The notes beneath the pieces were generated by a model. That model was not told the origin of the DNA. It searched no databases and saw only the letters and a list, made by a program, of their open reading frames with translations. A stretch of DNA of 64,000 nt from Verrucomicrobiia bacterium (lineage in GTDB: Bacteria > Verrucomicrobiota > Verrucomicrobiia > Palsa-1439), in contig JAJVHY010000001.1 of the NCBI GenBank assembly GCA_022072455.1, positions 3,832 to 67,831 on the forward strand. Reading direction: 5' to 3'. This document shows positions 1 through 64,000 of this stretch, one piece after another. The stretch's first letter is position 1. Every line of letters starts with the position of its first letter. The position numbers and the translations under genes were made by a program.

Positions 1-1773
1 CCGGCTGTCGCGCGTGTACGTCGTCGTGCGACTGAGTTCATCGGTGTGCGTCAGCACCCGCCCCAGACTGTCCCGCGTCCAGCTCATCGTCGTGCTATCG
101 GGATGGGTCTTGCCCAGAACCCGGCCTTGGACGTCGTTGGTGAACGTCGTTACCCGCCCCAGCGGATCGGTGAGTTGGATGAGAAAGCCCTGATTGTTTT
201 GGTTGTAGGCCAGTTTCGTGACCCGGCCCAGCCCATCCGTGCGGTTGGTCAGCATCCCGATGCTGTTGCCGCGAAACAATTCCACTTTGCCGTTGCCGTA
301 GATCACTTTCGAGTGGTTGCCGGGGCCATTCCACTCCGCCCTCGCGATGGTGTCGCCCGTCACGCCGTTCTGCTCCTCGCTCACCACCCCGAAGGTCGAT
401 TGCTTCTGGGTATAGACATACTTGATATGCGCCGCCCGCCCGTCGCCGCGCGGATCCCGCGCCTCGGCCAGCAGCGGCCGGACTCCGGGCGTTTGCAGTA
501 CATACCCGTACTGGCCTTGCGTGCCGTCGCTGTAGGTCGCCCGCGTCAACAGCAAGTGCTCCGTTTCGAGCACGTAATCCATCACGTTTGTGTAGCCGTA
601 CACCACTGACCGACCGTCACTGGTGTCCACCCGCTGGATGACGGTCACGGAATTCGTGATCTCCCGCATTCCGGCGAAGACGCCGCCGCTCATATTGCTC
701 GGCTCTGGCGGCGGGAAGAACCGCACTTGGCTGATCCGCTTGGCAATGCCAGCCCCGAGGTCCAACCCGGTAAACCCGTGGGGTTTGTAGGCATACTGGA
801 AGAACGTATTGGTGTCGCCGTCAAACGCTTTGTCAAAGGTCGCCGTTGGATAGTTCGAGTGCGCCGGACTCGTGCCGCAGGGGCTGCCGGTCAACACCAC
901 GCCATTGGTACCCACAAATTCAATTTCGCTGATGTTGGACCAGTCGGAAGATGAGTAGCGAAAGTAACGATAAGCGCCCGTCGAACTCACTGTGAGCGTC
1001 GTCCATTGGTTGCTGGGCGGCGGGCCGCTGACCGTGGCCAGATTGACCCGCTGCAGGACGGCCACGGGCAGGTTGGTGTAGGTCACCTTCAACCACCGCC
1101 CCGCCGGTTCGGTAATCTGGGTCACCCGCGTCGTGTTCGTCGTGAATGCCAGCGTGTAGACATTGCTCTGACTATCGGTAAACGACTCCAGCCGTTTGGC
1201 CCCGCTGGCGTTGTACGTTTTGAAATTGTACCGCCAGCCGTTCCGGCGCGTCAAAGTGAACGAACCATCCACATTCGAAACCAGCACGTCGGGACAACTG
1301 GCGACGCCGACGTAAGTGCCATTCGTGTACGTGAACGTGTAGATCGTGCCATCGGGATAATTCACCTGCTTGCTTCCGCCGCTGGCATCCAAGAATTCCC
1401 ACTGATACGAGTGACGGGCCTGCTGGCCGTCCCCAAACCAATATAGCGGATAGAGCGCCCGACTATGCAGGTGCCGTTCCCACGTCAAGGCATGCTCGCC
1501 GACGCCGCCCCAGACCTCAAGATCGCGGATGGCGCGGTAGCGGTTGCCGCCAAAGACCCCGAACGGATTCACGCCCCCCGCTGGTAAAGGACAGGGCGGA
1601 CATTCACACGGCGGCTCGGTCGGCCCGCCGGGGGTGGAATTGTTACAAGCAACGGGATTGCTGTTGTCGGGATCCGGCGCAGGAACCAGAGCCGGGATCT
1701 CCTGCCCGTTGACGCCCAGAGTGAGCGCGATCAGTGTCGCGCCTGCCATCATCAGCCGTTGGATCTTCTTCAT
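1..1773 (-). CDS. Rhs-family YD-repeat protein, N-terminal ~590 codons; gene runs off the window at position 1 (C-terminal toxin region not in window)
   Basis: Manual translation of the minus strand from ATG at 1771-1773 is stop-free down to position 1. N-terminal signal-like peptide MKKIQRLMMAGATLIALTLGVNG. Repeated YD/Rhs-type motifs near the window edge (GRVTKLAYNQNNQ, GRVTTFTNDVQGRVLGKTHPD, GRVLTHTDELSRTTTYTRDS). A central region resembles a discoidin/F5-8 type C carbohydrate-binding domain (SDWSNISEIEFVG). Absent from the ORF track because no stop codon lies inside the window. Confidence 0.75.
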   Translation of the reverse strand, partial: MKKIQRLMMAGATLIALTLGVNGQEIPALVPAPDPDNSNPVACNNSTPGGPTEPPCECPPCPLPAGGVNPFGVFGGNRYRAIRDLEVWGGVGEHALTWERHLHSRALYPLYWFGDGQQARHSYQWEFLDASGGSKQVNYPDGTIYTFTYTNGTYVGVASCPDVLVSNVDGSFTLTRRNGWRYNFKTYNASGAKRLESFTDSQSNVYTLAFTTNTTRVTQITEPAGRWLKVTYTNLPVAVLQRVNLATVSGPPPSNQWTTLTVSSTGAYRYFRYSSSDWSNISEIEFVGTNGVVLTGSPCGTSPAHSNYPTATFDKAFDGDTNTFFQYAYKPHGFTGLDLGAGIAKRISQVRFFPPPEPSNMSGGVFAGMREITNSVTVIQRVDTSDGRSVVYGYTNVMDYVLETEHLLLTRATYSDGTQGQYGYVLQTPGVRPLLAEARDPRGDGRAAHIKYVYTQKQSTFGVVSEEQNGVTGDTIARAEWNGPGNHSKVIYGNGKVELFRGNSIGMLTNRTDGLGRVTKLAYNQNNQGFLIQLTDPLGRVTTFTNDVQGRVLGKTHPDSTTMSWTRDSLGRVLTHTDELSRTTTYTRDSR

Positions 1774-1807
1774 GGTTGTGTCTCCCAAAAGTTCGTCAGT
1801 CCTCAGT

Positions 1808-2473
1808 TCACCGGGTCGCCAAGGCCAGCGGCTCGCCGGCCCAAAATTGCACCAGCTTGGTTTCCGTCCCGCGCCGCAGCCGGATGCGGTAAATCCCGCG
1901 GTTGTCGCCCGTGTTGAACTGGAACGCGACCGTGCGGTGCGCATCCAACTCCATGGGCAACACGCGCTGCCCATCCTGCAAGGTGCCGCCATCTTCCACC
2001 ATGGCCACCACCCGCTGGCCGGCCTCGCCTGCGCCAAAGGCCACTGCCACCGCGACCGGTTGGTTGGGTTGAATTCGGATTTCGTTGAACACACCATGTT
2101 CGTTCGAACGTTCGCGGAAAGTGTGAGTGCCGACCTGAATGGTGGCGGTGGCGACCGGGTCCGGCAGGTCGGCCGCCAGCGCTTCGGAGCTGGCTGGCGG
2201 AGTGGAACGGGCGGCGCGCCCGGTTGGTGTCGCACGAGGATCCGGCGCATGGCTGTTGCCGGCGGATATTGCTGAGCCGGTCGCGACCGGGAGGTCGCTC
2301 CTACCTTCTGGGGATGAAACGGGCGCGCCGCCCATTCCACTTGCGCTATCCTGCGCAACTGCCGCTGGGGGCTCGGCGTCTTCGCGTGAAACATTCTGAG
2401 TTCGCGGCCACAGCACCAACGCGATCACGACTACAATCGCCACCACACATGGAATGAAGATTCTTGGTTTCAT
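1808..2473 (-). CDS. hypothetical membrane-anchored protein (N-terminal TM helix, Pro/Ala-rich linker, C-terminal domain of unknown function)
   Basis: ORF track 221 aa. Hydrophobic N-terminus IFIPCVVAIVVVIALVLW. Same strand as the Rhs gene and immediately upstream of it. Confidence 0.5.
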   Translation of the reverse strand: MKPRIFIPCVVAIVVVIALVLWPRTQNVSREDAEPPAAVAQDSASGMGGAPVSSPEGRSDLPVATGSAISAGNSHAPDPRATPTGRAARSTPPASSEALAADLPDPVATATIQVGTHTFRERSNEHGVFNEIRIQPNQPVAVAVAFGAGEAGQRVVAMVEDGGTLQDGQRVLPMELDAHRTVAFQFNTGDNRGIYRIRLRRGTETKLVQFWAGEPLALATR

Positions 2474-2509
2474 TAGTTCGGTTCTCCGTTCAAGGTTCGA
2501 GGTTCACGG

Positions 2510-3343
2510 TTACGGCCCGACGGTGATGCTATCGACGTCCGACCAGTCGCCATTGGGAAAACCTTTGTCCCAATACCGCATCCGGTACTCGCGCACCTCC
2601 GGCACGCCGGGCTGCGCCAGCGGCCGGTCATCGAGGTACGGCGATTCCGTGTCAATCGCCAGAAACTCCCAGTCGCCGGTGCCGCGTTTGCATTCGATAT
2701 ACACGCCCATGTGCCCGTTCTTCTTGAAGTCGGCGCGAACCGCCTTCTGGCCGGTCCCTTGCACCAACGTCAACTTCGGGTCGGGCGCGGCCAACGCGCT
2801 CGCGGAAGACGCCGACGCAGCGGGGCCGATAATGTTGAGGTCTTGCCCGATCGTTTCCGTGTAGCCGGGACTTTTCTTGATCACTTGCACAAGATCAAAC
2901 AGCCGGTTGAGCGCCCCCGGCGGGACCGGCGCGACACCGGCCGGCAACGCGGGCAGGTTGAACACCGGCAAGACCACCGCGTCCGGGCCTGTGCCGCTGA
3001 CCAATAAATCCATCGCGGCAGTCGCCGCCGGCCCAAACGCGCGGACAGCCGTCAACCATTCGCCGAGCACGTAGATCATGAAGTTGCACGATGCCACGCA
3101 CGCGTCCACGTGTGCCGGCGGCAAACTCAACGGCATGACCAGTGCCGGTACCTTATTGCGGAAATTCTCCAACCAGGGCACTTGGGCGCTGATGCGGTTC
3201 GGGAAGTAGCGTTGACTGTTCATTCGTCCTTTCAGGGTTGGTTGGGTTTTTGCGGCCAAAATCTCCGCCGCGGTTGGGTACCGCCAGCCACGGTCAAAGC
3301 GAACAGCGGGATCACCCCAGCGAGGAAGCCATGGATTTGCCAT
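2510..3343 (-). CDS. hypothetical protein with fibronectin-III-like C-terminus
   Basis: ORF track 277 aa. C-terminal EYRMRYWDKGFPNGDWSDV resembles the FN3 consensus (Y-R-V-A...G-S-WS). First gene of a possible hyp-hyp-Rhs operon. Confidence 0.45.
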   Translation of the reverse strand: MANPWLPRWGDPAVRFDRGWRYPTAAEILAAKTQPTLKGRMNSQRYFPNRISAQVPWLENFRNKVPALVMPLSLPPAHVDACVASCNFMIYVLGEWLTAVRAFGPAATAAMDLLVSGTGPDAVVLPVFNLPALPAGVAPVPPGALNRLFDLVQVIKKSPGYTETIGQDLNIIGPAASASSASALAAPDPKLTLVQGTGQKAVRADFKKNGHMGVYIECKRGTGDWEFLAIDTESPYLDDRPLAQPGVPEVREYRMRYWDKGFPNGDWSDVDSITVGP

Positions 3344-3409
3344 AAGTTATTGATTAAGAATCCACTGCGTACATTTAATGGGCTGGAGTGTGTCGGTCGC
3401 GAACGCGGG

Positions 3410-3682
3410 GCGACCTGCCAGAAACCGTTGGCGACATGTCCCCAACCGCCCGCGACAAGTCGCGGCTCGTGGGCGACAGGCAAGAAACTGCGGCGGACTT
3501 GTCGCGCCACCAAGGCGACACGTCGAAATTGGCAGGCGAAAGATCGCGAACGGCTGCGGACTTGTCGCGGCTCAGGCGCGACTTGTCCGCCGCACGCGGC
3601 GATGCGTCGCGAACTGCCGGGGACAAATGCGGAAACGGCGGCGACATGTCCTCGCGCGTGGGCGACCGAGCCGAGAGTTCGC
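3410..3682. repeat. 13 tandem copies of a degenerate 21-bp repeat, each starting (G/C)GCGAC and carrying a GAC-N2-4-GTC dyad
   Basis: Copies begin at 3410, 3431, 3452, 3473, 3494, 3515, 3536, 3557, 3578, 3599, 3620, 3641 and 3662, an exact 21-bp phase. Examples: ggcgacatgtcc (twice), cgcgacaagtcgcgg, gcggacttgtcgcg (twice), cgcgacttgtccgcc. Intergenic between the response-regulator stop (3759) and the start of gene 2510..3343. Confidence 0.8.
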
Positions 3683-3758
3683 AAATTCATGGGCGCGACA
3701 CTAGCCGGTGGTCAGCCGTCTGTCTGTCGGACAAAGTCTGATTTTTGTATCGTAATTT

Positions 3759-4427
3759 TTACGATAACCCGCAGAGGAACAACCAGGCTGCGCTGTGCCG
3801 TAAAGCCAACACCGTCAATTCGTGTGTGTCGTGAACGCCGGCTTTCACCCGCATGTGTTCGAGGTGCGAATAGACCGTTGACACCGCCGTATTCAGCGCC
3901 ACGGCGATGTGCCCCGGTGTGCAGCCCCGCTGTAATAAACGGAAGACTTCCCGCTCCCGATCCGTGTACAGCGCCAGTGGGGAGAGATCAGCGGCCGGCC
4001 CGGCCAGCCAGACATCCGTGAGTTTGCCAGCTACCGCTGGCGAGATATACCGGCCACCGGTCAACACAGTATGAATGGCGGTCACGAGCGCCGCGACAGG
4101 TTCCTGCTTGTGGACGTAACCCCGCGCCCCAGCGCGTAAACAACGGGCCGCATGATCCGGATCGTCGTACATGGAAAAGATCAACGCGAGCACCGCCGGG
4201 TATTGGGCGCGCAAATCCTTGAGGACTTCCAATCCAGAAGTAGCGCCCAAACTTAGTTCAACGAGGACAAGTGTCGGCTGGGTGGCCGCAATCCCGGCCA
4301 GCGCGCTGGCCCGGTCACCGGCTTCGCCGCAGACCTCCATATCCTCCCGCCCGTTGAGCAATTGACCGATCCCCCAGCGCATCGTCGGATGGTCATCAAC
4401 CAGAAAAATTCGCGCGCGCGCTTTCAC
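3759..4427 (-). CDS. two-component response regulator, NarL/FixJ (LuxR-type HTH) family
   Basis: REC domain (IFLVDDHPTMRWGI...) plus C-terminal LuxR/GerE HTH (REREVFRLLQRGCTPGHIAVALNTAVSTVYSHLEHMRVK). Apparent GTG start. No histidine kinase gene adjacent. Confidence 0.85.
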   Translation of the reverse strand: MKARARIFLVDDHPTMRWGIGQLLNGREDMEVCGEAGDRASALAGIAATQPTLVLVELSLGATSGLEVLKDLRAQYPAVLALIFSMYDDPDHAARCLRAGARGYVHKQEPVAALVTAIHTVLTGGRYISPAVAGKLTDVWLAGPAADLSPLALYTDREREVFRLLQRGCTPGHIAVALNTAVSTVYSHLEHMRVKAGVHDTHELTVLALRHSAAWLFLCGLS

Positions 4428-4457
4428 AATAGTCGCCCAGTAAGTGGCGCAACTTTA

Positions 4458-4470
4458 CCCCCCCCCCCCC
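4458..4470. repeat. homopolymeric C13 tract (G13 on minus strand) in the divergent promoter region between the response regulator and cca
   Basis: Seen directly: acccccccccccccT at 4458-4470, about 30 nt upstream of the response regulator GTG start and about 75 nt upstream of the cca ATG. Confidence 0.9.
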
Positions 4471-4544
4471 TCTGTCACGCAAGAAAAATTTTCGTGGCAC
4501 AATCCCACTTGTCGAGTCCGGTCGAACTCCGGTACGTTCACCTC

Positions 4545-5930
4545 ATGCGCGCGACCGCTGAAAACATTGTCCGCCGCCTGCGGGACGCGGGCCAGACTGC
4601 CTACTTTGCCGGTGGGTGCGTGCGCGACATGGTGCGCGGCGTTGAACCCCACGATTTCGACATCGCGACCACCGCCACACCGGAGCAAGTCCGGCAAGTG
4701 TTTCCGCGGACGATTCCAGTCGGGGCGGCATTCGGCGTCATCCTCGTTTTGGAGGGCGATCACCAATTCGAGGTGGCCACGTTTCGTAGCGACGCGGCGT
4801 ATATGGATGGCCGGCATCCGAGCGCGGTCCGGTATGGTTCGCCAGCGGAGGATGCGCAGCGACGGGACTTTACGGTGAATGGGTTGTTTTTTGATCCCTG
4901 CGCGGACGGCGCTCCCGGCGCGAGCGCCCTACCGGGGGGCAGTGGTAGGGCGCTCGCGCCGCGCCAGCCACCGGGGTTGATTGATTTTGTTGGGGGCGTT
5001 GCTGACATCGACCGGCAAATCATCCGCTGCATCGGCGAACCGCGGCACCGCTTTGCCGAAGATAAACTCCGGCTCCTGCGGGCGGTTCGGTTTGCCGCGA
5101 ACCTTGGGTTTGAAATCGAGCCGGCCACATTCGCGGCGGTTCAGGAAATGGCCGGGCAAATCCACGTCGTCAGCGCGGAACGGATCCGCGACGAGTTGAT
5201 CAAGATTTTCACCCGCCCGAATGCCGGCCGGGGATTGGAGTTGCTGGAGAAAACGGGTTTGCTCAAGGAAGTCTTGCCGGAGGTGGCGGCGATGCGCGGG
5301 GTGGAACAACCACCGGCATTTCACCCGGAAGGTGATGTGTTCACCCACACGAAAATCATGCTCGATACGCTGCCGGCAGACACGAGCTTGGAACTGGCGT
5401 TCGCGGTGCTGCTGCACGATGTCGGCAAGCCGCCGACGTTTGTGCGCGCGCCGGACCGGATCCGCTTCAACGAGCATGACCGGGTTGGCGCGGAGATGAC
5501 GGAAGTCATTCTGCGGCGGTTGCGGTTTTCGAATGAGCAGATTGACCAGATCTCGTTGTGCGTCCGGGAACACATGAAGTTTCAGTTCGTGCAGGAAATG
5601 CGACCGGCGAAATTGAAACGGTTGTTGGGTCGGCCGACGTTTTCGACGGAGTTGGAGTTGCACCGGATTGATTGCTTGTCGAGTCACCGGAATCTGGAGA
5701 ATTACGATTTTCTGACGCAGAAACTCCGTGAGTTGCCGCCGGAGGTGATCAAGCCGGAGCCGTTGTTGACCGGACACGATCTGCTGGCACTCGGGTTTAC
5801 GCCGGGGCCGTTGGTGGGGCAGGTTTTGCAGGAGGTGGCGGAGGCGCAACTGGACGAACGGTTGCGGTCCCGGGAGGAAGCGCTGGCTTACGCCCGGCAC
5901 CGCCGCGCCGAACTGCCAAATACCGATTGA
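4545..5930 (+). CDS. cca: CCA-adding tRNA nucleotidyltransferase (Pol-beta head domain plus HD domain)
   Basis: Motifs GGCVRD...DFD (nucleotidyltransferase head) and LLHDVGKP (HD domain). Start chosen at ATG 4545 (MRATAENIV) because the longer ORF (4362) overlaps the divergent response-regulator gene. Confidence 0.8.
   Translation: MRATAENIVRRLRDAGQTAYFAGGCVRDMVRGVEPHDFDIATTATPEQVRQVFPRTIPVGAAFGVILVLEGDHQFEVATFRSDAAYMDGRHPSAVRYGSPAEDAQRRDFTVNGLFFDPCADGAPGASALPGGSGRALAPRQPPGLIDFVGGVADIDRQIIRCIGEPRHRFAEDKLRLLRAVRFAANLGFEIEPATFAAVQEMAGQIHVVSAERIRDELIKIFTRPNAGRGLELLEKTGLLKEVLPEVAAMRGVEQPPAFHPEGDVFTHTKIMLDTLPADTSLELAFAVLLHDVGKPPTFVRAPDRIRFNEHDRVGAEMTEVILRRLRFSNEQIDQISLCVREHMKFQFVQEMRPAKLKRLLGRPTFSTELELHRIDCLSSHRNLENYDFLTQKLRELPPEVIKPEPLLTGHDLLALGFTPGPLVGQVLQEVAEAQLDERLRSREEALAYARHRRAELPNTD
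4919..4958. repeat. perfect 15-bp inverted repeat (cgcgagcgccctacc / ggtagggcgctcgcg) with 10-nt G-rich loop, in-frame inside cca
   Basis: Seen directly. Encodes the G/A/P-rich stretch ...PGASALPGGSGRALAP... that interrupts the conserved head domain between FFDP and LIDFVGG. Confidence 0.7.
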
Positions 5931-6966
5931 TGTTCTCATTGGTCAACCATCCCACCAGCCGATCGTCCTCCAAGACCGGCACGCTCCCCCACCCTTCGGC
6001 GAGGATTTCGTCGTAAACCTGGACGAGCCGGTCATGCGGACTGACCGGCGGGACGGTTTGGTCCATGATGGTTTCGACGGGACCGGTCGTTTTCAGGATA
6101 TCAGCGCGGGAGACGCTGCCGAGGAACCGGTCATCAGCTAGGACCGGGAAATCATCCTGACCAGTTTGGAATAATAATCGCGTTGCGTGCTCGCAGGAGT
6201 CGGTCGGCGTGAGAGAGACGAAGTTACGCATCATCACTGCGGCGACGTCGCAGTCAGCCAGCGCGGTGCGGGTGCGGACAAGGCGTTCTTCGGCTTCGGC
6301 ACCGAGGAAGATGAAGACGCCAATGATGATGAGCCAGAACGGAATAACCCCCGGCAAGAGCTGGCTGCCGGTCAGCCCTGCCATGATGAAAATGATGGCG
6401 ATGGCTTGGCCGATGAGGGCGGCAATGCTGGTGGCGCGGTGGTACGGCAAGACCAAGGCAAGCACGGCACGCACGAGCCGGCCGCCGTCCATCGGGAAGG
6501 CCGGGATGAAGTTGAAGAGAAAGAGCGTGAGATTGGCTTTCAACAAAGCAGTCAGAAAGGCGTGGAAATCGTGCGGGAGGTAGACGAGGAGGAGTTCTTT
6601 TGGCAAGCCAATCACCGGGAGCAAGAGGAGCGCGATCACGGCGTTGACGAGCGGGCCGGCCAAGGTGATGGCGATTTCGTGCCAGGGATTTTGCGGGATG
6701 CTTTTCAGCGCCGCGACGCCGCCGATGGGCAGCAAGGTGATACTGCGGACTTCGATGCCGAACTGTTGGGCGACGAGGCTGTGGCCGAGTTCGTGGAGAA
6801 TGATGCAGCCAAAGACGGCACAGATGAAACCGACGCTCCAAAGCGCCATGAGGAGGTTGAGTTCCCGGTAGGTCGAATAGCCGATGAACAGCAGCAACGC
6901 CAGAAACGTGACATGCAGGCGCAGCGAAATGCCGGAAATTCGGCCAATTGGGAATGACCAACGCAT
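5797..6966 (-). CDS. site-2 protease family (peptidase M50) membrane metalloprotease with CBS domain pair
   Basis: HExxH (ILHELGH), multiple TM helices, LDG motif region (FPMDGGRL), C-terminal CBS-like region. Start at ATG 6964-6966 (MRWSF...). The 3' tail overlaps the cca 3' end by about 130 nt (convergent). Confidence 0.8.
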   Translation of the reverse strand: MRWSFPIGRISGISLRLHVTFLALLLFIGYSTYRELNLLMALWSVGFICAVFGCIILHELGHSLVAQQFGIEVRSITLLPIGGVAALKSIPQNPWHEIAITLAGPLVNAVIALLLLPVIGLPKELLLVYLPHDFHAFLTALLKANLTLFLFNFIPAFPMDGGRLVRAVLALVLPYHRATSIAALIGQAIAIIFIMAGLTGSQLLPGVIPFWLIIIGVFIFLGAEAEERLVRTRTALADCDVAAVMMRNFVSLTPTDSCEHATRLLFQTGQDDFPVLADDRFLGSVSRADILKTTGPVETIMDQTVPPVSPHDRLVQVYDEILAEGWGSVPVLEDDRLVGWLTNENINRYLAVRRGGAGRKPALPPGTATVRPVAPPPPPAKPAPPTAPA

Positions 6967-7055
6967 GCCGGTTAGTAACACGCAGTGACGGCAATCGCAA
7001 GCAGTGCCCCCGTAAGCTTGCGTGTCGGCAATCGTCCGCCTAAGATTCCGCCGCA

Positions 7056-8480
7056 ATGAATAAAATTTTGGTGGTGGATGATGATGCGGATATTCGCCGG
7101 GCGTTTCGGCGGAATTTGGAGAGTCCCGAGCTGACGGTCGCGGAAGCGGCGGACGGACCGAGCGCCATTCACCAGGTCGCGGCGGTGCAGCCGGATGTGG
7201 TGGTGATGGATGTGCGGATGGGAGCCACGAACGGGCTGGATACGTTGAAGAAACTCCGGGAACTGAACCCGAAGTTGCTCATCATCATGATGACGGCGTA
7301 CGGGACGACGCAGACCGCCATCGAAGCGATGAAGCTCGGGGCCTACGACTACGTGTTGAAGCCGCTGGATGTGCCAAAGTTGAAGGCGTTGATCGCCGCC
7401 GCGTTGAAATCGGCGAAGGATATGCGCGAGGTGGTGAGTTATCAGCCGATGCTGGCGAAGGAGGATTACGCGGAAGGCATCGTCGGCAAGAGTGAAGCGA
7501 TGCAGCAGGTGTTCAAGATGATCGGGCAGGTGTCGAATTCGGAGGCGACAGTCTTGATCACCGGTGAGAGCGGCACCGGCAAGGAACTCGTGGCGCGGGC
7601 CGTTTATCACCATAGTCCACGCAAAGCGCAGCCGTTTCTGGCGATCAATTGCGCAGCGATACCGGAGAATTTGTTGGAGAGCGAGTTGTTCGGGCATGAA
7701 CGCGGGGCGTTCACGGGCGCGAGTGACCGGCGGATCGGGAAATTTGAGCAATGCGATCGCGGGACGTTGTTTCTGGACGAAATCGGGGACATGCCGCTTT
7801 CTACTCAGACGAAGATTTTGCGGGTGTTGCAGAATGGGGAGTTTCAGCGGGTCGGCGGCAATCAGACAATCACGGTGGATGTGCGGATCATTGCGGCGAC
7901 GAACAAGGCGTTGGAACGGCAAGTGGCAGAGAAGAAGTTCCGGGAGGACTTGTATTACCGGCTGAATGTGGTGCGGGTGCATTTGCCGCCGCTGCGGGAA
8001 CGGTTGGATGATTTGCCGGTGTTGGTGGATTACTTTTTGCAGAAATTGGCGAAGAACGTCCCCTCCTCCGCGCGCGGGAAGCGAATTGCGGTACCGGCAT
8101 TGCGCCAGTTGGAGAAGTACAGTTGGCCGGGGAATGTGCGCGAGTTGGAAAATTGCATGGAACGCGCGGCGGTGGTGTCGCGCGGCGAGCATATCGTGGT
8201 GGAGGATTTGCCGGCAGAGGTGCGGGAGCCACGAACGGTGACGGCGGCCACGGATTTGAATGCGGCGGTTGATTCTGCCGCGCAGGCGTTATTCGCGTTG
8301 GCCCGTCGGGACCGGTCGTTGAAACTGGTGCCGTTGATGGAGCGCGAGTTGATCATCCGCGCGCTCGCGGAGACCGGCGGCAATCAGGTGCAGACCGCGA
8401 AGCTGTTGGGTATCACGCGGGCCACTCTCCGCAAGCGGATCGAGAAGTTTGGGATTATGCGGCGGTTGGAAGTGAAGTAG
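7056..8480 (+). CDS. sigma-54-dependent response regulator (NtrC family bEBP: REC + AAA+ + Fis-type HTH)
   Basis: REC with phospho-acceptor region (VVVMDVRMG). Walker [15 protein letters not shown] motif (ERGAFTGA). ESELFGHE. C-terminal [25 protein letters not shown]. Confidence 0.9.
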
Positions 8481-8527
8481 TCACCGCGCACAACCTTGGG
8501 TTTCGGGGCCGCGATTTGCTACCGGGT

Positions 8528-10639
8528 CTACTGGAGCCGGGAGTAACTGGCGTATGACCCACTGACCGGGTTGTAGCCCTTATAAATGTATATCGCGCGC
8601 TGGTTCGCCCAGGCCGGTGGCAAGCCGGGCGGCACGTCGATACCGGAGCGGATGCGCTCATCCAATCGGATATCCAACCGGGTCCGGTAAGTTCCGTTCC
8701 GATTCAAGAGGACCTGATTACCGGCTGACATCGTGCCGAAGACACTGAGATAGGGTTGGTCAGCAGTATTCAGGTTGTTGTCCTTGAAATTGTTCTCCGC
8801 GTAGAGCATGGCGTGGATTTCACCACCAGTACCGAATTGGGCATCACCGAGGAAGATGTTGCCGCTGTTAGTCTGGGCTGGATCTTTGATGGCGATAAGC
8901 GCCACGCTATCGAGCGGATTGGTGGTGCCGCCGTTGTAATAGAATTCATCTGAGAGCGTGATATTGCCGCGAGCAACGATGGTGATTTTGATTCCGGGGT
9001 TGCGAAACCGGAAGTTCAATGCATTCGGGCTGTGGAGCCAGAGATTGCCATCCACGAAGTAGACCTTGTTGTTGCCGGTGGGGCTGATTGTGATCCGTGA
9101 CGAACTGCTGCTGTAGGCAGAGTCGGTCGGGTCTTCCAAGAAATAATCGTTCTTCCCGGCGATTTTCGTGTACGACCGGTCAGTCGGATTTTTTACGAAG
9201 ATATGCGACGGATTGGATTGCGAGGTGATTTTTCCCGAGCTGTTGAAGGTGTTGGCGGCAACGTTGATGTCGTGCCCCCACCGCGCGAGAGCGTCGGCCG
9301 GCGCCAAACCTGATTTCGGAAGATGGTAATACATGTGCTCAAGGTCCGGTGGTGTAATCGCAGGGTCACCCCCATTGGCGACCCGTTGACCAACTCCCGG
9401 AGCCGGCATCCCGCTGATGGAGCCGGTTGCTTGCGCGCCATAGTCATAGATGCCATTCCGGTCATCGATGAAGGTTTCGCCGACGTCGTACTTATCGTTT
9501 AAGTCCGTGTAGACCTCACCGGTATCCCAAGTGCCGTTGCCTTCATCGGAAAACAACTCCGCCGGCCAACTGGAGCAGGAGTACGACCTTCCACCAGAGG
9601 TATATGAGGTGCGCCAAGACCACGAGCCGCCGCTGAGTCGCCAGTAGCCGCCAGCGGAGTCGTAGCGACCGTTGATTCGTTGCGAACGGCTGGTGTCTTC
9701 AGTCCATTGCTCGCCTGTATTCCAGACTCCATTGCCCTTGTCGACAAAGCTTTCCCCCGGATTGAAAACGCCATCGCCATTGGCATCAACAAACGGTTCG
9801 CCAAATGTGAAAACCCCGTCACCATTGAGATCAGTGTAATTCTCACTCGAATCGTAGGTCCCGTTGCCGATGCTATCAACGAAAGCTTCACCCATGTCGA
9901 ACCGACCGTTACCGTACGTCACAACGCCGTTGGTGGATGACCGGTAGGTATTGAACGCAGTCGAGGTGACTGGGTTCGTGAAAGTCTGGGAGATGCCGGC
10001 TTCCTGATAGGGCTCACCTTCGTTCCACCAACCATTCGTATTCGAGTCAGTGAAGATTTCCGGGTGGCGGAGCCGCGCCCCCCCGGTGATGGCAATGTTG
10101 CCATTGACGAAAACATCGCCTAAGACAAAGTCGGCTCCGGTGCCGGTGCCGCCGAGTTGGAGCGTGTAATTGGTGGCCCCGCTGGAATTACCGGCGTAGA
10201 GAGCCGCGGCGTAAAGGGAGTGAATGGTATCACTGGTGGTATGATAGACCGATTGAATCGAGGCGGAAGCCCGGACGCCGTCAAAGTATCCCGTAGCCGT
10301 GATCAACTTGTTCGTTGCGTTGAGATTGACCACCGTGGTCTGGAAACTCCACTTGGCTGACTGAAACCGATTCGTCAAAGTTATGAATTCGCTGGATTCG
10401 TTGGTGGTAATGATTCCGTCGCCGCCGGCGTTTAACTCCATCATTGCGGCGGCAATCGCCGCATCAGCTAATTGGGCCGCGCGCTCGTACGAATAATTGG
10501 TCCGATTGGCCTGCCCATAGGTTCCCATGGTCAGCAGGGTGGCGCCAATCCCCACGGAAGCGATGGTCAGAAGAATCAGGGTGGCGGCTAACGCGCTGGC
10601 GCGGTCGTTTCCTTTTCGAGATGAGGTTTTCGTTTGCAT
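8528..10639 (-). CDS. large PilX-N-like minor pilin / putative pilus tip protein with Asp/Gly-rich Ca-binding-type repeats
   Basis: Start at ATG 10637-10639, preceded by AGGAGA. N-terminal hydrophobic segment ASALAATLILLTIASVGIGATLL, PilX-N-like. Repeats GEAFVDSIGNGTYD, GEPFVDANGDGVFNPGESFVDKGNGVWNTGE, DEGNGTWDTGEVYTDLNDKYDVGETFIDDRNGIYDYG. Last gene of the pseudopilin operon. Confidence 0.6.
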   Translation of the reverse strand: MQTKTSSRKGNDRASALAATLILLTIASVGIGATLLTMGTYGQANRTNYSYERAAQLADAAIAAAMMELNAGGDGIITTNESSEFITLTNRFQSAKWSFQTTVVNLNATNKLITATGYFDGVRASASIQSVYHTTSDTIHSLYAAALYAGNSSGATNYTLQLGGTGTGADFVLGDVFVNGNIAITGGARLRHPEIFTDSNTNGWWNEGEPYQEAGISQTFTNPVTSTAFNTYRSSTNGVVTYGNGRFDMGEAFVDSIGNGTYDSSENYTDLNGDGVFTFGEPFVDANGDGVFNPGESFVDKGNGVWNTGEQWTEDTSRSQRINGRYDSAGGYWRLSGGSWSWRTSYTSGGRSYSCSSWPAELFSDEGNGTWDTGEVYTDLNDKYDVGETFIDDRNGIYDYGAQATGSISGMPAPGVGQRVANGGDPAITPPDLEHMYYHLPKSGLAPADALARWGHDINVAANTFNSSGKITSQSNPSHIFVKNPTDRSYTKIAGKNDYFLEDPTDSAYSSSSSRITISPTGNNKVYFVDGNLWLHSPNALNFRFRNPGIKITIVARGNITLSDEFYYNGGTTNPLDSVALIAIKDPAQTNSGNIFLGDAQFGTGGEIHAMLYAENNFKDNNLNTADQPYLSVFGTMSAGNQVLLNRNGTYRTRLDIRLDERIRSGIDVPPGLPPAWANQRAIYIYKGYNPVSGSYASYSRLQ

Positions 10640-10671
10640 GTGTATTTCTCCTAAATTGGGGTGGAGATTTT

Positions 10672-11214
10672 TCAGAAATTTCGCAGTCGAATGCCGGTGT
10701 CGACCTCGGCGGCACAATCAGTGCCGCGGTACGGTTTGCTAATCCGGTAAGCAACCCGCAAGGTGTTGGCACCTGTTTTTTCAAAGACATTCCGGGTCGG
10801 TACTGTCATTACTTTCGATAATCCAACGGCGACGATGTTGGTCGCGGCGGTTGTGGAAACGTCTGACAAGAAGGTCAAGCGCCCCAAGCCGGAGGCGGTT
10901 GGATCGCTGATATAGGAAAATTGGCTCACCTTTCCACTCGGCATTCGAACGCGTACCCAGTTCCCACTGACATCAACGGCGTCAATGGCCACCGCATTGC
11001 GGATGTAGCGTTGCACTGACTGGGATGACCGATTGGCCTCATGTTGAACGGCTGCATATTGATTACTTTTCTGCACGACTCGCATCATCCAGATAAACGA
11101 GGTCATCAATGCGCTGAGCGCCAAAAGCGAAACTGTCGCCGCCACCATGACTTCAACGAGTGTAAATCCGGATTGCCGGATCCGCTGCTGCCGTTTTGTT
11201 TTGCCTGGTTTCAT
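10672..11214 (-). CDS. prepilin-type N-terminal cleavage/methylation domain protein (minor pseudopilin)
   Basis: N-terminal class-III signal GFTLVEVMVAATVSLLALSAL. Overlaps the upstream pseudopilin gene by 4 nt. Confidence 0.75.
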   Translation of the reverse strand: MKPGKTKRQQRIRQSGFTLVEVMVAATVSLLALSALMTSFIWMMRVVQKSNQYAAVQHEANRSSQSVQRYIRNAVAIDAVDVSGNWVRVRMPSGKVSQFSYISDPTASGLGRLTFLSDVSTTAATNIVAVGLSKVMTVPTRNVFEKTGANTLRVAYRISKPYRGTDCAAEVDTGIRLRNF

Positions 11215-11639
11215 TTCGATACAATTGTTGAAAAGGTATTAGTCAATCGACGCTTGCTGACCGGCGACTGAAATTCGACGTTCACATGGATTTCCAGATA
11301 ACTCGCAGTCATCAGATCCGCCACCTCGACCAAGTTCGTCGCGTGACCAATCACGTCGACGGTCCGGATGACAACTGGGTCGACGTTCTGAATTAAATTG
11401 GTTTGGGGTGCGAAAGGGGTTTGCAGGACGATGTTGTTAAATCCGCCGGCGGCAATTTCCTCGAGTTTTTGGATGCCGAGATTACGTGCTTCGGCCGAGA
11501 CCATGTTGTAGCGGGCTTTCCGCATCAGCATGACTCCGGTAGAAATCACCACACCAGAGAGCAACGCCAAAATGGCGAAGGCCATGCTGACTTCCAGCAG
11601 GCTGAATCCGCGGGTATTGGTGAGTTTGGCGAGTTTCAT
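11211..11639 (-). CDS. prepilin-type N-terminal cleavage/methylation domain protein (minor pseudopilin)
   Basis: N-terminal GFSLLEVSMAFAILALLSGVV. Confidence 0.75.
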   Translation of the reverse strand: MKLAKLTNTRGFSLLEVSMAFAILALLSGVVISTGVMLMRKARYNMVSAEARNLGIQKLEEIAAGGFNNIVLQTPFAPQTNLIQNVDPVVIRTVDVIGHATNLVEVADLMTASYLEIHVNVEFQSPVSKRRLTNTFSTIVSK

Positions 11640-11685
11640 AACCTTCTCACTTGACGGTCATGATCAAGAGAGCCAACTACCATTT

Positions 11686-11701
11686 AGCACTGGATATGCC
11701 A
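11686..11701 (-). promoter_or_regulatory. putative sigma-54 (-24/-12) promoter TGGCAT-ATCCA-GTGCT for the pseudopilin / PilX-like operon
   Basis: Minus-sense TGGCATatccaGTGCT, 47 nt upstream of ATG 11639. One of five copies of the same 16-nt element in the pilus locus. Confidence 0.6.
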
Positions 11702-11901
11702 CCCGATTTTCTGGTCACCAAGCAGTTCCACTGGCGCGGCGGGTGGATAAAACTTTGCATAAACCGAACACAGTTGAGCACAACGTGAACAACAAGTCGC
11801 AACCATCACCGGATGGAACGGTTGCGGAGTCAGTCGCAGTATCAAGAAATGATTCTCATTACTGCGAACGCGACGGCTCGGAAGCGCCCGAGAGCCCACC
11901 T

Positions 11902-13359
11902 TTACTTCGAGCCGAAATTCTGGACCGGGCGCTTGGGCCAAGGAACGAGGTTGCGTGGGTTGGGCTTGGCATTATCGGTGGGCATCCACTTGTCGTTGGT
12001 GTAAATCTCTTCCCGAGGCAGGCCAGCCACTTTGTCTTCCAGCCCGGTGCTGCCGTCCGGGGAGATGATGGTTGGAGTCAGAAAAATCAACAATTCACGT
12101 TTGGTTTTACTGAGGCTTTTGCTGCGAAACAGCGCCCCCACCAAGGGAATGTCACCCAAAACCGGGACTTTGGTGTATTTGTCGCTGGTGTCTTGCCGCA
12201 TCAGTCCGCCCATGGCAAGTGTGCTGCCACTCTTGATCAAGACAGTCGTGCTGGCGGAGCGATTATCGATGACTGGAATGTCGATGCCTTGGAACGACGC
12301 GACGCCCGACTGGCTCCCAGCTTCAGGACTGACTTCCAAGGTGACGAAACCGTTTTTATTAATGTGCGGTGTGCAGTTCAACACGATGCCGATGTCTTTG
12401 TAATCAAACCCAGAAATGCTGAACGCCCCTTTCGTTTCGCTATAGGTGAAGTTCGGAACGGGAAATTGCGTGGCGATGGCTATTTTCGCCTTGCCGTTGT
12501 CAGTGGTCACGACGCGGGGGCTGGCGAGCAACTCCGTGTCAGAATCGCTGTTCATGAACGAAAACAGAATCGTCGCCGAACCGGCATCCAAGAGTGCCGT
12601 TGAGGGAATCCACGGGCCACCGGCCAAATCTTTGGAGAGCGTGAACGGGCCAGCCGACAGGCGATGGTCAATGAGGGTTTGGCTCCAGTTGATGCCGAGG
12701 TCTTTCTTGGGATTCTTGGTGGTCTCGACAAACTTGGCTTCGATCATCACTTGCCGGGTTTGGGTATCCATCTTCTCAATCAAGGGCAACAGCATGACCA
12801 AACTCGAGGGCGTATCCGAAATCACCAACGCATTCCCGCGTGTGTCCACCTGGATCTTCCCCTGCCGGGACAGCAACGGATCGAGGGTCTTCTTGATTTC
12901 ATCCGCCTTCGCGTATTCCAAGCTCACGATCTGCGCTTCCACCGGCTCAGCTGCCAATGACTCCTTGGTCTTGACACGCACAACATTCTTGTCCTTGACG
13001 AAGCCGTAGCCTTTCGATTCCACGATCATCCGCAACGCGTCGTCGTAACCGACCCCTTCCAAATGGACGGTAACCTTCCCAATCACTTCTTCACCAACAA
13101 TCAAATTGATACCGGCTTTTGTCGCGAGTGTGCGAAGGACGTTCTGAATGTCCGCCTCGTGATAATCAATGACCAGAACATCAGCGCTTGCGGCGGCATC
13201 AGCGGGAGGGGCGGGAGCTTCGACTTTGGGGGGAGCAACTTCAACTACCGGCGTGGCAGCCGCAGGGGCTTCCACGGCGGGTGTCGCTGGATCCTGGGCT
13301 TGCCCCGCCCTGGCGACGCCGAGGATGACTGCGATGATGATGATCATTTGCCGTTTCAT
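11902..13359 (-). CDS. pilQ: type IV pilus / T2SS secretin (PilQ/GspD family)
   Basis: C-terminal secretin signature VPVLGDIPLVGALFRSKSLSKTKRELLIFLTPTII. N-terminal signal peptide MKRQMIIIIAVILGVARAGQA. Start at ATG 13357-13359 with GGAGGG RBS; this start also leaves room for the promoter element. Confidence 0.85.
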   Translation of the reverse strand: MKRQMIIIIAVILGVARAGQAQDPATPAVEAPAAATPVVEVAPPKVEAPAPPADAAASADVLVIDYHEADIQNVLRTLATKAGINLIVGEEVIGKVTVHLEGVGYDDALRMIVESKGYGFVKDKNVVRVKTKESLAAEPVEAQIVSLEYAKADEIKKTLDPLLSRQGKIQVDTRGNALVISDTPSSLVMLLPLIEKMDTQTRQVMIEAKFVETTKNPKKDLGINWSQTLIDHRLSAGPFTLSKDLAGGPWIPSTALLDAGSATILFSFMNSDSDTELLASPRVVTTDNGKAKIAIATQFPVPNFTYSETKGAFSISGFDYKDIGIVLNCTPHINKNGFVTLEVSPEAGSQSGVASFQGIDIPVIDNRSASTTVLIKSGSTLAMGGLMRQDTSDKYTKVPVLGDIPLVGALFRSKSLSKTKRELLIFLTPTIISPDGSTGLEDKVAGLPREEIYTNDKWMPTDNAKPNPRNLVPWPKRPVQNFGSK

Positions 13360-13405
13360 ACGAAACCCTCCGACTGCATTAGGTTGTTGGATCGTCATGG
13401 TGTTT

Positions 13406-13421
13406 AGCACCTCTCAGGCCA
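13406..13421 (-). promoter_or_regulatory. putative sigma-54 promoter variant TGGCCT-GAGAG-GTGCT for pilQ
   Basis: Minus-sense TGGCCTgagagGTGCT immediately after the pilP stop, 47 nt upstream of the pilQ ATG. One mismatch to the other four copies. Confidence 0.45.
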
Positions 13422-13877
13422 TTACTGTTTTTCAGCCGAACTGGTCGTTGAATTTTCTGGATTGAGTTGGAGCTCAACCTTCTGCCCATTAACTTCCAAG
13501 GTAACTTCGCGCCGGGTGATGGCGGTCGCCTTGACCTTGACCGGAGTGCCCTTGACTGTCACTTCAACTGATTTATTCAGAGTCACCAAAGTACCGTTTA
13601 CGATGGCGGAGGGAGCGGTGGCTTGATAGAGGATGCCATCCAGTTGAAACCCAACCGGGACGCCGACCGGCTGGGCAGTTTCGGACGCGACCGCGGTGGC
13701 CTTCGCAAATGGGTCACGGGTTTGTGTCGGAACGTACGTTGAAACTTGGAGATTGAGATCGAACTCCGGCTTCGCGGCCGATGCCGCAGCGACTGAGGAG
13801 GCAAGCAGCAGCCCGCGGACAACAATCCCGCGCGACCGGCCAACTACCCTTTTGAACTTATCCAATCGAGAGGTCAT
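13422..13877 (-). CDS. small periplasmic pilus-assembly protein (PilP-like by position)
   Basis: 151 aa with N-terminal hydrophobic/signal segment. Sits between PilO-like and the secretin. Assignment is by gene order, not by motif. Confidence 0.4.
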   Translation of the reverse strand: MTSRLDKFKRVVGRSRGIVVRGLLLASSVAAASAAKPEFDLNLQVSTYVPTQTRDPFAKATAVASETAQPVGVPVGFQLDGILYQATAPSAIVNGTLVTLNKSVEVTVKGTPVKVKATAITRREVTLEVNGQKVELQLNPENSTTSSAEKQ

Positions 13878-14479
13878 GCGCTTTTCTTCTTTTCAGGTTC
13901 ACCGGCTGCGGTTGGTGGTTTCGGATGAATCAGGAGCACCAGGTCGACATTGATCCGACAATCACCGCGCGCGGCATCGGCCACATTCATCGAAAGATTC
14001 CGGAGCTGACCAGTGGGAAACAAGTTCTCCAAGACCGTGACAAACCGACCCAAATCATCGTACTTGCCAGTGATATCCAACCGGGTGGTGTAAAGCTCAT
14101 ACTTGGGCTTGGGGGTATACGGGCTTTTGATGCCGGGACTGAGGCTGCCGATAGTTACCGGATGTTTTTCCGCCAGGAGGCTGATTTCACGGACGATCCA
14201 ACTATACGGATCACCGGCAACCATGCGCTCCTCTTGCACCTTCAGAAATTCAACGATGCGCTCGCGGAGGACGGTGTTGTTGGCTTCCTCTTTGGCCAGA
14301 GCCTCGGCCGAGGCGATCTGATCCTTCAGCTTGGTGATCTCGGCCTTTTTCAGTCCCATGTCTTCCAGATTTTTGAGGACGTAAAAGTTCACAACGGCCC
14401 CGACTGCCGTGAGACTGACAATGACAATCAAGATCAACTTCTGGAGTTTGTCTTTGGGCAATGATTTCAGAAATTTCAT
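13874..14479 (-). CDS. PilO-like inner-membrane pilus assembly protein
   Basis: Single N-terminal TM (LILIVIVSLTAVGAVVNFYVL) followed by coiled-coil. Position between PilN-like and PilP-like. Confidence 0.55.
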   Translation of the reverse strand: MKFLKSLPKDKLQKLILIVIVSLTAVGAVVNFYVLKNLEDMGLKKAEITKLKDQIASAEALAKEEANNTVLRERIVEFLKVQEERMVAGDPYSWIVREISLLAEKHPVTIGSLSPGIKSPYTPKPKYELYTTRLDITGKYDDLGRFVTVLENLFPTGQLRNLSMNVADAARGDCRINVDLVLLIHPKPPTAAGEPEKKKSA

Positions 14480-15150
14480 TTTTTCTCCTTGAACACGCAG
14501 TCAATGGAGAACGCGACAGTCGGCAGACCGTTGGCGGCGGTATCACTTTCACCCTTGCCGGTCGAGCGGGCAATTGACCGCAGGCGAACGTCCGAGACGT
14601 ACTGACTGAACACGGGATGAACGCGGAGGCTCTTGATGAATTCATCCACCTCGATCTCAGGTCGCGCGCTGGCGGCTGATCCATCCAAGGTAAGATTCAA
14701 CCGCTCCACGGTTTTCGGCGCAGCCGCTCGGGCGGCTTTGATCTCGCTCAAACCGGGGGCCGGCGGCGCACTGACAGCGATCGTTTCGGTCGCAAATGCA
14801 AATCGGAACTGGCTCAATTGAATCGAGGCGGGAATAACATCTTTAATCAACGCCAGTTGCGGGCCATAGATTTGCCGGCTCCGGTTGATTGCCAGATAAT
14901 CGCTGGCCGTCATCATCACCGTTTTGGTTTCGCCGGCATCACTGCTGGCTTGGAGCACATCCCAGTGGCTTTGGAGTTTGGCGGCTTCGGACCGGCGGCG
15001 TTCCGCAATTTGTCCGAAAAGAACACCGAGAGCCACGACGACCAGCAGTAAGCCACCGCCGACCGCCACGCTGATTTTGAGCGGATCGCGCGCCTGCGCT
15101 TGCTGCGAGAGTTGCTCCTCGACGAGTAAATTGATCGTAATGGCTGTCAC
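14476..15150 (-). CDS. PilN-like fimbrial assembly protein
   Basis: N-terminal ITINLL motif, then TM helix VAVGGGLLLVVVALGVLFG. Immediately downstream of pilM. Confidence 0.6.
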   Translation of the reverse strand: MTAITINLLVEEQLSQQAQARDPLKISVAVGGGLLLVVVALGVLFGQIAERRRSEAAKLQSHWDVLQASSDAGETKTVMMTASDYLAINRSRQIYGPQLALIKDVIPASIQLSQFRFAFATETIAVSAPPAPGLSEIKAARAAAPKTVERLNLTLDGSAASARPEIEVDEFIKSLRVHPVFSQYVSDVRLRSIARSTGKGESDTAANGLPTVAFSIDCVFKEKK

Positions 15151-15159
15151 AGGTTCTTT

Positions 15160-16206
15160 CTACAATTGGCCGGTGGCGGCACCGATGGCCGCGGCCAGAC
15201 TGGGTGCCAGAGCGGTGAGTTGTGGTCCTTCCCCATTAAAATGCGCTGTGTCGAAAGTGCTGACGGGATTCCAAGGTTCGATTCGAAAACCGACCTCTTC
15301 GCTCACAATCTCGAGCAAAGCAGGCGAACAAGCTGATCCGCCACAAGCCAACGCCCGGGCTACATGACACTCATGTTGTCGTTCAAAGAAATCGATTGAC
15401 GAACGAATCTCACGCACTAACGGCCCCAATGATTGCCGGATGAGGGGTTGTACCGCATCCGACATCTTCCATTTTTCCTCCTCGGCGGCTTTCGGTTCCA
15501 GCTTGAGCATTTGGCCGACATACTCATTGATGAGATCGCCGCCAAACTGAGTGATTCGGGTCATGAGCGGGTGACCTTGCCGCAGGATATTCATGCTGGT
15601 TGACCGCGCGCCAATGTCGAGGAGGAGAACCACATCTTTTTCACACAAGTTGCTCTCGCAGACTTGGAGTGCATTGACCACTGAGACAGCGGTCAATTCG
15701 ATGGTTGAGGGTTTGATCTTCGCGGCGGCAAGCGCATTGCGGTACCAATTCACCTCGTCACGTTTTGCGCCTGCACAGAGAACCTTGATCAAGGCTGACT
15801 TTTGCGGTTTCGGATCGCTGCTGCCATCCTCCAATTCAAAAACATCCAAGTAATAATCAGAGTAGTCGCGGCGCAAATACTGGGCACTGAAGTTCTGCAA
15901 CGCCGCCTTCACCTCTTGGAGCGGCACGCGCGGGAACTCGGCGTGACAAACCATGGCCGAATTACAACTCAGCGTGACACGGATCCGCTGATCCTCTGTG
16001 CCCAATTGCTTCACGGCTTCCCGGAGATCTGCGGCATACTGTTCGGCGTTGTTCGTACCATTCGCCTGCGTCCGCACAGCATATTTTGACAATTGCAGAG
16101 CGGCGCCTTCGCGGCGAATCAAGGCCGCCTTGATCTGCCGCGTTCCGAGATCCAGTCCAACAGCGAAATTGGGTCTGGCTTTTTGTTTATTCCGTTTGAA
16201 GATCAT
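15160..16206 (-). CDS. pilM: type IV pilus assembly ATPase-like protein PilM (actin/HSP70 fold)
   Basis: N-terminal VGLDLGTRQIKAALI. Overall PilM/FtsA-like organisation. 348 aa. Confidence 0.85.
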   Translation of the reverse strand: MIFKRNKQKARPNFAVGLDLGTRQIKAALIRREGAALQLSKYAVRTQANGTNNAEQYAADLREAVKQLGTEDQRIRVTLSCNSAMVCHAEFPRVPLQEVKAALQNFSAQYLRRDYSDYYLDVFELEDGSSDPKPQKSALIKVLCAGAKRDEVNWYRNALAAAKIKPSTIELTAVSVVNALQVCESNLCEKDVVLLLDIGARSTSMNILRQGHPLMTRITQFGGDLINEYVGQMLKLEPKAAEEEKWKMSDAVQPLIRQSLGPLVREIRSSIDFFERQHECHVARALACGGSACSPALLEIVSEEVGFRIEPWNPVSTFDTAHFNGEGPQLTALAPSLAAAIGAATGQL

Positions 16207-16223
16207 TTCCCATTTGTGTGATT

Positions 16224-16239
16224 AGCACTTGATATGCCA
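16224..16239 (-). promoter_or_regulatory. putative sigma-54 promoter TGGCAT-ATCAA-GTGCT upstream of pilM
   Basis: Exact motif copy, but only 18 nt upstream of the annotated pilM ATG. The spacing is anomalous versus 47-51 nt for the other copies. Confidence 0.5.
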
Positions 16240-16345
16240 GCAGTTAGGAGAGGTGGGGCTAACCACGCCCGGCCCGCGATTGTTCAGAACTGTCAATCAA
16301 TCTGGATTTCACCGGCCTGAAATGCGCATGTGCCCAAAAGCAACA

Positions 16346-16370
16346 GGGGCAGGTGGAAATCCCCTGCCCC
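16346..16370 (-). terminator. rho-independent terminator hairpin downstream of the pilin gene
   Basis: ggggcagg-tggaaatc-ccctgcccc. In minus sense the stem is followed by a T-rich TGTTGCTTTTGG tail. Confidence 0.55.
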
Positions 16371-16392
16371 TGTCCAATGTAGCTGGGTGACC

Positions 16393-16782
16393 TTAGTAAG
16401 CGCCCCAGTCAATCCCCACATTCGCGAGCAACGACTTGGTCGCGGTCGAGATCTTCACCTGGTTTGTGCCAACGGTGTTGATCGTGAACGCATTGCCCAA
16501 TATGTCGTTATTGCTCCAAGCGGACTTCAGATACGAAGCCGCCCCCGTTGACGCGCTCGTATCAATCGTTGCCCCGTCGGACTTCCCCATCTCCAGTGCC
16601 CACTGGTCAATGGCGGCGTCCATCTGACGCGCGTCATTAAGAATCCGACGGCCTTGCGATTGCTTGCGAGCTTTGGCAAAGCCCGGCACTGACAACGCCG
16701 CGAGCAACCCGATGATGGCTACGACAATCATAATTTCAACCAAGGTAAACGCGGCTTGGGAATTGCGAATCTTGTTAATCAT
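16393..16782 (-). CDS. prepilin-type pilin (likely major pilin / pseudopilin G-like)
   Basis: Start ATG 16780-16782 with GGGAGG RBS. N-terminus MINKIRNSQAAFTLVEIMIVVAIIGLLAALSVP is a class-III signal with Glu5. Own sigma-54 promoter and own terminator. Confidence 0.8.
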   Translation of the reverse strand: MINKIRNSQAAFTLVEIMIVVAIIGLLAALSVPGFAKARKQSQGRRILNDARQMDAAIDQWALEMGKSDGATIDTSASTGAASYLKSAWSNNDILGNAFTINTVGTNQVKISTATKSLLANVGIDWGAY

Positions 16783-16830
16783 TTTCGTGTCACCTCCCTT
16801 CCCGATAAAGAGACTCATGCGATTCTCAGT

Positions 16831-16846
16831 AGCACTACGGATGCCA
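16831..16846 (-). promoter_or_regulatory. putative sigma-54 promoter TGGCAT-CCGTA-GTGCT for the pilin gene
   Basis: 49 nt upstream of the pilin ATG. Adjacent to the NtrC-family regulator gene. Confidence 0.6.
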
Positions 16847-16877
16847 AACGGCGCAACTCCCTGAAAGACATGCGATA

Positions 16878-16896
16878 TCTGCCGTTTCGCGGCAGA
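16878..16896. promoter_or_regulatory. perfect inverted repeat TCTGCCG-N5-CGGCAGA, candidate enhancer (UAS) for the sigma-54 activator
   Basis: tctgccgtttcgcggcaga, about 45 nt upstream of the -24 element of the pilin promoter. Confidence 0.35.
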
Positions 16897-16972
16897 ATTT
16901 CCGAAAAATCAGGTGTTTTTGAACCAAGCGGTTGCAAACATGATTCGCATTTTCTGGAATGCGACGCCGCGA

Positions 16973-18406
16973 TCAATCACGCTCCTCAGCCGCCTCATTG
17001 GCTGTCAACTTCCGGTACAGCGTCGCCGTACTAATCCCCAATAGCTCCGCCGCCCGCTCCTTACTGCCGCCGCTGGCACGTATGGCGTGCTCAATGTATT
17101 GAACTTCCTGTTCATGAAGAAAGTCCTTCAACTGCAACCGGGGCACGGTCAGATTGTCGACTACCGGCGGCGACAGTTCACTTCCATTGGTCGGCGGGGG
17201 CGCAGCATCAGACGCAACCAGCGCTTCGAGAACTCGCTCCGGTAAATCGCGCACCGCCAGCACACCGTGATCGCACAAGGCACAAGCCCGCTCGATGGCA
17301 TTTTGCAGTTCCCGAACGTTACCGGGCCAGGCATATCCTTTCAGGCTGGCCATGACTTCCGGTCGCACTGTGACCGGTGGACTGGCATTGCGCCGCGCGT
17401 TATCCTGAACGAAATGTTGCACCAGCAACGGAATGTCATCCGCCCGCTCACGCAACGCCGGCAACTCGATCGGTATCACGCTGATCCGGTAGTAAAGATC
17501 TTCCCGGAAGGATTTATCTTCCATCTTCTTGCGGAGCGGTTCGTTGGTGGCCGCCACAACCCGCACGTCCACCTTGACTGTGTCGTTATCACCAACACGT
17601 CGCAGCTCTTTGTCTTGCAGAAACCGCAACAGTTTGGTCTGTAAACTGAGCGGCATGGAACCGACTTCATCCAGGAAAATGGTCCCGCCATCGGCATGCT
17701 GGAACAATCCCACCTTGTCGAAGGCCGCACCGGTAAACGACCCCTTGCGGTGGCCGAATAGTTCTGATTCCAGCAGATGCTCTGGCAACGCGGCACAGTT
17801 CACTGCCACAAAGGGCATGTTGGCGCGGCGACTGTTGAAATGCAGGGCGCGGGCGACCAGTTCTTTGCCGGTACCGCTTTCGCCAAGGACAAGCACGGTT
17901 GAATCCGTATTCGCGACGCGCCGGATCATGCGGAACACTGCCTCCATGGACGCGCTTCGTCCGATGATGTTGTCGAACTGGAATTTTTCCTTGAGCTGTG
18001 TTTTGAGCTCGGCGTTTTCCTGAAGCGCGCGGACGGCCTGCTGATGAAACAAGGCGGTTTCAACCCGCCGCACCAGTTCATCAATGCGAAATGGTTTTTC
18101 GATGAAATCCTGGGCGCCAAGCCGGAGAGCTTCGATGGCGCGATCCTTCGTGGCGTTACCGGTGATCATCACGATCGGGATGTTCCGGTTGTGGTCTTTG
18201 ACTTGCCGAAGTAATTCAAGCCCACGCGGCTTGCCTTCCGGCATCTCGATGTCGGCCAGAATGAGATCGGGCGGGTCTTGTTTGACCAGTTCGATGGCCC
18301 GTTCCGCACTGCTGGCGGTAATCACCTGCCGGCGTTCGTCGCGCAAGACCTCGGTCAACACCGAGACCATGTTCGGGTCATCTTCGGCCACTAGGATTTT
18401 CAACAT
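16973..18406 (-). CDS. sigma-54-dependent response regulator (NtrC/PilR-like bEBP)
   Basis: REC (LILADIEMPEGK). [14 protein letters not shown] (GAFTGA variant). ESELFGHRKG. C-terminal HTH RAAELLGISTATLYRKL. Located between pilC and the pilin gene. Confidence 0.9.
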   Translation of the reverse strand: MLKILVAEDDPNMVSVLTEVLRDERRQVITASSAERAIELVKQDPPDLILADIEMPEGKPRGLELLRQVKDHNRNIPIVMITGNATKDRAIEALRLGAQDFIEKPFRIDELVRRVETALFHQQAVRALQENAELKTQLKEKFQFDNIIGRSASMEAVFRMIRRVANTDSTVLVLGESGTGKELVARALHFNSRRANMPFVAVNCAALPEHLLESELFGHRKGSFTGAAFDKVGLFQHADGGTIFLDEVGSMPLSLQTKLLRFLQDKELRRVGDNDTVKVDVRVVAATNEPLRKKMEDKSFREDLYYRISVIPIELPALRERADDIPLLVQHFVQDNARRNASPPVTVRPEVMASLKGYAWPGNVRELQNAIERACALCDHGVLAVRDLPERVLEALVASDAAPPPTNGSELSPPVVDNLTVPRLQLKDFLHEQEVQYIEHAIRASGGSKERAAELLGISTATLYRKLTANEAAEERD

Positions 18407-18429
18407 ACAACTTTCCTCCTGCAGTTCTT

Positions 18430-18450
18430 GGCGGCACCCCCAGTGCCGCC
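18430..18450 (-). other. GC-rich hairpin between pilC stop and the activator gene start (possible attenuator / partial terminator)
   Basis: ggcggcac-cccca-gtgccgcc. No T-run follows. The AGGAGG RBS of the activator gene lies just downstream. Confidence 0.3.
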
Positions 18451-18459
18451 GATTCCCGG

Positions 18460-19665
18460 TTAAAACTGGACTGCTTGATTGAGCTTGAAGATCGGCAAAA
18501 ACATACAGATGACGATGGAGCCAACAACCACGCCCAGAAACACAATCAGCAACGGCTCGATCAGCGACGTCAAACCGGAGAGCGTCGCTTCAATTTCCTC
18601 ATCGTAGAAATCGGAGAGTTTCTCGAGCATCGTATCCACCTTGCCGGTTTGTTCACCGGCGGCAATCATCCGAATCAACATCGGCGGAAAGATGGGATGC
18701 TGCGAAAGCGCAGTGGCAAGATTGTCGCCGCGCTCGATGCTGCTGGCGGTTTTTTCGATGGCAAATTCGACCTGCGTGTTACCGGAAGTCTGACCGACGA
18801 TGCGGAGGGTGTCCAAAATCGGCACGCCCGCCCGCAGCAACGCGGCGAACGTCCGCGCAAACCGCGAGATGCAGATTTTGTGGACAAGTTTTCCGAACAA
18901 CGGAAATTTCAATTTGGCCCGATCCCAAATAATCGCGCCATGGTGGGTTTTGATGATCTTGAAGAATCCCCAGACGATGGCACCGACAATCCCGGCAAAG
19001 ATCAAGAAATACGCCCGCAACATGTCACTAATTCGGATGAGAATCTGCGTCGGCACCGGCAGGGCCGCGCCGAAGTCTTTGAAGATGTCGCCGAAGATCG
19101 GAATGACCTTCATCATCAAAAAGAGACAGATGCAAATCGCGATGCAACAGACGATCGTCGGATACATCATAGCCGATTTGACTTTTTTCTTAAGCCGGGC
19201 CGACGCTTCGAGATAGCACGCGAGCCGGTCGAGAATTTCTGCAAGCAGACCGCCAGTCTCACCGGCTTCCACCATCTTCACATACAGCTTCACAAACACC
19301 TTGGGATGACAAGCCAGGCAGACAGAAAACGCTTCGCCGCTCTCCAGTTTCGTCGTGACTTCGCGCAGCACGGGCTTGAGGGCCAGACTATCCGTTTGTT
19401 CTTCCAAGGCATTCATCGCCTGCACCAACGGCAGCCCGGCATCCATCATTGTCGCCAATTGCCGGGTAAAAACGACGAGGTCTTGCTGTTTGACGTTGCC
19501 TTGGGAACGCTTGGCGTGCTTCCGCGCCGCGCCAGTGTTCATCTGCACGACCATCAGGCTGCGGCCAATCAGTTGCGCTGCTGCGGAACCTTGATCCGCC
19601 GCCTCGATCTGACCGCTGACCATTTTGCCCGACGCATCGCGCGCTTGATAATTGAAAACTGGCAT
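18460..19665 (-). CDS. pilC: type II secretion system F-family platform protein (PilC/GspF)
   Basis: 401 aa. Two GspF-type repeats. Three TM segments. 4-nt-type close spacing to flanking genes. Confidence 0.9.
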   Translation of the reverse strand: MPVFNYQARDASGKMVSGQIEAADQGSAAAQLIGRSLMVVQMNTGAARKHAKRSQGNVKQQDLVVFTRQLATMMDAGLPLVQAMNALEEQTDSLALKPVLREVTTKLESGEAFSVCLACHPKVFVKLYVKMVEAGETGGLLAEILDRLACYLEASARLKKKVKSAMMYPTIVCCIAICICLFLMMKVIPIFGDIFKDFGAALPVPTQILIRISDMLRAYFLIFAGIVGAIVWGFFKIIKTHHGAIIWDRAKLKFPLFGKLVHKICISRFARTFAALLRAGVPILDTLRIVGQTSGNTQVEFAIEKTASSIERGDNLATALSQHPIFPPMLIRMIAAGEQTGKVDTMLEKLSDFYDEEIEATLSGLTSLIEPLLIVFLGVVVGSIVICMFLPIFKLNQAVQF

Positions 19666-19715
19666 TGACTCGCTGTCCTGTTCTGGGTTGCGAAATACTC
19701 CCAGTTCTCAATTCT

Positions 19716-19731
19716 AGCACCAGACATGCCA
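19716..19731 (-). promoter_or_regulatory. putative sigma-54 promoter TGGCAT-GTCTG-GTGCT for pilC
   Basis: 51 nt upstream of the pilC ATG. Confidence 0.6.
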
Positions 19732-19835
19732 CAACCTCTCAAAGCTGCGAAACCAGCCAAAACGCACCCAATTGCAGCCCTCGTCAGGACTCCCTTGGAA
19801 TAAACCGGACATTTATGCACGCCGGGCAAGGTGCG

Positions 19836-20024
19836 TTACTCTTTCGGCGCGGCCCAGCCTTGAGCCATCAAACCCAATAAACGTTGCAGCGCGGCATCGT
19901 AGGTGATACCGCGCTGCTCCGCATCCATCTTCGCTCGTTTGTCGAGTTGGGCCGCCATGGCAGCGGACTTGTCGGATGGACAGCCCAACCGCCGCAGCAC
20001 TTCCGCCAACTCATCAGGGGTCAT
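19836..20024 (-). CDS. small hypothetical protein (62 aa), start overlaps PPIase stop (ATGA)
   Basis: ORF track only. Helical, no recognised motif. Confidence 0.35.
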   Translation of the reverse strand: MTPDELAEVLRRLGCPSDKSAAMAAQLDKRAKMDAEQRGITYDAALQRLLGLMAQGWAAPKE

Positions 20025-20608
20025 TTCTTGAGCGCATCAGCTCGGGACATCACCTTGATACTCTGAATGACCACGCGCTCGGTCGGCCGGCTTCGTTCTG
20101 GACCTTCCGTCGGAGTATCGCCGAGCTTCTTCAGCACTTCGACACCTTCCACCAGCTTCCCGAACGCTGTGTACTGCCCGTCCAGAAACGACGCATCGCC
20201 GAGGCAAATAAAGAACTGACAGCCGGCCGAATCCGGATCCTGCGAGCGCGCCATCGAAACCACGCCGAGTTGATGGCTGTTCTTATTGAACTCCGCCTTG
20301 ATCTTGTAGCCGGGATCCCCGGTCCCCACACGGCCGTTATTCGGATCTTTACTGAGCGGGTCGCCACCCTGAATCATGAACCCCTTGATGATCCGATGAA
20401 ACGTCGTCCCGTCATAAAAGCCTTTGCCGGCCAGCTTCTGAAAATTCTCGACGGTCTTCGGCGCATCCTTTTCAAAGAACTCGATGACCATCTTGCCCGC
20501 CTTGGTTTCGATCACTGCCAACTTGTCTGTCTCTGCCGCCATAAGACTGCTTCCTTTCAGGATCAGTGTTGCCAACAACACGCCAGTTATTAGTTTTACA
20601 CTTCGCAT
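20021..20608 (-). CDS. ppi: peptidyl-prolyl cis-trans isomerase, cyclophilin type, secreted
   Basis: Cyclophilin signature FHRIIKGFMIQGGD, ...GQFFIC.... N-terminal signal peptide. Confidence 0.9.
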   Translation of the reverse strand: MRSVKLITGVLLATLILKGSSLMAAETDKLAVIETKAGKMVIEFFEKDAPKTVENFQKLAGKGFYDGTTFHRIIKGFMIQGGDPLSKDPNNGRVGTGDPGYKIKAEFNKNSHQLGVVSMARSQDPDSAGCQFFICLGDASFLDGQYTAFGKLVEGVEVLKKLGDTPTEGPERSRPTERVVIQSIKVMSRADALKK

Positions 20609-21357
20609 AGTTTGATGACCTCCGCGGGCTGCCCGCCGACATTCAGTTTCGTTCCACTCACTGCGAACTCGCGCCGAACGTAACCGAGCGCGATGAGTTT
20701 GCCAAGTCGCTTCGATTGCGCCGTACTTGTAATCTGCCCGACCTCTTTCTCACCAGCCGAGATCGCCCTGCCCGGCGCCGTCAATGCCAACTGCACCAAA
20801 TGCCGGTTCACATGGCCATAAGTTCGAATACGCGCAATCGTTTCCTGCCCCACATAGCACCCCTTTTCATATGAAATCGCGCTGACTAACCCCGCCTCGA
20901 CCGGGATCGTCGTCTCATCCATATCCACTCCAAACTGCGGCACCCCTGCCTCGACACGCAAGATTTCCAACTCCGCATCGCCCAAGGTGACCGGCAGGAT
21001 TGCCGGCGTGATCACCCCGAGTCCCAACGCGTGCCGGTACGTCAAGCCGGCCGGCGTCTCGCCAAACGCGAGGTATTGCCGGCTGTCCGCGACTTCGATG
21101 ACCACATCTTCAGTCACAATGAATTTCTCCAGTACCGCCTGCATTCCAGGACTCGTTTCAAGCAGCAACTCCTCCGGCAACCGCAGCACATGCCCGTCCC
21201 CGCGCATCTTGCCCTTCGCGTTAAGAAACGCGACATAGCAGTCCCCGCCTACCCGTAACTGTTTGATGTCGTTGGTGCATTGCCCGTGGAGAAAATCAAT
21301 CCGATCCTCTCCCGTAATCCGTAATCGGCACCGTGAATTCGTCAGGTCCGCAATCAT
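20596..21357 (-). CDS. YgfZ/GcvT-like folate-binding protein (Fe-S cluster repair / tRNA-modification associated)
   Basis: Aminomethyltransferase folate-binding fold features. C-terminal ...IALGYVRRE... typical of the YgfZ family. Confidence 0.7.
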   Translation of the reverse strand: MIADLTNSRCRLRITGEDRIDFLHGQCTNDIKQLRVGGDCYVAFLNAKGKMRGDGHVLRLPEELLLETSPGMQAVLEKFIVTEDVVIEVADSRQYLAFGETPAGLTYRHALGLGVITPAILPVTLGDAELEILRVEAGVPQFGVDMDETTIPVEAGLVSAISYEKGCYVGQETIARIRTYGHVNRHLVQLALTAPGRAISAGEKEVGQITSTAQSKRLGKLIALGYVRREFAVSGTKLNVGGQPAEVIKLCEV

Positions 21358-22841
21358 AAATTTTGTTCAATCGCCGCCAGCAACTTCATGGCGCGCGCAT
21401 TGCCCGGCTCCAACTCCAGCGCCCGGCGAATGGCCACTGCCGCCTCTTGATAACGGCCGGCTTGCGCGAGCACCGCGCCCAGTTGATACGCCGCACGGGA
21501 ACTCCGCGGCGACAATTCGGAAGCCCGCCGCAAATGAACCACCGCCTCATCCAAACGTTTTTCGCCGGTTAGATTAACCCCAAGATTAAAATGCGCTTCG
21601 GGGCTGTCCGGGGCGAGTTCGAGGGCGCGTTGGTACAAACCAATCGACTCTTTTCGCTCCGACACGGCGGCCAGGTTCACCAACGCACGAACGTTTTCCG
21701 GACGCTTTTGCACCGTATCCAGCCAAATCGTCTGCGCCGTCCGGTAGTCCGCGTTGCGAACAAACGTGGCCACACCAGCCACGACAATCAACACCGGCAC
21801 GATATATTGCCGGGCATTTCCCAACGCCGCCACGACCGGCACTACCACCGCGATCAAGGGCAAGTACATTCGCCGTTCCGCCGCGACTTCGGTCCCCAGC
21901 GGCACGACGCTCGACGTGGGCGCCAAAATGAAAAAGAAACCCAACCCCAGCAACCCCCACCATTGTTTTTTCCAAGCGCCCCAAGCCGAAGCAATCAGCA
22001 ATCCCACCACGACCAACGCAGTTGGCAGCACACTCACCAAACTCCCCGCCCGCGGCCAATCATCATAGTCCACCACCAACGGATACGGGACAAAACACAA
22101 CCGCAGGTAATGTACGATGACCGTCGCCTGCGTCTTCAAATATTCCCATGGCGTGAAATGGTCCAAGCCCTCCCCCATCTTTGAATGCAACGCCACCCCG
22201 CCCATCAATAGTGGCAACATCAACCACGTCGCCGCCAACCCGGCGTACAACCCCCGCCGGCTCCGCCAATCCACGCCAAACACATAATCATACAGCACCA
22301 CCACCAACGGCGCCGCGACCATAACTTCCTTGCAGCCCATCCCCAACCCGCACGCCACCACCGCCGCAATATGCCAACGCCGAATCGCGCAATACAACGT
22401 CAGCAACAAAAACAACCCCATCAACATCTCCGTCCGCTGACTGATGTAAACCACACTCTCCGTCAACAATGGATGCACCAGCCACAACGCCGTTGCCGGC
22501 AACGCAATCCCGGCCCCGCCTGGCGTCCGCCGCAAAATCCCCAGCAACACCAACCCCGCCGCGATGTGAATCGCCAGATTGACCACATGGTACCCACGAA
22601 CGTCGTACCCACCAATCGCGTAGTTGATCGCGAACGTCAGGTTGACCAGTGGGCGGCCGGCCATCCCGCTGTTGGCCGGCGCCACCAGCGTCTCCCAAAT
22701 CGGCCACAACTTCCGAATACTCGGATTGTCGGTAATGCCGTGACCGTCATCAAAAATAAACGGCCCGGTCAGACTGTTGGAATACACCAACACCCCCAAC
22801 ACGATCAGAATCACCGGCTGCCATATTCGGAATCGTTCCAC
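21354..22841 (-). CDS. polytopic membrane protein with C-terminal TPR repeats (DUF1736 / glycosyltransferase-39-like)
   Basis: About 11 TM helices followed by 3-4 TPR units (AHFNLGVNL..., AAYQLGAVLAQAGRYQEA...). Confidence 0.7.
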   Translation of the reverse strand: MERFRIWQPVILIVLGVLVYSNSLTGPFIFDDGHGITDNPSIRKLWPIWETLVAPANSGMAGRPLVNLTFAINYAIGGYDVRGYHVVNLAIHIAAGLVLLGILRRTPGGAGIALPATALWLVHPLLTESVVYISQRTEMLMGLFLLLTLYCAIRRWHIAAVVACGLGMGCKEVMVAAPLVVVLYDYVFGVDWRSRRGLYAGLAATWLMLPLLMGGVALHSKMGEGLDHFTPWEYLKTQATVIVHYLRLCFVPYPLVVDYDDWPRAGSLVSVLPTALVVVGLLIASAWGAWKKQWWGLLGLGFFFILAPTSSVVPLGTEVAAERRMYLPLIAVVVPVVAALGNARQYIVPVLIVVAGVATFVRNADYRTAQTIWLDTVQKRPENVRALVNLAAVSERKESIGLYQRALELAPDSPEAHFNLGVNLTGEKRLDEAVVHLRRASELSPRSSRAAYQLGAVLAQAGRYQEAAVAIRRALELEPGNARAMKLLAAIEQNL

Positions 22842-22899
22842 GGATTAGAATTACCAAAGCACTTGCCAGAGCGCACCACAAACTCTAGCTTCGCCGGCA

Positions 22900-23358
22900 A
22901 TGATTGACCTCACCAGCGATGACTACTTCATGGGCGAAGCGCTTCGCCAGGCGAAACTCGCGTTTGACGCCGACGAGGTTCCCATCGGTGCCGTCATCGT
23001 CCGCGAAAAGAAAATCATTACCCGCGCCTTCAACCAAGTCGAACTCCTCAAAGATGCCACCGCCCATGCCGAAATGCTGGCCCTCACTCAGGCTGCCAAT
23101 GGCCTCGGCGACTGGCGACTCGAAGGTTGCACACTCTACGTCACCAAAGAACCCTGTCCGATGTGCGCCGGCGCGATCGTCCTCTCCCGAGTTCAACGCG
23201 TTGTCTTCGGCGTAACCGATCCAAAAAGTGGCGGCGCCGGCAGCGTCTTCGACATTACCGGCCAAGGCGGCCTCAACCATAAGGTCGAAACGGTGTCCGG
23301 CGTTAAAGAAACCGAAGCCCGGCAACTTCTTCAGGACTTCTTCCGGGCGCGCCGCTAA
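22900..23358 (+). CDS. tadA: tRNA-specific adenosine deaminase
   Basis: CDA motifs HAEMLAL and PCPMCAGA. 152 aa. Confidence 0.9.
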   Translation: MIDLTSDDYFMGEALRQAKLAFDADEVPIGAVIVREKKIITRAFNQVELLKDATAHAEMLALTQAANGLGDWRLEGCTLYVTKEPCPMCAGAIVLSRVQRVVFGVTDPKSGGAGSVFDITGQGGLNHKVETVSGVKETEARQLLQDFFRARR

Positions 23359-23924
23359 TTCAAGCCCGTCGCCTTCGGCAAGAGCGGGTACAGTTTGCGC
23401 CAGCGTTGATCCTCGCTGATGAACGCCGCCCACAAGGCCGGTGGAACCGGGTCTTCCAACAACGCCACATGCGGCGCGACAACCTTCCATGATTCCTCGG
23501 TTAGTTCACGCTCCAACTGCCCCTCTCCCCAACCCGAGTAACCGGCAAACGCGCGGATGCCGGCACTTGTCCCTTTGGTCGGGTCGGTGAGGATCTCGCA
23601 GCGCACGTCCTCGTCATGGGGACCACGCCGAAACCGGGCAAAGAGCAGACTGTTGGGTTTCACCGGTCCGCCAATGAAGACAGGCACATCCTGCAGCCCC
23701 GCCGGCAGATCCGTGGCCTTGGTGACGGCACCGAGGGTTTGTCCCAGTGGCCGGTTCATCACAAACCCCAGCGCGCCGGCCGCGCTGTGTTCGGCGATAT
23801 AGACGACCGTTTGATGAAAATTCGGATCGAGCAAGACCGGTGTCGCCACCAGCACTTTCCCGATCAACGCTTCGCCCGCCGAAAACTCGTAGCCCATCAC
23901 CACACTCCCGTGTCGCGCGCCCAC
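23355..23924 (-). CDS. YqgE/AlgH family protein (UPF0301)
   Basis: LLDPNFHQTVVYIAEHS..GALGFVMNRP signature. Confidence 0.85.
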   Translation of the reverse strand: MGARHGSVVMGYEFSAGEALIGKVLVATPVLLDPNFHQTVVYIAEHSAAGALGFVMNRPLGQTLGAVTKATDLPAGLQDVPVFIGGPVKPNSLLFARFRRGPHDEDVRCEILTDPTKGTSAGIRAFAGYSGWGEGQLERELTEESWKVVAPHVALLEDPVPPALWAAFISEDQRWRKLYPLLPKATGLN

Positions 23925-25114
23925 TTCACCAGTCCGCCCCGAAACGGCGGAAAACCGAGTCCCTCAATCATTATGAAATCCAGTTCATCTTCACTGGCCA
24001 CCAACCGAGCTTGCAACAATTCTTTCGCCCGCGCCACCATGACTTCCATCAACCGCTCCTGAATTGCCAGTGGATCCAACGCCCGCCCCTTGAACTGCGG
24101 CTTTGGTTCCGCGCGCAGTCCAGTGACCGTGTAGAAACCTCGTGGCCCCTGCCAGACCGGCCCGAGCGCATCCAGCCACCGCAACGGCCCGACCGGCCAC
24201 CCAAACAATACCATTGCGTTATCAATATAAGCCAAATCAATTCCGTCCTCCAACAATCCGACAGCCGCCTGCAAATACGGAATCAAAATCCGCTGCACCA
24301 CCAAGTCCGAAGTCTCCGTTTTGAATTTTTTACGCAGGCGCTCGACGCGAATCAGATTCTGGCAGACCGGCGATGCGACCAAATCTCCAAAGGCACGCGC
24401 CTCGGCCAGATAACCCGCGCCGGTCACTTCGATGGCTTTCAACTGGGCCGGGTAAAACCCATGCGTCTCCGCCACCGTGCGCCGCCGGTAAAGTGTTTGC
24501 ACTAGGAAACCGGGGGGCCAGTTCCGGCGTTGCAGGCGCCGTTCGAACGTCAACGCCTTCACTGCCGCGGCGCGCAGTGCGCTGACCGGCACGACCGCGT
24601 CCACCAAACCGACCTGCAATGCCGACGCGGCAGTCAGTGACTTACCGGGGACGATGATTTCGAGTGCCGCGCGCAGCCCAATCAACGCCGGCAACCGTTG
24701 CGTTCCACCCCACCCGGGTAACCCACCGATCTGGGTTGCCGGCAAACCGATCTGCGTCGCTGGATCATCTGTCGCAATTCGGGTCCGGCAGGCCAAGGCC
24801 AACTCGCAACCGGTGCCAAGACACGCGCCATCAATCGCAGCTACCGTCGGCATGGAAAGTCGCTCGATTTTCGCGAACAGTTCCTGGCCGGCCTGTGCGT
24901 AGGCCATGCCGGCGGCGGACTCCCGGAGATTTTCCAGTTCTCCGAGCGGGATGTCACCCGGCAATATGCCGGTGAAAATGACGCCGGTCGGCGGCTGTTT
25001 CGTCAGCGCGTCGAGAATCCCGGCCAGTGGCACAAGAACATCGGTCGGCTTGGCAAATATGACCCACGCGATACCGGCGGCGTCACGTTCGAGGCGCACC
25101 ACAGCCATCGTCAC
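23897..25114 (-). CDS. enoyl-CoA hydratase/isomerase family protein fused to a 3-hydroxyacyl-CoA dehydrogenase C-terminal-type domain (FadB-like, lacking the NAD-binding Rossmann domain)
   Basis: Crotonase-fold N-terminus (AAIDGACLGTGCELALAC). C-terminal 3HCDH-C-like segment (IDNAMVLFGWPVGPLRWLDALG). Followed by thiolase. Confidence 0.7.
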   Translation of the reverse strand: MTMAVVRLERDAAGIAWVIFAKPTDVLVPLAGILDALTKQPPTGVIFTGILPGDIPLGELENLRESAAGMAYAQAGQELFAKIERLSMPTVAAIDGACLGTGCELALACRTRIATDDPATQIGLPATQIGGLPGWGGTQRLPALIGLRAALEIIVPGKSLTAASALQVGLVDAVVPVSALRAAAVKALTFERRLQRRNWPPGFLVQTLYRRRTVAETHGFYPAQLKAIEVTGAGYLAEARAFGDLVASPVCQNLIRVERLRKKFKTETSDLVVQRILIPYLQAAVGLLEDGIDLAYIDNAMVLFGWPVGPLRWLDALGPVWQGPRGFYTVTGLRAEPKPQFKGRALDPLAIQERLMEVMVARAKELLQARLVASEDELDFIMIEGLGFPPFRGGLVKWARDTGVW

Positions 25115-26352
25115 TCACGATCCAAGATCAACGCCCCACCCTGTCCACCACCCACGCATGCGGACGCCAGGCCGGTCCGAACGTTGCGCCGGTGCATCTC
25201 TTTCAGCAATGTCAGCACCAACCGCGCGGCGCTCGCGCCAACCGGGTGACCGAGGGCGATGGCGCCACCGTTGACGTTGAGCGTTTCGGGATTCAGGGTC
25301 AGTCCAAATTGATTTTTGAGGACGGCAGCACACGCGAGTACTTGGACGGCGAATGCTTCGTTGATCTCGACTAGATCAAGGTCGGCCAACTTCAGACCGG
25401 CCCGCGTGAGGGCGGCCGGGATGGCATAGGCGGGACCAATTCCCATGCGTTGCGGCTCCACGCCCGTGTAGGCGTAGGCCCGCAGGTACCCGAGTGGTTT
25501 GTGCCCGAGTTGCCGGGCGCGCGCTTCGCTCATCACCAGTAGCGCAACTGCTCCGTCAGTAAGCTGCGATGCGTTACCGGCGGTGACGGTGCTGTTATTT
25601 CGCTCGAACACTGGCGCCAGTTTTGTCAGCGCTTCGAGCGTCGGGTTTTCGCGGACGCCATTGTCGTCGCGCATGGTTTGGCCACCCGGCAAAGCGACAG
25701 GCGTGATTTCCTCGCGGAGCTTGCTGCGGGCTTGGTGTGCTTTTTGGTGTGAGGCCAGGGCAAACCGGTCTTGCTGGTCACGCGAAATACCGAAGTCCCG
25801 GCAGAGCACTTCCGCTGTCTGCCCCATCGTCAGCCCGCAGGTTGGATCCGTGAGGCCGAGCAGGACACCAAGGCGCGGTTTGAAATCGCGCAACCGGAAC
25901 GCGCTCAAGGCGCGGAGTTTTTCTCCACCGGTCTTCGCCCGACTTAACGCCGTATATTTGTCGGCAGCGGCGGCAGTGTAGAGCAGCGGGATGTTTGACA
26001 TGCTCTCAGTGCCGCCGACGAGGAACACATCGCCCTGACCGGCCACCAGCTTTTCGTAGGCGCTGGTAATGGCTTCAAAGCCGCTCGCACAGTTGCGATG
26101 AACTGTGTACGCCGGGATTTCGGGCGGGATGCCGGCATTGACGGCGATGACGCGGGCGATGTTGGCGGCGTCGTTCGGTTGGGCGACGTTGCCGAAAATC
26201 ACGTGGGAAATCTGGCCGCGCTCAATGCCGGTGCGCTCCAGCAAAGCGGTCACCGCGAGGCGGCCAAGTTCGTGAGCCGGCAACGGTTTGAGCATCGTGC
26301 CGGCTTTGCCGAAGGGTGTGCGAATTCCGTCAACGATTGCGAGGCGTGTCAT
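25111..26352 (-). CDS. fadA: acetyl-CoA C-acyltransferase (thiolase)
   Basis: Thiolase motifs NRNCASG (active Cys), NVNGGAIALGHPVGASA, CVGGGQG. Confidence 0.9.
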   Translation of the reverse strand: MTRLAIVDGIRTPFGKAGTMLKPLPAHELGRLAVTALLERTGIERGQISHVIFGNVAQPNDAANIARVIAVNAGIPPEIPAYTVHRNCASGFEAITSAYEKLVAGQGDVFLVGGTESMSNIPLLYTAAAADKYTALSRAKTGGEKLRALSAFRLRDFKPRLGVLLGLTDPTCGLTMGQTAEVLCRDFGISRDQQDRFALASHQKAHQARSKLREEITPVALPGGQTMRDDNGVRENPTLEALTKLAPVFERNNSTVTAGNASQLTDGAVALLVMSEARARQLGHKPLGYLRAYAYTGVEPQRMGIGPAYAIPAALTRAGLKLADLDLVEINEAFAVQVLACAAVLKNQFGLTLNPETLNVNGGAIALGHPVGASAARLVLTLLKEMHRRNVRTGLASACVGGGQGGALILDRE

Positions 26353-26364
26353 ACCATGGCCGGG

Positions 26365-27285
26365 TTAGCGGGCGGGAGCAGCCCGCAGTCGGGCGAGGAG
26401 GCTCAGGGTGGTTTGGCCGACAATTTCGAGACTGCGGACGCTGAGTTTGTCGAGGGTGTCTTTGTCGGTGTGCCAGTAGTCATTGAGACCGGGCGCGCTG
26501 CCGAATTGAAAGTCAATCAGGTTGAGCGCGGGGATGCCGGCGTGGAGGAAGGGGACGTGATCGTCGTGGATGTCGCCGTCGCCGAGTTCAAAATAGTCGC
26601 GGTGGCCGACAACGCGGGCGGCTTCGAATACGTGCTGGACGAGAGAACCGGTCGTGTTGGCTGGGATGCGGATCTTGAGGTTGGCGTCGCCGACCATGTC
26701 GAGAACGATGACGGCTTTGATCCACTTGAGTTGGTTGTTTGATTTGAGGTCTTCGACGAAAAATTTGCTGCCGACCAGACCGTCGGTGGAACCGTACTCT
26801 TGGATAGCTTCTTCGCCGTCGAAGAAAACAAACCAAATATCCGGTTGTGACGCGGCGCAGCGGGCGATTTCGAGGAGGACGCCAGTGCTGGAGCCGGCGT
26901 CGTTGGCCCCGACGAAGTTGATGTCTGGCATGTACTTGGTGTCATAGTGCGAGGCGACAACGATTACTTGGCCTGTCCCGCCCGAATAGCGTGATGTTTT
27001 GGCCAGGACGTTGCGGAATTGGAGCGGGCCGCGCGGCGAGCCGGAGGTGAAGACCTGTTCGTGGGCTGACAAGCCGGCTTCTTCGAGTTGCGTGGCGATG
27101 TAGGTCGCTGCCTTGGCCAAGGTGGGACTACCGGCGGGACGCGGGCCCATTTTGACGAGAGCTTCGACGTGCGACATGGCGCGGCGACCGTTAAAGGTTG
27201 CCGGGTCAATCGGTTTGGGCGGCGGGGGGGTGCAACCGGTCAGGAGACCGGCCAGCAATCCGAGGATTATGATTTTCGTTGCCAT
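26365..27285 (-). CDS. M28 family zinc peptidase, lipoprotein (glutaminyl-cyclase/aminopeptidase-like)
   Basis: Lipobox LLTGC. Metal ligands HYDT...D..GANDAGS...FDGEE...H. Confidence 0.85.
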   Translation of the reverse strand: MATKIIILGLLAGLLTGCTPPPPKPIDPATFNGRRAMSHVEALVKMGPRPAGSPTLAKAATYIATQLEEAGLSAHEQVFTSGSPRGPLQFRNVLAKTSRYSGGTGQVIVVASHYDTKYMPDINFVGANDAGSSTGVLLEIARCAASQPDIWFVFFDGEEAIQEYGSTDGLVGSKFFVEDLKSNNQLKWIKAVIVLDMVGDANLKIRIPANTTGSLVQHVFEAARVVGHRDYFELGDGDIHDDHVPFLHAGIPALNLIDFQFGSAPGLNDYWHTDKDTLDKLSVRSLEIVGQTTLSLLARLRAAPAR

Positions 27286-28379
27286 TCTTGAGCCAAGGTT
27301 ATGCGACTTTCCAACGAGGGATGGTCGTGTAAAAGAAACTCTATCACTGGATGTGGCGCTAAATCAGCAAGATTTTGTTCCGCCAGCTTTCGCATCGCGC
27401 GCGCGAAGCCGGCGGGATTGCGTGTGAGGTCGAGCGCCAGCCGGTCAGCTTTGCGTTCGCGCCAGCGCGAGAAAGCATTTTGCACCGGCAGGCCGGCCAA
27501 GGTGGCGAACATCAGACAGAGCGCCAATACCGGGAAGGCACCGATGTCCGCCCGGTCAGCGAAACCAAACCGGCTCACTCCCACTCCAAATCCCCAATCG
27601 CAAATCCAAAAACCGCCCAAAATCGTGACCGCGTTCACCGCGAGCAGTTTCCAAAGGTCGCCGTGTTTGAAATGGGCCATCTCATGTGCCATGACGACTT
27701 CGATTTCGTCTTCGGAAAAGCCGGCGAGCAACGTGTCGCCCAAAATGATGCGCTTTGTCGCGCCCAACCCGGCAAAGGCGGCGTTGGCTTTCTTGGTTTT
27801 GGCGCTCATGGTCATCCGGTAAATGCCGAGGACTTTGGCGCCGACGCGTTGCGCGAGGGCAACGAGTTTTTGTTTTAGCGCTTCGTTGTCCAACGGCTCC
27901 AGTTTGTAGAACAGCGGCAGGATCACGACCGGAAACACGGCCGACATGAGAATGCCCAAAAGAATCAACGCCCCACCCGCCCACAGCCACCAATCATCAC
28001 CGGTGCGACGGAGAAAAAAGTAGATCACCTCCAACGCCACCACACTCAGGACAAGATTCAGTCCCAGCGACTTCAACTCGTCCCACGCCCAACCGCCCAA
28101 GCTTTCGTTGGAAAGTCCATACCGGTGTTCGAGGTAAAAGTCAGTAAACCAGTTCAACGGCAGTGAGATCAGTTTTGTCGCGATGACAACGACGGCCCCG
28201 TACAACGCCACATTCACCCAGGGATTGGCCGAGATTGACCGGCAGGCATTGGCCAGAAGTTCGGAGCCGGAGGAAAACAGAAACGCCAGCAGCAACACGA
28301 CGCTCAGGACAGTCTCGACAACGAAGAGGCTGTTGTGAATGGCCTCGTAGCGCTTGGCCCGCGCTTGCTGGTCCGACAT
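27267..28379 (-). CDS. M48 family (Ste24/HtpX-like) membrane metalloprotease
   Basis: HEMAH zinc motif. Multiple N-terminal TM helices. C-terminal HD..LESRI. Confidence 0.85.
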   Translation of the reverse strand: MSDQQARAKRYEAIHNSLFVVETVLSVVLLLAFLFSSGSELLANACRSISANPWVNVALYGAVVVIATKLISLPLNWFTDFYLEHRYGLSNESLGGWAWDELKSLGLNLVLSVVALEVIYFFLRRTGDDWWLWAGGALILLGILMSAVFPVVILPLFYKLEPLDNEALKQKLVALAQRVGAKVLGIYRMTMSAKTKKANAAFAGLGATKRIILGDTLLAGFSEDEIEVVMAHEMAHFKHGDLWKLLAVNAVTILGGFWICDWGFGVGVSRFGFADRADIGAFPVLALCLMFATLAGLPVQNAFSRWRERKADRLALDLTRNPAGFARAMRKLAEQNLADLAPHPVIEFLLHDHPSLESRITLAQEWQRKS

Positions 28380-28381
28380 GC

Positions 28382-29314
28382 TCAGAGGTTGTCCACGCCA
28401 AAGATGGCCAACAAGCGCGCGAGGTCGTCGTTCCCGTAATACACGATTTCGATGCGGCCCTTTTTCTTGCCGTGGCGGACACTGACTTGGGTGCCGAGTT
28501 TTTGCTGCAAGGCTTCCTCAACGGCGACAATGTCAGCCGCCTTGGTCGTGCCGGTCAAAACGCGGGCGCGCGCTTTGGCATCGCCTTTGAGTCCCTCGAC
28601 CAGCATTTCGGTATCGCGTACAGTCAAATTCCGCTTCAAACACCGCTCGGCGACGAGGCGTTGTTCCTCGCCATTGTTCAACCCCAAAATCACTTTGGCG
28701 TGGCCGACGCTGAGTTGGCCATTCGCCACCCACGAGAGAACTTCGCCCGGTAACGTGAGCAACCGGAGCGCATTCGCCACACCGGCGCGGCTGCGGCCAA
28801 CTTTGTCGGCTATCTGTTCCTGGGTAAGTAGGAAAACGGTCGCGAGTTGTTCGTAGGCTTTGGCTTCTTCAATCGGATTGAGGTCTTCGCGCTGGATGTT
28901 TTCGATGAGCGCGATTTCGAGAGCTTCCGCGTCGGTGGCTTGTCGGATAATGGCCGGCACGGTGGTCAACCCGGCCGTCTTGGCGGCACGCCAGCGGCGT
29001 TCCCCGGCAATCAGCTCGTACCGGCCGGGGGCGCCGGTCCGCACGAGCAGCGGTTGCATGACGCCGCGTTGCCGGATGGAGTCGGCGAGTTCTTTCAGAT
29101 GCTCGGGGTCAAATTCACGACGAGGTTGGTACCGATTCGGTTCAATGGCGGTAATGTCGAGGTGTTGAATGCCCCCCGCCGGTCCGCTGCCGGTCGCCGG
29201 CGATCCCAATGGTTTAGCCGGCGCAGGAATCGGATGGGTTTGTACAGCAACAGGGGCAGTGAAACCGCCACCAATCAATGCATCCAATCCTCGGCCCAGA
29301 GCTTTTTTTTGCAT
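28382..29314 (-). CDS. parB: chromosome partitioning protein ParB/Spo0J
   Basis: ParB box GERRWRAA. HTH region. C-terminal dimerisation domain. Confidence 0.9.
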   Translation of the reverse strand: MQKKALGRGLDALIGGGFTAPVAVQTHPIPAPAKPLGSPATGSGPAGGIQHLDITAIEPNRYQPRREFDPEHLKELADSIRQRGVMQPLLVRTGAPGRYELIAGERRWRAAKTAGLTTVPAIIRQATDAEALEIALIENIQREDLNPIEEAKAYEQLATVFLLTQEQIADKVGRSRAGVANALRLLTLPGEVLSWVANGQLSVGHAKVILGLNNGEEQRLVAERCLKRNLTVRDTEMLVEGLKGDAKARARVLTGTTKAADIVAVEEALQQKLGTQVSVRHGKKKGRIEIVYYGNDDLARLLAIFGVDNL

Positions 29315-29374
29315 GGAAATTCCTCGCTATCGGCGCGACTTATCGCCCGAAAACCCAGGAATTGTCGAGCCAAT

Positions 29375-30160
29375 TCACCGTTTCAATCGCCGGCGCTTCG
29401 CGGATTCCCAGAGGGCATCAAGTTCGGCCAGGGTGCAATCTTCGAGGCGCCGGCCGCTCTTGTGGACGGCGCGTTCGATGTGCTGGAAGCGCGTGACGAA
29501 TTTCTTCACGGTGCGATCGAGCAGGTCTTCGGCATGCAGATTTTCGAAACGGGCAAGGTTGACAACGGCGAAAAGCAGGTCGCCAACTTCCTCTTCGAGT
29601 TGCCGGCGGCGGCCGGATGCGAGCGCGGCTTTGACCTCACGAAGTTCTTCCTCGATTTTGGCGATGACGCCATTGACGTTTTTCCAGTCGAAGCCGACGC
29701 GGGCGACTTTGCGTTGGACTTTGTCCGCCCGCATCAACGCCGGCAAGCCGCGGGGAACTTCGGCAACAATCGAGGGCGCGTTTTTTTCCTTTTTCTTGAT
29801 CGCTTCCCATTGTTGGAGCACGGCGGCACTGGTGGCGGCTTTGGCTTTGCCGAAGACGTGGGGATGCCGACGGATGAGTTTGTCAGCAATGGATTTGGCG
29901 ACTTTGTCGAAATCGAACGTACCGGCTTCGCTGGCCATCTGGGAATGGAACACAACTTGCAGGAGGAGGTCGCCTAATTCGTCACGGAACTCGACCATGT
30001 CGCCGGTATCCAAGGCGTCGAGGGCCTCGTAGGTTTCTTCGACGAGGTTGTGACGGATGGATGCGTGGGTCTGCTCTCGGTCCCACGGACAGCCGTCGGG
30101 CGCGCGAAGGCGAGCCATGATTTTGAGGAGGCGGACGAGGTTCTTGGTTTGAGTTGGCAT
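29375..30160 (-). CDS. mazG: nucleoside triphosphate pyrophosphohydrolase MazG
   Basis: Tandem MazG domains (EETYEALDAL..., ELGDLLLQVV / EEVGDLLFAVVNLAR). Confidence 0.9.
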   Translation of the reverse strand: MPTQTKNLVRLLKIMARLRAPDGCPWDREQTHASIRHNLVEETYEALDALDTGDMVEFRDELGDLLLQVVFHSQMASEAGTFDFDKVAKSIADKLIRRHPHVFGKAKAATSAAVLQQWEAIKKKEKNAPSIVAEVPRGLPALMRADKVQRKVARVGFDWKNVNGVIAKIEEELREVKAALASGRRRQLEEEVGDLLFAVVNLARFENLHAEDLLDRTVKKFVTRFQHIERAVHKSGRRLEDCTLAELDALWESAKRRRLKR

Positions 30161-30195
30161 GCGAGTCGCAGTAGAATACGCGGTGTTTTAAGATT

Positions 30196-30948
30196 ATGGC
30201 AAAGAGAATCCTAATATGGTTGGTGGTGGTGGCGACCGGTTGGACAGCCGAGGTTGTGCCGGTCATGGATGTGAATGGGACACGCTACCGTGATGTGAAG
30301 TTTGGCCCAGTCAACCAGGACCAAATTGTGTTGTTCCATAGCAAGGGCGTGGCGACGGTGCCGGTCAGCAGTTTGCCGGAGACCTATCGCGAACAGTTTG
30401 CGCCGAAGCCGGCACCAGGTGGTGCGCCAGTGCCGGCGGTCGTCGAACCGCTCCGCATTCGCACACCGGTCAGTCAACCGACCAACAATCCGGGCGCGAT
30501 TTTGGAGGCAATGCGCTCGAAGAAGTCGGAGCCAATTATGACCGGCGGGAGTCGCAACGATTGGACGCTGTATAATCAGCAACGAGCGAGTTTGGTGGTT
30601 TTGGACGGAATGTTGGTGGAAAAATCATCGTTAACACCACTGGTCGGTTTCCTCGCGAAAGAGCGGGCGTCCTTGAGCGACGGGACACGGACTTACTACG
30701 GCGCGGCATTCGATTTGGCGGAGCGCAAGAACGGGAATGACAACGTCGCCGCTGTGATGGAGTTGCGACCGGCACTGTGGAATCGCACCGATGAACGCGT
30801 GTTTTTGGTCAACTACAAGCCGATGACTTTACCGGGGGCCTTGATGAAGGTGTACGCGGTAGAGATTGATCCGATTGATCAATGGCGCACGTTCAAAGTC
30901 GGCACCGATCCGAGTTTTGAGGACTGGAAACGGTTACCCCGCAAGTAG
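30196..30948 (+). CDS. hypothetical secreted protein
   Basis: ORF track 250 aa. N-terminal signal-like MAKRILIWLVVVATGWTAEV. No known motif. Confidence 0.5.
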   Translation: MAKRILIWLVVVATGWTAEVVPVMDVNGTRYRDVKFGPVNQDQIVLFHSKGVATVPVSSLPETYREQFAPKPAPGGAPVPAVVEPLRIRTPVSQPTNNPGAILEAMRSKKSEPIMTGGSRNDWTLYNQQRASLVVLDGMLVEKSSLTPLVGFLAKERASLSDGTRTYYGAAFDLAERKNGNDNVAAVMELRPALWNRTDERVFLVNYKPMTLPGALMKVYAVEIDPIDQWRTFKVGTDPSFEDWKRLPRK

Positions 30949-30957
30949 CAGCACGAC

Positions 30958-31308
30958 TTAGTTGCTACGACTGGTGCCGGGAAACGCGAGAACTTTCTCT
31001 TCGTCTTCGGACAAGGCCGTCTGCCGGAGCGGCGCGGCTTGTTCTTGCCGACGCAATTCCCAGAGGCGCTCCAACTCATGTTCCAACGCTGTGATCCGGT
31101 GCGTCCCAACCGCCGGTAGATCATCGCCCGCGTTCGCAAGCCGGCTGCGCAAGGTTTGAAGCTCATCCGTAGCCTTGGCAATTTTTTCCAACAAGGTGAG
31201 TTCTTTTGGCTCGCGAGTGAGCCGGGTGATGCGCCGGGAAGAGCCAACCCGCGATATCTTTTTGACTTTGAGCTTTTTGGAGCGTGATTTCATGGGAAGT
31301 GATTGCAA
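30958..31308 (-). CDS. hypothetical small basic coiled-coil protein
   Basis: ORF track 116 aa. Lys/Arg-rich N-terminus. Confidence 0.35.
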   Translation of the reverse strand: MQSLPMKSRSKKLKVKKISRVGSSRRITRLTREPKELTLLEKIAKATDELQTLRSRLANAGDDLPAVGTHRITALEHELERLWELRRQEQAAPLRQTALSEDEEKVLAFPGTSRSN

Positions 31309-31409
31309 CGTTCGACTGCTGCTTATATCAGGTGTTCAAACAAAAACAAGGGATTTAGTGAGCAAAACCGCAAACAATAGTCGCAACCACCTAATCCGCA
31401 ATAGATTGA

Positions 31410-31898
31410 CTACAAAATGTCAACGCGATAGCTGAGCAGGCGTTCTGAATCGAAAACAAAATATCCGCGGAAAGCCTTGTGAGCGACGACTAAAGGAAGC
31501 CAATGTGGGTCATCCTGCCACATTTCGTGATAGGGGATTTTGGAAATTTCAGTCCAAAATGGGGTTGCCTCGTCAGTTTCGGCCAATCTCCCGACACAGT
31601 CACTAGCGGAAAAGACACTGACGTGGAGTTTATAGCCGTCGAGGAAATGGAAACGCAATTCGCCGGCATGTTCCAGCCCGGTCGGAGTTACGCCGATTTC
31701 TTCCTGAGTCTCGCGAATGGCTGATTGCAGTGGAGTTTCCCCTGGCTCGAGGCGTCCACCCGGGCCATTGATTTTACCGGCACCGAGTCCGCGTTTCTTG
31801 CGAATCAAGAGAATTTGTCCATTACGGATAGCGAAGCAAAGATTGGCGTACTCTGTCGGTTGCCATCCTGCCCAGTCAATCGATGCGACATTCATTTC
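31410..31898 (-). CDS. NUDIX hydrolase
   Basis: Nudix box GGRLEPGETPLQSAIRETQEEIGV. Start placed at internal ATG (MNVASIDWAG); the ORF extends to 31976. Confidence 0.8.
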   Translation of the reverse strand, partial: EMNVASIDWAGWQPTEYANLCFAIRNGQILLIRKKRGLGAGKINGPGGRLEPGETPLQSAIRETQEEIGVTPTGLEHAGELRFHFLDGYKLHVSVFSASDCVGRLAETDEATPFWTEISKIPYHEMWQDDPHWLPLVVAHKAFRGYFVFDSERLLSYRVDIL

Positions 31899-31976
31899 AT
31901 TAGCATTACCGGTCCGGCCTGAAAATGTAAACTGATGAAACTTGACGCAGTGTAGCGGCTGTTCCAAACTTGCCAC

Positions 31977-32360
31977 GTGTTACCGGTCTGCCCAAAATGT
32001 GATGTGGCGCTGTTCATCCTCCACTTCAAATCGGTCACAGTTGACTACTGCGATAAGTGCCAAGGAGTGTGGTTGGATACCGGCGAATTTGACCAACTGG
32101 CCGGCTGTGCCCCGCCCCAACTTACCGCCTCGACACCAACCGCGACCAACTACCTTTGCCCACGTTGCGATTCGCGGATGAACGAAATGCAAGCGGCCGG
32201 CAACGTAACCCTCGAACGCTGTCCCAACGGTCACGGCTTATGGTTCGACGCCACCGAATTGCCGCGCCTGCTCGGCATCGTCACCACCGCAGCAGCTGGC
32301 ACGGTGCTCACTGAAATTTTCAGCAAACTGTCAACCCGTAACCAAGGAGAAACCCCATGA
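31977..32360 (+). CDS. zinc-ribbon (TFIIB-type zf) domain protein
   Basis: Two CxxC...CxxC ribbons ([32 protein letters not shown]). 4-nt overlap with lemA. Confidence 0.6.
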
Positions 32361-32911
32361 TCGCACTCATCGTCATTGCCGCCATCGCACTGATCCTCGG
32401 CCTGTGGCTTGCCGGCGCCTACAACGGCCTCATCCGCCTCCGCAACCAAGTGGAAAACGCTTGGGCACAAATCGACGTTCAATTGAAACGCCGGTGCGAC
32501 CTCATTCCGAATCTTGTCGAAACCGTCAAAGGTTATGCCAAACACGAGAGCGGCACCTTGGAGAAGGTCATCCAAGCCCGCAATATCGCCATGTCCGCCA
32601 AAACCGTTGGCGAACGCGCCGAAGCCGAAAACGTTTTGACCGGTACTCTCAAGACACTCTTTGCCGTCTCCGAAGCCTACCCGGACCTCAAAGCCAACGC
32701 CAACTTCATGCGCCTCCAAGAAGAGCTCACCTCCACCGAAAACAAAGTTGCGTTCTCCCGGCAATTCTACAACGACTCGGTGATGAACTTTAACACCAAG
32801 ATCGAAGTTTTCCCCAGCAACCTGATTGCGAACAGCTTCGGCTTCACGCGCCGCGAGTTCTTTGAAGTCAAAGACGAAGCCATCCGCGAGGCGCCGAAAG
32901 TTTCGTTCTAA
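32357..32911 (+). CDS. lemA: LemA family protein
   Basis: N-terminal TM plus the conserved LemA core ([30 protein letters not shown]...). Confidence 0.85.
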
Positions 32912-32926
32912 ATGTCGCGTTGAGAT

Positions 32927-34297
32927 TTGCCGGCAATGTGGGATCAAATCCGCGCCAACCAACGCCGTTCCGCCGTCCTCATCACGGTCATGCTGTTGGT
33001 GCTCGTTCTGTTGGGCGCGACGACCGGCGGGGCACTCGCCGGTCAAGAAGGCATCGTCTTTGGGGTCGGGACCGCGCTCATCGTCTTCGGTGTCCAACTC
33101 GCCATTTACTTCGGCGCTGCGGAATCCGTTCTGTTGGCTGGTGCAAATGCCCGCGAAATCCGACGCGATGATAGTCCGCCGCTATTCAATGTCGTCGAGG
33201 AAATGCAGCTCGCGGCCGGCCTTGCCTTCTTTCCGCGCATTTATCTCATCGACGATCCCGCCCCCAATGCCTTTGCCATCGGGCACAAACCAGAAAATAG
33301 CGCCGTCGCTGTCACCACCGGCCTCCTCCACCGCCTCAACCGTGACGAACTCCAAGGCGTCATCGCTCACGAGATCGCCCACCTCAAAAACCGCGACGTC
33401 CAATTCATGACGCTCGCCGCCGTCATGCTCGGCTCAATTGTCATCCTCTCCCAATTCGTTCTGCGGTCAATGGCATTTGGGGGCCGGTCGCGCAGCCGCA
33501 GTAGTTCACGCGGCAGCAGTGGCGGTGGCCAACTCCAACTCATCCTCCTGATAGTCAGCCTTGTCTTCGCCATCCTCGGCCCACTCTTGGCGCAACTGCT
33601 CTACTTCGCTTGTTCACGAAAACGCGAATACCTCGCCGACGCCTGCGCCGCCCAGTTCACCCGCTACCCGGAAGGTCTGGCCGGCGCGCTGGAAAAGATT
33701 GCGCAAGCACGCGTCGCCCCAACCTTCGCCAACAAAGCGACGGCCCCCATGTTCATCATCAACCCGCTGGCGGCAACCGGCCAATCAGTCAGCCTCTTCT
33801 CCACACATCCCCCGACCGCCGACCGCATCCGCATCCTCCGCGGCATGGCCGGGGCCTCCTTTGCCGCCTACGAAGAATCCTGCCGGCGCGCGCTGGGCCG
33901 GGGAGTCATTGCTCCCGGCACACTGGCTGGCGATACACCGGCAACCATCCGACAGGCCGACCAGGCCGGCCCCATCGAAAGCCGCCGGGAAATCGCCGAC
34001 CTGACCTACCGCAGCCACGGCTATCTGCCGGTCACTTGCACCTGTGGCGCGCACATCAACGTTCCGCCTGGTTTCGACCGGGACAAGATTCACTGCTTGC
34101 GTTGCAGTTCCCTAATCTCCCTGCCGGCCGTGCACATGCCACCGGCAGCCACGCCAACGGCAATGCAATACAAGCGAACCGGCACCAGTTGGGAAGCATT
34201 CCGGTGTCAATGCGGCCGCACCGTGCAACTCAGTCCCGCCTTTAACGCCGCCCAGATCCGTTGCACCGGCTGCGGTCAGAGCATCCAAGTCATCTGA
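32927..34297 (+). CDS. M48/HtpX-like membrane metalloprotease with C-terminal tandem zinc-ribbon domains
   Basis: HEIAHLKNRD (HExxH). Four TM segments. C-terminal ribbons CTCGAHINV...CLRCSS and CQCGRTV...CTGCGQ. Confidence 0.8.
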   Translation: MPAMWDQIRANQRRSAVLITVMLLVLVLLGATTGGALAGQEGIVFGVGTALIVFGVQLAIYFGAAESVLLAGANAREIRRDDSPPLFNVVEEMQLAAGLAFFPRIYLIDDPAPNAFAIGHKPENSAVAVTTGLLHRLNRDELQGVIAHEIAHLKNRDVQFMTLAAVMLGSIVILSQFVLRSMAFGGRSRSRSSSRGSSGGGQLQLILLIVSLVFAILGPLLAQLLYFACSRKREYLADACAAQFTRYPEGLAGALEKIAQARVAPTFANKATAPMFIINPLAATGQSVSLFSTHPPTADRIRILRGMAGASFAAYEESCRRALGRGVIAPGTLAGDTPATIRQADQAGPIESRREIADLTYRSHGYLPVTCTCGAHINVPPGFDRDKIHCLRCSSLISLPAVHMPPAATPTAMQYKRTGTSWEAFRCQCGRTVQLSPAFNAAQIRCTGCGQSIQVI

Positions 34298-34331
34298 CCC
34301 GGCAAGTTTTTTCTTCGCCGGTATCGGGGTT

Positions 34332-34772
34332 ATGCTACCTTCCCGCCGCATGTTGGAAGAACTCTATCAAGAAATCATCCTCGACCATTACCGGCGCCCG
34401 CGGAACCGCGGCAAAGCGGTGCCCGCGGATTTGGCGTATAAGGACAGCAACCCGCTCTGCGGCGATGAGATTGAAGTGACCGCCACGCTCGTGGATGGCA
34501 AAATCAAAGACATCAAGTTCGACGGCCACGGTTGCTCGATTTGCCTCGCATCGTCCTCGATCATGACCGGCAAATTGGTTGGCAAAACGTTGGCGGAGGC
34601 GCTGAACTACATCGAGAATTTCCAAAAGATGATGCGCGGTGACATTCCGTTCGGTGGCAAGGAAATGGGCGACCTCAAGGCCCTCGAAGGGGTCTTGAAA
34701 TTTCCGGTGCGTGTCAAATGCGCGACCCTCGCCTGGCATACGGCCCACCGCGGCATTACCGCCAAACTGTAA
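34332..34772 (+). CDS. sufU: SUF system Fe-S cluster assembly protein SufU/IscU-like (zinc-dependent sulfur acceptor)
   Basis: Conserved Cys/Asp ligands NPLCGDEIEV, GHGCSICLASSS, KCATLAWH. Confidence 0.8.
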   Translation: MLPSRRMLEELYQEIILDHYRRPRNRGKAVPADLAYKDSNPLCGDEIEVTATLVDGKIKDIKFDGHGCSICLASSSIMTGKLVGKTLAEALNYIENFQKMMRGDIPFGGKEMGDLKALEGVLKFPVRVKCATLAWHTAHRGITAKL

Positions 34773-35155
34773 TGCACCAATTCGAAAAGCATTTCACGGT
34801 GGCGGAAGCCCGGGCGTTATTACCGGCGTTGCGGCGACTCTTCAAGGACGTTCACGCCCGGCGCGATCGCGCCCGGAAAATCGACGCGCAACTCGGCGAA
34901 AGACTCACCGCTTCCGGCGGTGATCTCGGCGGCAAACTGGTGACCGATTTGTTGACCGATGTGGTCGCGCTGAACGCGGAGTTGCGGCTGTGGCAGGAAC
35001 GCGGTGTTGTGATTAAAGACTTTGAGCGGGGTTTGGTTGACTTTCCGAGTCTGCGCGCCGACCGGGAAGTATTTCTGTGCTGGGAACTCGACGAGGAGGA
35101 CATCGAGTTCTTTCACGACATCGACGCCGGCTATGCCGGGCGCGAACGACTTTGA
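34772..35155 (+). CDS. small conserved protein (DUF2203-like, from memory of the family), start overlaps sufU stop (TAATG)
   Basis: Motifs GVVIKDFERGLVDFP, VFLCWELDEEDIEFFHDIDAGYAGR. Confidence 0.5.
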   Translation: MHQFEKHFTVAEARALLPALRRLFKDVHARRDRARKIDAQLGERLTASGGDLGGKLVTDLLTDVVALNAELRLWQERGVVIKDFERGLVDFPSLRADREVFLCWELDEEDIEFFHDIDAGYAGRERL

Positions 35156-35902
35156 TTAGTTGAGCGGCTTCTGGCCGTTTTCCGTGGAGAAACTGGCCGG
35201 TTTCCAATCGCCGTTGACATCCCGGCGAAAGGTTTGCCGTTCGACAACTTTGCTGCCATCAGGTCGCGTGATCTCGGTCTCAATGATTTTTCGCTGCGGT
35301 TCAATGCTGCCGGAATCCCGCTCATGGAGCGGCCGGCCAGACTCGATGATTTCCCGTTGGAGCGAACCGTCTGCCGCTTTGACTTCGGTGGTGCGGATCC
35401 GCCCGGCGTCACGCCAGCCGGTACCCGTTGGTTTCTGCAGTGTCGTCTCAGTGATCGACGTATTGCCGGCAATGCGCGTGGTGGCGAGCTCGCGGTCGCT
35501 GACCGTCAACCCGCCATTGAGTCGGTCAACGGACTGGATGGTTCGCTCCGTGCGCAGCTCATCGCTGCCGACTTGCGTGGTGCGTTCAGAAATCTGGCGC
35601 GTGGGTTGCAGCCGGCCATTCACGTCCACTTGCCGCTCCGTGCGCGTCGTGACCGTTACGCCTTCGGCGGCCGGGACGACCGTGGCGCTGATGCTCCGCT
35701 CGAGTACCAGATTGCCGGAGCTGTCCCGTCGGGAACTTGTCGTCTCCTGTTGCTCGCCGCCCGCCGGCAACGGGGTCTTGGTGGTGGTCGAACTGGCGGT
35801 TACCCGCTTCTGACCTTGCCGGTCGGTCTCGACGACTTGCACGGTTTCCGCCCGCAGTGACACGGAAACGAGCAGACAGATAATCAGCACTAGGGTTTTC
35901 AT
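35156..35902 (-). CDS. secreted Thr/Arg/Glu-rich repetitive protein of unknown function
   Basis: Start ATG 35900-35902 with GAAGGAGAA RBS. Signal peptide MKTLVLIICLLVSVSLRAE. Low-complexity repeats (TTRTERQVDVNGRLQPTRQISERTTQ...). Confidence 0.5.
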   Translation of the reverse strand: MKTLVLIICLLVSVSLRAETVQVVETDRQGQKRVTASSTTTKTPLPAGGEQQETTSSRRDSSGNLVLERSISATVVPAAEGVTVTTRTERQVDVNGRLQPTRQISERTTQVGSDELRTERTIQSVDRLNGGLTVSDRELATTRIAGNTSITETTLQKPTGTGWRDAGRIRTTEVKAADGSLQREIIESGRPLHERDSGSIEPQRKIIETEITRPDGSKVVERQTFRRDVNGDWKPASFSTENGQKPLN

Positions 35903-37038
35903 TAGTTCTCCTTCGATGTCCGCAAAGTAGCGGCGTCGCGTGGGATTACGCAAGTGCCAAAACTGAATGAATACACGGACAACCCCTGCCCGCGCACGCT
36001 GATTCGCGCTTCGTAGACGCCATAGGGTTGTTTGGCAATGATGTTGTACATCCGCGGTGAATCCACTCGCACAATGCTGCGTCCCGTTGAATCATAGTAG
36101 ATATCGCTGCCGGCGACTGACTTGGGAATGGGTTGGCCGTCTTGGTCAACAAACACTTCCATCCAATAGATGCCTTCCGGTTTCATGACAATATTCAACT
36201 CCGTCGCCCGGTATTTCAGCACCAAACAATCCTCGAGGTGCTCCTGATCAACCGCATGGCGCAGGTATTCTGCAGTCATGATCCAGGCACCGTGGGCATA
36301 CACCTTCCCCTCCGCCCGGTCGGCTGGCAGGCGCAGACGAACAATCGAATTTGTGGGAATGCCTTCCGGGTTGGCCAATTGGCCGCGGGCATGACCAAGA
36401 TAGATTTCCTGGGTAATCGGATAACACACTGCCCCCACTCTGTCGAAATCATGCACGGGCTCCATCACCGTCGGAAAACTTTTCGCCGGCGAAATTTCGC
36501 GCAGTAACGTCTGCAGCATCGTCTCGGTCGCGCCATACGCCCCCTCGCCGGTGTGATCGTAGCGAACCCGCCCCTCCCGGTCCACCAACAGCACCCGCGG
36601 CCAGAACTGGTTGGTATAAACATCGGCCACCTTCAAATGACTATCGACCGCGATGGGATAGGCGAGATTATAACGGCGGACGCTTGGCAATACATTGGCG
36701 GGATCGGTCGAAAAATCGTACTGCGGGGAATGAACGCCAATGATCTGTAAACCGTGGGATGCATAGCGGCGATTCCACTCGCGCAGGTACGGATACGTGC
36801 GAATGCAATTGACACAGCTGTAATCAAAAAAATGCAGCAACACGACCTTGCCGCGCAATTCATCCAGTGTCAGCGCCGGACTGTTGAACCACGTCAAAGC
36901 TCCCTCCAGTGGTGGCGCCGGTAGTCCAACCAGCGAGGGATACAGCGATGGGGCCGGCTCGCGCGACTCTTCCAATGGGCCACACTGAACGACCAACGCC
37001 ACCGATGCCAAGGTGCCCAGATGTGCATGCCAACGCAT
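35902..37038 (-). CDS. thioredoxin-fold (redoxin/TlpA-like) protein with additional C-terminal domain
   Basis: CxxC motif SCVNC in a thioredoxin-like context (VVLLHFFDYSCVNCIRTYPYL). N-terminal signal. Confidence 0.75.
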   Translation of the reverse strand: MRWHAHLGTLASVALVVQCGPLEESREPAPSLYPSLVGLPAPPLEGALTWFNSPALTLDELRGKVVLLHFFDYSCVNCIRTYPYLREWNRRYASHGLQIIGVHSPQYDFSTDPANVLPSVRRYNLAYPIAVDSHLKVADVYTNQFWPRVLLVDREGRVRYDHTGEGAYGATETMLQTLLREISPAKSFPTVMEPVHDFDRVGAVCYPITQEIYLGHARGQLANPEGIPTNSIVRLRLPADRAEGKVYAHGAWIMTAEYLRHAVDQEHLEDCLVLKYRATELNIVMKPEGIYWMEVFVDQDGQPIPKSVAGSDIYYDSTGRSIVRVDSPRMYNIIAKQPYGVYEARISVRGQGLSVYSFSFGTCVIPRDAATLRTSKEN

Positions 37039-37081
37039 GGCGGGACTTTGCCGCCCCGGTTATTGAAAATCAAGGACTGGC

Positions 37082-37810
37082 TTACCGGCGCTGGCACTGC
37101 GGACAAAACCAAGTGCTGCGCTGGGCTTGGACGATGCGCCGAATCAAGGTTCCACACCGCCGGCACGATCGCCCCGCCCGGTCATAGACATAGAATTCCT
37201 GCACCTGAAAAATTCGCGGCCCATAATTCAACCCTTTCTGCAACGCAGCCACAACACTCCGCTCCAACCGGCGGATTTCATCGCGACGCAACCGGTCTGC
37301 GCGCTGGCGCGGGTCAATCCGGGCCCGCCACAGCGCCTCGCAGGCATAGATATTGCCAATGCCGGCGACGAGGGTTTGATCCAACAGCGCGACCTTGATG
37401 GGCCGCGTCGACCGCTTCAACACCTGCAGGTCGGCCCCAAAGGGTTCCGGACCGAGCCGGTTCAGGCGCTTGATTAAATCCTGTGTAAAAAGCAATTCCA
37501 CCACACCAAACCGGCGTGAGTCGGCGAAGTAAGCCGACTGCGGCCCGGCATGTAACGCCAGCCGGTATTTTGGCGGCGGCTCGAATTCAAACCACCCGGT
37601 CATTCGCAAATGCACGAGCAGATGCCGGCCGTGTGAAAAATCGAAGATGATATATTTGGCCCGTCGCCAAACCTTGTTGATCCGGCAACCTCGCAGTTCA
37701 CCGTTCAATTTGATTTTCGAGTCACAAACTTCGACACGCCGGATCACGCGTCCCCGGAGGCGGGCCCGCAATTGGCGCATCATGATTTCGACTTCGGGAA
37801 GTTCTGGCAT
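37082..37810 (-). CDS. mutM: formamidopyrimidine/5-formyluracil DNA glycosylase (Fpg/Nei family)
   Basis: N-terminal MPELPEVE (catalytic Pro2/Glu3). C-terminal zinc finger CRRCGTLI...CPQCQ. Start at ATG 37808-37810. Confidence 0.85.
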   Translation of the reverse strand: MPELPEVEIMMRQLRARLRGRVIRRVEVCDSKIKLNGELRGCRINKVWRRAKYIIFDFSHGRHLLVHLRMTGWFEFEPPPKYRLALHAGPQSAYFADSRRFGVVELLFTQDLIKRLNRLGPEPFGADLQVLKRSTRPIKVALLDQTLVAGIGNIYACEALWRARIDPRQRADRLRRDEIRRLERSVVAALQKGLNYGPRIFQVQEFYVYDRAGRSCRRCGTLIRRIVQAQRSTWFCPQCQRR

Positions 37811-37817
37811 GGTGAAG

Positions 37818-37904
37818 TGCCCGGGGCGGGATTTGAACCCGCACGGGGTTTTAACACCCCTTCGGATTTTAAGTCCGATGCGTCTGCCGTTTCGCCACCC
37901 GGGC
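37818..37904 (-). tRNA. tRNA-Leu (anticodon UAA), class II long-variable-arm tRNA, 3'-CCA not encoded
   Basis: Manual fold: acceptor GCCCGGG/CCCGGGC, anticodon loop CUUAAAA, long variable arm GGGG...CCCC, T-arm GCGGG-TTCAAAT-CCCGC. Coordinates +/-2. Confidence 0.85.
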
Positions 37905-37953
37905 AAAATGGTCAGCCTGCCCTTTATATAGTTGATTCAAACGGTCGCAGAAA

Positions 37954-38046
37954 TGGCGGAGAGAGAGGGATTCGAACCCTCGGTACAGGTTTACCCCGTA
38001 CAGCGGTTTAGCAAACCGCCGCCTTAAACCACTCGGCCATCTCTCC
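37954..38046 (-). tRNA. tRNA-Ser (anticodon GCU), class II, 3'-CCA encoded
   Basis: Manual fold: acceptor GGAGAGA/TCTCTCC plus G plus CCA, anticodon loop TTGCTAA, long variable arm, T-arm GAGGG-TTCGAAT-CCCTC. Coordinates +/-2. Confidence 0.85.
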
Positions 38047-38180
38047 CCAAAATGATTGGCAGGCAGAACCGCGGCATACTACGGGTGCTGTTCCACTTGG
38101 TCAAGCCGGCTCACGGACCGTTTTCGCGAGCCTTGCCAAAGCGTACCGGATAGCCTATTGTCCGCCCCTTCGTCGAACCC

Positions 38181-39152
38181 ATGAACTTCGTCATCCACGC
38201 CAAGAAAGTCTTCGATATCGAAATTGATGCCCTCCGTCGCACGCGGGCGCGGCTCGATAAAAACTTTACTGCTGCCGTCGAACTGATCACCACCACTCTC
38301 CGCAATCGCGGCAAAGTGATCGTGACCGGCGTTGGTAAATCCGGCAATCTCGGCCATAAGATCGCCGCCACTTTTTCCAGCACCGGCACGCCCAGCGTGG
38401 TTCTCGACACCGTCAATGCGCTCCACGGCGACTTGGGGATTGTTCGCGATGGTGATGTCGTCATGGCGTTGAGTTATTCGGGCGAAACTCAGGAACTCCT
38501 CCGCATCTTGCCGGCCCTCAAACGCTTTGACGTGAGCCTCATCGCCGTGACCGGGTATCCCAAATCCCAGATTGCCCGACACAGTAACGTCGTCCTCAAC
38601 GTTCAAGTCAAACGAGAAGCCTGCCCGTTCAACCTCGCCCCAACCGCCAGCACGACCGCCACCCTCGCGATGGGCGACGCGCTGGCCATGAGCGTTCTTG
38701 CCGCCCGCGGCTTCCAAAAGTCTGACTACGCCAAACTGCATCCCGCTGGCGCCATCGGCTCCACGATGCTTGTCCAGATCAAAGACATCATGCGCACCGG
38801 CACCCGCAATCCAGTCATTCAAAGCAGCGCGACCGTCAAGGAGGCGCTTCTGGCCATGACCAAAGCCAAGTCCGGCACGATCAGCGTAGTGGATCAAGCC
38901 GGCCGCGTGGCCGGCGTGTTCACGGATGGCGACTTCCGCCGACAGATCGCCCGGGATACCGGCGTGCTGGAGCGGCCGGTCAAAGCCGTGATGACTCCCA
39001 AGCCCATCACCATCCGGCACGACGCGCTCGCCGTCGAAGCCCTGAAAATTTTTCAACAACGACAGATTGACGATTTAATCGTTGTGGATAACACTCGCCG
39101 CCCGGTCGGGATTGTGGATTCGCAAGACCTGCCCAAATTCAAAATCATGTAA
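38181..39152 (+). CDS. kdsD: arabinose-5-phosphate isomerase (KdsD/KpsF; SIS domain plus CBS pair)
   Basis: SIS motif VTGVGKSG, ALSYSGET. C-terminal CBS pair. Confidence 0.85.
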   Translation: MNFVIHAKKVFDIEIDALRRTRARLDKNFTAAVELITTTLRNRGKVIVTGVGKSGNLGHKIAATFSSTGTPSVVLDTVNALHGDLGIVRDGDVVMALSYSGETQELLRILPALKRFDVSLIAVTGYPKSQIARHSNVVLNVQVKREACPFNLAPTASTTATLAMGDALAMSVLAARGFQKSDYAKLHPAGAIGSTMLVQIKDIMRTGTRNPVIQSSATVKEALLAMTKAKSGTISVVDQAGRVAGVFTDGDFRRQIARDTGVLERPVKAVMTPKPITIRHDALAVEALKIFQQRQIDDLIVVDNTRRPVGIVDSQDLPKFKIM

Positions 39153-39173
39153 TCAACAAGAGGTACTAACGCT

Positions 39174-39731
39174 ATGCCGTCAGCCAATGATCTTCGCAAA
39201 GGAATGGCCATTAAATATAATGGCGATGTCGCCGTCGTTCTCGACATGCAACACCGCACCCCCGGCAATCTGCGCGCGTTCGTGCAAGCCACGCTCCGCA
39301 GCCTGAAAACCGGCAAGTCCTCCAACGTCCGCTTTTCCTCGACAGAACCCATCGAGCCGATCTCGATGATGACCCGCGAACTCGACTACAGCTACAAGGA
39401 CCAGACCGGCTACCACTTCATGGATCCGGAAACGTACGAAGACACCGTCCTCGTCGAAGAATTCGTTGGCGACAACTCCAAATACCTGACCGAAAACCTT
39501 CGCGTCACCTTGATGGAAGTCGAAGGCAAACCCGCCGAACTCGAACTCCCACCCAAGGTGAAACTCAAAGTCTTGGAAGCCCCTCCCGGCGTCCGCGGCG
39601 ACACCGCCAACAACGTCACCAAGCCGGCCAAAGTCGAAGGCGGTTTTGAAGTCGGCGTCCCCCTCTTCATCAATCCTGGTGACGTGATCGAAGTGGACAC
39701 CCGCACGGGCAAATACCTCAGCCGCGCTTAA
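39174..39731 (+). CDS. efp: translation elongation factor P
   Basis: Full-length EF-P. Conserved KPG loop region (TGKSS...), 185 aa. Confidence 0.95.
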   Translation: MPSANDLRKGMAIKYNGDVAVVLDMQHRTPGNLRAFVQATLRSLKTGKSSNVRFSSTEPIEPISMMTRELDYSYKDQTGYHFMDPETYEDTVLVEEFVGDNSKYLTENLRVTLMEVEGKPAELELPPKVKLKVLEAPPGVRGDTANNVTKPAKVEGGFEVGVPLFINPGDVIEVDTRTGKYLSRA

Positions 39732-40594
39732 AGCCCCTCCGTCCGCCGGTACTCACCCGGTGGCCGGCCGATCAAATGTTTGAACGTGTGTGCGAAAAAC
39801 GCCGGCTCCGCGTACCCGACCGCCGCCGCCACCGCCTCCACTGTCAAATCCGTCTGCCGGAGCAATTGGCAGGCAGACTCGATCCGCGCCTGCCGTTGAG
39901 ACTGTACAGGTGACACGCCCACCGTCCGCTCAAACACCCGGCGAAACTGCGATTCCGACAACCCGCATCGTTTCGCCAGCGAGTTAATCGTTGGCGGGTT
40001 CGTCAACTCCGTGCGAATCAATTCGAGCGCCGGCAACAGGCGCCGCAAATCGGCGAGCTTCGATTCGGGTGGCGCGACCTTCAACCAGTCTCCGTGCTCG
40101 TGGATCAAGCGAAACAACAACTGCCCCGCCATTGCCTCCAACGCGCGCCGGTATCCCGCTGGCTGCAACGCATAAACCCGGCAAGCCTCCTGAAATATCA
40201 GCTCATCACCGAGATGAAATACATCCGGAAAGTCCAATAACTGCGCCAGCGTCAACGACTCAAAAACAGTCGCGGTGTAATGGAATGAAATGATTTCCAA
40301 CTTCTGCTTCGGATCCGCGTGGGCGCTATGCCACTGGCCGCGCCGAAAATGAACTGCATCGCCACGCCGCAATTCCACCGCCCGCTCGTCCACCCGCACG
40401 AAAAGATGCCCCTTGATGACGAATAAAAACATATCGTCTTCAATCCGCCGGTGCTCCAAAACCCACGTCGGCGCACAGTCATACTGCACCGCCGTGACGC
40501 CGGAAATGGTGTGCTGCTCAAGCAACCGCGCCAACCAGGCTGCATTCGTCTTGGCTGGGAATGCGGGAAATTTGACTCTCCGCCGCTCGCGCAT
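39728..40594 (-). CDS. AraC family transcriptional regulator (cupin plus HTH)
   Basis: C-terminal AraC HTH (LAKRCGLSESQFRRVFERTVGVSPVQ...). Confidence 0.85.
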   Translation of the reverse strand: MRERRRVKFPAFPAKTNAAWLARLLEQHTISGVTAVQYDCAPTWVLEHRRIEDDMFLFVIKGHLFVRVDERAVELRRGDAVHFRRGQWHSAHADPKQKLEIISFHYTATVFESLTLAQLLDFPDVFHLGDELIFQEACRVYALQPAGYRRALEAMAGQLLFRLIHEHGDWLKVAPPESKLADLRRLLPALELIRTELTNPPTINSLAKRCGLSESQFRRVFERTVGVSPVQSQRQARIESACQLLRQTDLTVEAVAAAVGYAEPAFFAHTFKHLIGRPPGEYRRTEGL

Positions 40595-40686
40595 GGCCCG
40601 ACCATACCGGCCCTGACCGAAAAAGACAGGAAAATGATTCTTTCCAATCTGGCGGCACCGGCGACCTTGCGCTAGGGTTTGCGTCC

Positions 40687-41499
40687 ATGACGATCTTCAT
40701 CTCGGCGCAGCAATGGGCGCAGTACGAGCGCGACGGCTTCCTCAAACTCGGCCAAGTTCTCAACCCCGCGGAACTTCACGCGTTGCAGCAGCGCATTGAC
40801 GACATCATGCTCGGCAAGGCGCGTGTGGACTACGACCGGATGCTGATGCAACTCGACAGCGAATCCGGCAAGTACGAGGATGCCGGCGTCCAGTCTCGTG
40901 GCCACAAAGGGGCCACTATCAATTACCGGAAAATTCAGGAGCTGGAATTCGATCCGCTCTTCCTCGCCTACATGCAACGTCCCATCTTTCGGGAAATCTG
41001 TGAACACGTCTACGGCAGCGACACGCCGGTTGCCGCCTTTCGCGCGATGTTCATGAACAAGCCAGCCCGCAAGGGCACTTTCCTGCCTTGGCATCAGGAC
41101 CGCTGGACTTACCTCGACCGCGACCCGCAAATCACAGTCTGGACTGCTCTCGACCCGGCCACAGTAGGCAACGGCTGTGTGCAAGTTGTGCCGGGCAGTC
41201 ACAAGTTCGGGCTGATCAATCCATCCCACAGCTCAGGTTTCCTGACCAAGGAACAAGCCGCCCAGCATGCGACCCCCGATAAGATCGTGTATCTCGAACT
41301 CCAACCGGGCGAAGTTGCGTTGTTGCACAATTATCTCCTCCACGCCTCCGATGTGAACCGCACCGACACCTCGCGCCGGGCGTTCAGCGTCTGCTACATG
41401 GATGCGCGCACCGTGACAACCAACAACGAGAAGTACTCGACCATCTTCGGCGCCGACGCGTTACGAGTCGAAGATTTGGAAACCGTCACCACAAAGTAG
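40687..41499 (+). CDS. phytanoyl-CoA dioxygenase (PhyH) family Fe(II)/2-oxoglutarate oxygenase
   Basis: HQD...H facial triad context (LPWHQDRW..., VPGSHKFG). Confidence 0.8.
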   Translation: MTIFISAQQWAQYERDGFLKLGQVLNPAELHALQQRIDDIMLGKARVDYDRMLMQLDSESGKYEDAGVQSRGHKGATINYRKIQELEFDPLFLAYMQRPIFREICEHVYGSDTPVAAFRAMFMNKPARKGTFLPWHQDRWTYLDRDPQITVWTALDPATVGNGCVQVVPGSHKFGLINPSHSSGFLTKEQAAQHATPDKIVYLELQPGEVALLHNYLLHASDVNRTDTSRRAFSVCYMDARTVTTNNEKYSTIFGADALRVEDLETVTTK

Positions 41500-41510
41500 G
41501 GCGCGCGTAG

Positions 41511-43358
41511 TTACTTCTTGGCGTAGTAGTCGAAATCAATTCCGTTGGACCAAAACCAGCGCTTGAAAGCGTAATTGATTGCATCGCGGAACCGATTGCT
41601 ATCGCGAATGACGACGGCTTTCGTCAGCGGCGCAATCAAGGGGTCCCATTGCTGCCGGCCCAGCACATCATCTGGCAGAAATACCAAGACATTCCGCTGC
41701 ATATGAAAATACTGGAGGTACCGCCAGTGGACAGCCATCAACTCATCCACAATTTTCTTCCGGCGCCGCAACTCGCCCACAAACCGTCGCACCCGCGAAC
41801 GCAACTGGCCGGCCGGCTGATACCCGCTGGCCTCGAATAACTCGCGCGACTCAACCACCAACGCATGGTCAGGACCAGCCACCTTCATCAACTGATCCAT
41901 TGCCGCCCGGTCATGCAACAACTGCCACCGGTCCCGTGCATCCCGATATCGCGGCAGCCGGCGTTTCAACGCGCGCGCTTTACGCAGCAGGCGCGCGACG
42001 GTTTTCGGGTTGGCCTGCAGCAACGCCTTCGCCCCCCAAGTCGTCTCCAAGCCGACTAGTAAATCCATCGCATCAAGCACGTTCGCCTGACCGAAGTAAT
42101 ACCGGCTATAATCGGCGAGAATCCCGGCAACGTCACAATCCGGATCCCACAGTCGCGCCGCGTAGACGGCGGCGTTGGCGTCGGTGTAAATGCCTTCCGA
42201 GTACAACTGCGTTCCCCACCCTGCCCGCGCGACTCGTTGCGCTTCCGCCGCCATCCGCTGCGGTGCCGGGTTCGCGCCATTGCACCCGTACGAACAGAAA
42301 TAACAGTCGAACATGCTGATCTCGGGAAACACGAAGCGGGAATACGCCGCCGGAGGCGAGTACTCCGCGATGTGATCGGCATGCGACATCAGGCCTTGAA
42401 ACCAATCCGCCCGCGCATCGCACAGCGCGTAAACCAACTTTCGCTCGGCTTCATCCATCAACCACGTCGAAACCACCACCTCAAGTTTGGGATTCGACTC
42501 GCGCGCGACCGCTGCCACCTGCTGCCCGAGTTCGAGAAACTTCTTTCCCCACCGCTCCGGTCGCGCCGCGCACTCGGCGCAACCACACCCACCCGGATCA
42601 TACGGCCAGTGGATGAGCACATCGAATGGACTCAGCAACTTCATGACTTGCCGGCGATTCTCCAGGATTAACGCAAGGCCGGCGGGTTTGGCCGGGCAAA
42701 TCTGACTGTATTGATAAAAAGCGCCATGCCGCGCCCGCGGATCAGCGAGCAGTTCCACTGGCGGCTGATAATGAAAGCCCTCATTCCCCACGGCACCGGT
42801 CGCGACTTTCATTCCGCATGCCCGCGCCGTCTCGATCATCCGATTCAACCGGGCGATCATCTTCGAGCCGCGACTTCTTGGGTCGCACCAAAACCCGTGC
42901 GGAAACCAATTCATATCAAACCAGAACATCCACCCATCGAACCCCCACAACGCCATCTCCTCAATGTAGCTCTCGACGTGCTCAATGGGCGCCGCCTCGT
43001 AGAAGTTATTGAAGTGCGTTGCGAAATACACCCCCCGGTCATACACCGCCGGCGTCCGCGTCACGTTCAATTTCGGCATCGCGACCCGCGTCGGCTCGAA
43101 CACCAACGTCCGCAACAACTGCCCCACCCCATATAACACCCCATGCCCATCCGCACCCCGCAATGTCACGGTCTTGCCGGCGGTCGCGAACGCGTACGCT
43201 TGCCGGGGCATCCCCGGCTCGAGACTGATGGACAATTCCCAATCGCCCGTCGCCCCCAACTTCACTCGCGTCCGGTCGTTCCACCGACTCCGCAACAACA
43301 CCACCGCTTTCGCGACCAGCTTGTCCTCGTGTCCGGCAACCGTCAGTTTCACCCTCAT
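41511..43358 (-). CDS. hypothetical protein, possibly TIM-barrel glycoside-hydrolase-like
   Basis: 615 aa, no signal peptide. Aromatic-rich segment WGFDGWMFWFDMNWFPHGFW. No confident family. Confidence 0.45.
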   Translation of the reverse strand: MRVKLTVAGHEDKLVAKAVVLLRSRWNDRTRVKLGATGDWELSISLEPGMPRQAYAFATAGKTVTLRGADGHGVLYGVGQLLRTLVFEPTRVAMPKLNVTRTPAVYDRGVYFATHFNNFYEAAPIEHVESYIEEMALWGFDGWMFWFDMNWFPHGFWCDPRSRGSKMIARLNRMIETARACGMKVATGAVGNEGFHYQPPVELLADPRARHGAFYQYSQICPAKPAGLALILENRRQVMKLLSPFDVLIHWPYDPGGCGCAECAARPERWGKKFLELGQQVAAVARESNPKLEVVVSTWLMDEAERKLVYALCDARADWFQGLMSHADHIAEYSPPAAYSRFVFPEISMFDCYFCSYGCNGANPAPQRMAAEAQRVARAGWGTQLYSEGIYTDANAAVYAARLWDPDCDVAGILADYSRYYFGQANVLDAMDLLVGLETTWGAKALLQANPKTVARLLRKARALKRRLPRYRDARDRWQLLHDRAAMDQLMKVAGPDHALVVESRELFEASGYQPAGQLRSRVRRFVGELRRRKKIVDELMAVHWRYLQYFHMQRNVLVFLPDDVLGRQQWDPLIAPLTKAVVIRDSNRFRDAINYAFKRWFWSNGIDFDYYAKK

Positions 43359-44131
43359 GATTTCACATTGAAAAACTGTGCGGCGTTACTAAACATGATT
43401 TTGCGTTTGTCATTATCCGTCATGCGGGAGAAGAGAACCTTGCCGGCTTGCTCGGCCAGCGAGAACATCGGTTGATCCGAACCCCAAACGATTTGATCCA
43501 CGCCGATTTCTTTGACGAAATGTTCGATAAGATTCGTGATGTCGCGCGAGTAGGTCAGATCGAGATAGAAGTTCCGCGCCCCGGCCGCGGCATCAATATA
43601 CGACTGATAACTGTAATCGCTGCCGGCATGCGCCGCGAAAAACGCGACCGAGGGAAACCGCTTCGCCACCTTGTCGTAGCCAGTCAAGTTACCGGCCCAC
43701 GTGTGCGCGAGAACCGGCACGTTGCGATCACGGGCCACCTCCCAAACCGGATCGAACTTCGGATCGTTGTAGGCAACGCCTTGTTGATACACTTTGATCC
43801 CGGCAAACCCCGGCAGCGCGAAACACCGGTGCAACTCGGGCTCCATCTCGTCGGCGTAGTTGGCGTTGACGTGGACGTAGCCGAAGAATCGTCCCGGATG
43901 ACGTGCGATCAACTCCGCGACTGCGTCGTTCCCCCGCCGGACATCGCCGGCAATGCCGTCCATGGAACTGCAGGCCACGTACTTCACACCGACCCGGTCA
44001 TTCTCCGCCAGCCAGTCGTGCTCCGAATATTTATCGTACAACGCCCACTGACCGAGGTGCGTGTGCATGTCAAACACCGGAAAATCGAGCTGCTTCCCGG
44101 CACGACCGTACTGCACTAGCTCATCGCTCAC
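43355..44131 (-). CDS. amidohydrolase-2 family metal-dependent hydrolase (TIM barrel)
   Basis: N-terminal FDMHTHL, ...HAGSDYS..., D near C-terminus (WGSDQP). Confidence 0.75.
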   Translation of the reverse strand: MSDELVQYGRAGKQLDFPVFDMHTHLGQWALYDKYSEHDWLAENDRVGVKYVACSSMDGIAGDVRRGNDAVAELIARHPGRFFGYVHVNANYADEMEPELHRCFALPGFAGIKVYQQGVAYNDPKFDPVWEVARDRNVPVLAHTWAGNLTGYDKVAKRFPSVAFFAAHAGSDYSYQSYIDAAAGARNFYLDLTYSRDITNLIEHFVKEIGVDQIVWGSDQPMFSLAEQAGKVLFSRMTDNDKRKIMFSNAAQFFNVKS

Positions 44132-44892
44132 AGACGCACCTCATTCATCAATTGTTGGATGTTACCGGCGAAAATCTTTTGTTTGGCTTCGTCGTCGAGT
44201 TGGGAATAGGAGACCATCGCAATCGCGCCACCGGGGGCGTTGAAGGGCAGCCCCGACGCGAACAGCATTCGCTCCGGGCCGAAATGCTGGACGAATCGTT
44301 CCGGCGCAAGCGTTGTGCAATAGTAATTCGTACAAATCCGTAGCTCGCGATGCCGGCGTAAGAGCGGGAAGAGATGCGCGTCCGCCCGGTAACCAATCCC
44401 TGTTAGTACCAACTTTAACTCAGGAAACGCGCTGCACATCCGGTGCACGTCGTCGTAACTCACCCCGCCATCCATGATCTGCACGAACAACGGGAGCCGG
44501 TGCGCGACGCACAAGGCCAACAAGTCATCAATCATCCACGACGCCATGCCGTGCGATTGCCAAGTCGGTCGCAACCAAGCTGCCTTCGCGCCCGCTGCGC
44601 GCATCGCAGCGAGATAATCGACCGGCGCCGGATCGTTGTTGTACGTTTGAGGAGCCAACAGGAATGCCGGCACGAACCGCGAATCGCCGTTGATTTCCCG
44701 CAAGAGACTGACGTTTGCGTTGGTCGCGCTCACAAAAGGGAGTTGCCGGTGAACCAACGCGGAATCAATTCCGCAGTAATCCAGAATCGCGATGATCTCA
44801 GCCGTCGTCCCCGGCAAGATTGGATTGCGCCAGCCCCACGGCCCAAGCCCGACACACGCGTCGATGATTTTCACTGCGCGTACACCTCGCAC
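44128..44892 (-). CDS. amidohydrolase-2-like protein (second copy, divergent)
   Basis: Similar length and architecture to the neighbouring amidohydrolase. Weaker motif conservation. Confidence 0.5.
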   Translation of the reverse strand: MRGVRAVKIIDACVGLGPWGWRNPILPGTTAEIIAILDYCGIDSALVHRQLPFVSATNANVSLLREINGDSRFVPAFLLAPQTYNNDPAPVDYLAAMRAAGAKAAWLRPTWQSHGMASWMIDDLLALCVAHRLPLFVQIMDGGVSYDDVHRMCSAFPELKLVLTGIGYRADAHLFPLLRRHRELRICTNYYCTTLAPERFVQHFGPERMLFASGLPFNAPGGAIAMVSYSQLDDEAKQKIFAGNIQQLMNEVRL

Positions 44893-46088
44893 ACCTTGAG
44901 AATCCCGGCCGCCATCTCGTCAATGTCCCGGTCGCTGTAAAACTGCCCCAGCATGACTTGGATACCGGTTTCCAAGAGGCGTTTATGCGTTGGCGTGTCC
45001 TCGATGTTGTACCGCCGGTCGCCCAACGGATATTGCGCACGCTCATCGTTCAACCACGGTCGCACCGACCGGGTCTGAAACAGCCCGCTGCCGACGAGAT
45101 CATATTTCGCATACGAACAAGCATTCACGCCTTCAGCCGCAATTGCTTTCGCGATTTCATCACGTTTCGCGGCATCCTCGACGATCAGCAACGTCCACCA
45201 ATAACTCACGTAAGCGCCGGGAATCGCCGGCATCATCCGTGCGCCTTTCAGATCGGCCAGTTGCCGGGTCAGGCGCTCACCGAGTTCATGATGACGGCTC
45301 GTGATGCGGTCAACAATTTCCAACTGCGCGCACGCGACGGCCCCCTGCAACTCCGTCATCCGGTAATTCATTCCGAAATGCGCTTTGCTTAACGTCCCAC
45401 CAAAAAGCCGGTCGTAATGTTTGTCCGCATAATTGCTCACGCGCCGGTAAAGCTCGGCGTCGTTCAAGGCGACAAATCCGCCGTCGCCGGTTGAGATGTG
45501 TTTGAAATCGTTCGTCGAAAAACAGCCGGCCGTGCCAAACGCGCCGACTTGCCGGCCATTCAACTTCGTCCCCCATGATTGCGCGCAATCTTCGACGACT
45601 GCGATCCCGCGCGGTTGGCAGAACGCAACAATCGCATCGACCGGCGCCGGATAGCCGGCAATGTGGACCACGACGACCGCCTTCGTGCGCGGCGTGATCT
45701 TCGCGGCCACGGTCGCGACGGTAGGCTGCAACGTCCAATCGCAATCGCAGAATACCGGCACCGCACCTTCGCCGATGATGCCGATGACGGAGCCGACGTC
45801 GGTGTTGGGTGTCAGGATCACTTCATCGCCGGGCCCGATCCCGGCAGCGATCAACCCGAGATGGATCGCCGCGCTGCAACTGCTACACGCGACGACATGG
45901 GGCTGACCGGTATACTCACGCATCCTGTCGCAAGCGCATTTGACGAACTTGCCAAACCCATAGAACAACGTGTTGCTCGCGAGCGCTTCCTCGAGATACT
46001 GGCGTTCGTTACCGGTGTACCGCAACCCCGTCGAATACGGCGTGGTCTTGGCCTTTGGTCCGCCGTTGATGGCGAGACTCGCATTCAT
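44871..46088 (-). CDS. DegT/DnrJ/EryC1/StrS family PLP-dependent sugar aminotransferase
   Basis: Conserved ...FSTNDFKHISTGDGG... region (PLP-Lys). Start at ATG 46086-46088. Confidence 0.85.
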   Translation of the reverse strand: MNASLAINGGPKAKTTPYSTGLRYTGNERQYLEEALASNTLFYGFGKFVKCACDRMREYTGQPHVVACSSCSAAIHLGLIAAGIGPGDEVILTPNTDVGSVIGIIGEGAVPVFCDCDWTLQPTVATVAAKITPRTKAVVVVHIAGYPAPVDAIVAFCQPRGIAVVEDCAQSWGTKLNGRQVGAFGTAGCFSTNDFKHISTGDGGFVALNDAELYRRVSNYADKHYDRLFGGTLSKAHFGMNYRMTELQGAVACAQLEIVDRITSRHHELGERLTRQLADLKGARMMPAIPGAYVSYWWTLLIVEDAAKRDEIAKAIAAEGVNACSYAKYDLVGSGLFQTRSVRPWLNDERAQYPLGDRRYNIEDTPTHKRLLETGIQVMLGQFYSDRDIDEMAAGILKVCEVYAQ

Positions 46089-46251
46089 TGGTTGGAAGTA
46101 TTGCGGGATCGTCAACCAAGCGTCAAGCCGGCGCTGGACAAAATGCGATTCCGATCCCTGCCCTTGCACAACCTGGTGGTTCATGGGGACCGCAACCGCG
46201 GTCGAGTTTCCCAGTGACAGTCACTTGCGGAGCGATTATATACACCACCTC

Positions 46252-47532
46252 ATGAATAATCCTGAAGGTACCATTGCGGTGGTGGGTTTGGGTTATGTCG
46301 GGTTGCCGCTCGCTGCCGCATTTGCCAAGCATCGCAAAGTCATCGGCTTCGATATCAACGCGAAACGCGTCGCGGAACTCGCCCAAGGCATTGACCGCAC
46401 CGGCGAGGTCCTCGGCGGCAACCTCAAGCATCCGAATTTCACGTTCACCTCCGACGGCCAACTCCTCCGGCAAGCCAAATACATCATCGTCTGCGTTCCC
46501 ACGCCGGTGGATCAAGCCAACGTGCCGGATCTTTCGCCCGTCATCGGCGCCTCGGAAGTTGTCGGCGATAACCTCAGCAAGGGCGCGATCGTTGTCTACG
46601 AGAGCACGGTTTATCCCGGCGTGACCGAACTTGTCGCGTTACCGGTGCTCGAAAAACGGAGCGGCTTGAAACTGGGTGACTTCAAAATTGGCTACTCCCC
46701 AGAGCGCATCAATCCCGGCGACCACGAGCATACCGTGGACAAGATCGTCAAAATCGTGGCCGGCTGCGACGCGGAGACATTGGCGGACCTCGGCCAGCTC
46801 TACGGCCTTGTCGCCAAGAGTATTCACCACGCCCCGAATATCATGACCGCCGAAGCCGCCAAGGTCATCGAGAACATCCAGCGCGACCTCAACATCGCGT
46901 TGATGAACGAACTCTCCATCATTTTCGACCGGGTCGGCATCCGCACGGATGAAGTCCTCGCCGCGGCCGGCACGAAATGGAATTTCCACAAATACCATCC
47001 CGGCCTCGTCGGCGGACACTGTATCGGCGTTGATCCATACTATCTGACCTACCGGGCGCAGGAACTCGGTTATCATCCTGAAGTCATCCTCGCCGGCCGC
47101 CGTGTCAATGACGCCATGCCGATCCACGTCGGCGAACAAATCATCAAAGGCATCAGCGCCGCCGGCAAGCCACTCAAAGGGGCAACGGTGCTTGTGTTGG
47201 GGTTGACTTTCAAAGAAAACGTCCCCGACATTCGCAACAGCAAAGTCCACGACACGATCACCTACTTGCAGGGGTTTGGGATCAAGGTGCTCGGCTGCGA
47301 TCCGATTTTGGATGCGCCCACGGTGAAAAAATACTTCGACCTCGAACTCGTGGACTTCGACAAGGTCGGGCGAGTGGATGCCGTCCTGCTGGCGAACAAG
47401 CATGACGTTTTCCGGTCACTAACCTTGGAACAACTCAAGACGAAGATGACGCCCCCGGTCTTGATTGACATCAAGAATCTCTTCAACCACCAAGCCGCCG
47501 CTGCTGCCGGTTTTTACTACAAGAGTCTTTAA
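46252..47532 (+). CDS. UDP-sugar / nucleotide-sugar 6-dehydrogenase (UDP-GlcNAc/ManNAc dehydrogenase-like)
   Basis: N-terminal Rossmann GLGYVGLP. Catalytic Cys region GGHCIGVDP. Confidence 0.85.
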   Translation: MNNPEGTIAVVGLGYVGLPLAAAFAKHRKVIGFDINAKRVAELAQGIDRTGEVLGGNLKHPNFTFTSDGQLLRQAKYIIVCVPTPVDQANVPDLSPVIGASEVVGDNLSKGAIVVYESTVYPGVTELVALPVLEKRSGLKLGDFKIGYSPERINPGDHEHTVDKIVKIVAGCDAETLADLGQLYGLVAKSIHHAPNIMTAEAAKVIENIQRDLNIALMNELSIIFDRVGIRTDEVLAAAGTKWNFHKYHPGLVGGHCIGVDPYYLTYRAQELGYHPEVILAGRRVNDAMPIHVGEQIIKGISAAGKPLKGATVLVLGLTFKENVPDIRNSKVHDTITYLQGFGIKVLGCDPILDAPTVKKYFDLELVDFDKVGRVDAVLLANKHDVFRSLTLEQLKTKMTPPVLIDIKNLFNHQAAAAAGFYYKSL

Positions 47533-48092
47533 GACCGCTTCCGAAACACGATTTTGGTGGGCGGCTTGGCTGCCGTGTGACCGGCGACGATTGTCTTCAA
47601 GAGCGTGCAGCGTTCCTCCGCCCGCTGTGCGGCCGGCGAGCCGGGAATCTTCCCGCGTAACTCCTCGATGATTTCCAATGCGCGCACCGGGTTATTGAGA
47701 CGAAACTGATACAAATCCGCAAACTTGTTGTGCGTCATCACCAGTGTGTCGGGAGTAGTCGCCTTGGTACACGCAGTAAGCAACTCGACTTCGGCGGTCG
47801 GAATATCATCGAGATGTGTGACGGCAATCTCCGCGATCTTGACGTGGACATAGACATCTTGTGGATACTGACGACCGATCTTCCGGTATTCCGCGATCGC
47901 CTCATCATACCGGCCTTCCTGGAGGCGTGCTTCGGCCAGACTGTATTCCGGCTGCGCCGGTCGCCCATCGTCGCCGGGAAAGAATAGTCCACCAGCTTTG
48001 TTCCCCATCCCCCGCATCGCCGGCAACCCAAACACCAGAAACGCGACGACCGCCAAAACCACCAGAAGTCCCAACAAGCCCACCAGACTCAT
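47529..48092 (-). CDS. small membrane-anchored TPR-like protein
   Basis: N-terminal TM helix. One or two TPR-like helices (YDEAIAEYRKIGRQYPQD...). Confidence 0.45.
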   Translation of the reverse strand: MSLVGLLGLLVVLAVVAFLVFGLPAMRGMGNKAGGLFFPGDDGRPAQPEYSLAEARLQEGRYDEAIAEYRKIGRQYPQDVYVHVKIAEIAVTHLDDIPTAEVELLTACTKATTPDTLVMTHNKFADLYQFRLNNPVRALEIIEELRGKIPGSPAAQRAEERCTLLKTIVAGHTAAKPPTKIVFRKRS

Positions 48093-48856
48093 AACCGGAA
48101 AAACTCCGTGGCCGTCTGACTCGTCACGCGAGCCACCTCCGTGACCGGCACGCCTTTCACCTGCGCAAGCACTTCCGCGATGTACGGGACAAATGCCGGT
48201 TCGTTCCGCTGCCCACGCTGGGGCACCGGTGCAAGATACGGCGCATCGGTTTCGAGCATGACCTTGTCGAGCGGGACTTGCCGGGCGACTTCCCGGAGCG
48301 CATCCGCCGTCTTGAATGTCAGGATCCCGGTAAAGCTAATGAGCAAGCCGAGCTCCAGACAATCGAACGCAAACTTGGCGTCGCCGCTGAAACAGTGCAT
48401 CACGCCCCATGGTCGAAACCCCGGCGCGTGGGCGCGGAGTATGTCGAGCAGATCGGTTTCCGCCGCCCGGTTGTGGATGACCAACGGCAGACGACATTCT
48501 TTGGCGAGTTCGAGATGCGCCAAAAGAAAATCCTTCTGCTGTGGCGCATTCTGTTTCGACCGGAAATAGTCCAGTCCAGTCTCGCCAACGGCGACGATCT
48601 TCGGCTGTCCGGCCAGTTCCGCGACCACTTTCATGTCACACAGCTTGCACTCGTGAACGTGGTTCGGATGCAACCCGACCGACGCAAACACGCCGGTATG
48701 TTGCCCGGCAATCTCCACCGCCCGGCGCGCATCTGACAAATCGGTGGCAATGCTGACGATCCGATCCACGCCGGCTGTCGCTGCGCGCGCGATGACCTCC
48801 GTCAGTTCGTCGGAAAACTCGGGAAAGCTCAAATGACAATGGGTATCAGTAAACAT
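48089..48856 (-). CDS. tatD: TatD family metal-dependent DNase/hydrolase
   Basis: DTHCHL, ...GETGLDY..., HCFSG, ...ETDAPYL. Confidence 0.9.
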
Positions 48857-48919
48857 AGGACTTGCGAATGCCGCGTCAGTCGTTTACCAAATTCCCACAA
48901 CCAACACACGGAGGAAATC

Positions 48920-49921
48920 ATGTCACGTCCCGTCACTCTTTTTACCGGCCAATGGGCCGATCTCACTTTTGAAGTCGCCTGCCAGAAGGCCAAGGCGTTC
49001 GGCTACGACGGCATCGAGTTACCGTGCTGGGGCGATCACTTTGATGTCAGCCAAGCCAGCAAGAGCAAATCGTACTGCGATGGCCGGCATGAAATCCTCG
49101 CCAAACACGGCTTGAAGACTTGGGCGATCTCCAACCATCTCGCCGGTCAGGCCGTCTGCGACAACATTGACGCGCGCCACAAATCCATCCTCCCCCCGCA
49201 CATCTGGGGCAACGGTAAACCGGACGGCGTTCGCAAACGCGCTGCTGAAGAAATGATGCGCACCGCGCAGGCCGCCAAGAATCTCGGCGTCAAAGTGGTA
49301 AACGGTTTCACCGGCAGCTCCATCTGGCATTATCTCTACAGTTTCCCGCCGGTCAGTCCGCAGATGATTGCCGACGGTTTCGCGCAATTCGCCGCGGCAT
49401 GGAATCCGATTCTGGACGAGTTCAAGAAATGCGGCGTCAAGTTCGCGCTCGAAGTGCATCCGACGGAAATCGCGTTCGACATCGCCAGCGCGGAGCGGGC
49501 GGTGAAGGCGCTCAAGGGGCGGAAGGAATTCGGGTTCAACTACGATCCGTCACACCTCGGTTATCAAGGCGTGGACTACGTGAAATTCATCCGCACGTTT
49601 GCCGATCGGATTTACCACGTCCACATGAAAGACGCGTGGTGGGGGCATGGCGACGGCACCGTCGGTGTGTTTGGCGGTCACACGAACTTCGGCGATGCGC
49701 GCCGGTACTGGGATTTCCGTTCGCTCGGCCACGGCGATGTCAATTTCGAGGAGATCATCGTCGCGTTGAACGACATCGGCTACACCGGCCCGCTCAGCGT
49801 CGAATGGGAAGACATCCGGATGGATCGCGAGCATGGTGCGACAGAAGCGTGTGCGTTCGTGCGCAAGGTTGACTTCAAACCGAGCAATGTCGCCTTCGAC
49901 GCAGCGTTCGAGAAGAAATAA
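48920..49921 (+). CDS. sugar phosphate isomerase/epimerase (xylose-isomerase-like TIM barrel)
   Basis: Start ATG 48920 with GGAGG RBS (the longer ORF overlaps tatD). AP-endonuclease-2 / XylA-like TIM barrel. Confidence 0.8.
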
Positions 49922-50019
49922 GACCGGCGATTCAGGCAGCGATGGCTGCGGTTCCTGAGGCTCTGGCTCGGGAACGAGTGGACAATCTTGCCGGAGGACT
50001 GGCGAATCCGACAAACGGA

Positions 50020-51159
50020 CTATTCGAGTTTGCCGAAGAGAATGCGCTCCTTTCGCGAGAGGTGTGTGTCGCCCTGCGTAACCACCAGATAAATTGCGCC
50101 GCGGTATTCACGGAAAGTCGGATACTGAAAGGATTGGGCGGTCTCGAAACGAAACTTGCGTTCCCAGTGCGCGCCGTCGGCGGAAACCTCGATGTTGAAG
50201 ACCGAGCGCATGACGCCCGCAATTCGGGTCCGCTCCTGCCAGCCGAGATAGTAAAGGCCGTTGAACTGGTCGAAGGTTGGCTTGGAACTGTCACCGTTTG
50301 ACACGAAGTCACGCGGCTGGTTTGAAGTCCAGTTCCTGCCGTCGCGGCTGGTCGTGAAGGTATAGTTGGCATCGCCGCCTTCCTGCCGGCAGATTGCCAG
50401 CCAAGTGCCGTCGGGTAAGCGATTCACCGCAGACTCGGTTAACTTCAGGTGGGGCGGTTCATTGTAGTGGCCGAGCACTTCAATGGTATTCCGGTGGTCG
50501 TTTAGGACGCCGAGCGCGTTCTGGCCGGAGGGAAAATTGTTGAGCGCCGCATACGTCCGCCCGTCGAACACCTTGAAGGAATCGCCAAAGTAGAGGCCAT
50601 AGTCGTGCACCGCACCCTGTAAATATTGTGGCTGCATGTCGAAGATGCCGGCCGCCGTTTTGATTTTTGCACGCTGGATGCAGTTGTCGAACGCCAGCCG
50701 GTCCAGATCGAAGTCAATGTACCAAGTCTGCGATTGCCGTTGCCCCGGCGCTTCGCTGGCAAAAAAGCAGCGCAACGTCTGGTCATTGACCCGCAGGATG
50801 CGCGGCACGAAACAGGCGCCAGCCGGCAAGGTCACGTTCGCGAACACCTGTTCGGACCGGGCAAACGGAAAGACACGCTCGATTTGCCGGGTCTTCAGAT
50901 TCACGACCGACAAAGCCGCATAAACAAAGGGCCAAGCCGGATTTTCATCCGGTCGCATATCGTTGGCCTCGTAAACCACAAACGCCCGGTCCCCCACAAG
51001 AACCATGTCGGCATCATGCGCGCCCTTGACGTTGGATGCGGTGACAACCACTAACCCCGCCAGCACCTCAGTGGCCGCTTGTTTAGCATCCCATCCTACC
51101 GGCAACACCTGCGCCCTTCCCGTCACCGCGTCACCTGAAACATTCTTCGTGAACGGCAT
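50020..51159 (-). CDS. BNR/Asp-box repeat protein, sialidase-like glycoside hydrolase candidate
   Basis: Asp-box-like SRDGRNWT and LPDGTWL. Confidence 0.55.
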   Translation of the reverse strand: MPFTKNVSGDAVTGRAQVLPVGWDAKQAATEVLAGLVVVTASNVKGAHDADMVLVGDRAFVVYEANDMRPDENPAWPFVYAALSVVNLKTRQIERVFPFARSEQVFANVTLPAGACFVPRILRVNDQTLRCFFASEAPGQRQSQTWYIDFDLDRLAFDNCIQRAKIKTAAGIFDMQPQYLQGAVHDYGLYFGDSFKVFDGRTYAALNNFPSGQNALGVLNDHRNTIEVLGHYNEPPHLKLTESAVNRLPDGTWLAICRQEGGDANYTFTTSRDGRNWTSNQPRDFVSNGDSSKPTFDQFNGLYYLGWQERTRIAGVMRSVFNIEVSADGAHWERKFRFETAQSFQYPTFREYRGAIYLVVTQGDTHLSRKERILFGKLE

Positions 51160-52393
51160 CCAGCGCCCATTTGCTGACCGGAGCCGGCTGTCGTTTCATC
51201 CACTTGCCATTCGTGAAATCCGGAAAGGCCACCGGCATGCTGCCCAATGCAATGGACTGTTCCGACAGACAGGTAACGCTCATCCAAGCCGCACAATCGT
51301 ACACATCGATCGGCGTGGTGGTTTTCTTGCGAACCGCGTCGAGAAAAGCCTGGATGGCCAGCCAGTCCGCGCCGGCATGGCCGCCGATCGTGTTCTGTTT
51401 GTAGTCGCGCCAGAGCGGATGTTCGTACCGATCGGAATAGGACTCGACGGCGTCCCAGAGGTGTGTCGTGTACGGATTGCCGGCCGCATCGATCTCCTCA
51501 ATGGTGCGGCTGACACCATCAATAAAGATTCCGTTGGCGTCCTCCAGCCAGAGGCCCTTCGTGCCCTGAACGCGCCCGTGCCGCGAATAGGGCCTGGGCA
51601 ACGTCACACTGCGGGTCAATGCGATCGTTTCGCCACCGGCACACTTGATGACGGTGGTGACGACGTCGCCGTTGTTGAAGACGATGTCGCCAACACCGTG
51701 CGCCCGGGCGTAACCAGCCAACGAGCGTGCCTTGGACGCGGTCGAGGTCAGGCTCAGGAAACGATTGCCGCGGTTGATGCCGAGGATCTTTGCAATCGGG
51801 CCGAGTTGATGGGTGGGATACAAGTCGGCGTTGCGACACCGGTTGTGAAGCGACCGCTCCAACCCGCGATCCAAGCCACCGACGAGATGCGCGCGCATCT
51901 CGTGCTCGTAGCCGCCCTCGCAATGAACGATCTCGCCGAACAACCCCTGCCGGACCATGTTGAAGATCATCAATTCGAGCCGGGCATAACAGATGTTTTC
52001 CAGCATCATGCAGGGCATACCGGTCTGTTCCGACGCATGCACTAACTGCCACAGTTCCTCAGTCGAAGACGCTCCACCAACCTCGATGGCGGCATACTTA
52101 CCGGCTTTCATTGCCGCTGTGGCGATCGGCAGGTGCGAAATCCAAGAAGTGGAAATAATAACCGCCTCCACATCATCACGCGCAAGCAAGTCATGATGGT
52201 TTTGGTAATCGGCGGGTGCGGGCCGCCCATTTTGCGCGAAAATACCTTTGATCTTGGTAATGGCCACAGCGGATAAGTCGCAAACTGCGACAACTTCGAC
52301 ATCCCGCGTCCCAAACAGTGACACAAGCAGCGTTTCCGCTCGTGCTCCCAAGCCAATCAGTCCCAAGTTGACCGCCTTATTTTGCATTTGCAT
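51131..52393 (-). CDS. Gfo/Idh/MocA family NAD-binding oxidoreductase (GH109-like architecture)
   Basis: N-terminal Rossmann LGLIGLGARA. Length and C-terminal domain typical of the family. Confidence 0.8.
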   Translation of the reverse strand: MQMQNKAVNLGLIGLGARAETLLVSLFGTRDVEVVAVCDLSAVAITKIKGIFAQNGRPAPADYQNHHDLLARDDVEAVIISTSWISHLPIATAAMKAGKYAAIEVGGASSTEELWQLVHASEQTGMPCMMLENICYARLELMIFNMVRQGLFGEIVHCEGGYEHEMRAHLVGGLDRGLERSLHNRCRNADLYPTHQLGPIAKILGINRGNRFLSLTSTASKARSLAGYARAHGVGDIVFNNGDVVTTVIKCAGGETIALTRSVTLPRPYSRHGRVQGTKGLWLEDANGIFIDGVSRTIEEIDAAGNPYTTHLWDAVESYSDRYEHPLWRDYKQNTIGGHAGADWLAIQAFLDAVRKKTTTPIDVYDCAAWMSVTCLSEQSIALGSMPVAFPDFTNGKWMKRQPAPVSKWALDAVHEECFR

Positions 52394-52404
52394 AACTCCT
52401 CAAC

Positions 52405-53757
52405 CTACTGCTGTGTCTCACCCAGTTCGCTGAGTTTTCCGATGAACCGGACCATCTCCAACCGCATGGTGTCAAGGTTCGCGGAGTTTCCGTCGGTCAT
52501 CTCCAGCCAGTGCAACGCCGTCTTCGCCAGTAGTCGGCCTGCGGGCCGGTCGCCAGCGAGCGCTTGGGCTGCCCGCATCTTCAACAGCGTCGCGTACCGG
52601 ATATCCGTCAGTTCCGCGCCGGTCGCGCCGTCGTACTCCGCCTTGTACGCCAACCAACTGAACCGCCGGCGATCCGTCACGCACGGGTCACCGCCCGCCA
52701 AGATCAACTCGCCCATCCGATGCCGCGCAATCGCCGCCAGCCGCGACGGCGTGCCCGCCCGCATTTCCGCATCCACCGGAAAATCGCGATCCAAATCGTA
52801 GTACGTTTTCGCCGGCGGCAACGGGAACGGCAGCACCCGCAATGTGAGTCCGCCGCCGGTGTATAAACCCGGCGCTGCGTTCTCCGGCACCTTGAAGTTT
52901 GAGGTCGCCGGAATCTTGCCGTGTTCCCCGATCAAGTCGGTTGGCAGGAAATCCTTCACCGCCAGCGTCTCGCCCGGCGAGACCACCTTGCGCAATTGAG
53001 GGCCGGGCCCGACCAACTGATCCAACAGATACTCATGCCGCGCTTCGTCCACGTGCCGCAGAAAATCGAGCCAGACCGGTATCCGCGCGAATAAATCCTC
53101 GAACGCCTTGCCGGGTTCATCGAGCAGGGACGTTTCTTCCAACCTATCAAGGTCCTTGAGTTTGCCGTCGGTCGTTTCGTAAGGCGCATCGGCCGCGGTC
53201 AACGGCACGATTCTGGTCTCGTAGAATTCCGGGTCAACACCGCGCAGCTTCCAGTACACGAGCATCTCGGTGCGGTCGTCCTTGTACCGGCGCCACGCGT
53301 TGCGGATCATCTGTTTGCGGATCAGCTTCAACGCAAACGCATCCGGCTTGCGCCACTCGATCTTACCCGACCACACCCCGGCAATCTCGAAGGGCCACGT
53401 CTCACCGTTCAGCGGCGCGTTCGTCCCGAAGTAATCGAACGGAATTGTAAACTCGCCACGCCCGTTCGTCTGCACATACCGGCGTGATTCCTTGCCGCCG
53501 CTGACGAGCGTGGCGTCCGCCAAGACTTGCTGGCCGCAATCCCGAATCGTCCGCCCATCAAGCAGCAGCCGGTACCCCGGCCCAAACGCCACCTCGACCG
53601 GCTTCTCGCTCACGATGCGCACTGACCAGCCCTGCATGCCGTAGTTCATCGCGAACTGCACGCCGTTGGTCGAAATCGTCGCCCCCTCGCCTGGCTCGCA
53701 CCGGTACGCCCACGCCGGCAAGCTGATCAAAAAGCTAAGAACTAACCATCGTGTCAT
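52405..53757 (-). CDS. secreted protein of unknown function, paralog A
   Basis: Signal peptide. Shares LPFPLPPAKTYYDLDRDF and the C-terminal ...RYATLLK...LHWLEM...ANLD...MVRFIG block with the adjacent gene. Confidence 0.5.
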   Translation of the reverse strand: MTRWLVLSFLISLPAWAYRCEPGEGATISTNGVQFAMNYGMQGWSVRIVSEKPVEVAFGPGYRLLLDGRTIRDCGQQVLADATLVSGGKESRRYVQTNGRGEFTIPFDYFGTNAPLNGETWPFEIAGVWSGKIEWRKPDAFALKLIRKQMIRNAWRRYKDDRTEMLVYWKLRGVDPEFYETRIVPLTAADAPYETTDGKLKDLDRLEETSLLDEPGKAFEDLFARIPVWLDFLRHVDEARHEYLLDQLVGPGPQLRKVVSPGETLAVKDFLPTDLIGEHGKIPATSNFKVPENAAPGLYTGGGLTLRVLPFPLPPAKTYYDLDRDFPVDAEMRAGTPSRLAAIARHRMGELILAGGDPCVTDRRRFSWLAYKAEYDGATGAELTDIRYATLLKMRAAQALAGDRPAGRLLAKTALHWLEMTDGNSANLDTMRLEMVRFIGKLSELGETQQ

Positions 53758-55463
53758 GGTTTGAGCCTCAGGATGAATTCAATCATTTGCCGCCGCACCT
53801 GATCGAGGTTCGCTGTTTTTGCGTCGAACTCCTCCAACCACCGCAAGGCCTCGCGTGCCGTCGCGCCGGGATTCTGCTCCGCCAGCGTCTTCAACAGCGT
53901 CGCGTACTTCACATCATCAACCGCCTCCCGGTACCCCTCCCACGCCAGTGTATCAATCACACCGTCAATCGTCGGGTACACCATGCAAAACGCCCGGTAC
54001 TCGCCGGGGTAGTAGTCATCCCAGACGAAACCGCCGCGCTTCTCCCATAACGTGTAATTCGAGGAACCGTCGTAATCCGCTTTGTACAACAGCAACCCGT
54101 GATTGCGCCGCGCCAAGTCGGGACTCTCCGCCCCGGCAAACGGCGCCGCGTACATCGTGATCCGCCCGCCGACCGCATGCCACCGCGCCGCCTCCGCGCG
54201 ATCGGGCAGCCCCGGCTTCGCCAGCCAATCCTGCACATGCCCGGCCTCCCGGAAGTTGGTCTCATCGCCGGTCGCAAACACCCGCCCGCCCAACTCGTGG
54301 ATGATTTTCCAAAACGGGACTTGCCGGCGCACAATCCACCGCGGCGCTTCGTCGCAGCCGTCCACCAACACGTCCCGGTGACCGTACACTTCCTGCACAA
54401 CGTCCAACACGCCAGCAATGTGCTGGCGGTATTTCTCGTAATCGACCGCCGTGTCCTGTTTGCGCTCAAAAAACAACTGGTCGACTGCGCTGCCCAACGC
54501 CACCAGTGGTCGCGTCGCCAACCCGGCCGCCGCACGCGCCCGCAAATCACGCCGCAGCACCTCGTGGTCTCGACCGTTGACTCGAAACTGCGCGTGCAGA
54601 TCATTGTGCTCGGCCCGGTTCTTGTATTCAGCGAACAGTTGTTCCTCCGTCCGCGAGGACGGCGTCGGCTCCTTGTCGCGCGGGCTGCGGGGGGCGCCCC
54701 CCCCCATGAATCCCGAGTAGAAGTCCCGGCGCGTGTCGTAGTACGTTTTCGGCGCCGGCAAGGTGAACGGCAACACCTGCACAGCGAGCGTTAGCGGCGG
54801 CCAAGGCTGACCATCAGCCGTGACGTTGATCTTACCCGCATAGTTGCCAGCGACGACATCAGGGGGAACTTTGACGGTGATCCAGAATTGCTTGGACTCA
54901 TTGCTGGTCAGTGTGACCGGCTGCAGCGTGGCCGCGTCCTTAACCGGGAAGACCTCTGGGAACAGGCGGCTGGGAATTTTCGGGTCTTTCATGTCCGGTT
55001 TGGCGTATTCGCGGACCCACATGTATTCGTCGCCGATGCGGATGTGGTTCTGGTTCGTCCCCGTGACCTTCATCAAGGTCTCATCGTGAAGCAACAACTC
55101 CGGCGTCAACTTGGCCGGCCAACCGTACCGGGGCACGGCTTTGTCCCACGCGCTGTTCCCCTGCCACCAGCATTTCACGACGCGGATATCCACCGTCATA
55201 CTGGCGAGGCCGGTCACGGTCAGTTCGAGCTTGGCCACGTCCCGGGAAGAATGGATCACGAACGAGGCCGGTTCGAATTCGCCCGGCGTGGCCACTACTT
55301 CAATCCGGTCGTCTACCTTTCCATCCTCCGGCACCACAGTCGGAAGTCGCATGATGGGACTGAGCGCGGGCACTTGATAATACCGGCATGGCGACTCGGC
55401 GTGGACCGATCCGGCCCCAAGAATCACGCACAGCAAAACACCACGACTTAGTCTAGGTCTCAT
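53754..55463 (-). CDS. secreted protein of unknown function, paralog B
   Basis: Signal peptide MRPRLSRGVLLCVILGAGSVHA. Motif LPFTLPAPKTYYDTRRDF. C-terminal block homologous to paralog A. Contains a G8-9 homopolymer in the coding sequence. Confidence 0.5.
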   Translation of the reverse strand: MRPRLSRGVLLCVILGAGSVHAESPCRYYQVPALSPIMRLPTVVPEDGKVDDRIEVVATPGEFEPASFVIHSSRDVAKLELTVTGLASMTVDIRVVKCWWQGNSAWDKAVPRYGWPAKLTPELLLHDETLMKVTGTNQNHIRIGDEYMWVREYAKPDMKDPKIPSRLFPEVFPVKDAATLQPVTLTSNESKQFWITVKVPPDVVAGNYAGKINVTADGQPWPPLTLAVQVLPFTLPAPKTYYDTRRDFYSGFMGGGAPRSPRDKEPTPSSRTEEQLFAEYKNRAEHNDLHAQFRVNGRDHEVLRRDLRARAAAGLATRPLVALGSAVDQLFFERKQDTAVDYEKYRQHIAGVLDVVQEVYGHRDVLVDGCDEAPRWIVRRQVPFWKIIHELGGRVFATGDETNFREAGHVQDWLAKPGLPDRAEAARWHAVGGRITMYAAPFAGAESPDLARRNHGLLLYKADYDGSSNYTLWEKRGGFVWDDYYPGEYRAFCMVYPTIDGVIDTLAWEGYREAVDDVKYATLLKTLAEQNPGATAREALRWLEEFDAKTANLDQVRRQMIEFILRLKP

Positions 55464-57508
55464 ACCTGATTCAGTTTCTCGCCAGGCTTAAGGATGACGG
55501 TATCCACAATTCTGAATTCCGCTGGCGCTAATTCAACCGGGTCGACATCGCCGAATTGGTGCAAGATGCAGCGGCGCGGATTCTTGAAGTCAATATTCTG
55601 CAAGCAGATTTTTCCCGCGTCGGGGAAATACGAATACGCGATATACTCGCAGTCGCCGTCTGGATGGACGGAGTCCGGCCCCGTGATCCAAACGTGCCCG
55701 CGCGAAATCCGCGCGATGTAACCATACAACAACCCCATCAATCCCTTGGAGTCAACAGTGCAGCCCGGCCCATCGTCAGTATTGAGTGCGCCGGGATAGG
55801 CCCACGAATTGATGAAGAACACCTGCCCCTTGCCGGACTTGCAGCGCAAGATAAATGGCCGGAACTCCTCGTCATCGTTGGCCAACACTTCGACGCGCGC
55901 TGGATCGGTCAGTTCGATCTTGCCGAGTTCCGCGCCGATGATGCCGTACCGGCGGGGAACGGCGAGACCCAAGGCGTTGGGCGTTCGCTCAAGGCCGGTC
56001 GCCCAATAGAAGCGGTCGCCAGGCCCCAGTACTTTCACACCGCACAGCGCGGAGAAGTCGCCTTTATTGACCAAGTCATCGACCGTGTAGTGGTGGTAGT
56101 TACGCGATAGATTTGTGGACAAGTGCGGGATGCCGAGACAAAGCGTGCCGCCGGCAGTCACGTAATCGACCAGCAGCGCGTATTGCTTCGGCGAACAGGT
56201 GTTCCAGCCGGAAAGAATCACTGCCTTGTAGTTGGCTTTCAGAAACGCCGCGTCAATCTGGTCCGCCGCGAAGCTGACAATGTCGACCATCCCGTGAGGC
56301 GAGCCGGCCAAGTGGAAGTTCTTGTTCGGCGCCAATACCGGCGGACGCGGATAGAAGACCGACTTAACAATGTCCCAACCACGCTCAGGAGCGCCTTCGT
56401 ACCAATCCGGATTCGCCTGTGCCAGACGGAACGCTCCGGCGATGGCGTTGTTCGGGGCGAATTCGCCGGCACAAATGTCATAGTTGCCTTTCGCGACAGC
56501 TACGGTCGCCTCCGGCTGACCGGCCGGAGCCGGATGCGCTTTGACAAAGTCATAAAAGTCGGAAATCTCCTTGCGATACTTGGCAGCCGTGGGAGAGCGA
56601 TAATCGATATTGCAAAAGAGTTTGCGCGCTTCGTCGATGTGCCGGTCCGTGATTTCCTTGCTCGTGTGACGCAAGCCGGGCGGAGTGCCTTCCACGCGGG
56701 GCATCGTGTGCATCGGCGAATCCGGGCAGAGCGAGGACTGGAGCGCCCAGTTGCCGCTTTCGTTAAGGATCAGCTTCGCGCCAGTCAAATACTTCAGATA
56801 CAGGCCGGCCTTGAACAAGGGGAACTTCAGCGGATTCGCTTGCGGCAGCCACGAATACCATTCGTGAGCCAAATGCGATCCCCACAACGGCAGATCGTAC
56901 TGCCGGTACAAACCGCGCGAAATAGCCGACGCCATCATCAGATGGCGGAATGCGAAATCTTCCGGCACCGGCACCTCCGCCCCACCGGCAATCTCGTAAT
57001 CAATGTAGAAATTGCTACTGGTGGCCATGACTGGCCCCCAACCGGTTTCCTGGCGTTCCTTGACGTGCGCGGCGACTTTGCTGAGCAACCTGTCCGCCAT
57101 GTCTTTGAGCGTGACGTCCTTCAACTCCTTGCCAGGCGGCAAGTCTTGGTCGTAGATGCCAAAAGAATACCGCTCGCCAAAATCATAGCCAATGTATTGG
57201 TCGCCGAATGCTTGGAACTGGGCGGAAATCTCCGGCGGTGCACTGGAATAGAGAAACGTCACGTACAGTCCCTGCGCCGTAGCCGACTTCGCCAGCTCCA
57301 GTAACCGCTCGCCCGACTGCCACAACTGCGCCGTATTGCCTTGATTGTCTTTGACGATGAGATTGACGCTCTCCGCCGCCGAGGGATAGTCCGGAGCCCA
57401 ATACGTAAAGGCCTTGCCGGAACATACTAATCGCCCCCCATGCTCATAAATTCCCGACCCCAAAAATAAACCACACGCCGGCAATTTGGTCTTCTTACTT
57501 TTTGTCAC
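55460..57508 (-). CDS. large hypothetical protein, glycoside-hydrolase-like (possible GH42-type trimerisation-domain architecture)
   Basis: 682 aa. Central segment KAVILSGWNTCSPKQYALLVDYVTAGGTLCL resembles the GATase1-like domain of GH42 enzymes. Weak assignment. Confidence 0.45.
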   Translation of the reverse strand: MTKSKKTKLPACGLFLGSGIYEHGGRLVCSGKAFTYWAPDYPSAAESVNLIVKDNQGNTAQLWQSGERLLELAKSATAQGLYVTFLYSSAPPEISAQFQAFGDQYIGYDFGERYSFGIYDQDLPPGKELKDVTLKDMADRLLSKVAAHVKERQETGWGPVMATSSNFYIDYEIAGGAEVPVPEDFAFRHLMMASAISRGLYRQYDLPLWGSHLAHEWYSWLPQANPLKFPLFKAGLYLKYLTGAKLILNESGNWALQSSLCPDSPMHTMPRVEGTPPGLRHTSKEITDRHIDEARKLFCNIDYRSPTAAKYRKEISDFYDFVKAHPAPAGQPEATVAVAKGNYDICAGEFAPNNAIAGAFRLAQANPDWYEGAPERGWDIVKSVFYPRPPVLAPNKNFHLAGSPHGMVDIVSFAADQIDAAFLKANYKAVILSGWNTCSPKQYALLVDYVTAGGTLCLGIPHLSTNLSRNYHHYTVDDLVNKGDFSALCGVKVLGPGDRFYWATGLERTPNALGLAVPRRYGIIGAELGKIELTDPARVEVLANDDEEFRPFILRCKSGKGQVFFINSWAYPGALNTDDGPGCTVDSKGLMGLLYGYIARISRGHVWITGPDSVHPDGDCEYIAYSYFPDAGKICLQNIDFKNPRRCILHQFGDVDPVELAPAEFRIVDTVILKPGEKLNQV

Positions 57509-59801
57509 GCTTCGTTCCTTTGTTGATTCGCTCCCTTGTCAGTCCACAAGCCGACTCCATCCGCACCGGCAAGCCTGGCGTCGCCGCCAACTGTTCCAGC
57601 ACCGGCAAAGCCTTGCGCGTCCCGCAGCACCGCAGCAACACGACCGCCTGCCACCACCGCGGCCAGCGGTTGCGTTCGACTGTCGGACCCACTTCCCGCT
57701 TCTTGATCGCGCGCAGCAATCGCGGTTCGACGGCTTGGTCGCCCCACGCCGCCCGCAACAGCGTGGCTTCCCAACCGGAAAACCCCGCCAACTGCCTGGC
57801 CCGGTACGCGCGCCAAAGCCCTTCAATCGGTTTGAAATCGCCCGGTTGAACCGCCCGGCCAAAATCGACAGGCGCTTCCTGAAGTTCCAGCGCCGACTTC
57901 AACCGCTCCCGCAACCGCTCCAACGGCACCCCGCGGCTTTCATCGGTCATCGCCGCCGCCCGACCGCAGACTTCGCCAATGCGTTGAATGTCACGTTGCA
58001 TCCGGAAACTGTGACACGCCTCCTCCGTCACCCCGGCCGCGCGACAGGCCATCCAGAGATTCGCCAAGCCTTTCGGCAACAGCATCCGGTACGGAATCTC
58101 GCACGCCGTCCGCGCCGCGGACAACCCGGCACAGCAGACGTAAAAGAACACATCGTCGCTCTCCAACTCGTACGCGGTTGTGTGGTTGTCATAGTGCGCG
58201 CCGGTAAACCCGACACAATCCGGAAAACGGCGCCGTTCAATCAAATCGTCCAGTGTCAGCATGTAGTCGGTCACGATCCGCCGGCCTTGCCGGACACCGA
58301 GCAACGGCGTGATGTAAGTCAGCCGGTTCACCGCGTTGAACACCGGCGCGGCATACCGGTGAATGCCCTCAATCCGCGCCCGCGTCAGGTCGGCGCTGTC
58401 CGTCGGATTCACGTGGCCGGAATCGGGATTCGTGATCCCCATCACATGCCGGCTGTTCTGCAAATAGAAACAACCGCACGATTGCGTGTACGGCTGCAAC
58501 CGCTCGCCCAATTCAAACTTCGCACCCGCCCACACCGCCAGATCTCCATCGCCGGTCGCGTCAATCCATGACCGTGCCTTCACGCGCCACACACCGCCCG
58601 GCGTCGCCACCAGAGCGGCCACCACGCGCTGGCGCCGCTTCTCGACGCCGCACACCATCGCGCCGAACTCAGTGCGCACACCGGCAAGAAACTCATCCAC
58701 GACAATCCGTTTCACGTCGGGATGAAATCCGCGCGGACACTCGTCCCGGCTCGCGAACAAGGGCATCAACTCCCGCACCCGGTCATCCACCTCCGCCTGC
58801 AACCCACCCGCGCAGCCATAGTAATAACTCGAAATCCCCGCGCCCACGCCCACGCCGCCGGCAAATGCCAGCGGATCGAACGCCATCACCTCCGCGCCCT
58901 CCCGCTGCGCCGCAATCGCCGCCATCACCCCGCCGGTACCCAAGCCGGCAATCGCCACGTCGGCGGATTCTTCCCGGTAAATCACCGGCTCCGGCTTCCC
59001 TTTTACGGTGCACGTTGCCGCAAGCTCTGCTGCCGCCGACCGCCCAAGCTCAAATCGCTCAACGAGCGTCGTTATCGGCTGCGCCACCATTGCCGGCGAT
59101 GCCACGGCGACGTTGGCCGGCAACTGGCAACCTGGTCCGGCGCCATACACCGGATACGGCTCGAAACTGACGTGGCTGACGAAACCGTCCGGCACTTCGG
59201 CGCGGAACGTTTTGAGCGCCGGCACGAGTCGCGCGAGAAAGCGCGTTTCCGTGCCCGGCATCTCGACCCGGAGAATCCGCTCGTTGGGCCAGTGCGACTC
59301 GCGCCGGCCAGGCCAGCGCAACTTCTGGAAGAACATCCGCGCGGTGAGACTTGCCGGCGTTTTTGGCTGGAGCGCGGGGTTGAGCAACCGCGCCAGCGTG
59401 CCGGTCTCGGTGGCATCAATCCATTGCTCGGCCACAAGTCGGCGCAGGCCAGACTTCGTTGCGACGGTCACGGCGGCGAGCAGGTCGCCGGCAAGCTCGA
59501 CGCCGACTGGGGCGACTTGATAGAGCGCCGGCAACTTCGCGTCCCGGATTAGTTCATTGGCGACGATCTCCGCCGTTGCGCCGTCGAACCATTCGTCAGT
59601 AATGCCGGTGCGGTGGATGATGCATTCGGCGAACTTGGCGAAGTCCGGCGTCCACGGGCCGGTCTCGTTCTGGAAGGCGCGCCCGCTTTCCCAGAGGAGA
59701 TCGCCACGCAAATCGGCGAGGAGCACCTGCTTGTCCTTTAAGCGCATCGCCGCCGCGAAACCGGCATAGCCTGCCCCGAAGATGACGACGTCGTATTTCA
59801 T
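57495..59801 (-). CDS. FAD-dependent oxidoreductase with two tandem FAD-binding domains
   Basis: Two dinucleotide-binding motifs (VVIFGAGYAGFAAA and VAIAGLGTGGVMAAIAA). 768 aa. Confidence 0.75.
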   Translation of the reverse strand: MKYDVVIFGAGYAGFAAAMRLKDKQVLLADLRGDLLWESGRAFQNETGPWTPDFAKFAECIIHRTGITDEWFDGATAEIVANELIRDAKLPALYQVAPVGVELAGDLLAAVTVATKSGLRRLVAEQWIDATETGTLARLLNPALQPKTPASLTARMFFQKLRWPGRRESHWPNERILRVEMPGTETRFLARLVPALKTFRAEVPDGFVSHVSFEPYPVYGAGPGCQLPANVAVASPAMVAQPITTLVERFELGRSAAAELAATCTVKGKPEPVIYREESADVAIAGLGTGGVMAAIAAQREGAEVMAFDPLAFAGGVGVGAGISSYYYGCAGGLQAEVDDRVRELMPLFASRDECPRGFHPDVKRIVVDEFLAGVRTEFGAMVCGVEKRRQRVVAALVATPGGVWRVKARSWIDATGDGDLAVWAGAKFELGERLQPYTQSCGCFYLQNSRHVMGITNPDSGHVNPTDSADLTRARIEGIHRYAAPVFNAVNRLTYITPLLGVRQGRRIVTDYMLTLDDLIERRRFPDCVGFTGAHYDNHTTAYELESDDVFFYVCCAGLSAARTACEIPYRMLLPKGLANLWMACRAAGVTEEACHSFRMQRDIQRIGEVCGRAAAMTDESRGVPLERLRERLKSALELQEAPVDFGRAVQPGDFKPIEGLWRAYRARQLAGFSGWEATLLRAAWGDQAVEPRLLRAIKKREVGPTVERNRWPRWWQAVVLLRCCGTRKALPVLEQLAATPGLPVRMESACGLTRERINKGTKRDKK

Positions 59802-61432
59802 AGTTCTGCCAGCAGAGAAGTGTGCGCCGGCAATTCCGCAGTGAGTTTACCATGCCGGACGGTGACCGGCTTGCCGGTCCAGAAATCGCGAGCCCGATCG
59901 CCGGTCACGTTCATGGACAACGTTCGCGGCTTGTCGTCCCAATTGATGAGCAGAACGCGGTTGGGTTGTTGCGTCCAATACCGGGGGTATTTCGCGGAGA
60001 ACAGGTCGAGAGCGATTCCGGCTGCGCCGCGTTTGGCGGCGACGGTGCGACGGATGAGGTCGAGGCCAACGGGATTGAGTTTGGTGAGGTCGTCGGAGAG
60101 GTTCACTGCGCCGCCGGAAATGAGCACGAGACTTAGCAGCGTGCGCGCTTCGTCGAGTGAGAGCGTGGAGAGAACCCAGGGTTCGTGGGGGGCGGGTTCG
60201 TTGGGTTTGACGAAGACCAGGCACGGGCGGAGCCGGTTGAGGTCAGGATCTTTGGCCGTGGCCGGGCCGCGGCAGAGCGCGAAGTCGGGATCGTTCTCCC
60301 AGAGCCGGCCGTGCGCCCACCAGCGGGCGGCGATGGAACTGACGTTTTCCTTCACGCAGTCCCACCGGGCGTGGATGTCGCTCGATGTGCGGACGGCGTT
60401 CACCAGCGCGTTGCCGGCAAAGAAATCGTAGCCGCACCCCATGATTTGCGCGCGACCGTTGATGCCGCGATGCGCGGCTTCGACGAGCCGGCGGACGAGC
60501 TGGCCGGGTGGCACGGCGGTGTCGGCGAAGACCGGCGCCTTCAACATCTGTTTGAGAAAGTCCAACTTGAAGTACCGGTAGCCCATGCTGGCGTACCGGT
60601 CGAAGAGCGCACGAAGCCAGCGTTGTGTTTTCGGCACGGTTGGATCGAGCACAAAGCCGAACCGGCGCATGCATTCGAAGGCGAGACACGGGTGGCCGGA
60701 TTCGCCTTTGGCGAGCATGTCAGTGTCCCATTGAGCAATGCGGGCATGGGGTTCGATAACGGCCGGGGCGAACCAGAGGCCAGGCTCGAAACCCGTTCGC
60801 GTCAGCCGTTTGGCCAGCCATTCCATGCCGTGCGGGAACAGCGGGTTGGCGTCCCATTCGCCGTAACAGTATTGCCAACCGTCATCAATGATGATGCGCT
60901 TGACGTGCCGGCGCAGGACCGGATCGGCGGCGATGAACTCGGCGTTGCGCACCACGGCTTCTTCGGTGACCGTCCACCGGTAATAGTCCCACGAATTCCA
61001 GCCGACGACCGGATTGAGTTGCGGGACGCGCTCCCGGTTTTGATCGGCCCAGGCTTCCATGAGTGCATGGCCGTTCGGGGATGAATATAGGTATAATGGC
61101 CCGCTGGTGACAGTCAGGTTGCGGACGCCGCGCTTGCCGGCAATGCCGGACATGGCCGAGGGGTTGACTTGCCGGAGGGGCTGGCAAAGTTGGAGTGTGA
61201 CGCCCTGCCGGGTGATCATCGTCTGTAAATAGCTGGTGAATTTTTCGTTGGCCGGCATCGGGATGGACGCGCAGCCACCGGCGGAACGGCCATGGACCAG
61301 GACGTGATCAGCCGGGATGTTTTTCACGCGCAGTGCGCCGGCAAAATCGAGCCGGATACCGTTCTCGACCGGTGATCGTTTGAGTTTTCTGGCCTCGACC
61401 GCAAAATCAAAACCTGGCAAGTGAATCATCAT
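59798..61432 (-). CDS. alpha-galactosidase-like glycoside hydrolase (GH27/GH36 melibiase clan)
   Basis: Motifs VVGWNSWDYY, IIIDDGWQ, YRYFKLDF. Start at MM (ATGATG) overlapping the upstream gene's stop (ATGA). No signal peptide. Confidence 0.7.
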   Translation of the reverse strand: MMIHLPGFDFAVEARKLKRSPVENGIRLDFAGALRVKNIPADHVLVHGRSAGGCASIPMPANEKFTSYLQTMITRQGVTLQLCQPLRQVNPSAMSGIAGKRGVRNLTVTSGPLYLYSSPNGHALMEAWADQNRERVPQLNPVVGWNSWDYYRWTVTEEAVVRNAEFIAADPVLRRHVKRIIIDDGWQYCYGEWDANPLFPHGMEWLAKRLTRTGFEPGLWFAPAVIEPHARIAQWDTDMLAKGESGHPCLAFECMRRFGFVLDPTVPKTQRWLRALFDRYASMGYRYFKLDFLKQMLKAPVFADTAVPPGQLVRRLVEAAHRGINGRAQIMGCGYDFFAGNALVNAVRTSSDIHARWDCVKENVSSIAARWWAHGRLWENDPDFALCRGPATAKDPDLNRLRPCLVFVKPNEPAPHEPWVLSTLSLDEARTLLSLVLISGGAVNLSDDLTKLNPVGLDLIRRTVAAKRGAAGIALDLFSAKYPRYWTQQPNRVLLINWDDKPRTLSMNVTGDRARDFWTGKPVTVRHGKLTAELPAHTSLLAEL

Positions 61433-62484
61433 TGGTTGAGCCTTTCGACGACCGCTTCGCCCAATTGCTGGGTGGTCAGTTTCCCGCCAAGATCGGGTGT
61501 TCCCAAACTCGCGTCGAGCACGCTTTCCACGGCGATGCGGATCCGCTGGGCGGCGGCGCACTGGCCGAGAAACTCCAACATCAGCGCACCGCTCAGGATG
61601 GCGGCGATGGGATTGGCGATCCCCTTGCCGGTAATGTCGGGGGCTGAACCGTGCACGGGCTCGAACATGGATGGGAATTGGCGTTCGGGATTGATGTTCG
61701 CACTCGAGGCGAGGCCCAGACCGCCGGCAATTGCCCCGCCGAGATCGGTCAGAATGTCGCCAAAGAGATTTGAGGCCACGACCACATCGAAGCGTTCGGG
61801 GCAACGGACGAAATTCATCGCTGCGGCGTCCACGTGCTGCTTGTCGGAGCGCACGGACGGATACCGGGTGCGAACTTCCTCGAAGATTTCGTCCCAGAGC
61901 ACCATGCCGTGCTTGAGGGCGTTGGACTTGGTCACCAGTGTGAGTTGACGCCGTGGGCGTGTCAGCGCGGTTTCGAAGCCAAACCGGATGATCCGCTCGA
62001 TGCCGCGGCGTGAGTGGATTGCGTTCTCGATTGCGACCTCGTCGGCGGTCTGGCGCTTGAAGCGCCCGCCGATGCCGGCATATTCGCCTTCGCTGTTTTC
62101 GCGGATCACAACCATGTCGATGTCCTTGGGCGACTTGTTCGCGAGCGGGGTCTTCACGCCGGCATAGAGTCGTGCGGGGCGGACACAGGCGTATTGATCG
62201 AACTGCTGCCGCATGGCGATGAGCGGGGCGAGCGAGATGTGGTCCGGCATCTTCGCCGGCCAGCCCAAGGCACCGAGAAAAATGGCGTCGAACTTTTTCA
62301 GTTGCCCCAGAAAATCATCCGGAACAGCTTGCCGGTGCTGCTCGTAGTATTCGGCCCCCCAAGGCAGGTGCGTGAACTCCAATCTGCAGTCGCCCTGCGC
62401 CGCCGCCAACACGCGCACAGCTTGCTCGACCACTTCCGGGCCGATGCCGTCCCCGGCATACACAGCGATGTTGAACTTCTTCAC
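61429..62484 (-). CDS. isocitrate/isopropylmalate/tartrate dehydrogenase family decarboxylating dehydrogenase (tartrate-dehydrogenase-like)
   Basis: N-terminal IAVYAGDGIGPEV. Metal/NAD region NLFGDILTDLGGAIAGGLGLASSANINP. Start GTG overlapping the GH20 stop (GTGA). The ORF-track N-terminal extension is rejected because it overlaps GH20. Confidence 0.8.
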   Translation of the reverse strand: MKKFNIAVYAGDGIGPEVVEQAVRVLAAAQGDCRLEFTHLPWGAEYYEQHRQAVPDDFLGQLKKFDAIFLGALGWPAKMPDHISLAPLIAMRQQFDQYACVRPARLYAGVKTPLANKSPKDIDMVVIRENSEGEYAGIGGRFKRQTADEVAIENAIHSRRGIERIIRFGFETALTRPRRQLTLVTKSNALKHGMVLWDEIFEEVRTRYPSVRSDKQHVDAAAMNFVRCPERFDVVVASNLFGDILTDLGGAIAGGLGLASSANINPERQFPSMFEPVHGSAPDITGKGIANPIAAILSGALMLEFLGQCAAAQRIRIAVESVLDASLGTPDLGGKLTTQQLGEAVVERLNQ

Positions 62485-64000
62485 TTGATGCACGATGGCG
62501 ACGCAGCGCGGCCGGTCCAGAAATTGTGCCACAACGTCGGTCCTTGATACGCCTTCACGAGCTTGGTTTCGAACTCGGGGATGGACGGGGTCTTGCCGGC
62601 GAGGTAGTCGCGCAAGGTGAGGCGGAGACTGGCGAGACGCGTTTGCAGGCCGCCGTACCGGCGTTCGAGGACTTCGAGGCCGAACGGTTTGTAGGTGGCC
62701 AGCCACATTGCGCGGTGACACTTCCAGAGTTCGTCCACGGCTTTTTGGAGTCGCACGAGGTCGCCGTTCATGAGGGCGGTGAGTTGTCGGCGATTGCCGG
62801 ACTTGTAGGCGGTGACGAGTTTTTGGCGGAGCGTGGTCTTGATGGCGAGGGTGGCCGCCATGCGCGCCGGGAATTCGAGACGGCCGGTAGTCGGCAATGC
62901 GCGGGCAAGTTTGGCAAAGTGGGCGGCGTGCGCTTCCGGCTTGTCGATCTGCGGATCAAGCAGGCCGAGCGCGGGGTCCTGCCACAGAATCCACTTACTG
63001 GGATTGGCGGCGTAGTGGTCGAGAGGTTCGGGGTACTTGCGGGCGGCAAACGTGTCCAGAGTGGCCGCCCGGCAATAGACGTCGAAGTCGGCGTCGCATG
63101 CGCCGCGGAAATTGGCGCGGAGGAGTTTGTCGTCCACTTTGTCGGCATAGCCGTGTTCGGCGAAATGTTGCAGTGCCGGCAAGGCGGAGAAGATGTCGTA
63201 CTCGTTGCCGTCGTCGCCCCAGAGGGTCAGGAACACTTCGCGGAGGTGCTGTTTTTTACAGGCGGTCATGCAGGCATCGGTGACGGAGAACGCCTTGGGC
63301 AGGAGCGTCCAGAACCTGCTCCACGTCCACGCGCCTCCGGCCATGATGGGTTCGGAGCCGAGGGCGCGGTGACGTTTGATGAACTCTGTGTAGAACTTCA
63401 CGTCGTGGTGGTAGTAGTCCCAATACACGAGTTCGACGCCCTTCGGGATTTGCGCGATGACCTTGCGGGGGATGTCGGCTTTGAGGTCGTAGTAGTTGTG
63501 CGTCTTCGAGCCGATGCGGAAATACATGTCGCTCCAGATCATCGGGCGCAAGCCGAGGCCGAGGCAGATTTTGCGGACGCGCGCGAGGTGGGCGTTGAGG
63601 ATGTCGAAGGCGCTTTTCTCGCCGTAGAGTTCCCGGTAACGGCCCGAGCCGATGCCGTGGGCTTCGTCCATGCCGATGTGGATGCGCTTGGAGCGGAACG
63701 GTGCGCTGGCGGCGCGAATCATTTTTTCCAACAACAGGTAAGTCTTCTCCTGCTTGGCGAGGAGGACGCTTGTGTTATCAACGTAATCCCGGTAAGCGGG
63801 CCATTGCAGGATTTGTTCGAGGTGGCCCAGCGCTTGGATACACGGGAACATTTCGATGCCGAACTTCGCGGCATACCGGTCGAGGCGGCGGAGTTCGGCT
63901 GGCGTGTACGCGCCGCGCAGGTAACCGAACATCGGTTCGCCCGGCACCTCATAGGTGTCCTCAGTGTAAAGCATCAGGACGTTGATACCCATGAGCGCCA
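62481..64000 (-). CDS. glycoside hydrolase family 20-like beta-N-acetylhexosaminidase catalytic domain (probably N-terminally truncated by window end)
   Basis: TIM-barrel GH20-like motifs (RIHIGMDEAHGIGSG, WSDMY..., LWGDDGNE). The ORF reaches 63992 with only 8 nt left in the window. Confidence 0.65.
   Translation of the reverse strand, partial: ALMGINVLMLYTEDTYEVPGEPMFGYLRGAYTPAELRRLDRYAAKFGIEMFPCIQALGHLEQILQWPAYRDYVDNTSVLLAKQEKTYLLLEKMIRAASAPFRSKRIHIGMDEAHGIGSGRYRELYGEKSAFDILNAHLARVRKICLGLGLRPMIWSDMYFRIGSKTHNYYDLKADIPRKVIAQIPKGVELVYWDYYHHDVKFYTEFIKRHRALGSEPIMAGGAWTWSRFWTLLPKAFSVTDACMTACKKQHLREVFLTLWGDDGNEYDIFSALPALQHFAEHGYADKVDDKLLRANFRGACDADFDVYCRAATLDTFAARKYPEPLDHYAANPSKWILWQDPALGLLDPQIDKPEAHAAHFAKLARALPTTGRLEFPARMAATLAIKTTLRQKLVTAYKSGNRRQLTALMNGDLVRLQKAVDELWKCHRAMWLATYKPFGLEVLERRYGGLQTRLASLRLTLRDYLAGKTPSIPEFETKLVKAYQGPTLWHNFWTGRAASPSCIK

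Follow-up and report, generated by a model that had tools for sequence, protein, structure and literature searches.

Putative sigma-54 promoters before five transcription units of a type IVa-pilus-like gene cluster in Verrucomicrobiia

In a 64-kb stretch of DNA (the window) from the genome of an uncultured soil or freshwater member of the Verrucomicrobiia, genes for a pilus-like machine are accompanied by a recurrent short element and by two regulator genes of the NtrC family, here called bEBP1 and bEBP2. The question raised by this locus is whether these elements are sigma-54 promoters, and which regulator would activate them. The cluster runs from pilC through the activator, pilin, and pilM to the genes in the N, O, and P positions, followed by the secretin, a pair of minor pilins, and finally a large protein.

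18460–19665, minus strand: pilC-type inner-membrane platform protein (Pfam T2SSF, E 4.8e-62)
16973–18406, minus strand: in-cluster NtrC-family response regulator bEBP2 (Pfam REC, Sigma54_activat, and HTH_8)
16393–16782, minus strand: major prepilin-like gene, 129 aa, with an AFTLVE N-terminus (Pfam N_methyl)
15160–16206, minus strand: pilM, actin-like pilus assembly protein (Pfam PilM_2, E 1e-26)
14476–15150, minus strand: pilN-position gene, 224 aa (sub-threshold Pfam PilN, E 0.13)
13874–14479, minus strand: pilO-position gene, 201 aa (sub-threshold Pfam PilO, E 0.02; conserved order)
13422–13877, minus strand: pilP-position gene, 151 aa (no family match in Pfam or NCBIfam)
11902–13359, minus strand: secretin of the PilQ/GspD family (Pfam Secretin, Secretin_N, and GspD N0)
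11211–11639, minus strand: minor prepilin-like protein, 142 aa (Pfam N_methyl)
10672–11214, minus strand: minor prepilin-like protein, 180 aa (Pfam N_methyl)
8528–10639, minus strand: large protein of the minor-pilin operon, 703 aa when translated from ATG 10639
7056–8480, plus strand: second NtrC-family response regulator bEBP1 (Pfam REC, Sigma54_activat, and HTH_8)

For comparison, 35 related Verrucomicrobiia loci with a PilM identity of 32–74% were used, 30 of which are genome loci totaling 545 kb. The proteins of PilC and the major prepilin are 69–73% and 67–76% identical in relatives, respectively, and the N-terminus of PilM, including M1, is conserved in 18 homologues. The pilN and pilO assignments are putative, based on the weak family matches and on gene order; the place and order of the pilN-position gene are kept in all relatives. 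The pilP assignment is by position only, as the gene lies between the pilO-like and secretin genes, an arrangement that is also conserved. The 703-aa protein has an N-terminal membrane helix and repeated NGDGVF..GE.FVD motifs, and it matches no Pfam or NCBIfam family; it is 78% identical in one relative (L001) and 46% identical in another (L030). The whole is best explained as a type IVa-pilus-like assembly cluster.

Five elements of the form TGGCAT-N5-GTGCT precede genes of this cluster; spacings are counted between the motif's 3' end and the ATG.

19716–19731, minus strand: sigma-54-type -24/-12 element before pilC (TGGCATgtctgGTGCT), exact motif, 51 nt to ATG 19665
16831–16846, minus strand: sigma-54-type element before the major pilin gene (TGGCATccgtaGTGCT), exact motif, 49 nt to ATG 16782
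16224–16239, minus strand: sigma-54-type element before pilM (TGGCATatcaaGTGCT), exact motif, only 18 nt to ATG 16206
13406–13421, minus strand: sigma-54-type element before the secretin gene (TGGCCTgagagGTGCT), one mismatch, 47 nt to ATG 13359
11686–11701, minus strand: sigma-54-type element before the minor-pilin operon (TGGCATatccaGTGCT), exact motif, 47 nt to ATG 11639

The earlier note had reported four exact sites and one single-mismatch site, and all were recovered at the positions and on the strand given there. Four exact matches are present in the window against 0.02 expected, and none of 100 shuffles reached four. When one mismatch is permitted, the total becomes six against 1.05 expected, the two additions being the secretin element (TGGCCT, off-consensus at position 5) and a plus-strand match at 5395–5410, which is intragenic and attributable to chance. 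All five minus-strand elements are intergenic and co-oriented with the pilus genes, and each is followed by A (GTGCTA). The reported distance of 47–51 nt for four of the five also agrees with the measured values. The motif fits the sigma-54 consensus TGGCAC-N5-TTGCW with a GG-to-GC spacing of exactly 10 nt. The 18-nt spacing of pilM implies a 5'UTR of about 7 nt, which is unusual for a gene that normally has a ribosome-binding site; GGAGG precedes both the secretin ATG 13359 and the pilin ATG 16782. No sigma-70-like hexamer pair was recognized in the five intergenic regions, with the reservation that this consensus is poorly characterized in Verrucomicrobia, and further housekeeping promoters may accompany the five elements.

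The elements are conserved well beyond the source genome. In the 545 kb of the 30 related genome loci, TGGCAY-N5-NTGCT has 79 matches against about 2.2 expected, and every one of them is inside the pilus cluster; 74 are on the coding strand, no more than 110 nt ahead of pilC, pilin, or pilM. With a gene-anchored search, an orthologous copy was found before pilC in 21 of 22 relatives and before the first pilin gene in 29 of 30 (usually 47–58 nt from the start, up to 66). The pilM element was found in 24 of 30, always 17–38 nt from the start, and is not recognizable in the other six. For the secretin gene, TGGC(C/T/G)Y-N5-NTGCT was matched in 26 of 29 relatives, and position 5 is nearly always C. 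At the minor-pilin operon the element is identical in L001 and L035, and NGG(C/T)AY-N5-NTGCT was observed in 17 of 20 more distant relatives inspected. As negative controls, no -24/-12 element was found before pilN in the relatives, nor before the in-cluster activator gene in the 24 relatives carrying it.

The elements are thus far above chance, and throughout a class-level clade they occupy orthologous positions even as the DNA around them varies. The GG and GC blocks are fixed, and spacer and flanks are nearly uninformative (about 0–0.4 bits, with 0.7 at one spacer position). In an unbiased, start-codon-anchored alignment of the pilC upstream regions from 16 loci, only TGGCAT, TGCT, and the start codon are invariant. 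The GTGCT form originally proposed is exact in the source genome, but its G is specific to that genome; the position, at which the canonical consensus has T (element position 12), varies among relatives, giving NTGCT. The five-unit layout recurs in about 30 related genomes, and the proposal of five activator-gated sigma-54 units is strongly supported by -24/-12 blocks that stay conserved at orthologous sites. These comparisons, with the blocks invariant and the spacer and flanks randomized, are the principal evidence: the five elements are very probably genuine sigma-54 promoters, and the layout is ancestral to the clade.

Both regulators are of the NtrC type, as described earlier, but they do not flank the locus. 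The gene for bEBP2 lies within the cluster, with pilC on one side and the pilin gene on the other, an order conserved in relatives, and bEBP1 is encoded outside on the opposite strand, convergent with the cluster. bEBP2 has D52, T82, K104, and a GSFTGA motif in its AAA+ domain, while bEBP1 has D52 and the canonical GAFTGA. To our knowledge, proteins with the sigma-54 interaction domain and a GAFTGA/GSFTGA loop have no role without sigma-54. No NCBIfam model scored above threshold to indicate orthology between bEBP2 and PilR. Starting 53 nt after pilC and having no promoter element of its own, bEBP2 is probably co-transcribed with pilC.

Screening of essentially all larger open reading frames of the window with Pfam, together with a six-frame signature search, revealed no histidine kinase, PilB/PilT ATPase, prepilin peptidase, or RpoN, and the reported lack of PilB, PilT, and PilD in the window is thus confirmed. 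The activators had also been called kinase-less. No kinase gene adjoins either of them, but both receivers retain the normal phospho-acceptor Asp, Thr, and Lys, and in three relatives the locus encodes a hybrid PAS histidine kinase, exactly between the minor-pilin operon and bEBP1. Because the receiver domains are intact, both are interpreted as orphan regulators rather than kinase-independent ones.

The earlier note had two activators wiring the locus. The sigma-54 units stand; the part of a second activator is another matter, and there is an even chance that bEBP2 serves all five promoters by itself, bEBP1 being an unrelated NtrC-like housekeeping regulator beside the cluster. Such a reading refines the activator claim and leaves the sigma-54 regulon as it is. 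bEBP1 is outside the operons, and the housekeeping genes around it are just as syntenic: GCV_T, cyclophilin, and a 62-aa ORF occupy one flank, and the other has the CCA-adding enzyme and the M50 peptidase gene, which always adjoins bEBP1. bEBP1 is more conserved (70–81%) than bEBP2 (61–70%) or most pilus proteins, and it scores 519 bits with the NtrC model, near the cut-off of 559. In L030, the sigma-54-type pilin and secretin elements are kept with neither activator within 10 kb. The link of bEBP1 to the pilus promoters may thus be that of a bystander retained by general synteny. Conversely, the hybrid kinase beside bEBP1 in three relatives hints at a signaling module at that end of the cluster, and no other sigma-54-type promoter for bEBP1 to serve was found in the 64-kb window.

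The nature of the elements and of the machine can be questioned too. That TGGCAY-N5-NTGCT is read by a non-sigma-54 factor (a repressor, an alternative sigma factor, or another DNA-binding protein), or is not a promoter element, would fit the variability of position 12, and sigma-54 binding is itself predicted for a window in which rpoN was not observed. This is very improbable, however, as the invariant blocks with exactly 10 nt from GG to GC, T before GC, and T/A after it are the defining signature of sigma-54, and ECF-type or sigma-70-type elements differ in geometry. The orientation and the start-codon distance of 17–66 nt across loci suit promoters, and sigma-54-dependent activators are encoded in and beside the cluster. 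A pseudopilus machine for type II-like secretion or for DNA uptake (competence), having the same sigma-54 wiring with another output, is less far-fetched, though still unlikely. The major subunit is short, its best match, sub-threshold, is the type II major pseudopilin GspG (sub-threshold PilA and a ComGC match were also obtained, NCBIfam), the secretin has a GspD-type N0 domain and also matches the DNA-uptake porin HofQ, and the window offers no PilB/PilT ATPase or PilD peptidase to mark an extension-retraction system. Against it, a separate PilM_2 gene followed by three small genes with weak PilN/PilO similarity and a secretin is the type IVa order, not that of GspC/L/M; the PilQ subfamily is the best secretin model (263 bits against a cut-off of 284, NCBIfam), and the homologues are annotated as PilM in their sources.

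Two inverted repeats are located around the pilin gene.

16878–16896, no strand assigned: perfect palindrome TCTGCCG-N5-CGGCAGA, 32–50 nt upstream of the pilin -24 element
16333–16373, minus strand: intrinsic terminator-like hairpin after the pilin gene, an 11-bp G+C stem followed by TGCTTTTGGG

The palindrome is present and perfect as reported, but it cannot be called an upstream activator sequence because it is unique in the window even with two mismatches permitted, being absent from the other four promoters, is not conserved in the closest relatives L032 and L035, and folds as an RNA hairpin (-11.5 kcal/mol) downstream of the bEBP2 gene. No upstream motif common to the five promoters was found above chance. 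The repeat after the pilin gene has a folding energy of -29.1 kcal/mol (z -4.7).

The preferred reading, to which we assign a probability of about 0.78, is a type IVa-pilus-like cluster with five sigma-54-promoted units that would be signal-gated through an NtrC-family activator. Each unit, namely pilC(-bEBP2), pilin, pilMNOP, pilQ, and minor pilins, would begin with a sigma-54 (RpoN) -24/-12 promoter, which the holoenzyme is expected to bind as a closed complex. From the start sites predicted by the elements, transcription would begin only after ATP hydrolysis by the AAA+ activator, turned on by phosphorylation of its receiver domain, presumably by a kinase. The likeliest activator is bEBP2, encoded in the cluster; sharing a transcript with pilC, it would probably be positively autoregulated. 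The whole machine would be expressed in an all-or-nothing, signal-gated manner. Relative amounts could be set by three dosage features: the strong terminator behind the pilin gene, the separate, conserved, off-consensus, and presumably weaker secretin promoter, and the unusually short pilM leader. The secretin element directly adjoins the stop codon of the preceding gene, no terminator intervenes, and this promoter may add to read-through transcription instead of defining an independent unit.

Sigma-54 is generally associated with flagella and pili (Francke et al. 2011, PMC3162934), in a survey whose main text names neither Verrucomicrobia nor this locus, and our full-text literature search found no paper on sigma-54 control of pili in Verrucomicrobia. 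Control of the pilin gene and pilC by sigma-54/PilR is already known. PilS-PilR/RpoN control of pilA operates in Pseudomonas aeruginosa and Myxococcus xanthus, as cited in PMC7170775. The present locus resembles those systems in having an NtrC-family regulator (REC, AAA+, HTH_8) encoded in the pilus gene neighborhood and a -24/-12 promoter at the major pilin gene. It differs in that no PilS-type kinase gene is adjacent, the regulator gene follows pilC and lacks a separate promoter element, and elements precede not only the pilin gene but also pilC, pilM, the secretin gene, and the minor pilins.

A further parallel is Xanthomonas oryzae pv. oryzae, in which the pilus genes fall into many transcription units, most with GG-N10-GC (Yu et al. 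2020, PMC7170775). There, RpoN2 bound only the pilA, pilC, and pilR promoters in vitro, and RpoN2/PilRX control of these three is direct; RpoN2- and PilRX-dependent transcription extends to pilM and to the minor-pilin unit, and the other promoters match only the minimal GG-N10-GC, seemingly under indirect control (PMC7170775). The division into units with GG-N10-GC is shared by the locus described here, which belongs to Verrucomicrobiota instead of Pseudomonadota. In contrast to Xanthomonas, all five elements fit the extended consensus, with conservation that spans a class, the secretin gene has an internal promoter element, and no kinase is adjacent, whereas Xanthomonas has PilSX. The five-unit sigma-54 layout thus extends a known mode of switching on pili, and the extension is real but not surprising.

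The putative sigma-54 promoter elements of the pilus locus stand one in front of each of its five transcription units. A pattern search of the window with TGGCAT-N5-GTGCT gave four exact copies, against 0.02 expected in dinucleotide-preserving shuffles of the 64-kb window. With one mismatch allowed, two extra matches appeared, at 13406 (TGGCCT) and at 5395 on the plus strand; the latter is intragenic and was treated as a chance match. The five minus-strand sites are all intergenic, are co-oriented with the downstream gene and are followed by A. Each lies in non-coding DNA upstream of its gene and on that gene's coding strand; the distance to the start codon, counted from the 3' end of the motif by reading the sequence, is 18-51 nt. 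The positions, counts and distances given in the earlier note were all reproduced.

Promoter elements in the window:
11686, minus strand, exact copy, minor-pilin operon (ATG 11639), 47 nt
13406, minus strand, one mismatch, secretin (ATG 13359, GGAGG upstream), 47 nt
16224, minus strand, exact copy, pilM (ATG 16206), 18 nt
16831, minus strand, exact copy, pilin (ATG 16782, GGAGG upstream), 49 nt
19716, minus strand, exact copy, pilC (ATG 19665), 51 nt

A sigma-54 promoter was defined by GG and GC exactly 10 nt apart inside blocks resembling TGGCAC-N5-TTGCW, and this spacing is present in the four TGGCAT-N5-GTGCT(A) sites and in the one TGGCCT-N5-GTGCT(A) site. Looser sigma-54-like patterns revealed zero additional intergenic sites anywhere in the window. 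A consensus scan for sigma-70 promoters and terminators returned counts at background, with no promoter-like pair in the intergenic regions.

The genes of the locus were assigned with Pfam, except for the last gene of the minor-pilin operon, which was recognized by translation.

Genes in and beside the cluster:
7056-8480, plus strand, receiver + sigma-54 AAA+ + HTH_8 regulator (outer regulator, bEBP1)
8528-10639, minus strand, last gene of the minor-pilin operon, 703 aa
10672-11214, minus strand, prepilin (N_methyl)
11211-11639, minus strand, prepilin (N_methyl)
11902-13359, minus strand, secretin with a GspD-type N0 domain
15160-16206, minus strand, pilM (PilM_2)
16393-16782, minus strand, prepilin (N_methyl), the pilin gene
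16973-18406, minus strand, receiver + sigma-54 AAA+ + HTH_8 regulator (in-cluster activator, bEBP2)
18460-19665, minus strand, pilC (T2SSF)

The PilC platform protein (T2SSF) and three N_methyl prepilins are present, as in a type IVa pilus. PilM and the secretin are clear by Pfam, and PilM is 100% identical to an annotated protein of a Verrucomicrobiae metagenome-assembled genome. The order of the genes at the PilM-N-O-P-secretin positions is conserved in relatives. In the window, the ORFs between pilM and the secretin gene showed sub-threshold similarity to PilN (E 0.13) and PilO (E 0.02), and the gene at the PilP position had no match, so that the names pilN, pilO and pilP rest on position. 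The 8528-10639 protein has no Pfam or NCBIfam match. It carries an N-terminal membrane helix and repeated calcium-binding-like motifs (NGDGVF..GE.FVD), and it could be an adhesin or a tip protein associated with the pilus. Most relatives have two proteins in its place, of ~440-490 aa and 145-160 aa. Neither a histidine kinase, a PilB/PilT ATPase, a prepilin peptidase nor RpoN was found in the window, by Pfam on nearly all larger ORFs or by a six-frame signature search covering the rest. The absence of PilB, PilT and PilD from the window, claimed before, thus stands; these proteins were not found in the fetched loci of relatives either, and may be encoded elsewhere in the genome. The minus strand at the far end of the window (50020-63992) has a long series of genes in one orientation for glycoside-hydrolase-like proteins (GH109 C-terminal domain, GH20, melibiase-like, GH123-like N-terminal domain), together with one for a large FAD oxidoreductase and several whose products match no family; the series looks like a polysaccharide-degradation cluster.

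A PilM homologue profile led to 30 loci from species-representative genomes, and five more loci of closer relatives were obtained through exact-protein look-ups; PilM identity across the compared loci is 32% to 74%. The gene order is conserved. It starts with GCV_T, cyclophilin, a 62-aa ORF, sometimes inserted genes, pilC and the activator, continues with one to three pilin genes, pilM, N, O, P and the secretin gene, and ends with two minor pilins, one or two larger proteins, bEBP1 on the opposite strand, an M50 peptidase and the CCA-adding enzyme. The 62-aa ORF, which lies directly upstream of the pilC promoter in the window (19836-20024, minus strand), has no family match. Its counterparts in relatives show 58-72% identity and follow the cyclophilin gene, with the inserted genes separating them from pilC.

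In the 30 genome loci (545 kb), the consensus TGGCAY-N5-NTGCT has 79 matches, against ~2.2 predicted by base composition. In 74 cases the match is on the coding strand and no more than 110 nt upstream of pilC, pilin or pilM; the remaining five are also inside the pilus cluster, one before a minor-pilin operon and four divergent from the pilin gene. A gene-anchored search with a slightly looser pattern, for which we estimate ~0.02 matches per region by chance, found the element upstream of pilC in 21 of 22 loci, the first pilin gene in 29 of 30, pilM in 24 of 30 and the secretin gene in 26 of 29. The in-cluster activator and pilN, used as controls, had no element in any locus.

The four divergent elements represent a sixth sigma-54-type element, found on the minus strand of loci L007 (8908-8923), L008 (4731-4746), L011 (7462-7477) and L026 (8648-8663). 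They front a minus-strand gene between the activator and pilin genes, TPR-like where identifiable (L008 and L011); the window has no corresponding gene. In the stretch from the activator gene to pilM, relatives such as L002, L003, L031 and L032 carry two or three tandem pilin paralogues, and the window has one. The -24/-12 element usually precedes the first paralogue alone, the second in L031 and L032, and both in L011. One locus, L024, is a 2855-bp contig labelled Thiobacillaceae with the Verrucomicrobial pilin-pilM arrangement; its promoter elements match those of several Verrucomicrobiia loci exactly or nearly so, and the contig is probably mis-binned.

Over the 97 distinct sites, the information content of the spacer and flanks is ~0-0.4 bits per position, with 0.7 at one spacer position. 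When the pilC upstream regions were aligned solely on the start codon, the invariant columns were TGGCAT, TGCT and the start codon, and nothing else. These invariant blocks, together with the uninformative spacer and flanks, point to selection that targets the -24 and -12 blocks and the exact distance between them, which is the pattern expected of sigma-54 promoters. The G of GTGCT, which was part of the motif as originally proposed, is not conserved in relatives (NTGCT). Individual promoters have their own features: position 5 of the secretin element is C in place of A (TGGCCY) in almost every genome, the minor-pilin element can lack the first T (NGG(C/T)AY-N5-NTGCT), and the pilM element is always 17-38 nt from the start codon. 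A sigma-54 regulon of five units, as the earlier note had read the locus, is thus well supported by these conserved blocks at orthologous positions, as far as comparison of sequences can tell.

Sigma-54 promoters usually start transcription ~12 nt downstream of GC. With the element 18 nt from the ATG, the predicted 5'UTR of pilM (window 16206-16239) is ~7 nt, too short for a normal ribosome-binding site. An out-of-frame upstream ATG at the predicted pilM start site was considered as a leaderless mini-ORF and rejected, as it is not conserved in L001 or L035. Downstream of the pilin gene, a hairpin at 16333-16373 has an 11-bp G+C stem and a T-rich tail (-29.1 kcal/mol, z -4.7); it was missed in the terminator consensus scan because its loop is 9 nt. 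Such a structure is consistent with a highly expressed pilin transcript that ends here and with renewed transcription of pilM from the promoter in front of it. No terminator separates the secretin element from the gene upstream, whose stop codon it directly adjoins, and the element is best regarded as an internal promoter that adds to read-through. The bEBP2 gene follows pilC at a distance of 53 nt and lacks an element; the simplest reading is therefore that it is co-transcribed with pilC, which would place the activator under positive feedback. The leaders of the minor-pilin operon (11640-11685) and the secretin gene (13360-13405) are near-identical in the window, L001 and L035, and in L032 for the secretin only. 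Among the four closest genomes, the DNA upstream of these two promoters has diverged. Rfam gave no known RNA family across 8000-20500, scanned for leader elements, and shuffled sequence is at least as stable as the predicted hairpin in the minor-pilin leader.

Both regulators show the REC, sigma-54 AAA+ and Fis-type HTH domain order in Pfam. They retain the acidic pocket, the phospho-acceptor Asp (D52) and the conserved Thr and Lys, and the activator loops are GAFTGA in 7056-8480 and GSFTGA in 16973-18406. Judged from these residues, both are ordinary phosphorylation-dependent NtrC-family activators, orphan by adjacency; nothing suggests that either works without a kinase. Naming the two by NCBIfam failed, since every match is below its cut-off: the best are NtrC, AtoC and PEP-CTERM regulator models, the NtrC score of the outer regulator is 519 bits against a cut-off of 559, and no PilR-named model is among the best 25 matches listed. 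The nearest solved structures are FleQ, NtrX and NtrC1. HisKA and HATPase_c domains are absent from all scanned ORFs of the window and no H-box was found in the six-frame signature search; no PilS-type kinase lies next to either regulator there. The description of the pair as two kinase-less activators of the locus is not supported, both for these phospho-acceptor receivers and for the weight given to bEBP1: its synteny is that of the surrounding housekeeping genes, and it is more conserved than the pilus proteins, so that adjacency is weak evidence for a role in pilus control. In L002 (~18458-20602), L009 (17845-19998) and L013 (17585-19834) only, a hybrid PAS-HisKA-HATPase-REC kinase is encoded between the minor-pilin operon and the bEBP1 orthologue. 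These proteins of 717-749 aa share 74-81% mutual identity and are absent from the window and the other loci; the family is a candidate kinase for the source genome. The rpoN gene is absent from the 64-kb window and all fetched loci, and its presence in the source genome is implied by the two activators.

The sequence at 16878-16896 is indeed a palindrome, TCTGCCG-N5-CGGCAGA, and had been proposed as an upstream activating sequence (UAS) of the pilin promoter. A second palindrome, TCGCATT-N6-AATGCGA, is located directly after the bEBP2 stop codon; both have 7-bp arms and lie upstream of the pilin element, and neither is conserved in L032 or L035. By our estimate, chance alone would place approximately one palindrome with arms of 7 bp in the five upstream regions. 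The 16878-16896 palindrome occurs once in the window, even when 2 mismatches are allowed; none of the other four promoters contains it, and it has no aligned counterpart in the closest relatives. It folds as a hairpin downstream of the bEBP2 gene, and it could equally be the transcript-end hairpin of the activator gene; the UAS assignment is thus not upheld. A search for 8-, 10- and 12-mers with mismatches on both strands of the five window upstream regions, with shuffled controls, found no shared activator-binding motif above chance. One subclade has a conserved CTTGCAGAACTGCAAG ~100 nt upstream of the pilin element and a similar CAGCAGAACCGCAG upstream of the minor-pilin element. These are suggestive of activator-binding sites in that subclade, not of a general one. 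Another conserved block, …GCAAGAAAAAACTTGAC…, upstream of the pilC promoter in one subclade, was rejected as a UAS: in those genomes it overlaps or adjoins the 5' end of a divergent OB-fold gene, which explains its conservation.

On the furthest-reaching reading, the whole pilus machine may be a single-input sigma-54 module ancestral to Verrucomicrobiia, in which five promoters answer to one orphan, positively autoregulated NtrC-type activator and expression ratios are set by the promoters themselves. We put the probability of this reading at roughly 0.45. In such a module, the ratios would be hard-wired by the conserved weakened -24 element of the secretin gene, the near-leaderless pilM transcript and the terminator isolating the pilin gene. 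If true, the entire organelle, and not the pilin alone, is built only upon a signal from a kinase encoded elsewhere.

Verrucomicrobia abound in soil, freshwater and gut, and to our knowledge almost nothing is known about the regulation of their surface structures. Full-text literature searches for a link between sigma-54 and pili in Verrucomicrobia or Akkermansia gave no relevant result. The analysis suggests that sigma-54 controls the whole pilus assembly machine in this lineage, beyond the pilin. It provides a concrete regulon for a widespread uncultured clade, with five promoters, a leading candidate for the activator and, from three relatives, a family of candidate kinases, and the ~100 orthologous sites are usable for a sigma-54 promoter model of the phylum.

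Control of pilin genes by sigma-54 and PilR-type regulators is classical and long established, and the general picture is therefore unchanged; the regulon is clean and testable for an understudied phylum and will not surprise a specialist. The pilA, pilC and pilR genes of Xanthomonas oryzae are direct targets of RpoN2 and PilRX, and a GG-N10-GC element is present in most of its 13 pilus transcription units (PMC7170775). The locus analyzed here differs from that and other known systems in the full-consensus elements before every unit, including the internal secretin promoter, in the orphan activator located behind pilC, and in a conservation that spans a class of another phylum.

Follow-up and report, generated by a model that had tools for sequence, protein, structure and literature searches.

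Secreted beta-N-acetylgalactosaminidases of the GH123 family (8K2F, 8K2J, 5L7V, 5FQE), among them the distant enzymes of Groups 1-4 in Sumida et al. (2024; PMC11087588), have an N-terminal beta-sandwich and a barrel with an Asp-Glu pair. A strictly Gal-beta1,3-GalNAc-releasing group of GH123-type enzymes has been described (PMC11087588). At a larger scale, the glycan-utilisation clusters of PVC bacteria and the PULs of Bacteroidota contain co-transcribed complementary glycosidases, with AraC or LacI-type regulators nearby. In the alternative pathway of oxidative glycoside cleavage, BT2157-BT2160 (NCBIfam BT_2158_fam, BT_2159_fam), and in the C-glycoside system DgpA/DgpBC, a Gfo/Idh/MocA enzyme is found with a xylose-isomerase-like barrel nearby.

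The window analysed here, a stretch of 64,000 nucleotides from an uncultured Verrucomicrobiia bacterium of freshwater type, has features of each of these systems. Like the PVC clusters and PULs, it encodes co-transcribed complementary glycosidases with an AraC regulator nearby. Unlike them, it shows no SusC/SusD, TonB, ABC or MFS transporter gene in or adjoining the operon in the Pfam-annotated neighbourhood, and among its glycosidase genes stand two for oxidoreductases, a TtuC-type dehydrogenase and a two-module flavoprotein. We think it fairly probable that the region consists of two independent modules and that one of them, Module A, is a single operon that would dismantle a GalNAc/Gal-rich glycan. 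As a locus, Module A is of an ordinary kind, with enzymes for N-acetylgalactosamine/galactose sugar chains.

The glycosidase operon

Module A extends on the minus strand from position 50020 to beyond 64000 and comprises at least nine genes in a single transcription direction:

50020 to 51159, minus: U379, divergent BNR/sialidase-superfamily beta-propeller candidate (Asp-box-like motifs, weak homology)
51131 to 52393, minus: GH109 NAD+-dependent alpha-N-acetylgalactosaminidase homologue, 420 aa, without signal peptide
52405 to 53757, minus: U450, exported GH123L paralogue without the central barrel segment bearing the DE pair
53754 to 55463, minus: GH123L, exported distant GH123-type beta-N-acetylgalactosaminidase candidate, 569 aa
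55460 to 57508, minus: U682, glycosidase-shaped protein, 682 aa, without signal peptide
57495 to 59801, minus: FAD2, two-module PF12831 flavoprotein, 768 aa, helical C-terminal domain
59798 to 61432, minus: GH36-like (TmGalA-type) alpha-galactosidase/alpha-GalNAc-ase candidate, 544 aa, without signal peptide
61429 to 62484, minus: IsoDH, tartrate dehydrogenase/decarboxylase-type (TtuC) beta-decarboxylating dehydrogenase, 351 aa, 4-nt overlap on both sides
62481 to 64000, minus: GH20C-like beta-N-acetylhexosaminidase, 5' part beyond the window end

The overlapping stop and start codons indicate that Module A is one operon. Five of the eight junctions are 4-nt overlaps (GH20C/IsoDH, IsoDH/GH36, GH36/FAD, U682/GH123L and GH123L/U450), and at the two ends of IsoDH the stop and start share GTGA and ATGA. 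The other junctions are overlaps of 14 nt (FAD/U682) and 29 nt (GH109/U379) and a gap of 11 nt (U450/GH109). The preliminary description, of at least nine glycan-related genes packed on the minus strand with 4-nt overlaps, is upheld. The GH20-like gene, the first visible one, is truncated by the window end, and U379 is the final gene. Too-long starts of the longest open reading frames were corrected for IsoDH (61429-62484) and the GH36-like gene (59798-61432). Outside the operon, the UDP-sugar dehydrogenase gene was likewise given a later start near 46270, and the xylose-isomerase-like gene one near 48920.

Domain, profile and PDB matches confirmed the previously proposed gene positions, strand and nearly all family guesses. 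The GH20-like hexosaminidase proved to be GH20C-like (PF18088 Glyco_H_20C_C, 137.6 bits; PF00728, 28.1 bits with a cut-off of 22.3), its catalytic DE motif HIGMDEAH keeps the HxGxDE pattern, and its orthologue in the closest relative, L001, is 81% identical and has 624 aa. The predicted GH27/36-like alpha-galactosidase matched TmGalA (PDB 1ZY9/5M0X, E 1.6e-27) and has retained two motifs, KxD (as YFKLDF) and RxxxD (as RTSSD), while Pfam Melibiase scored 24.1 bits, below cut-off. The GH109-like protein is a bona fide GH109 (PF21252, 181.7 bits; PF01408; 6T2B, E 9e-68), with the Rossmann motif GLGARA. It resembles Elizabethkingia meningoseptica NagA (2IXA, E 2.6e-88) in its full-length homology, Rossmann NAD site and GH109 C-terminal domain. 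Unlike NagA, it has no signal-peptide-like N-terminus and is therefore predicted to be cytoplasmic. The BNR/Asp-box reading of U379 is weakly suggested by two SxDGxxW motifs, by a weak BNR_2 match of the homologous regions in two fusion proteins, and by the fusion of other relatives to a sulfatase or a canonical BNR_2 domain, but U379 itself matched nothing in Pfam or the PDB. Its family is rare, with 207 representatives.

Signal-peptide-like N-termini were found within the operon in GH123L and U450 only. The two correspond to a region (52405-55463) that had been taken as one unclassified gene and are themselves the tandem secreted paralogues that had been noted; BLASTP and alignment support their relationship. 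GH123L had been thought to lack a confident family, but is distantly related to GH123 and has the catalytic DE pair: its invariant D371-E372 aligned with D361-E362 of BvGH123. Its PDB matches were 5L7V/5L7R, 8K2J and 8K2F, and the best match of its family profile was 8K2F (E 1e-8), deposited as an oligosaccharide-releasing beta-N-acetylgalactosaminidase. PF22680 was matched by 11 of 13 relatives, and the N-terminal beta-sandwich, the barrel and the conserved C-terminal YP...R-E...D-D/Y segment are shared with GH123 enzymes. Unlike them, GH123L shows similarity in short stretches only, misses the 27-bit Pfam cut-off of the GH123 N-domain with 25.1 bits, and has no DUF4091 match, nor have the 13 family members searched. 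It also differs in that a paralogue without the barrel stands in tandem with it and that its partnership with U682 is conserved, and a term search of PMC11087588 did not find a partnership of this type. In U450, BLASTP similarity to GH123L is confined to the end of the N-domain and the C-terminal domain, and the barrel deletion is visible in the alignment and also in the L001 orthologue. In its middle part there is weak similarity to secreted families recurring beside U682 homologues. U450 presumably has a non-catalytic, binding or accessory role.

The dehydrogenase and the flavoprotein

The two oxidoreductases of the operon had been recognised correctly as an IPMDH/tartrate-dehydrogenase-like enzyme and a double-FAD oxidoreductase. 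IsoDH scored 487.6 bits with TIGR02089 (cut-off 470.4) and matched PDB 3FLK at E 7e-114, as against E 2e-80 for M. tuberculosis LeuB 1W0D; by these scores it is a clear tartrate-dehydrogenase equivalog. It was found with the cluster in L001 only and is a lineage-specific passenger in the operon. FAD2 (PF12831, 200.6 bits; 100% identical to PCFJNLEI_00061) has GxGxxG dinucleotide sites at residues 9 and 286. A FAD2 homologue adjoins U682 and/or GH123-like genes in five loci (L001, L051, L072, L080 and L169), and by this gene order FAD2 is part of the same conserved gene set as U682 and GH123L.

It had been proposed that these enzymes provide an oxidative, keto-sugar route. IsoDH and FAD2, perhaps with the xylose-isomerase-like protein, would form a keto-sugar and the glycosidic bond would be broken by elimination, as in Bacteroides BT2157-2160 or DgpA/DgpBC. 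The conservation of FAD2 beside U682 and GH123L across phyla is in favour of this idea, and flavoenzymes of the fumarate-reductase and ketosteroid-dehydrogenase types are among its structural neighbours, but the matches of its AF2 model (pLDDT 92) were to generic FAD folds only (TM 0.2-0.27). The GH109 family uses an NAD+ keto-intermediate mechanism, and the operon's GH109 is the only keto-intermediate glycosidase demonstrably present; unlike the Gfo/Idh/MocA enzyme of BT2157-BT2160, however, it scored 19 bits with BT_2158_fam, the model for the glycoside 3-dehydrogenase, which has a cut-off of 750 bits. A xylose-isomerase-like barrel is encoded 100 bp past the operon end, but in a separate, convergent transcription unit, and tblastn found no homologue in L001 or the other U682-anchored loci. 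Together with the tartrate-dehydrogenase score of IsoDH and its restriction to the closest relative, these results make the oxidative route unlikely.

Module B and the intervening genes

The following genes lie beyond U379:

39728 to 40594, minus: AraC-family regulator (Pfam)
40687 to 41499, plus: PhyH-type Fe/2OG dioxygenase (Pfam)
41511 to 43358, minus: U615, 615 aa, GH20b-type N-domain
43355 to 44131, minus: Amidohydro_2 (Pfam)
44128 to 44892, minus: Amidohydro_2 (Pfam)
44871 to 46184, minus: DegT aminotransferase (Pfam)
46270 to 47532, plus: nucleotide-sugar 6-dehydrogenase, TviB/WbpO-like (PF03721, PF00984, PF03720)
47529 to 48092, minus: TPR/BamD-like lipoprotein gene (TPR families; TIGR03302 weak; N-terminal hydrophobic segment)
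48089 to 48856, minus: TatD hydrolase (PF01026, 272 bits)
48920 to 49921, plus: xylose-isomerase-like TIM-barrel protein (PF01261, 151.7 bits)

From DegT to U615 the genes form an operon (41511 to 46184, minus) with overlaps of 22, 4 and 4 nt. Position 40687 had been assigned to the AraC gene and is the start of the PhyH-type gene. U615, which had been listed as lacking a confident family, has an N-domain of the GH20b type (7BWG, E 7e-5); some homologues carry PF02838, PF16126 or PF03648, and homologues occur in two glycosidase-rich loci (L086 and L087). The order DegT, two Amidohydro_2 genes and U615 is kept in the locus L170, where PhyH and AraC also follow U615 paralogues. Module B (39728-46184) forms a cassette conserved in its own right, which the AraC regulator probably controls.

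The whole region, 23 kb, had been described as one island. The DegT to AraC block and the glycosidase operon of the closest relative are on different contigs, and in the window the two glycan-related blocks are parted by the TatD and TPR/BamD-like housekeeping genes, which that description did not mention. DegT and the UDP-sugar dehydrogenase had been counted as utilisation genes, but their best matches are biosynthetic families. The dehydrogenase scored above the cut-off of TIGR03026 (373.5 bits) and below that of the TviB model (407 against 592 bits); it is divergent from DegT, does not adjoin DegT in L170, and is probably biosynthetic. The xylose-isomerase-like reading frame opens at 48833, in overlap with the start of TatD, which makes M30 the likelier start. 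What follows GH109 in L001 is a different set of genes. We regard the TatD, BamD-like, xylose-isomerase-like and UDP-sugar dehydrogenase genes as neighbours, not demonstrated members. Of the earlier interpretation, the coupled glycosidase operon and the GalNAc/Gal theme are kept; the island, the utilisation role of DegT and the UDP-sugar dehydrogenase, and the oxidative route are not.

The locus might instead turn over or remodel a glycan of the cell itself, in its envelope or as exopolysaccharide, with DegT and the UDP-sugar dehydrogenase making the same amino-sugar polymer. The occurrence of both genes within 4-5 kb agrees with this, but the DegT block of the relative is unlinked to the glycosidase operon and has no UDP-sugar dehydrogenase. 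The mostly cytoplasmic glycosidases, as judged by N-terminus, and the lack of transporter or TonB/SusCD-type uptake genes also agree with it. However, homologues of U682, GH123L and the flavoprotein elsewhere lie in typical catabolic loci, beside LacI or AraC regulators, an MFS_2 sugar transporter, and GH2, GH78 and heparinase-like genes. We give this reading little credence compared with foraging.

U682 and the proposed degradation scheme

U682 had been described as a GH42-like unknown, in agreement with our model. It matched nothing in Pfam, NCBIfam or PDB sequences, and a profile of 41 family sequences found nothing among PDB sequences at E<=10. The AF2 model (pLDDT 92.6) predicts three domains, a (beta/alpha)8 barrel, an alpha/beta domain and a beta-sandwich, as in GH42 beta-galactosidases, GH35 enzymes (IaSGT 7X87, exo-beta-glucosaminidase 5GSM) and the GH164 beta-mannosidase (6T7G). 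Foldseek matched it to 7X87, 5E9A/3TTS (GH42) and 6T7G with E 1e-13 to 1e-16, probability 1.0 and TM about 0.55. As in these enzymes, Glu residues follow strands 4 and 7: E112 and N249-E250 are invariant in the 41-sequence alignment, and by strand order E112 would be the acid/base and E250 the nucleophile. U682 differs from these families in its 10-13% identity, in a Gly before the putative acid/base where Asn is usual in clan GH-A, and in the absence of a catalytic-domain Pfam match among the 41 relatives examined, 19 of which weakly match Glyco_hydro_42M in the middle domain. Its relatives run into the hundreds, and PVC bacteria account for almost all of those found. About a fifth carry signal peptides, so the picture of U682 as a cytoplasmic partner is not general.

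In L001, U682 is 95% identical and the gene order GH20C ... IsoDH-GH36-FAD-U682-GH123L-paralogue ... GH109 is kept. Of 79 genome loci with a U682 homologue, 25 have a GH123-like gene no more than 10 kb away, compared with 1 of 80 GH20C-anchored control loci (Fisher p 4e-8), and in 25 of 26 cases, L001 included, the two are on the same strand. The other two thirds of the U682 loci lack such a gene over this distance, although many of them lie on short contigs. It is improbable that U682 is a transglycosylase or non-catalytic scaffold, the GalNAc theme then coming from the classified enzymes only, because many barrel carboxylates are invariant across the 41 sequences from several phyla and the neighbourhood is catabolic, even though the best Foldseek match, 7X87, is a transglycosylating GH35 beta-1,2-glucosyltransferase and the Gly is unusual.

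For Module A as a glycan-dismantling operon, we infer the substrate and reactions from the encoded proteins. Exported GH123L would cut at beta-GalNAc outside the cytoplasm and release oligosaccharides, as its nearest solved relative does. The fragments would then be imported, a step that we assume, since neither the operon nor its immediate surroundings contain a transporter gene. In the cytoplasm, the leaderless enzymes (GH20C-like, GH36-like, GH109, BNR propeller and U682) would trim them as exo-glycosidases. This scheme covers the glycosidases, and IsoDH and FAD2 stand outside its explanation. A host-type O-glycan is possible as one among several substrates. U682 would attack the released fragment at its non-reducing residue, as a beta-galactosidase on Gal-beta1,3-GalNAc for instance, and we propose it as a candidate new family of clan GH-A, a putative retaining glycosidase.

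Gene organization of the region

The first 39 kb of the window, which has a G+C content of ~59%, is occupied by housekeeping genes, including a type II secretion/pilus cluster and the genes for ParB, a thiolase, proteases, and EF-P, together with two tRNAs, and the glycan-related genes begin past EF-P. An Rfam search of the whole window found these two tRNAs and nothing else. They are a tandem tRNA-Leu(TAA) and tRNA-Ser(GCT) (37817-38046, minus strand) just upstream of a KpsF-like SIS+CBS gene and EF-P, and the pair is on the housekeeping side of the boundary. In the same part, a 729-aa ORF without a Pfam match (8528-10717, minus strand) neighbors the secretin/T2SS-F/sigma-54 activator cluster at 11.9-19.7 kb. 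Two window proteins are 100% identical to PCFJNLEI_00048 and PCFJNLEI_00061 of an NCBI "Verrucomicrobiae bacterium" MAG, and the other closest relatives are MAGs labelled Verrucomicrobiota, Kiritimatiellia, or Lentisphaerales; a freshwater-lake origin of several of them is suggested by their record titles only.

Genes from 39.7 kb to the window end, mapped from the ORF list and from Pfam and NCBIfam scans
39728-40594, minus strand: AraC regulator
40687-41499, plus strand: PhyH dioxygenase
41511-43358, minus strand: U615, 615 aa, without a firm family, weak GH20b N-domain
43355-44131, minus strand: Amidohydro_2
44128-44892, minus strand: Amidohydro_2
44871-46184, minus strand: DegT
~46270-47532, plus strand: nucleotide-sugar dehydrogenase
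47529-48092, minus strand: TPR/BamD-like
48089-48856, minus strand: TatD
~48920-49921, plus strand: xylose-isomerase-like barrel
50020-51159, minus strand: U379, divergent BNR propeller candidate
51131-52393, minus strand: GH109
52405-53757, minus strand: U450, barrel-less GH123L paralogue
53754-55463, minus strand: GH123L, a distant GH123-type candidate
55460-57508, minus strand: U682, without a firm family
57495-59801, minus strand: two-module PF12831 flavoprotein
59798-61432, minus strand: GH36-like
61429-62484, minus strand: tartrate-dehydrogenase type
62481 to beyond 64000, minus strand: GH20C-like, cut by the window end

In the 50-64 kb block, five of the eight gene junctions are exact 4-nt overlaps, and the remaining three are -14, +11, and -29 nt. 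Therefore, the tight packing of minus-strand glycan genes noted in the preliminary description is real, and the domain scans together with structure and PDB comparisons indicated that most of its gene identifications were correct. The xylose-isomerase-like gene, taken at its longest ORF, overlaps the divergent TatD start by 24 nt (48833-48856); a start at the Met of codon 30, about 48920, is likelier. It was also observed that the G/C skew flips sign inside the operon at ~59.5 kb (51000-59000 versus 59000-64000) with all genes still on the minus strand. The plus-strand skew is positive over the GH36-like, tartrate dehydrogenase, and GH20C-like genes and negative over the genes downstream, and this switch could reflect a mosaic origin of the 5' part of the operon. 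Two extra genes are inserted in that part in L001, the most closely related locus.

The preliminary description had joined the glycan-related genes into one 23-kb island for the utilization of GalNAc/Gal glycans and amino sugars, a view that was not supported. The JGI sample that gave L001 contains the block of DegT, two Amidohydro_2 genes, U615, a U615 paralogue, PhyH, and AraC intact on a different contig from the glycosidase operon, with an alanine dehydrogenase gene ahead of it in place of a UDP-sugar dehydrogenase gene. Downstream of the operon in L001 there are unrelated genes, and in the window the TatD and BamD-like genes stand between the two blocks. It follows from the separate contigs and this spacer that there are two modules, with AraC and PhyH in the second. 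Moreover, DegT and the TviB-like nucleotide-sugar dehydrogenase, which had been counted as utilization genes, best match biosynthetic families. AraC was dropped as the controller of the glycosidase operon, as it travels with the DegT-U615-PhyH block. The U615 N-domain is of the GH20b/GH84 type (7BWG, E 7e-5), some U615 relatives are annotated as PF02838, DUF4838, or GH67N, and homologues sit in glycosidase-rich loci. The sole link seen between the genes of this module and the U682 family is a PhyH gene in a Phycisphaeraceae MAG (L026, ~11560, minus strand), which encodes a protein 66% identical to the 40687-41499 product and lies ~3.7 kb from a U682 homologue.

The U682 family and its conserved partners

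U682 had no match in Pfam, NCBIfam, or the PDB sequences, either as a single sequence or as a 41-sequence profile (E<=10 for the profile against the PDB). It has at least 475 relatives with 47-95% identity, and none of them carries a functional name. A scan of one genome per species gave 151 loci, and the 79 that were kept are nearly all from PVC bacteria (Kiritimatiellia, Lentisphaeria/Victivallales, Verrucomicrobiota, and Phycisphaerae), besides two Bryobacteraceae and several unclassified MAGs. This is an expanded family whose copies probably differ in specificity. The MAG of the window encodes a second member outside the window (P0102, PCFJNLEI_02073; 725 aa, 53% identical), and in other genomes as many as four copies (UBA1731: L025, L048, L074, and L078) or tandem pairs (L002 and L090) occur. 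In the literature on new GH-A families, PF12831, and FAD oxidoreductases in PVC glycan loci, nothing was found on the U682 or flavoprotein families.

The Foldseek comparison suggested in the preliminary description recovered a GH42-type clan GH-A fold for U682. Its AlphaFold2 model (pLDDT 92.6, pTM 0.93) matched three-domain enzymes of this type at 10-13% identity and a TM of ~0.55, including GH35 IaSGT, GH42 beta-galactosidases, GH164 beta-mannosidase, and GH35 exo-beta-glucosaminidase; the matches to GH42 5E9A and 3TTS had an E of about 1e-15 and a TM of 0.54. The DSSP string of the model is a clean (beta/alpha)8 succession, in which the invariant E112 lies three residues past strand 4 (105-109) and the invariant N249-E250 lies past strand 7 (246-249). 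In clan GH-A, the acid/base Glu follows strand 4, and the nucleophile Glu follows strand 7. By strand order in the model, we infer that E112 would be the acid/base and E250 the nucleophile. The GH42 trimerization-domain model PF08532 was weakly matched by 19 of 41 relatives, and none of the 41 members matched the GH42/GH35 catalytic-domain models (PF02449 at E<=1). GH42 enzymes and U682 thus have the three-domain fold of barrel, trimerization-type alpha/beta, and beta-sandwich in common, whereas the Glyco_hydro_42 catalytic sequence is not detectable in U682. The earlier label of a GH42-like unknown is thus right for the fold only, since no library family matched the sequence.

GH123L (569 aa) has matches to GH123 structures in two parts, the N-terminal beta-sandwich and a stretch close to the C-terminus. 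It scores 25.1 bits on PF22680, the GH123 N-domain, under the cut-off of 27 bits, and this model is matched by 11 of 13 relatives (best E 2e-10) and PF19543 by 8 of 13. The best PDB match of a profile of the 13 relatives from other genomes is 8K2F (E 1e-8, in the N-terminal domain), deposited as an oligosaccharide-releasing beta-N-acetylgalactosaminidase, and the C-terminal part has a weak collinear match to 8K2F and 8K2J. D371-E372 is invariant in the 13 sequences and aligns with MDERP (catalytic D361-E362) of BvGH123 5L7V, in an alignment segment that is itself non-significant. Sumida et al. (2024; PMC11087588) treated DUF4091 as the GH123 hallmark, and they reported that the DE motif marks substrate-assisted catalysis and that one deep group (NgaCa) is strict in releasing Gal-beta1,3-GalNAc as a disaccharide. 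The DE pair is common to GH123 and GH123L, but DUF4091 (PF13320) was matched by none of the 13 family members at E<=1. Since 11 of the 13 matched the N-domain model and none matched DUF4091, we call GH123L a distant GH123-type enzyme and not a member.

The neighboring U450 resembles GH123L where the N-domain ends (VLPFxLPxxKTYYD) and in the helical C-terminal region, and U450 and its L001 orthologue are without the central barrel segment that bears the DE pair. Signal-peptide-like N-termini were found on both proteins and on none of the other seven operon products, which bears out the view of these two as tandem paralogous secreted proteins. The middle of U450 (window 52999-53466) shows weak similarity to two secreted families, in each case to the C-terminal domain. 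Members of one family are 755 aa long and contain TPRs, those of the other have 354 aa, and the two lie beside U682/GH123L homologues in 11 and 5 loci, respectively (for example, L051:16486-18753, L070:1543-2607, and L169:3096-5237). Another recurrent family, of ~1180 aa, has no Pfam match and was seen in 7 loci, among them L001, L024, and L169.

L001, where U682 is 95% identical, has the gene order GH20C, two unknowns, the tartrate-dehydrogenase-like gene, GH36, flavoprotein, U682, GH123L, its paralogue, a small unknown, and GH109. In 25 of the 79 U682-anchored loci, the U682 homologue has a GH123L homologue (27-37% identity) no more than 10 kb away; the two are on the same strand in 25 of 26 loci when L001 is counted in, and several pairs are directly adjacent. 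As a control, we used 80 loci anchored on GH20C-like genes, taken from a metagenome scan with the GH20C fragment of the window, which gave no relative above 62% identity. A GH123L homologue was present in one of the 80, a locus that also has U682 homologues, and the difference in linkage was significant (25/79 versus 1/80; Fisher's exact p 4e-8). The flavoprotein is close or adjacent to U682 in three Phycisphaerae loci and occurs with GH123L but without U682 in L169. The secreted families resembling the middle of U450 recur beside U682; the GH20C-like, GH109, and GH36-like genes join the set sporadically, and the tartrate dehydrogenase does so in L001 only. Therefore, the conserved core consists of U682 and a GH123-like gene, which the flavoprotein and secreted accessory proteins often accompany. 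A homology between U682 and GH123L from a first single-linkage clustering was an artefact, and direct BLASTP shows none.

The flavoprotein contains GxGxxG twice (residues 9 and 286). A full PF12831 domain lies in its second half, its tail is helical, and most of its relatives are ~200 aa longer. Its model (pLDDT 92) matched generic FAD folds alone (TM 0.2-0.27), such as geranylgeranyl reductase, fumarate reductase flavoprotein, and aromatic hydroxylases. Other homologues have LacI/AraC regulators, an MFS_2 transporter, GH2, DUF4838, and heparinase-like genes as neighbors. The repeated placement inside glycan loci is the sole functional clue for this protein.

Predicted activities of the other operon products

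The 51131-52393 product is a predicted GH109 alpha-N-acetylgalactosaminidase by its domains and full-length similarity. It scores 181.7 bits on PF21252 (cut-off 27) and 30.1 bits on PF01408 (cut-off 24), keeps the GLGARA motif of the Rossmann NAD-binding domain, and aligns along its entire length with the alpha-N-acetylgalactosaminidase 2IXA of Elizabethkingia (E 2.6e-88, residues 5-400); it also matches 6T2B (E 9.3e-68). The visible part of the GH20C-like protein, of which the N-terminal part is beyond the window, scores 28.1 bits on PF00728 (cut-off 22.3) and 137.6 bits on PF18088 and keeps HIGMDE at residue 107; the catalytic domain with H-x-G-x-D-E and the GH20C C-terminal domain assign it to GH20 as a predicted member. 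The GH36-like protein is similar to the Thermotoga TmGalA (1ZY9/5M0X, E 1.6e-27) and scores 24.1 bits on Pfam Melibiase, under the cut-off of 27. It keeps YFKLDF (KxD) and RTSSD (RxxxD), which we take to be the nucleophile and acid/base motifs of GH36 (TmGalA D327 and D387), and this similarity and both motifs predict a GH36 enzyme.

The dehydrogenase scores 487.6 bits on the tartrate dehydrogenase equivalog TIGR02089 (cut-off 470.4), and 384 bits against the Pseudomonas TtuC 3FLK versus 274 bits for the best LeuB, 1W0D. It also passes the actinobacterial LeuB model NF002898 (410 versus 393), so that a LeuB-like activity is conceivable. In two metagenome contigs (L111 ~10249 and L129 ~8874), a GH20C-like gene is followed 7-8 kb further downstream, on its own strand, by an Iso_dh-family gene whose product is 42-44% identical to the dehydrogenase; this proximity may be due to chance, for example with LeuB.

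The family of U379 is rare, with 207 representatives in 1.84 billion clusters, and U379 itself has no Pfam match. It has two SxDGxxW Asp-box-like motifs, and the FRIP motif was looked for and is absent. The U379-like regions of the fusion proteins P0363 and P0365 match BNR_2 weakly, and the domain is elsewhere fused to a sulfatase or to a second, canonical BNR_2 domain (P0378, P0364/P0367/P0370), which hints at action on sulfated or sialylated glycans. On these motifs, U379 is best described as a sialidase-superfamily propeller candidate; a demonstrable sialidase was rejected as the catalytic motifs are absent.

Proposed route and its meaning

It was earlier considered that the dehydrogenase and the flavoprotein might form an oxidative route through keto-sugar intermediates, which our results do not favor. 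In the oxidative glycoside cleavage of BT2157-2160, a BT_2158-family 3-dehydrogenase is co-operonic with a xylose-isomerase-like lyase. In contrast, the GH109 protein scores 19.2 bits on BT_2158_fam (cut-off 750), the score on BT_2159_fam is 18.5 bits (cut-off 650), and the xylose-isomerase-like gene of the window is convergent to the operon, with no homologue found in L001 or the other U682-anchored loci. The dehydrogenase scores as a TtuC equivalog, and the fold matches of the flavoprotein are generic.

Sequence comparison places four operon products in families acting on alpha/beta-GalNAc and alpha-Gal linkages, and the only exported-looking products are GH123L and U450. We suggest that GH123L, acting in the periplasm or on the cell surface, would cut at beta-GalNAc and might release oligosaccharides, with the presumably non-catalytic paralogue U450 assisting. 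The released fragments would be imported into the cell by some transporter and then trimmed by the GH20C-like, GH36-like, and GH109 enzymes, U379, and U682. In this step, U682 may act as a retaining beta-glycosidase on the GH123L product, and Gal-beta1,3-GalNAc is the obvious candidate because of the precedent of the oligosaccharide-releasing GH123 enzymes. The substrate could be a host-type glycolipid or O-glycan, and the set of GH109, GH123, GH36, beta-galactosidase-like, and BNR proteins would fit the stepwise degradation of Forssman/globo-type chains; GalNAc-containing polymers of microbes or algae are equally conceivable substrates. As a tentative and rather doubtful proposal, U682 would be the founder of an unclassified GH family in clan GH-A, with a GH42-type architecture and almost confined to PVC bacteria. 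It would act in obligate partnership with a GH123 lineage that branches deeply and releases oligosaccharides, and the PF12831 flavoprotein, as a third conserved component, would carry the GalNAc-containing fragment so released through a redox step not described to date.

In lakes, soils, oceans, and guts, complex glycans have PVC bacteria among their major degraders, and much of the enzyme repertoire of these bacteria is unclassified. A glycosidase operon of this type is ordinary for them. Three results are noteworthy: the U682 family, which matches no searched family library or solved-structure sequence; the statistical support for linkage of this family to a deep GH123 lineage; and the recurrence of the flavoprotein. 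The first lead is thus a large, well-conserved, glycosidase-shaped family with predicted catalytic residues outside Pfam, NCBIfam, and the PDB sequence set; the second is its recurrent pairing with distant GH123-type beta-N-acetylgalactosaminidases; and the third is the widespread two-module flavoprotein inside glycan loci. Once assigned, these activities would improve the annotation of hundreds of metagenomic proteins and could reveal how beta-GalNAc-containing polymers are mineralized.
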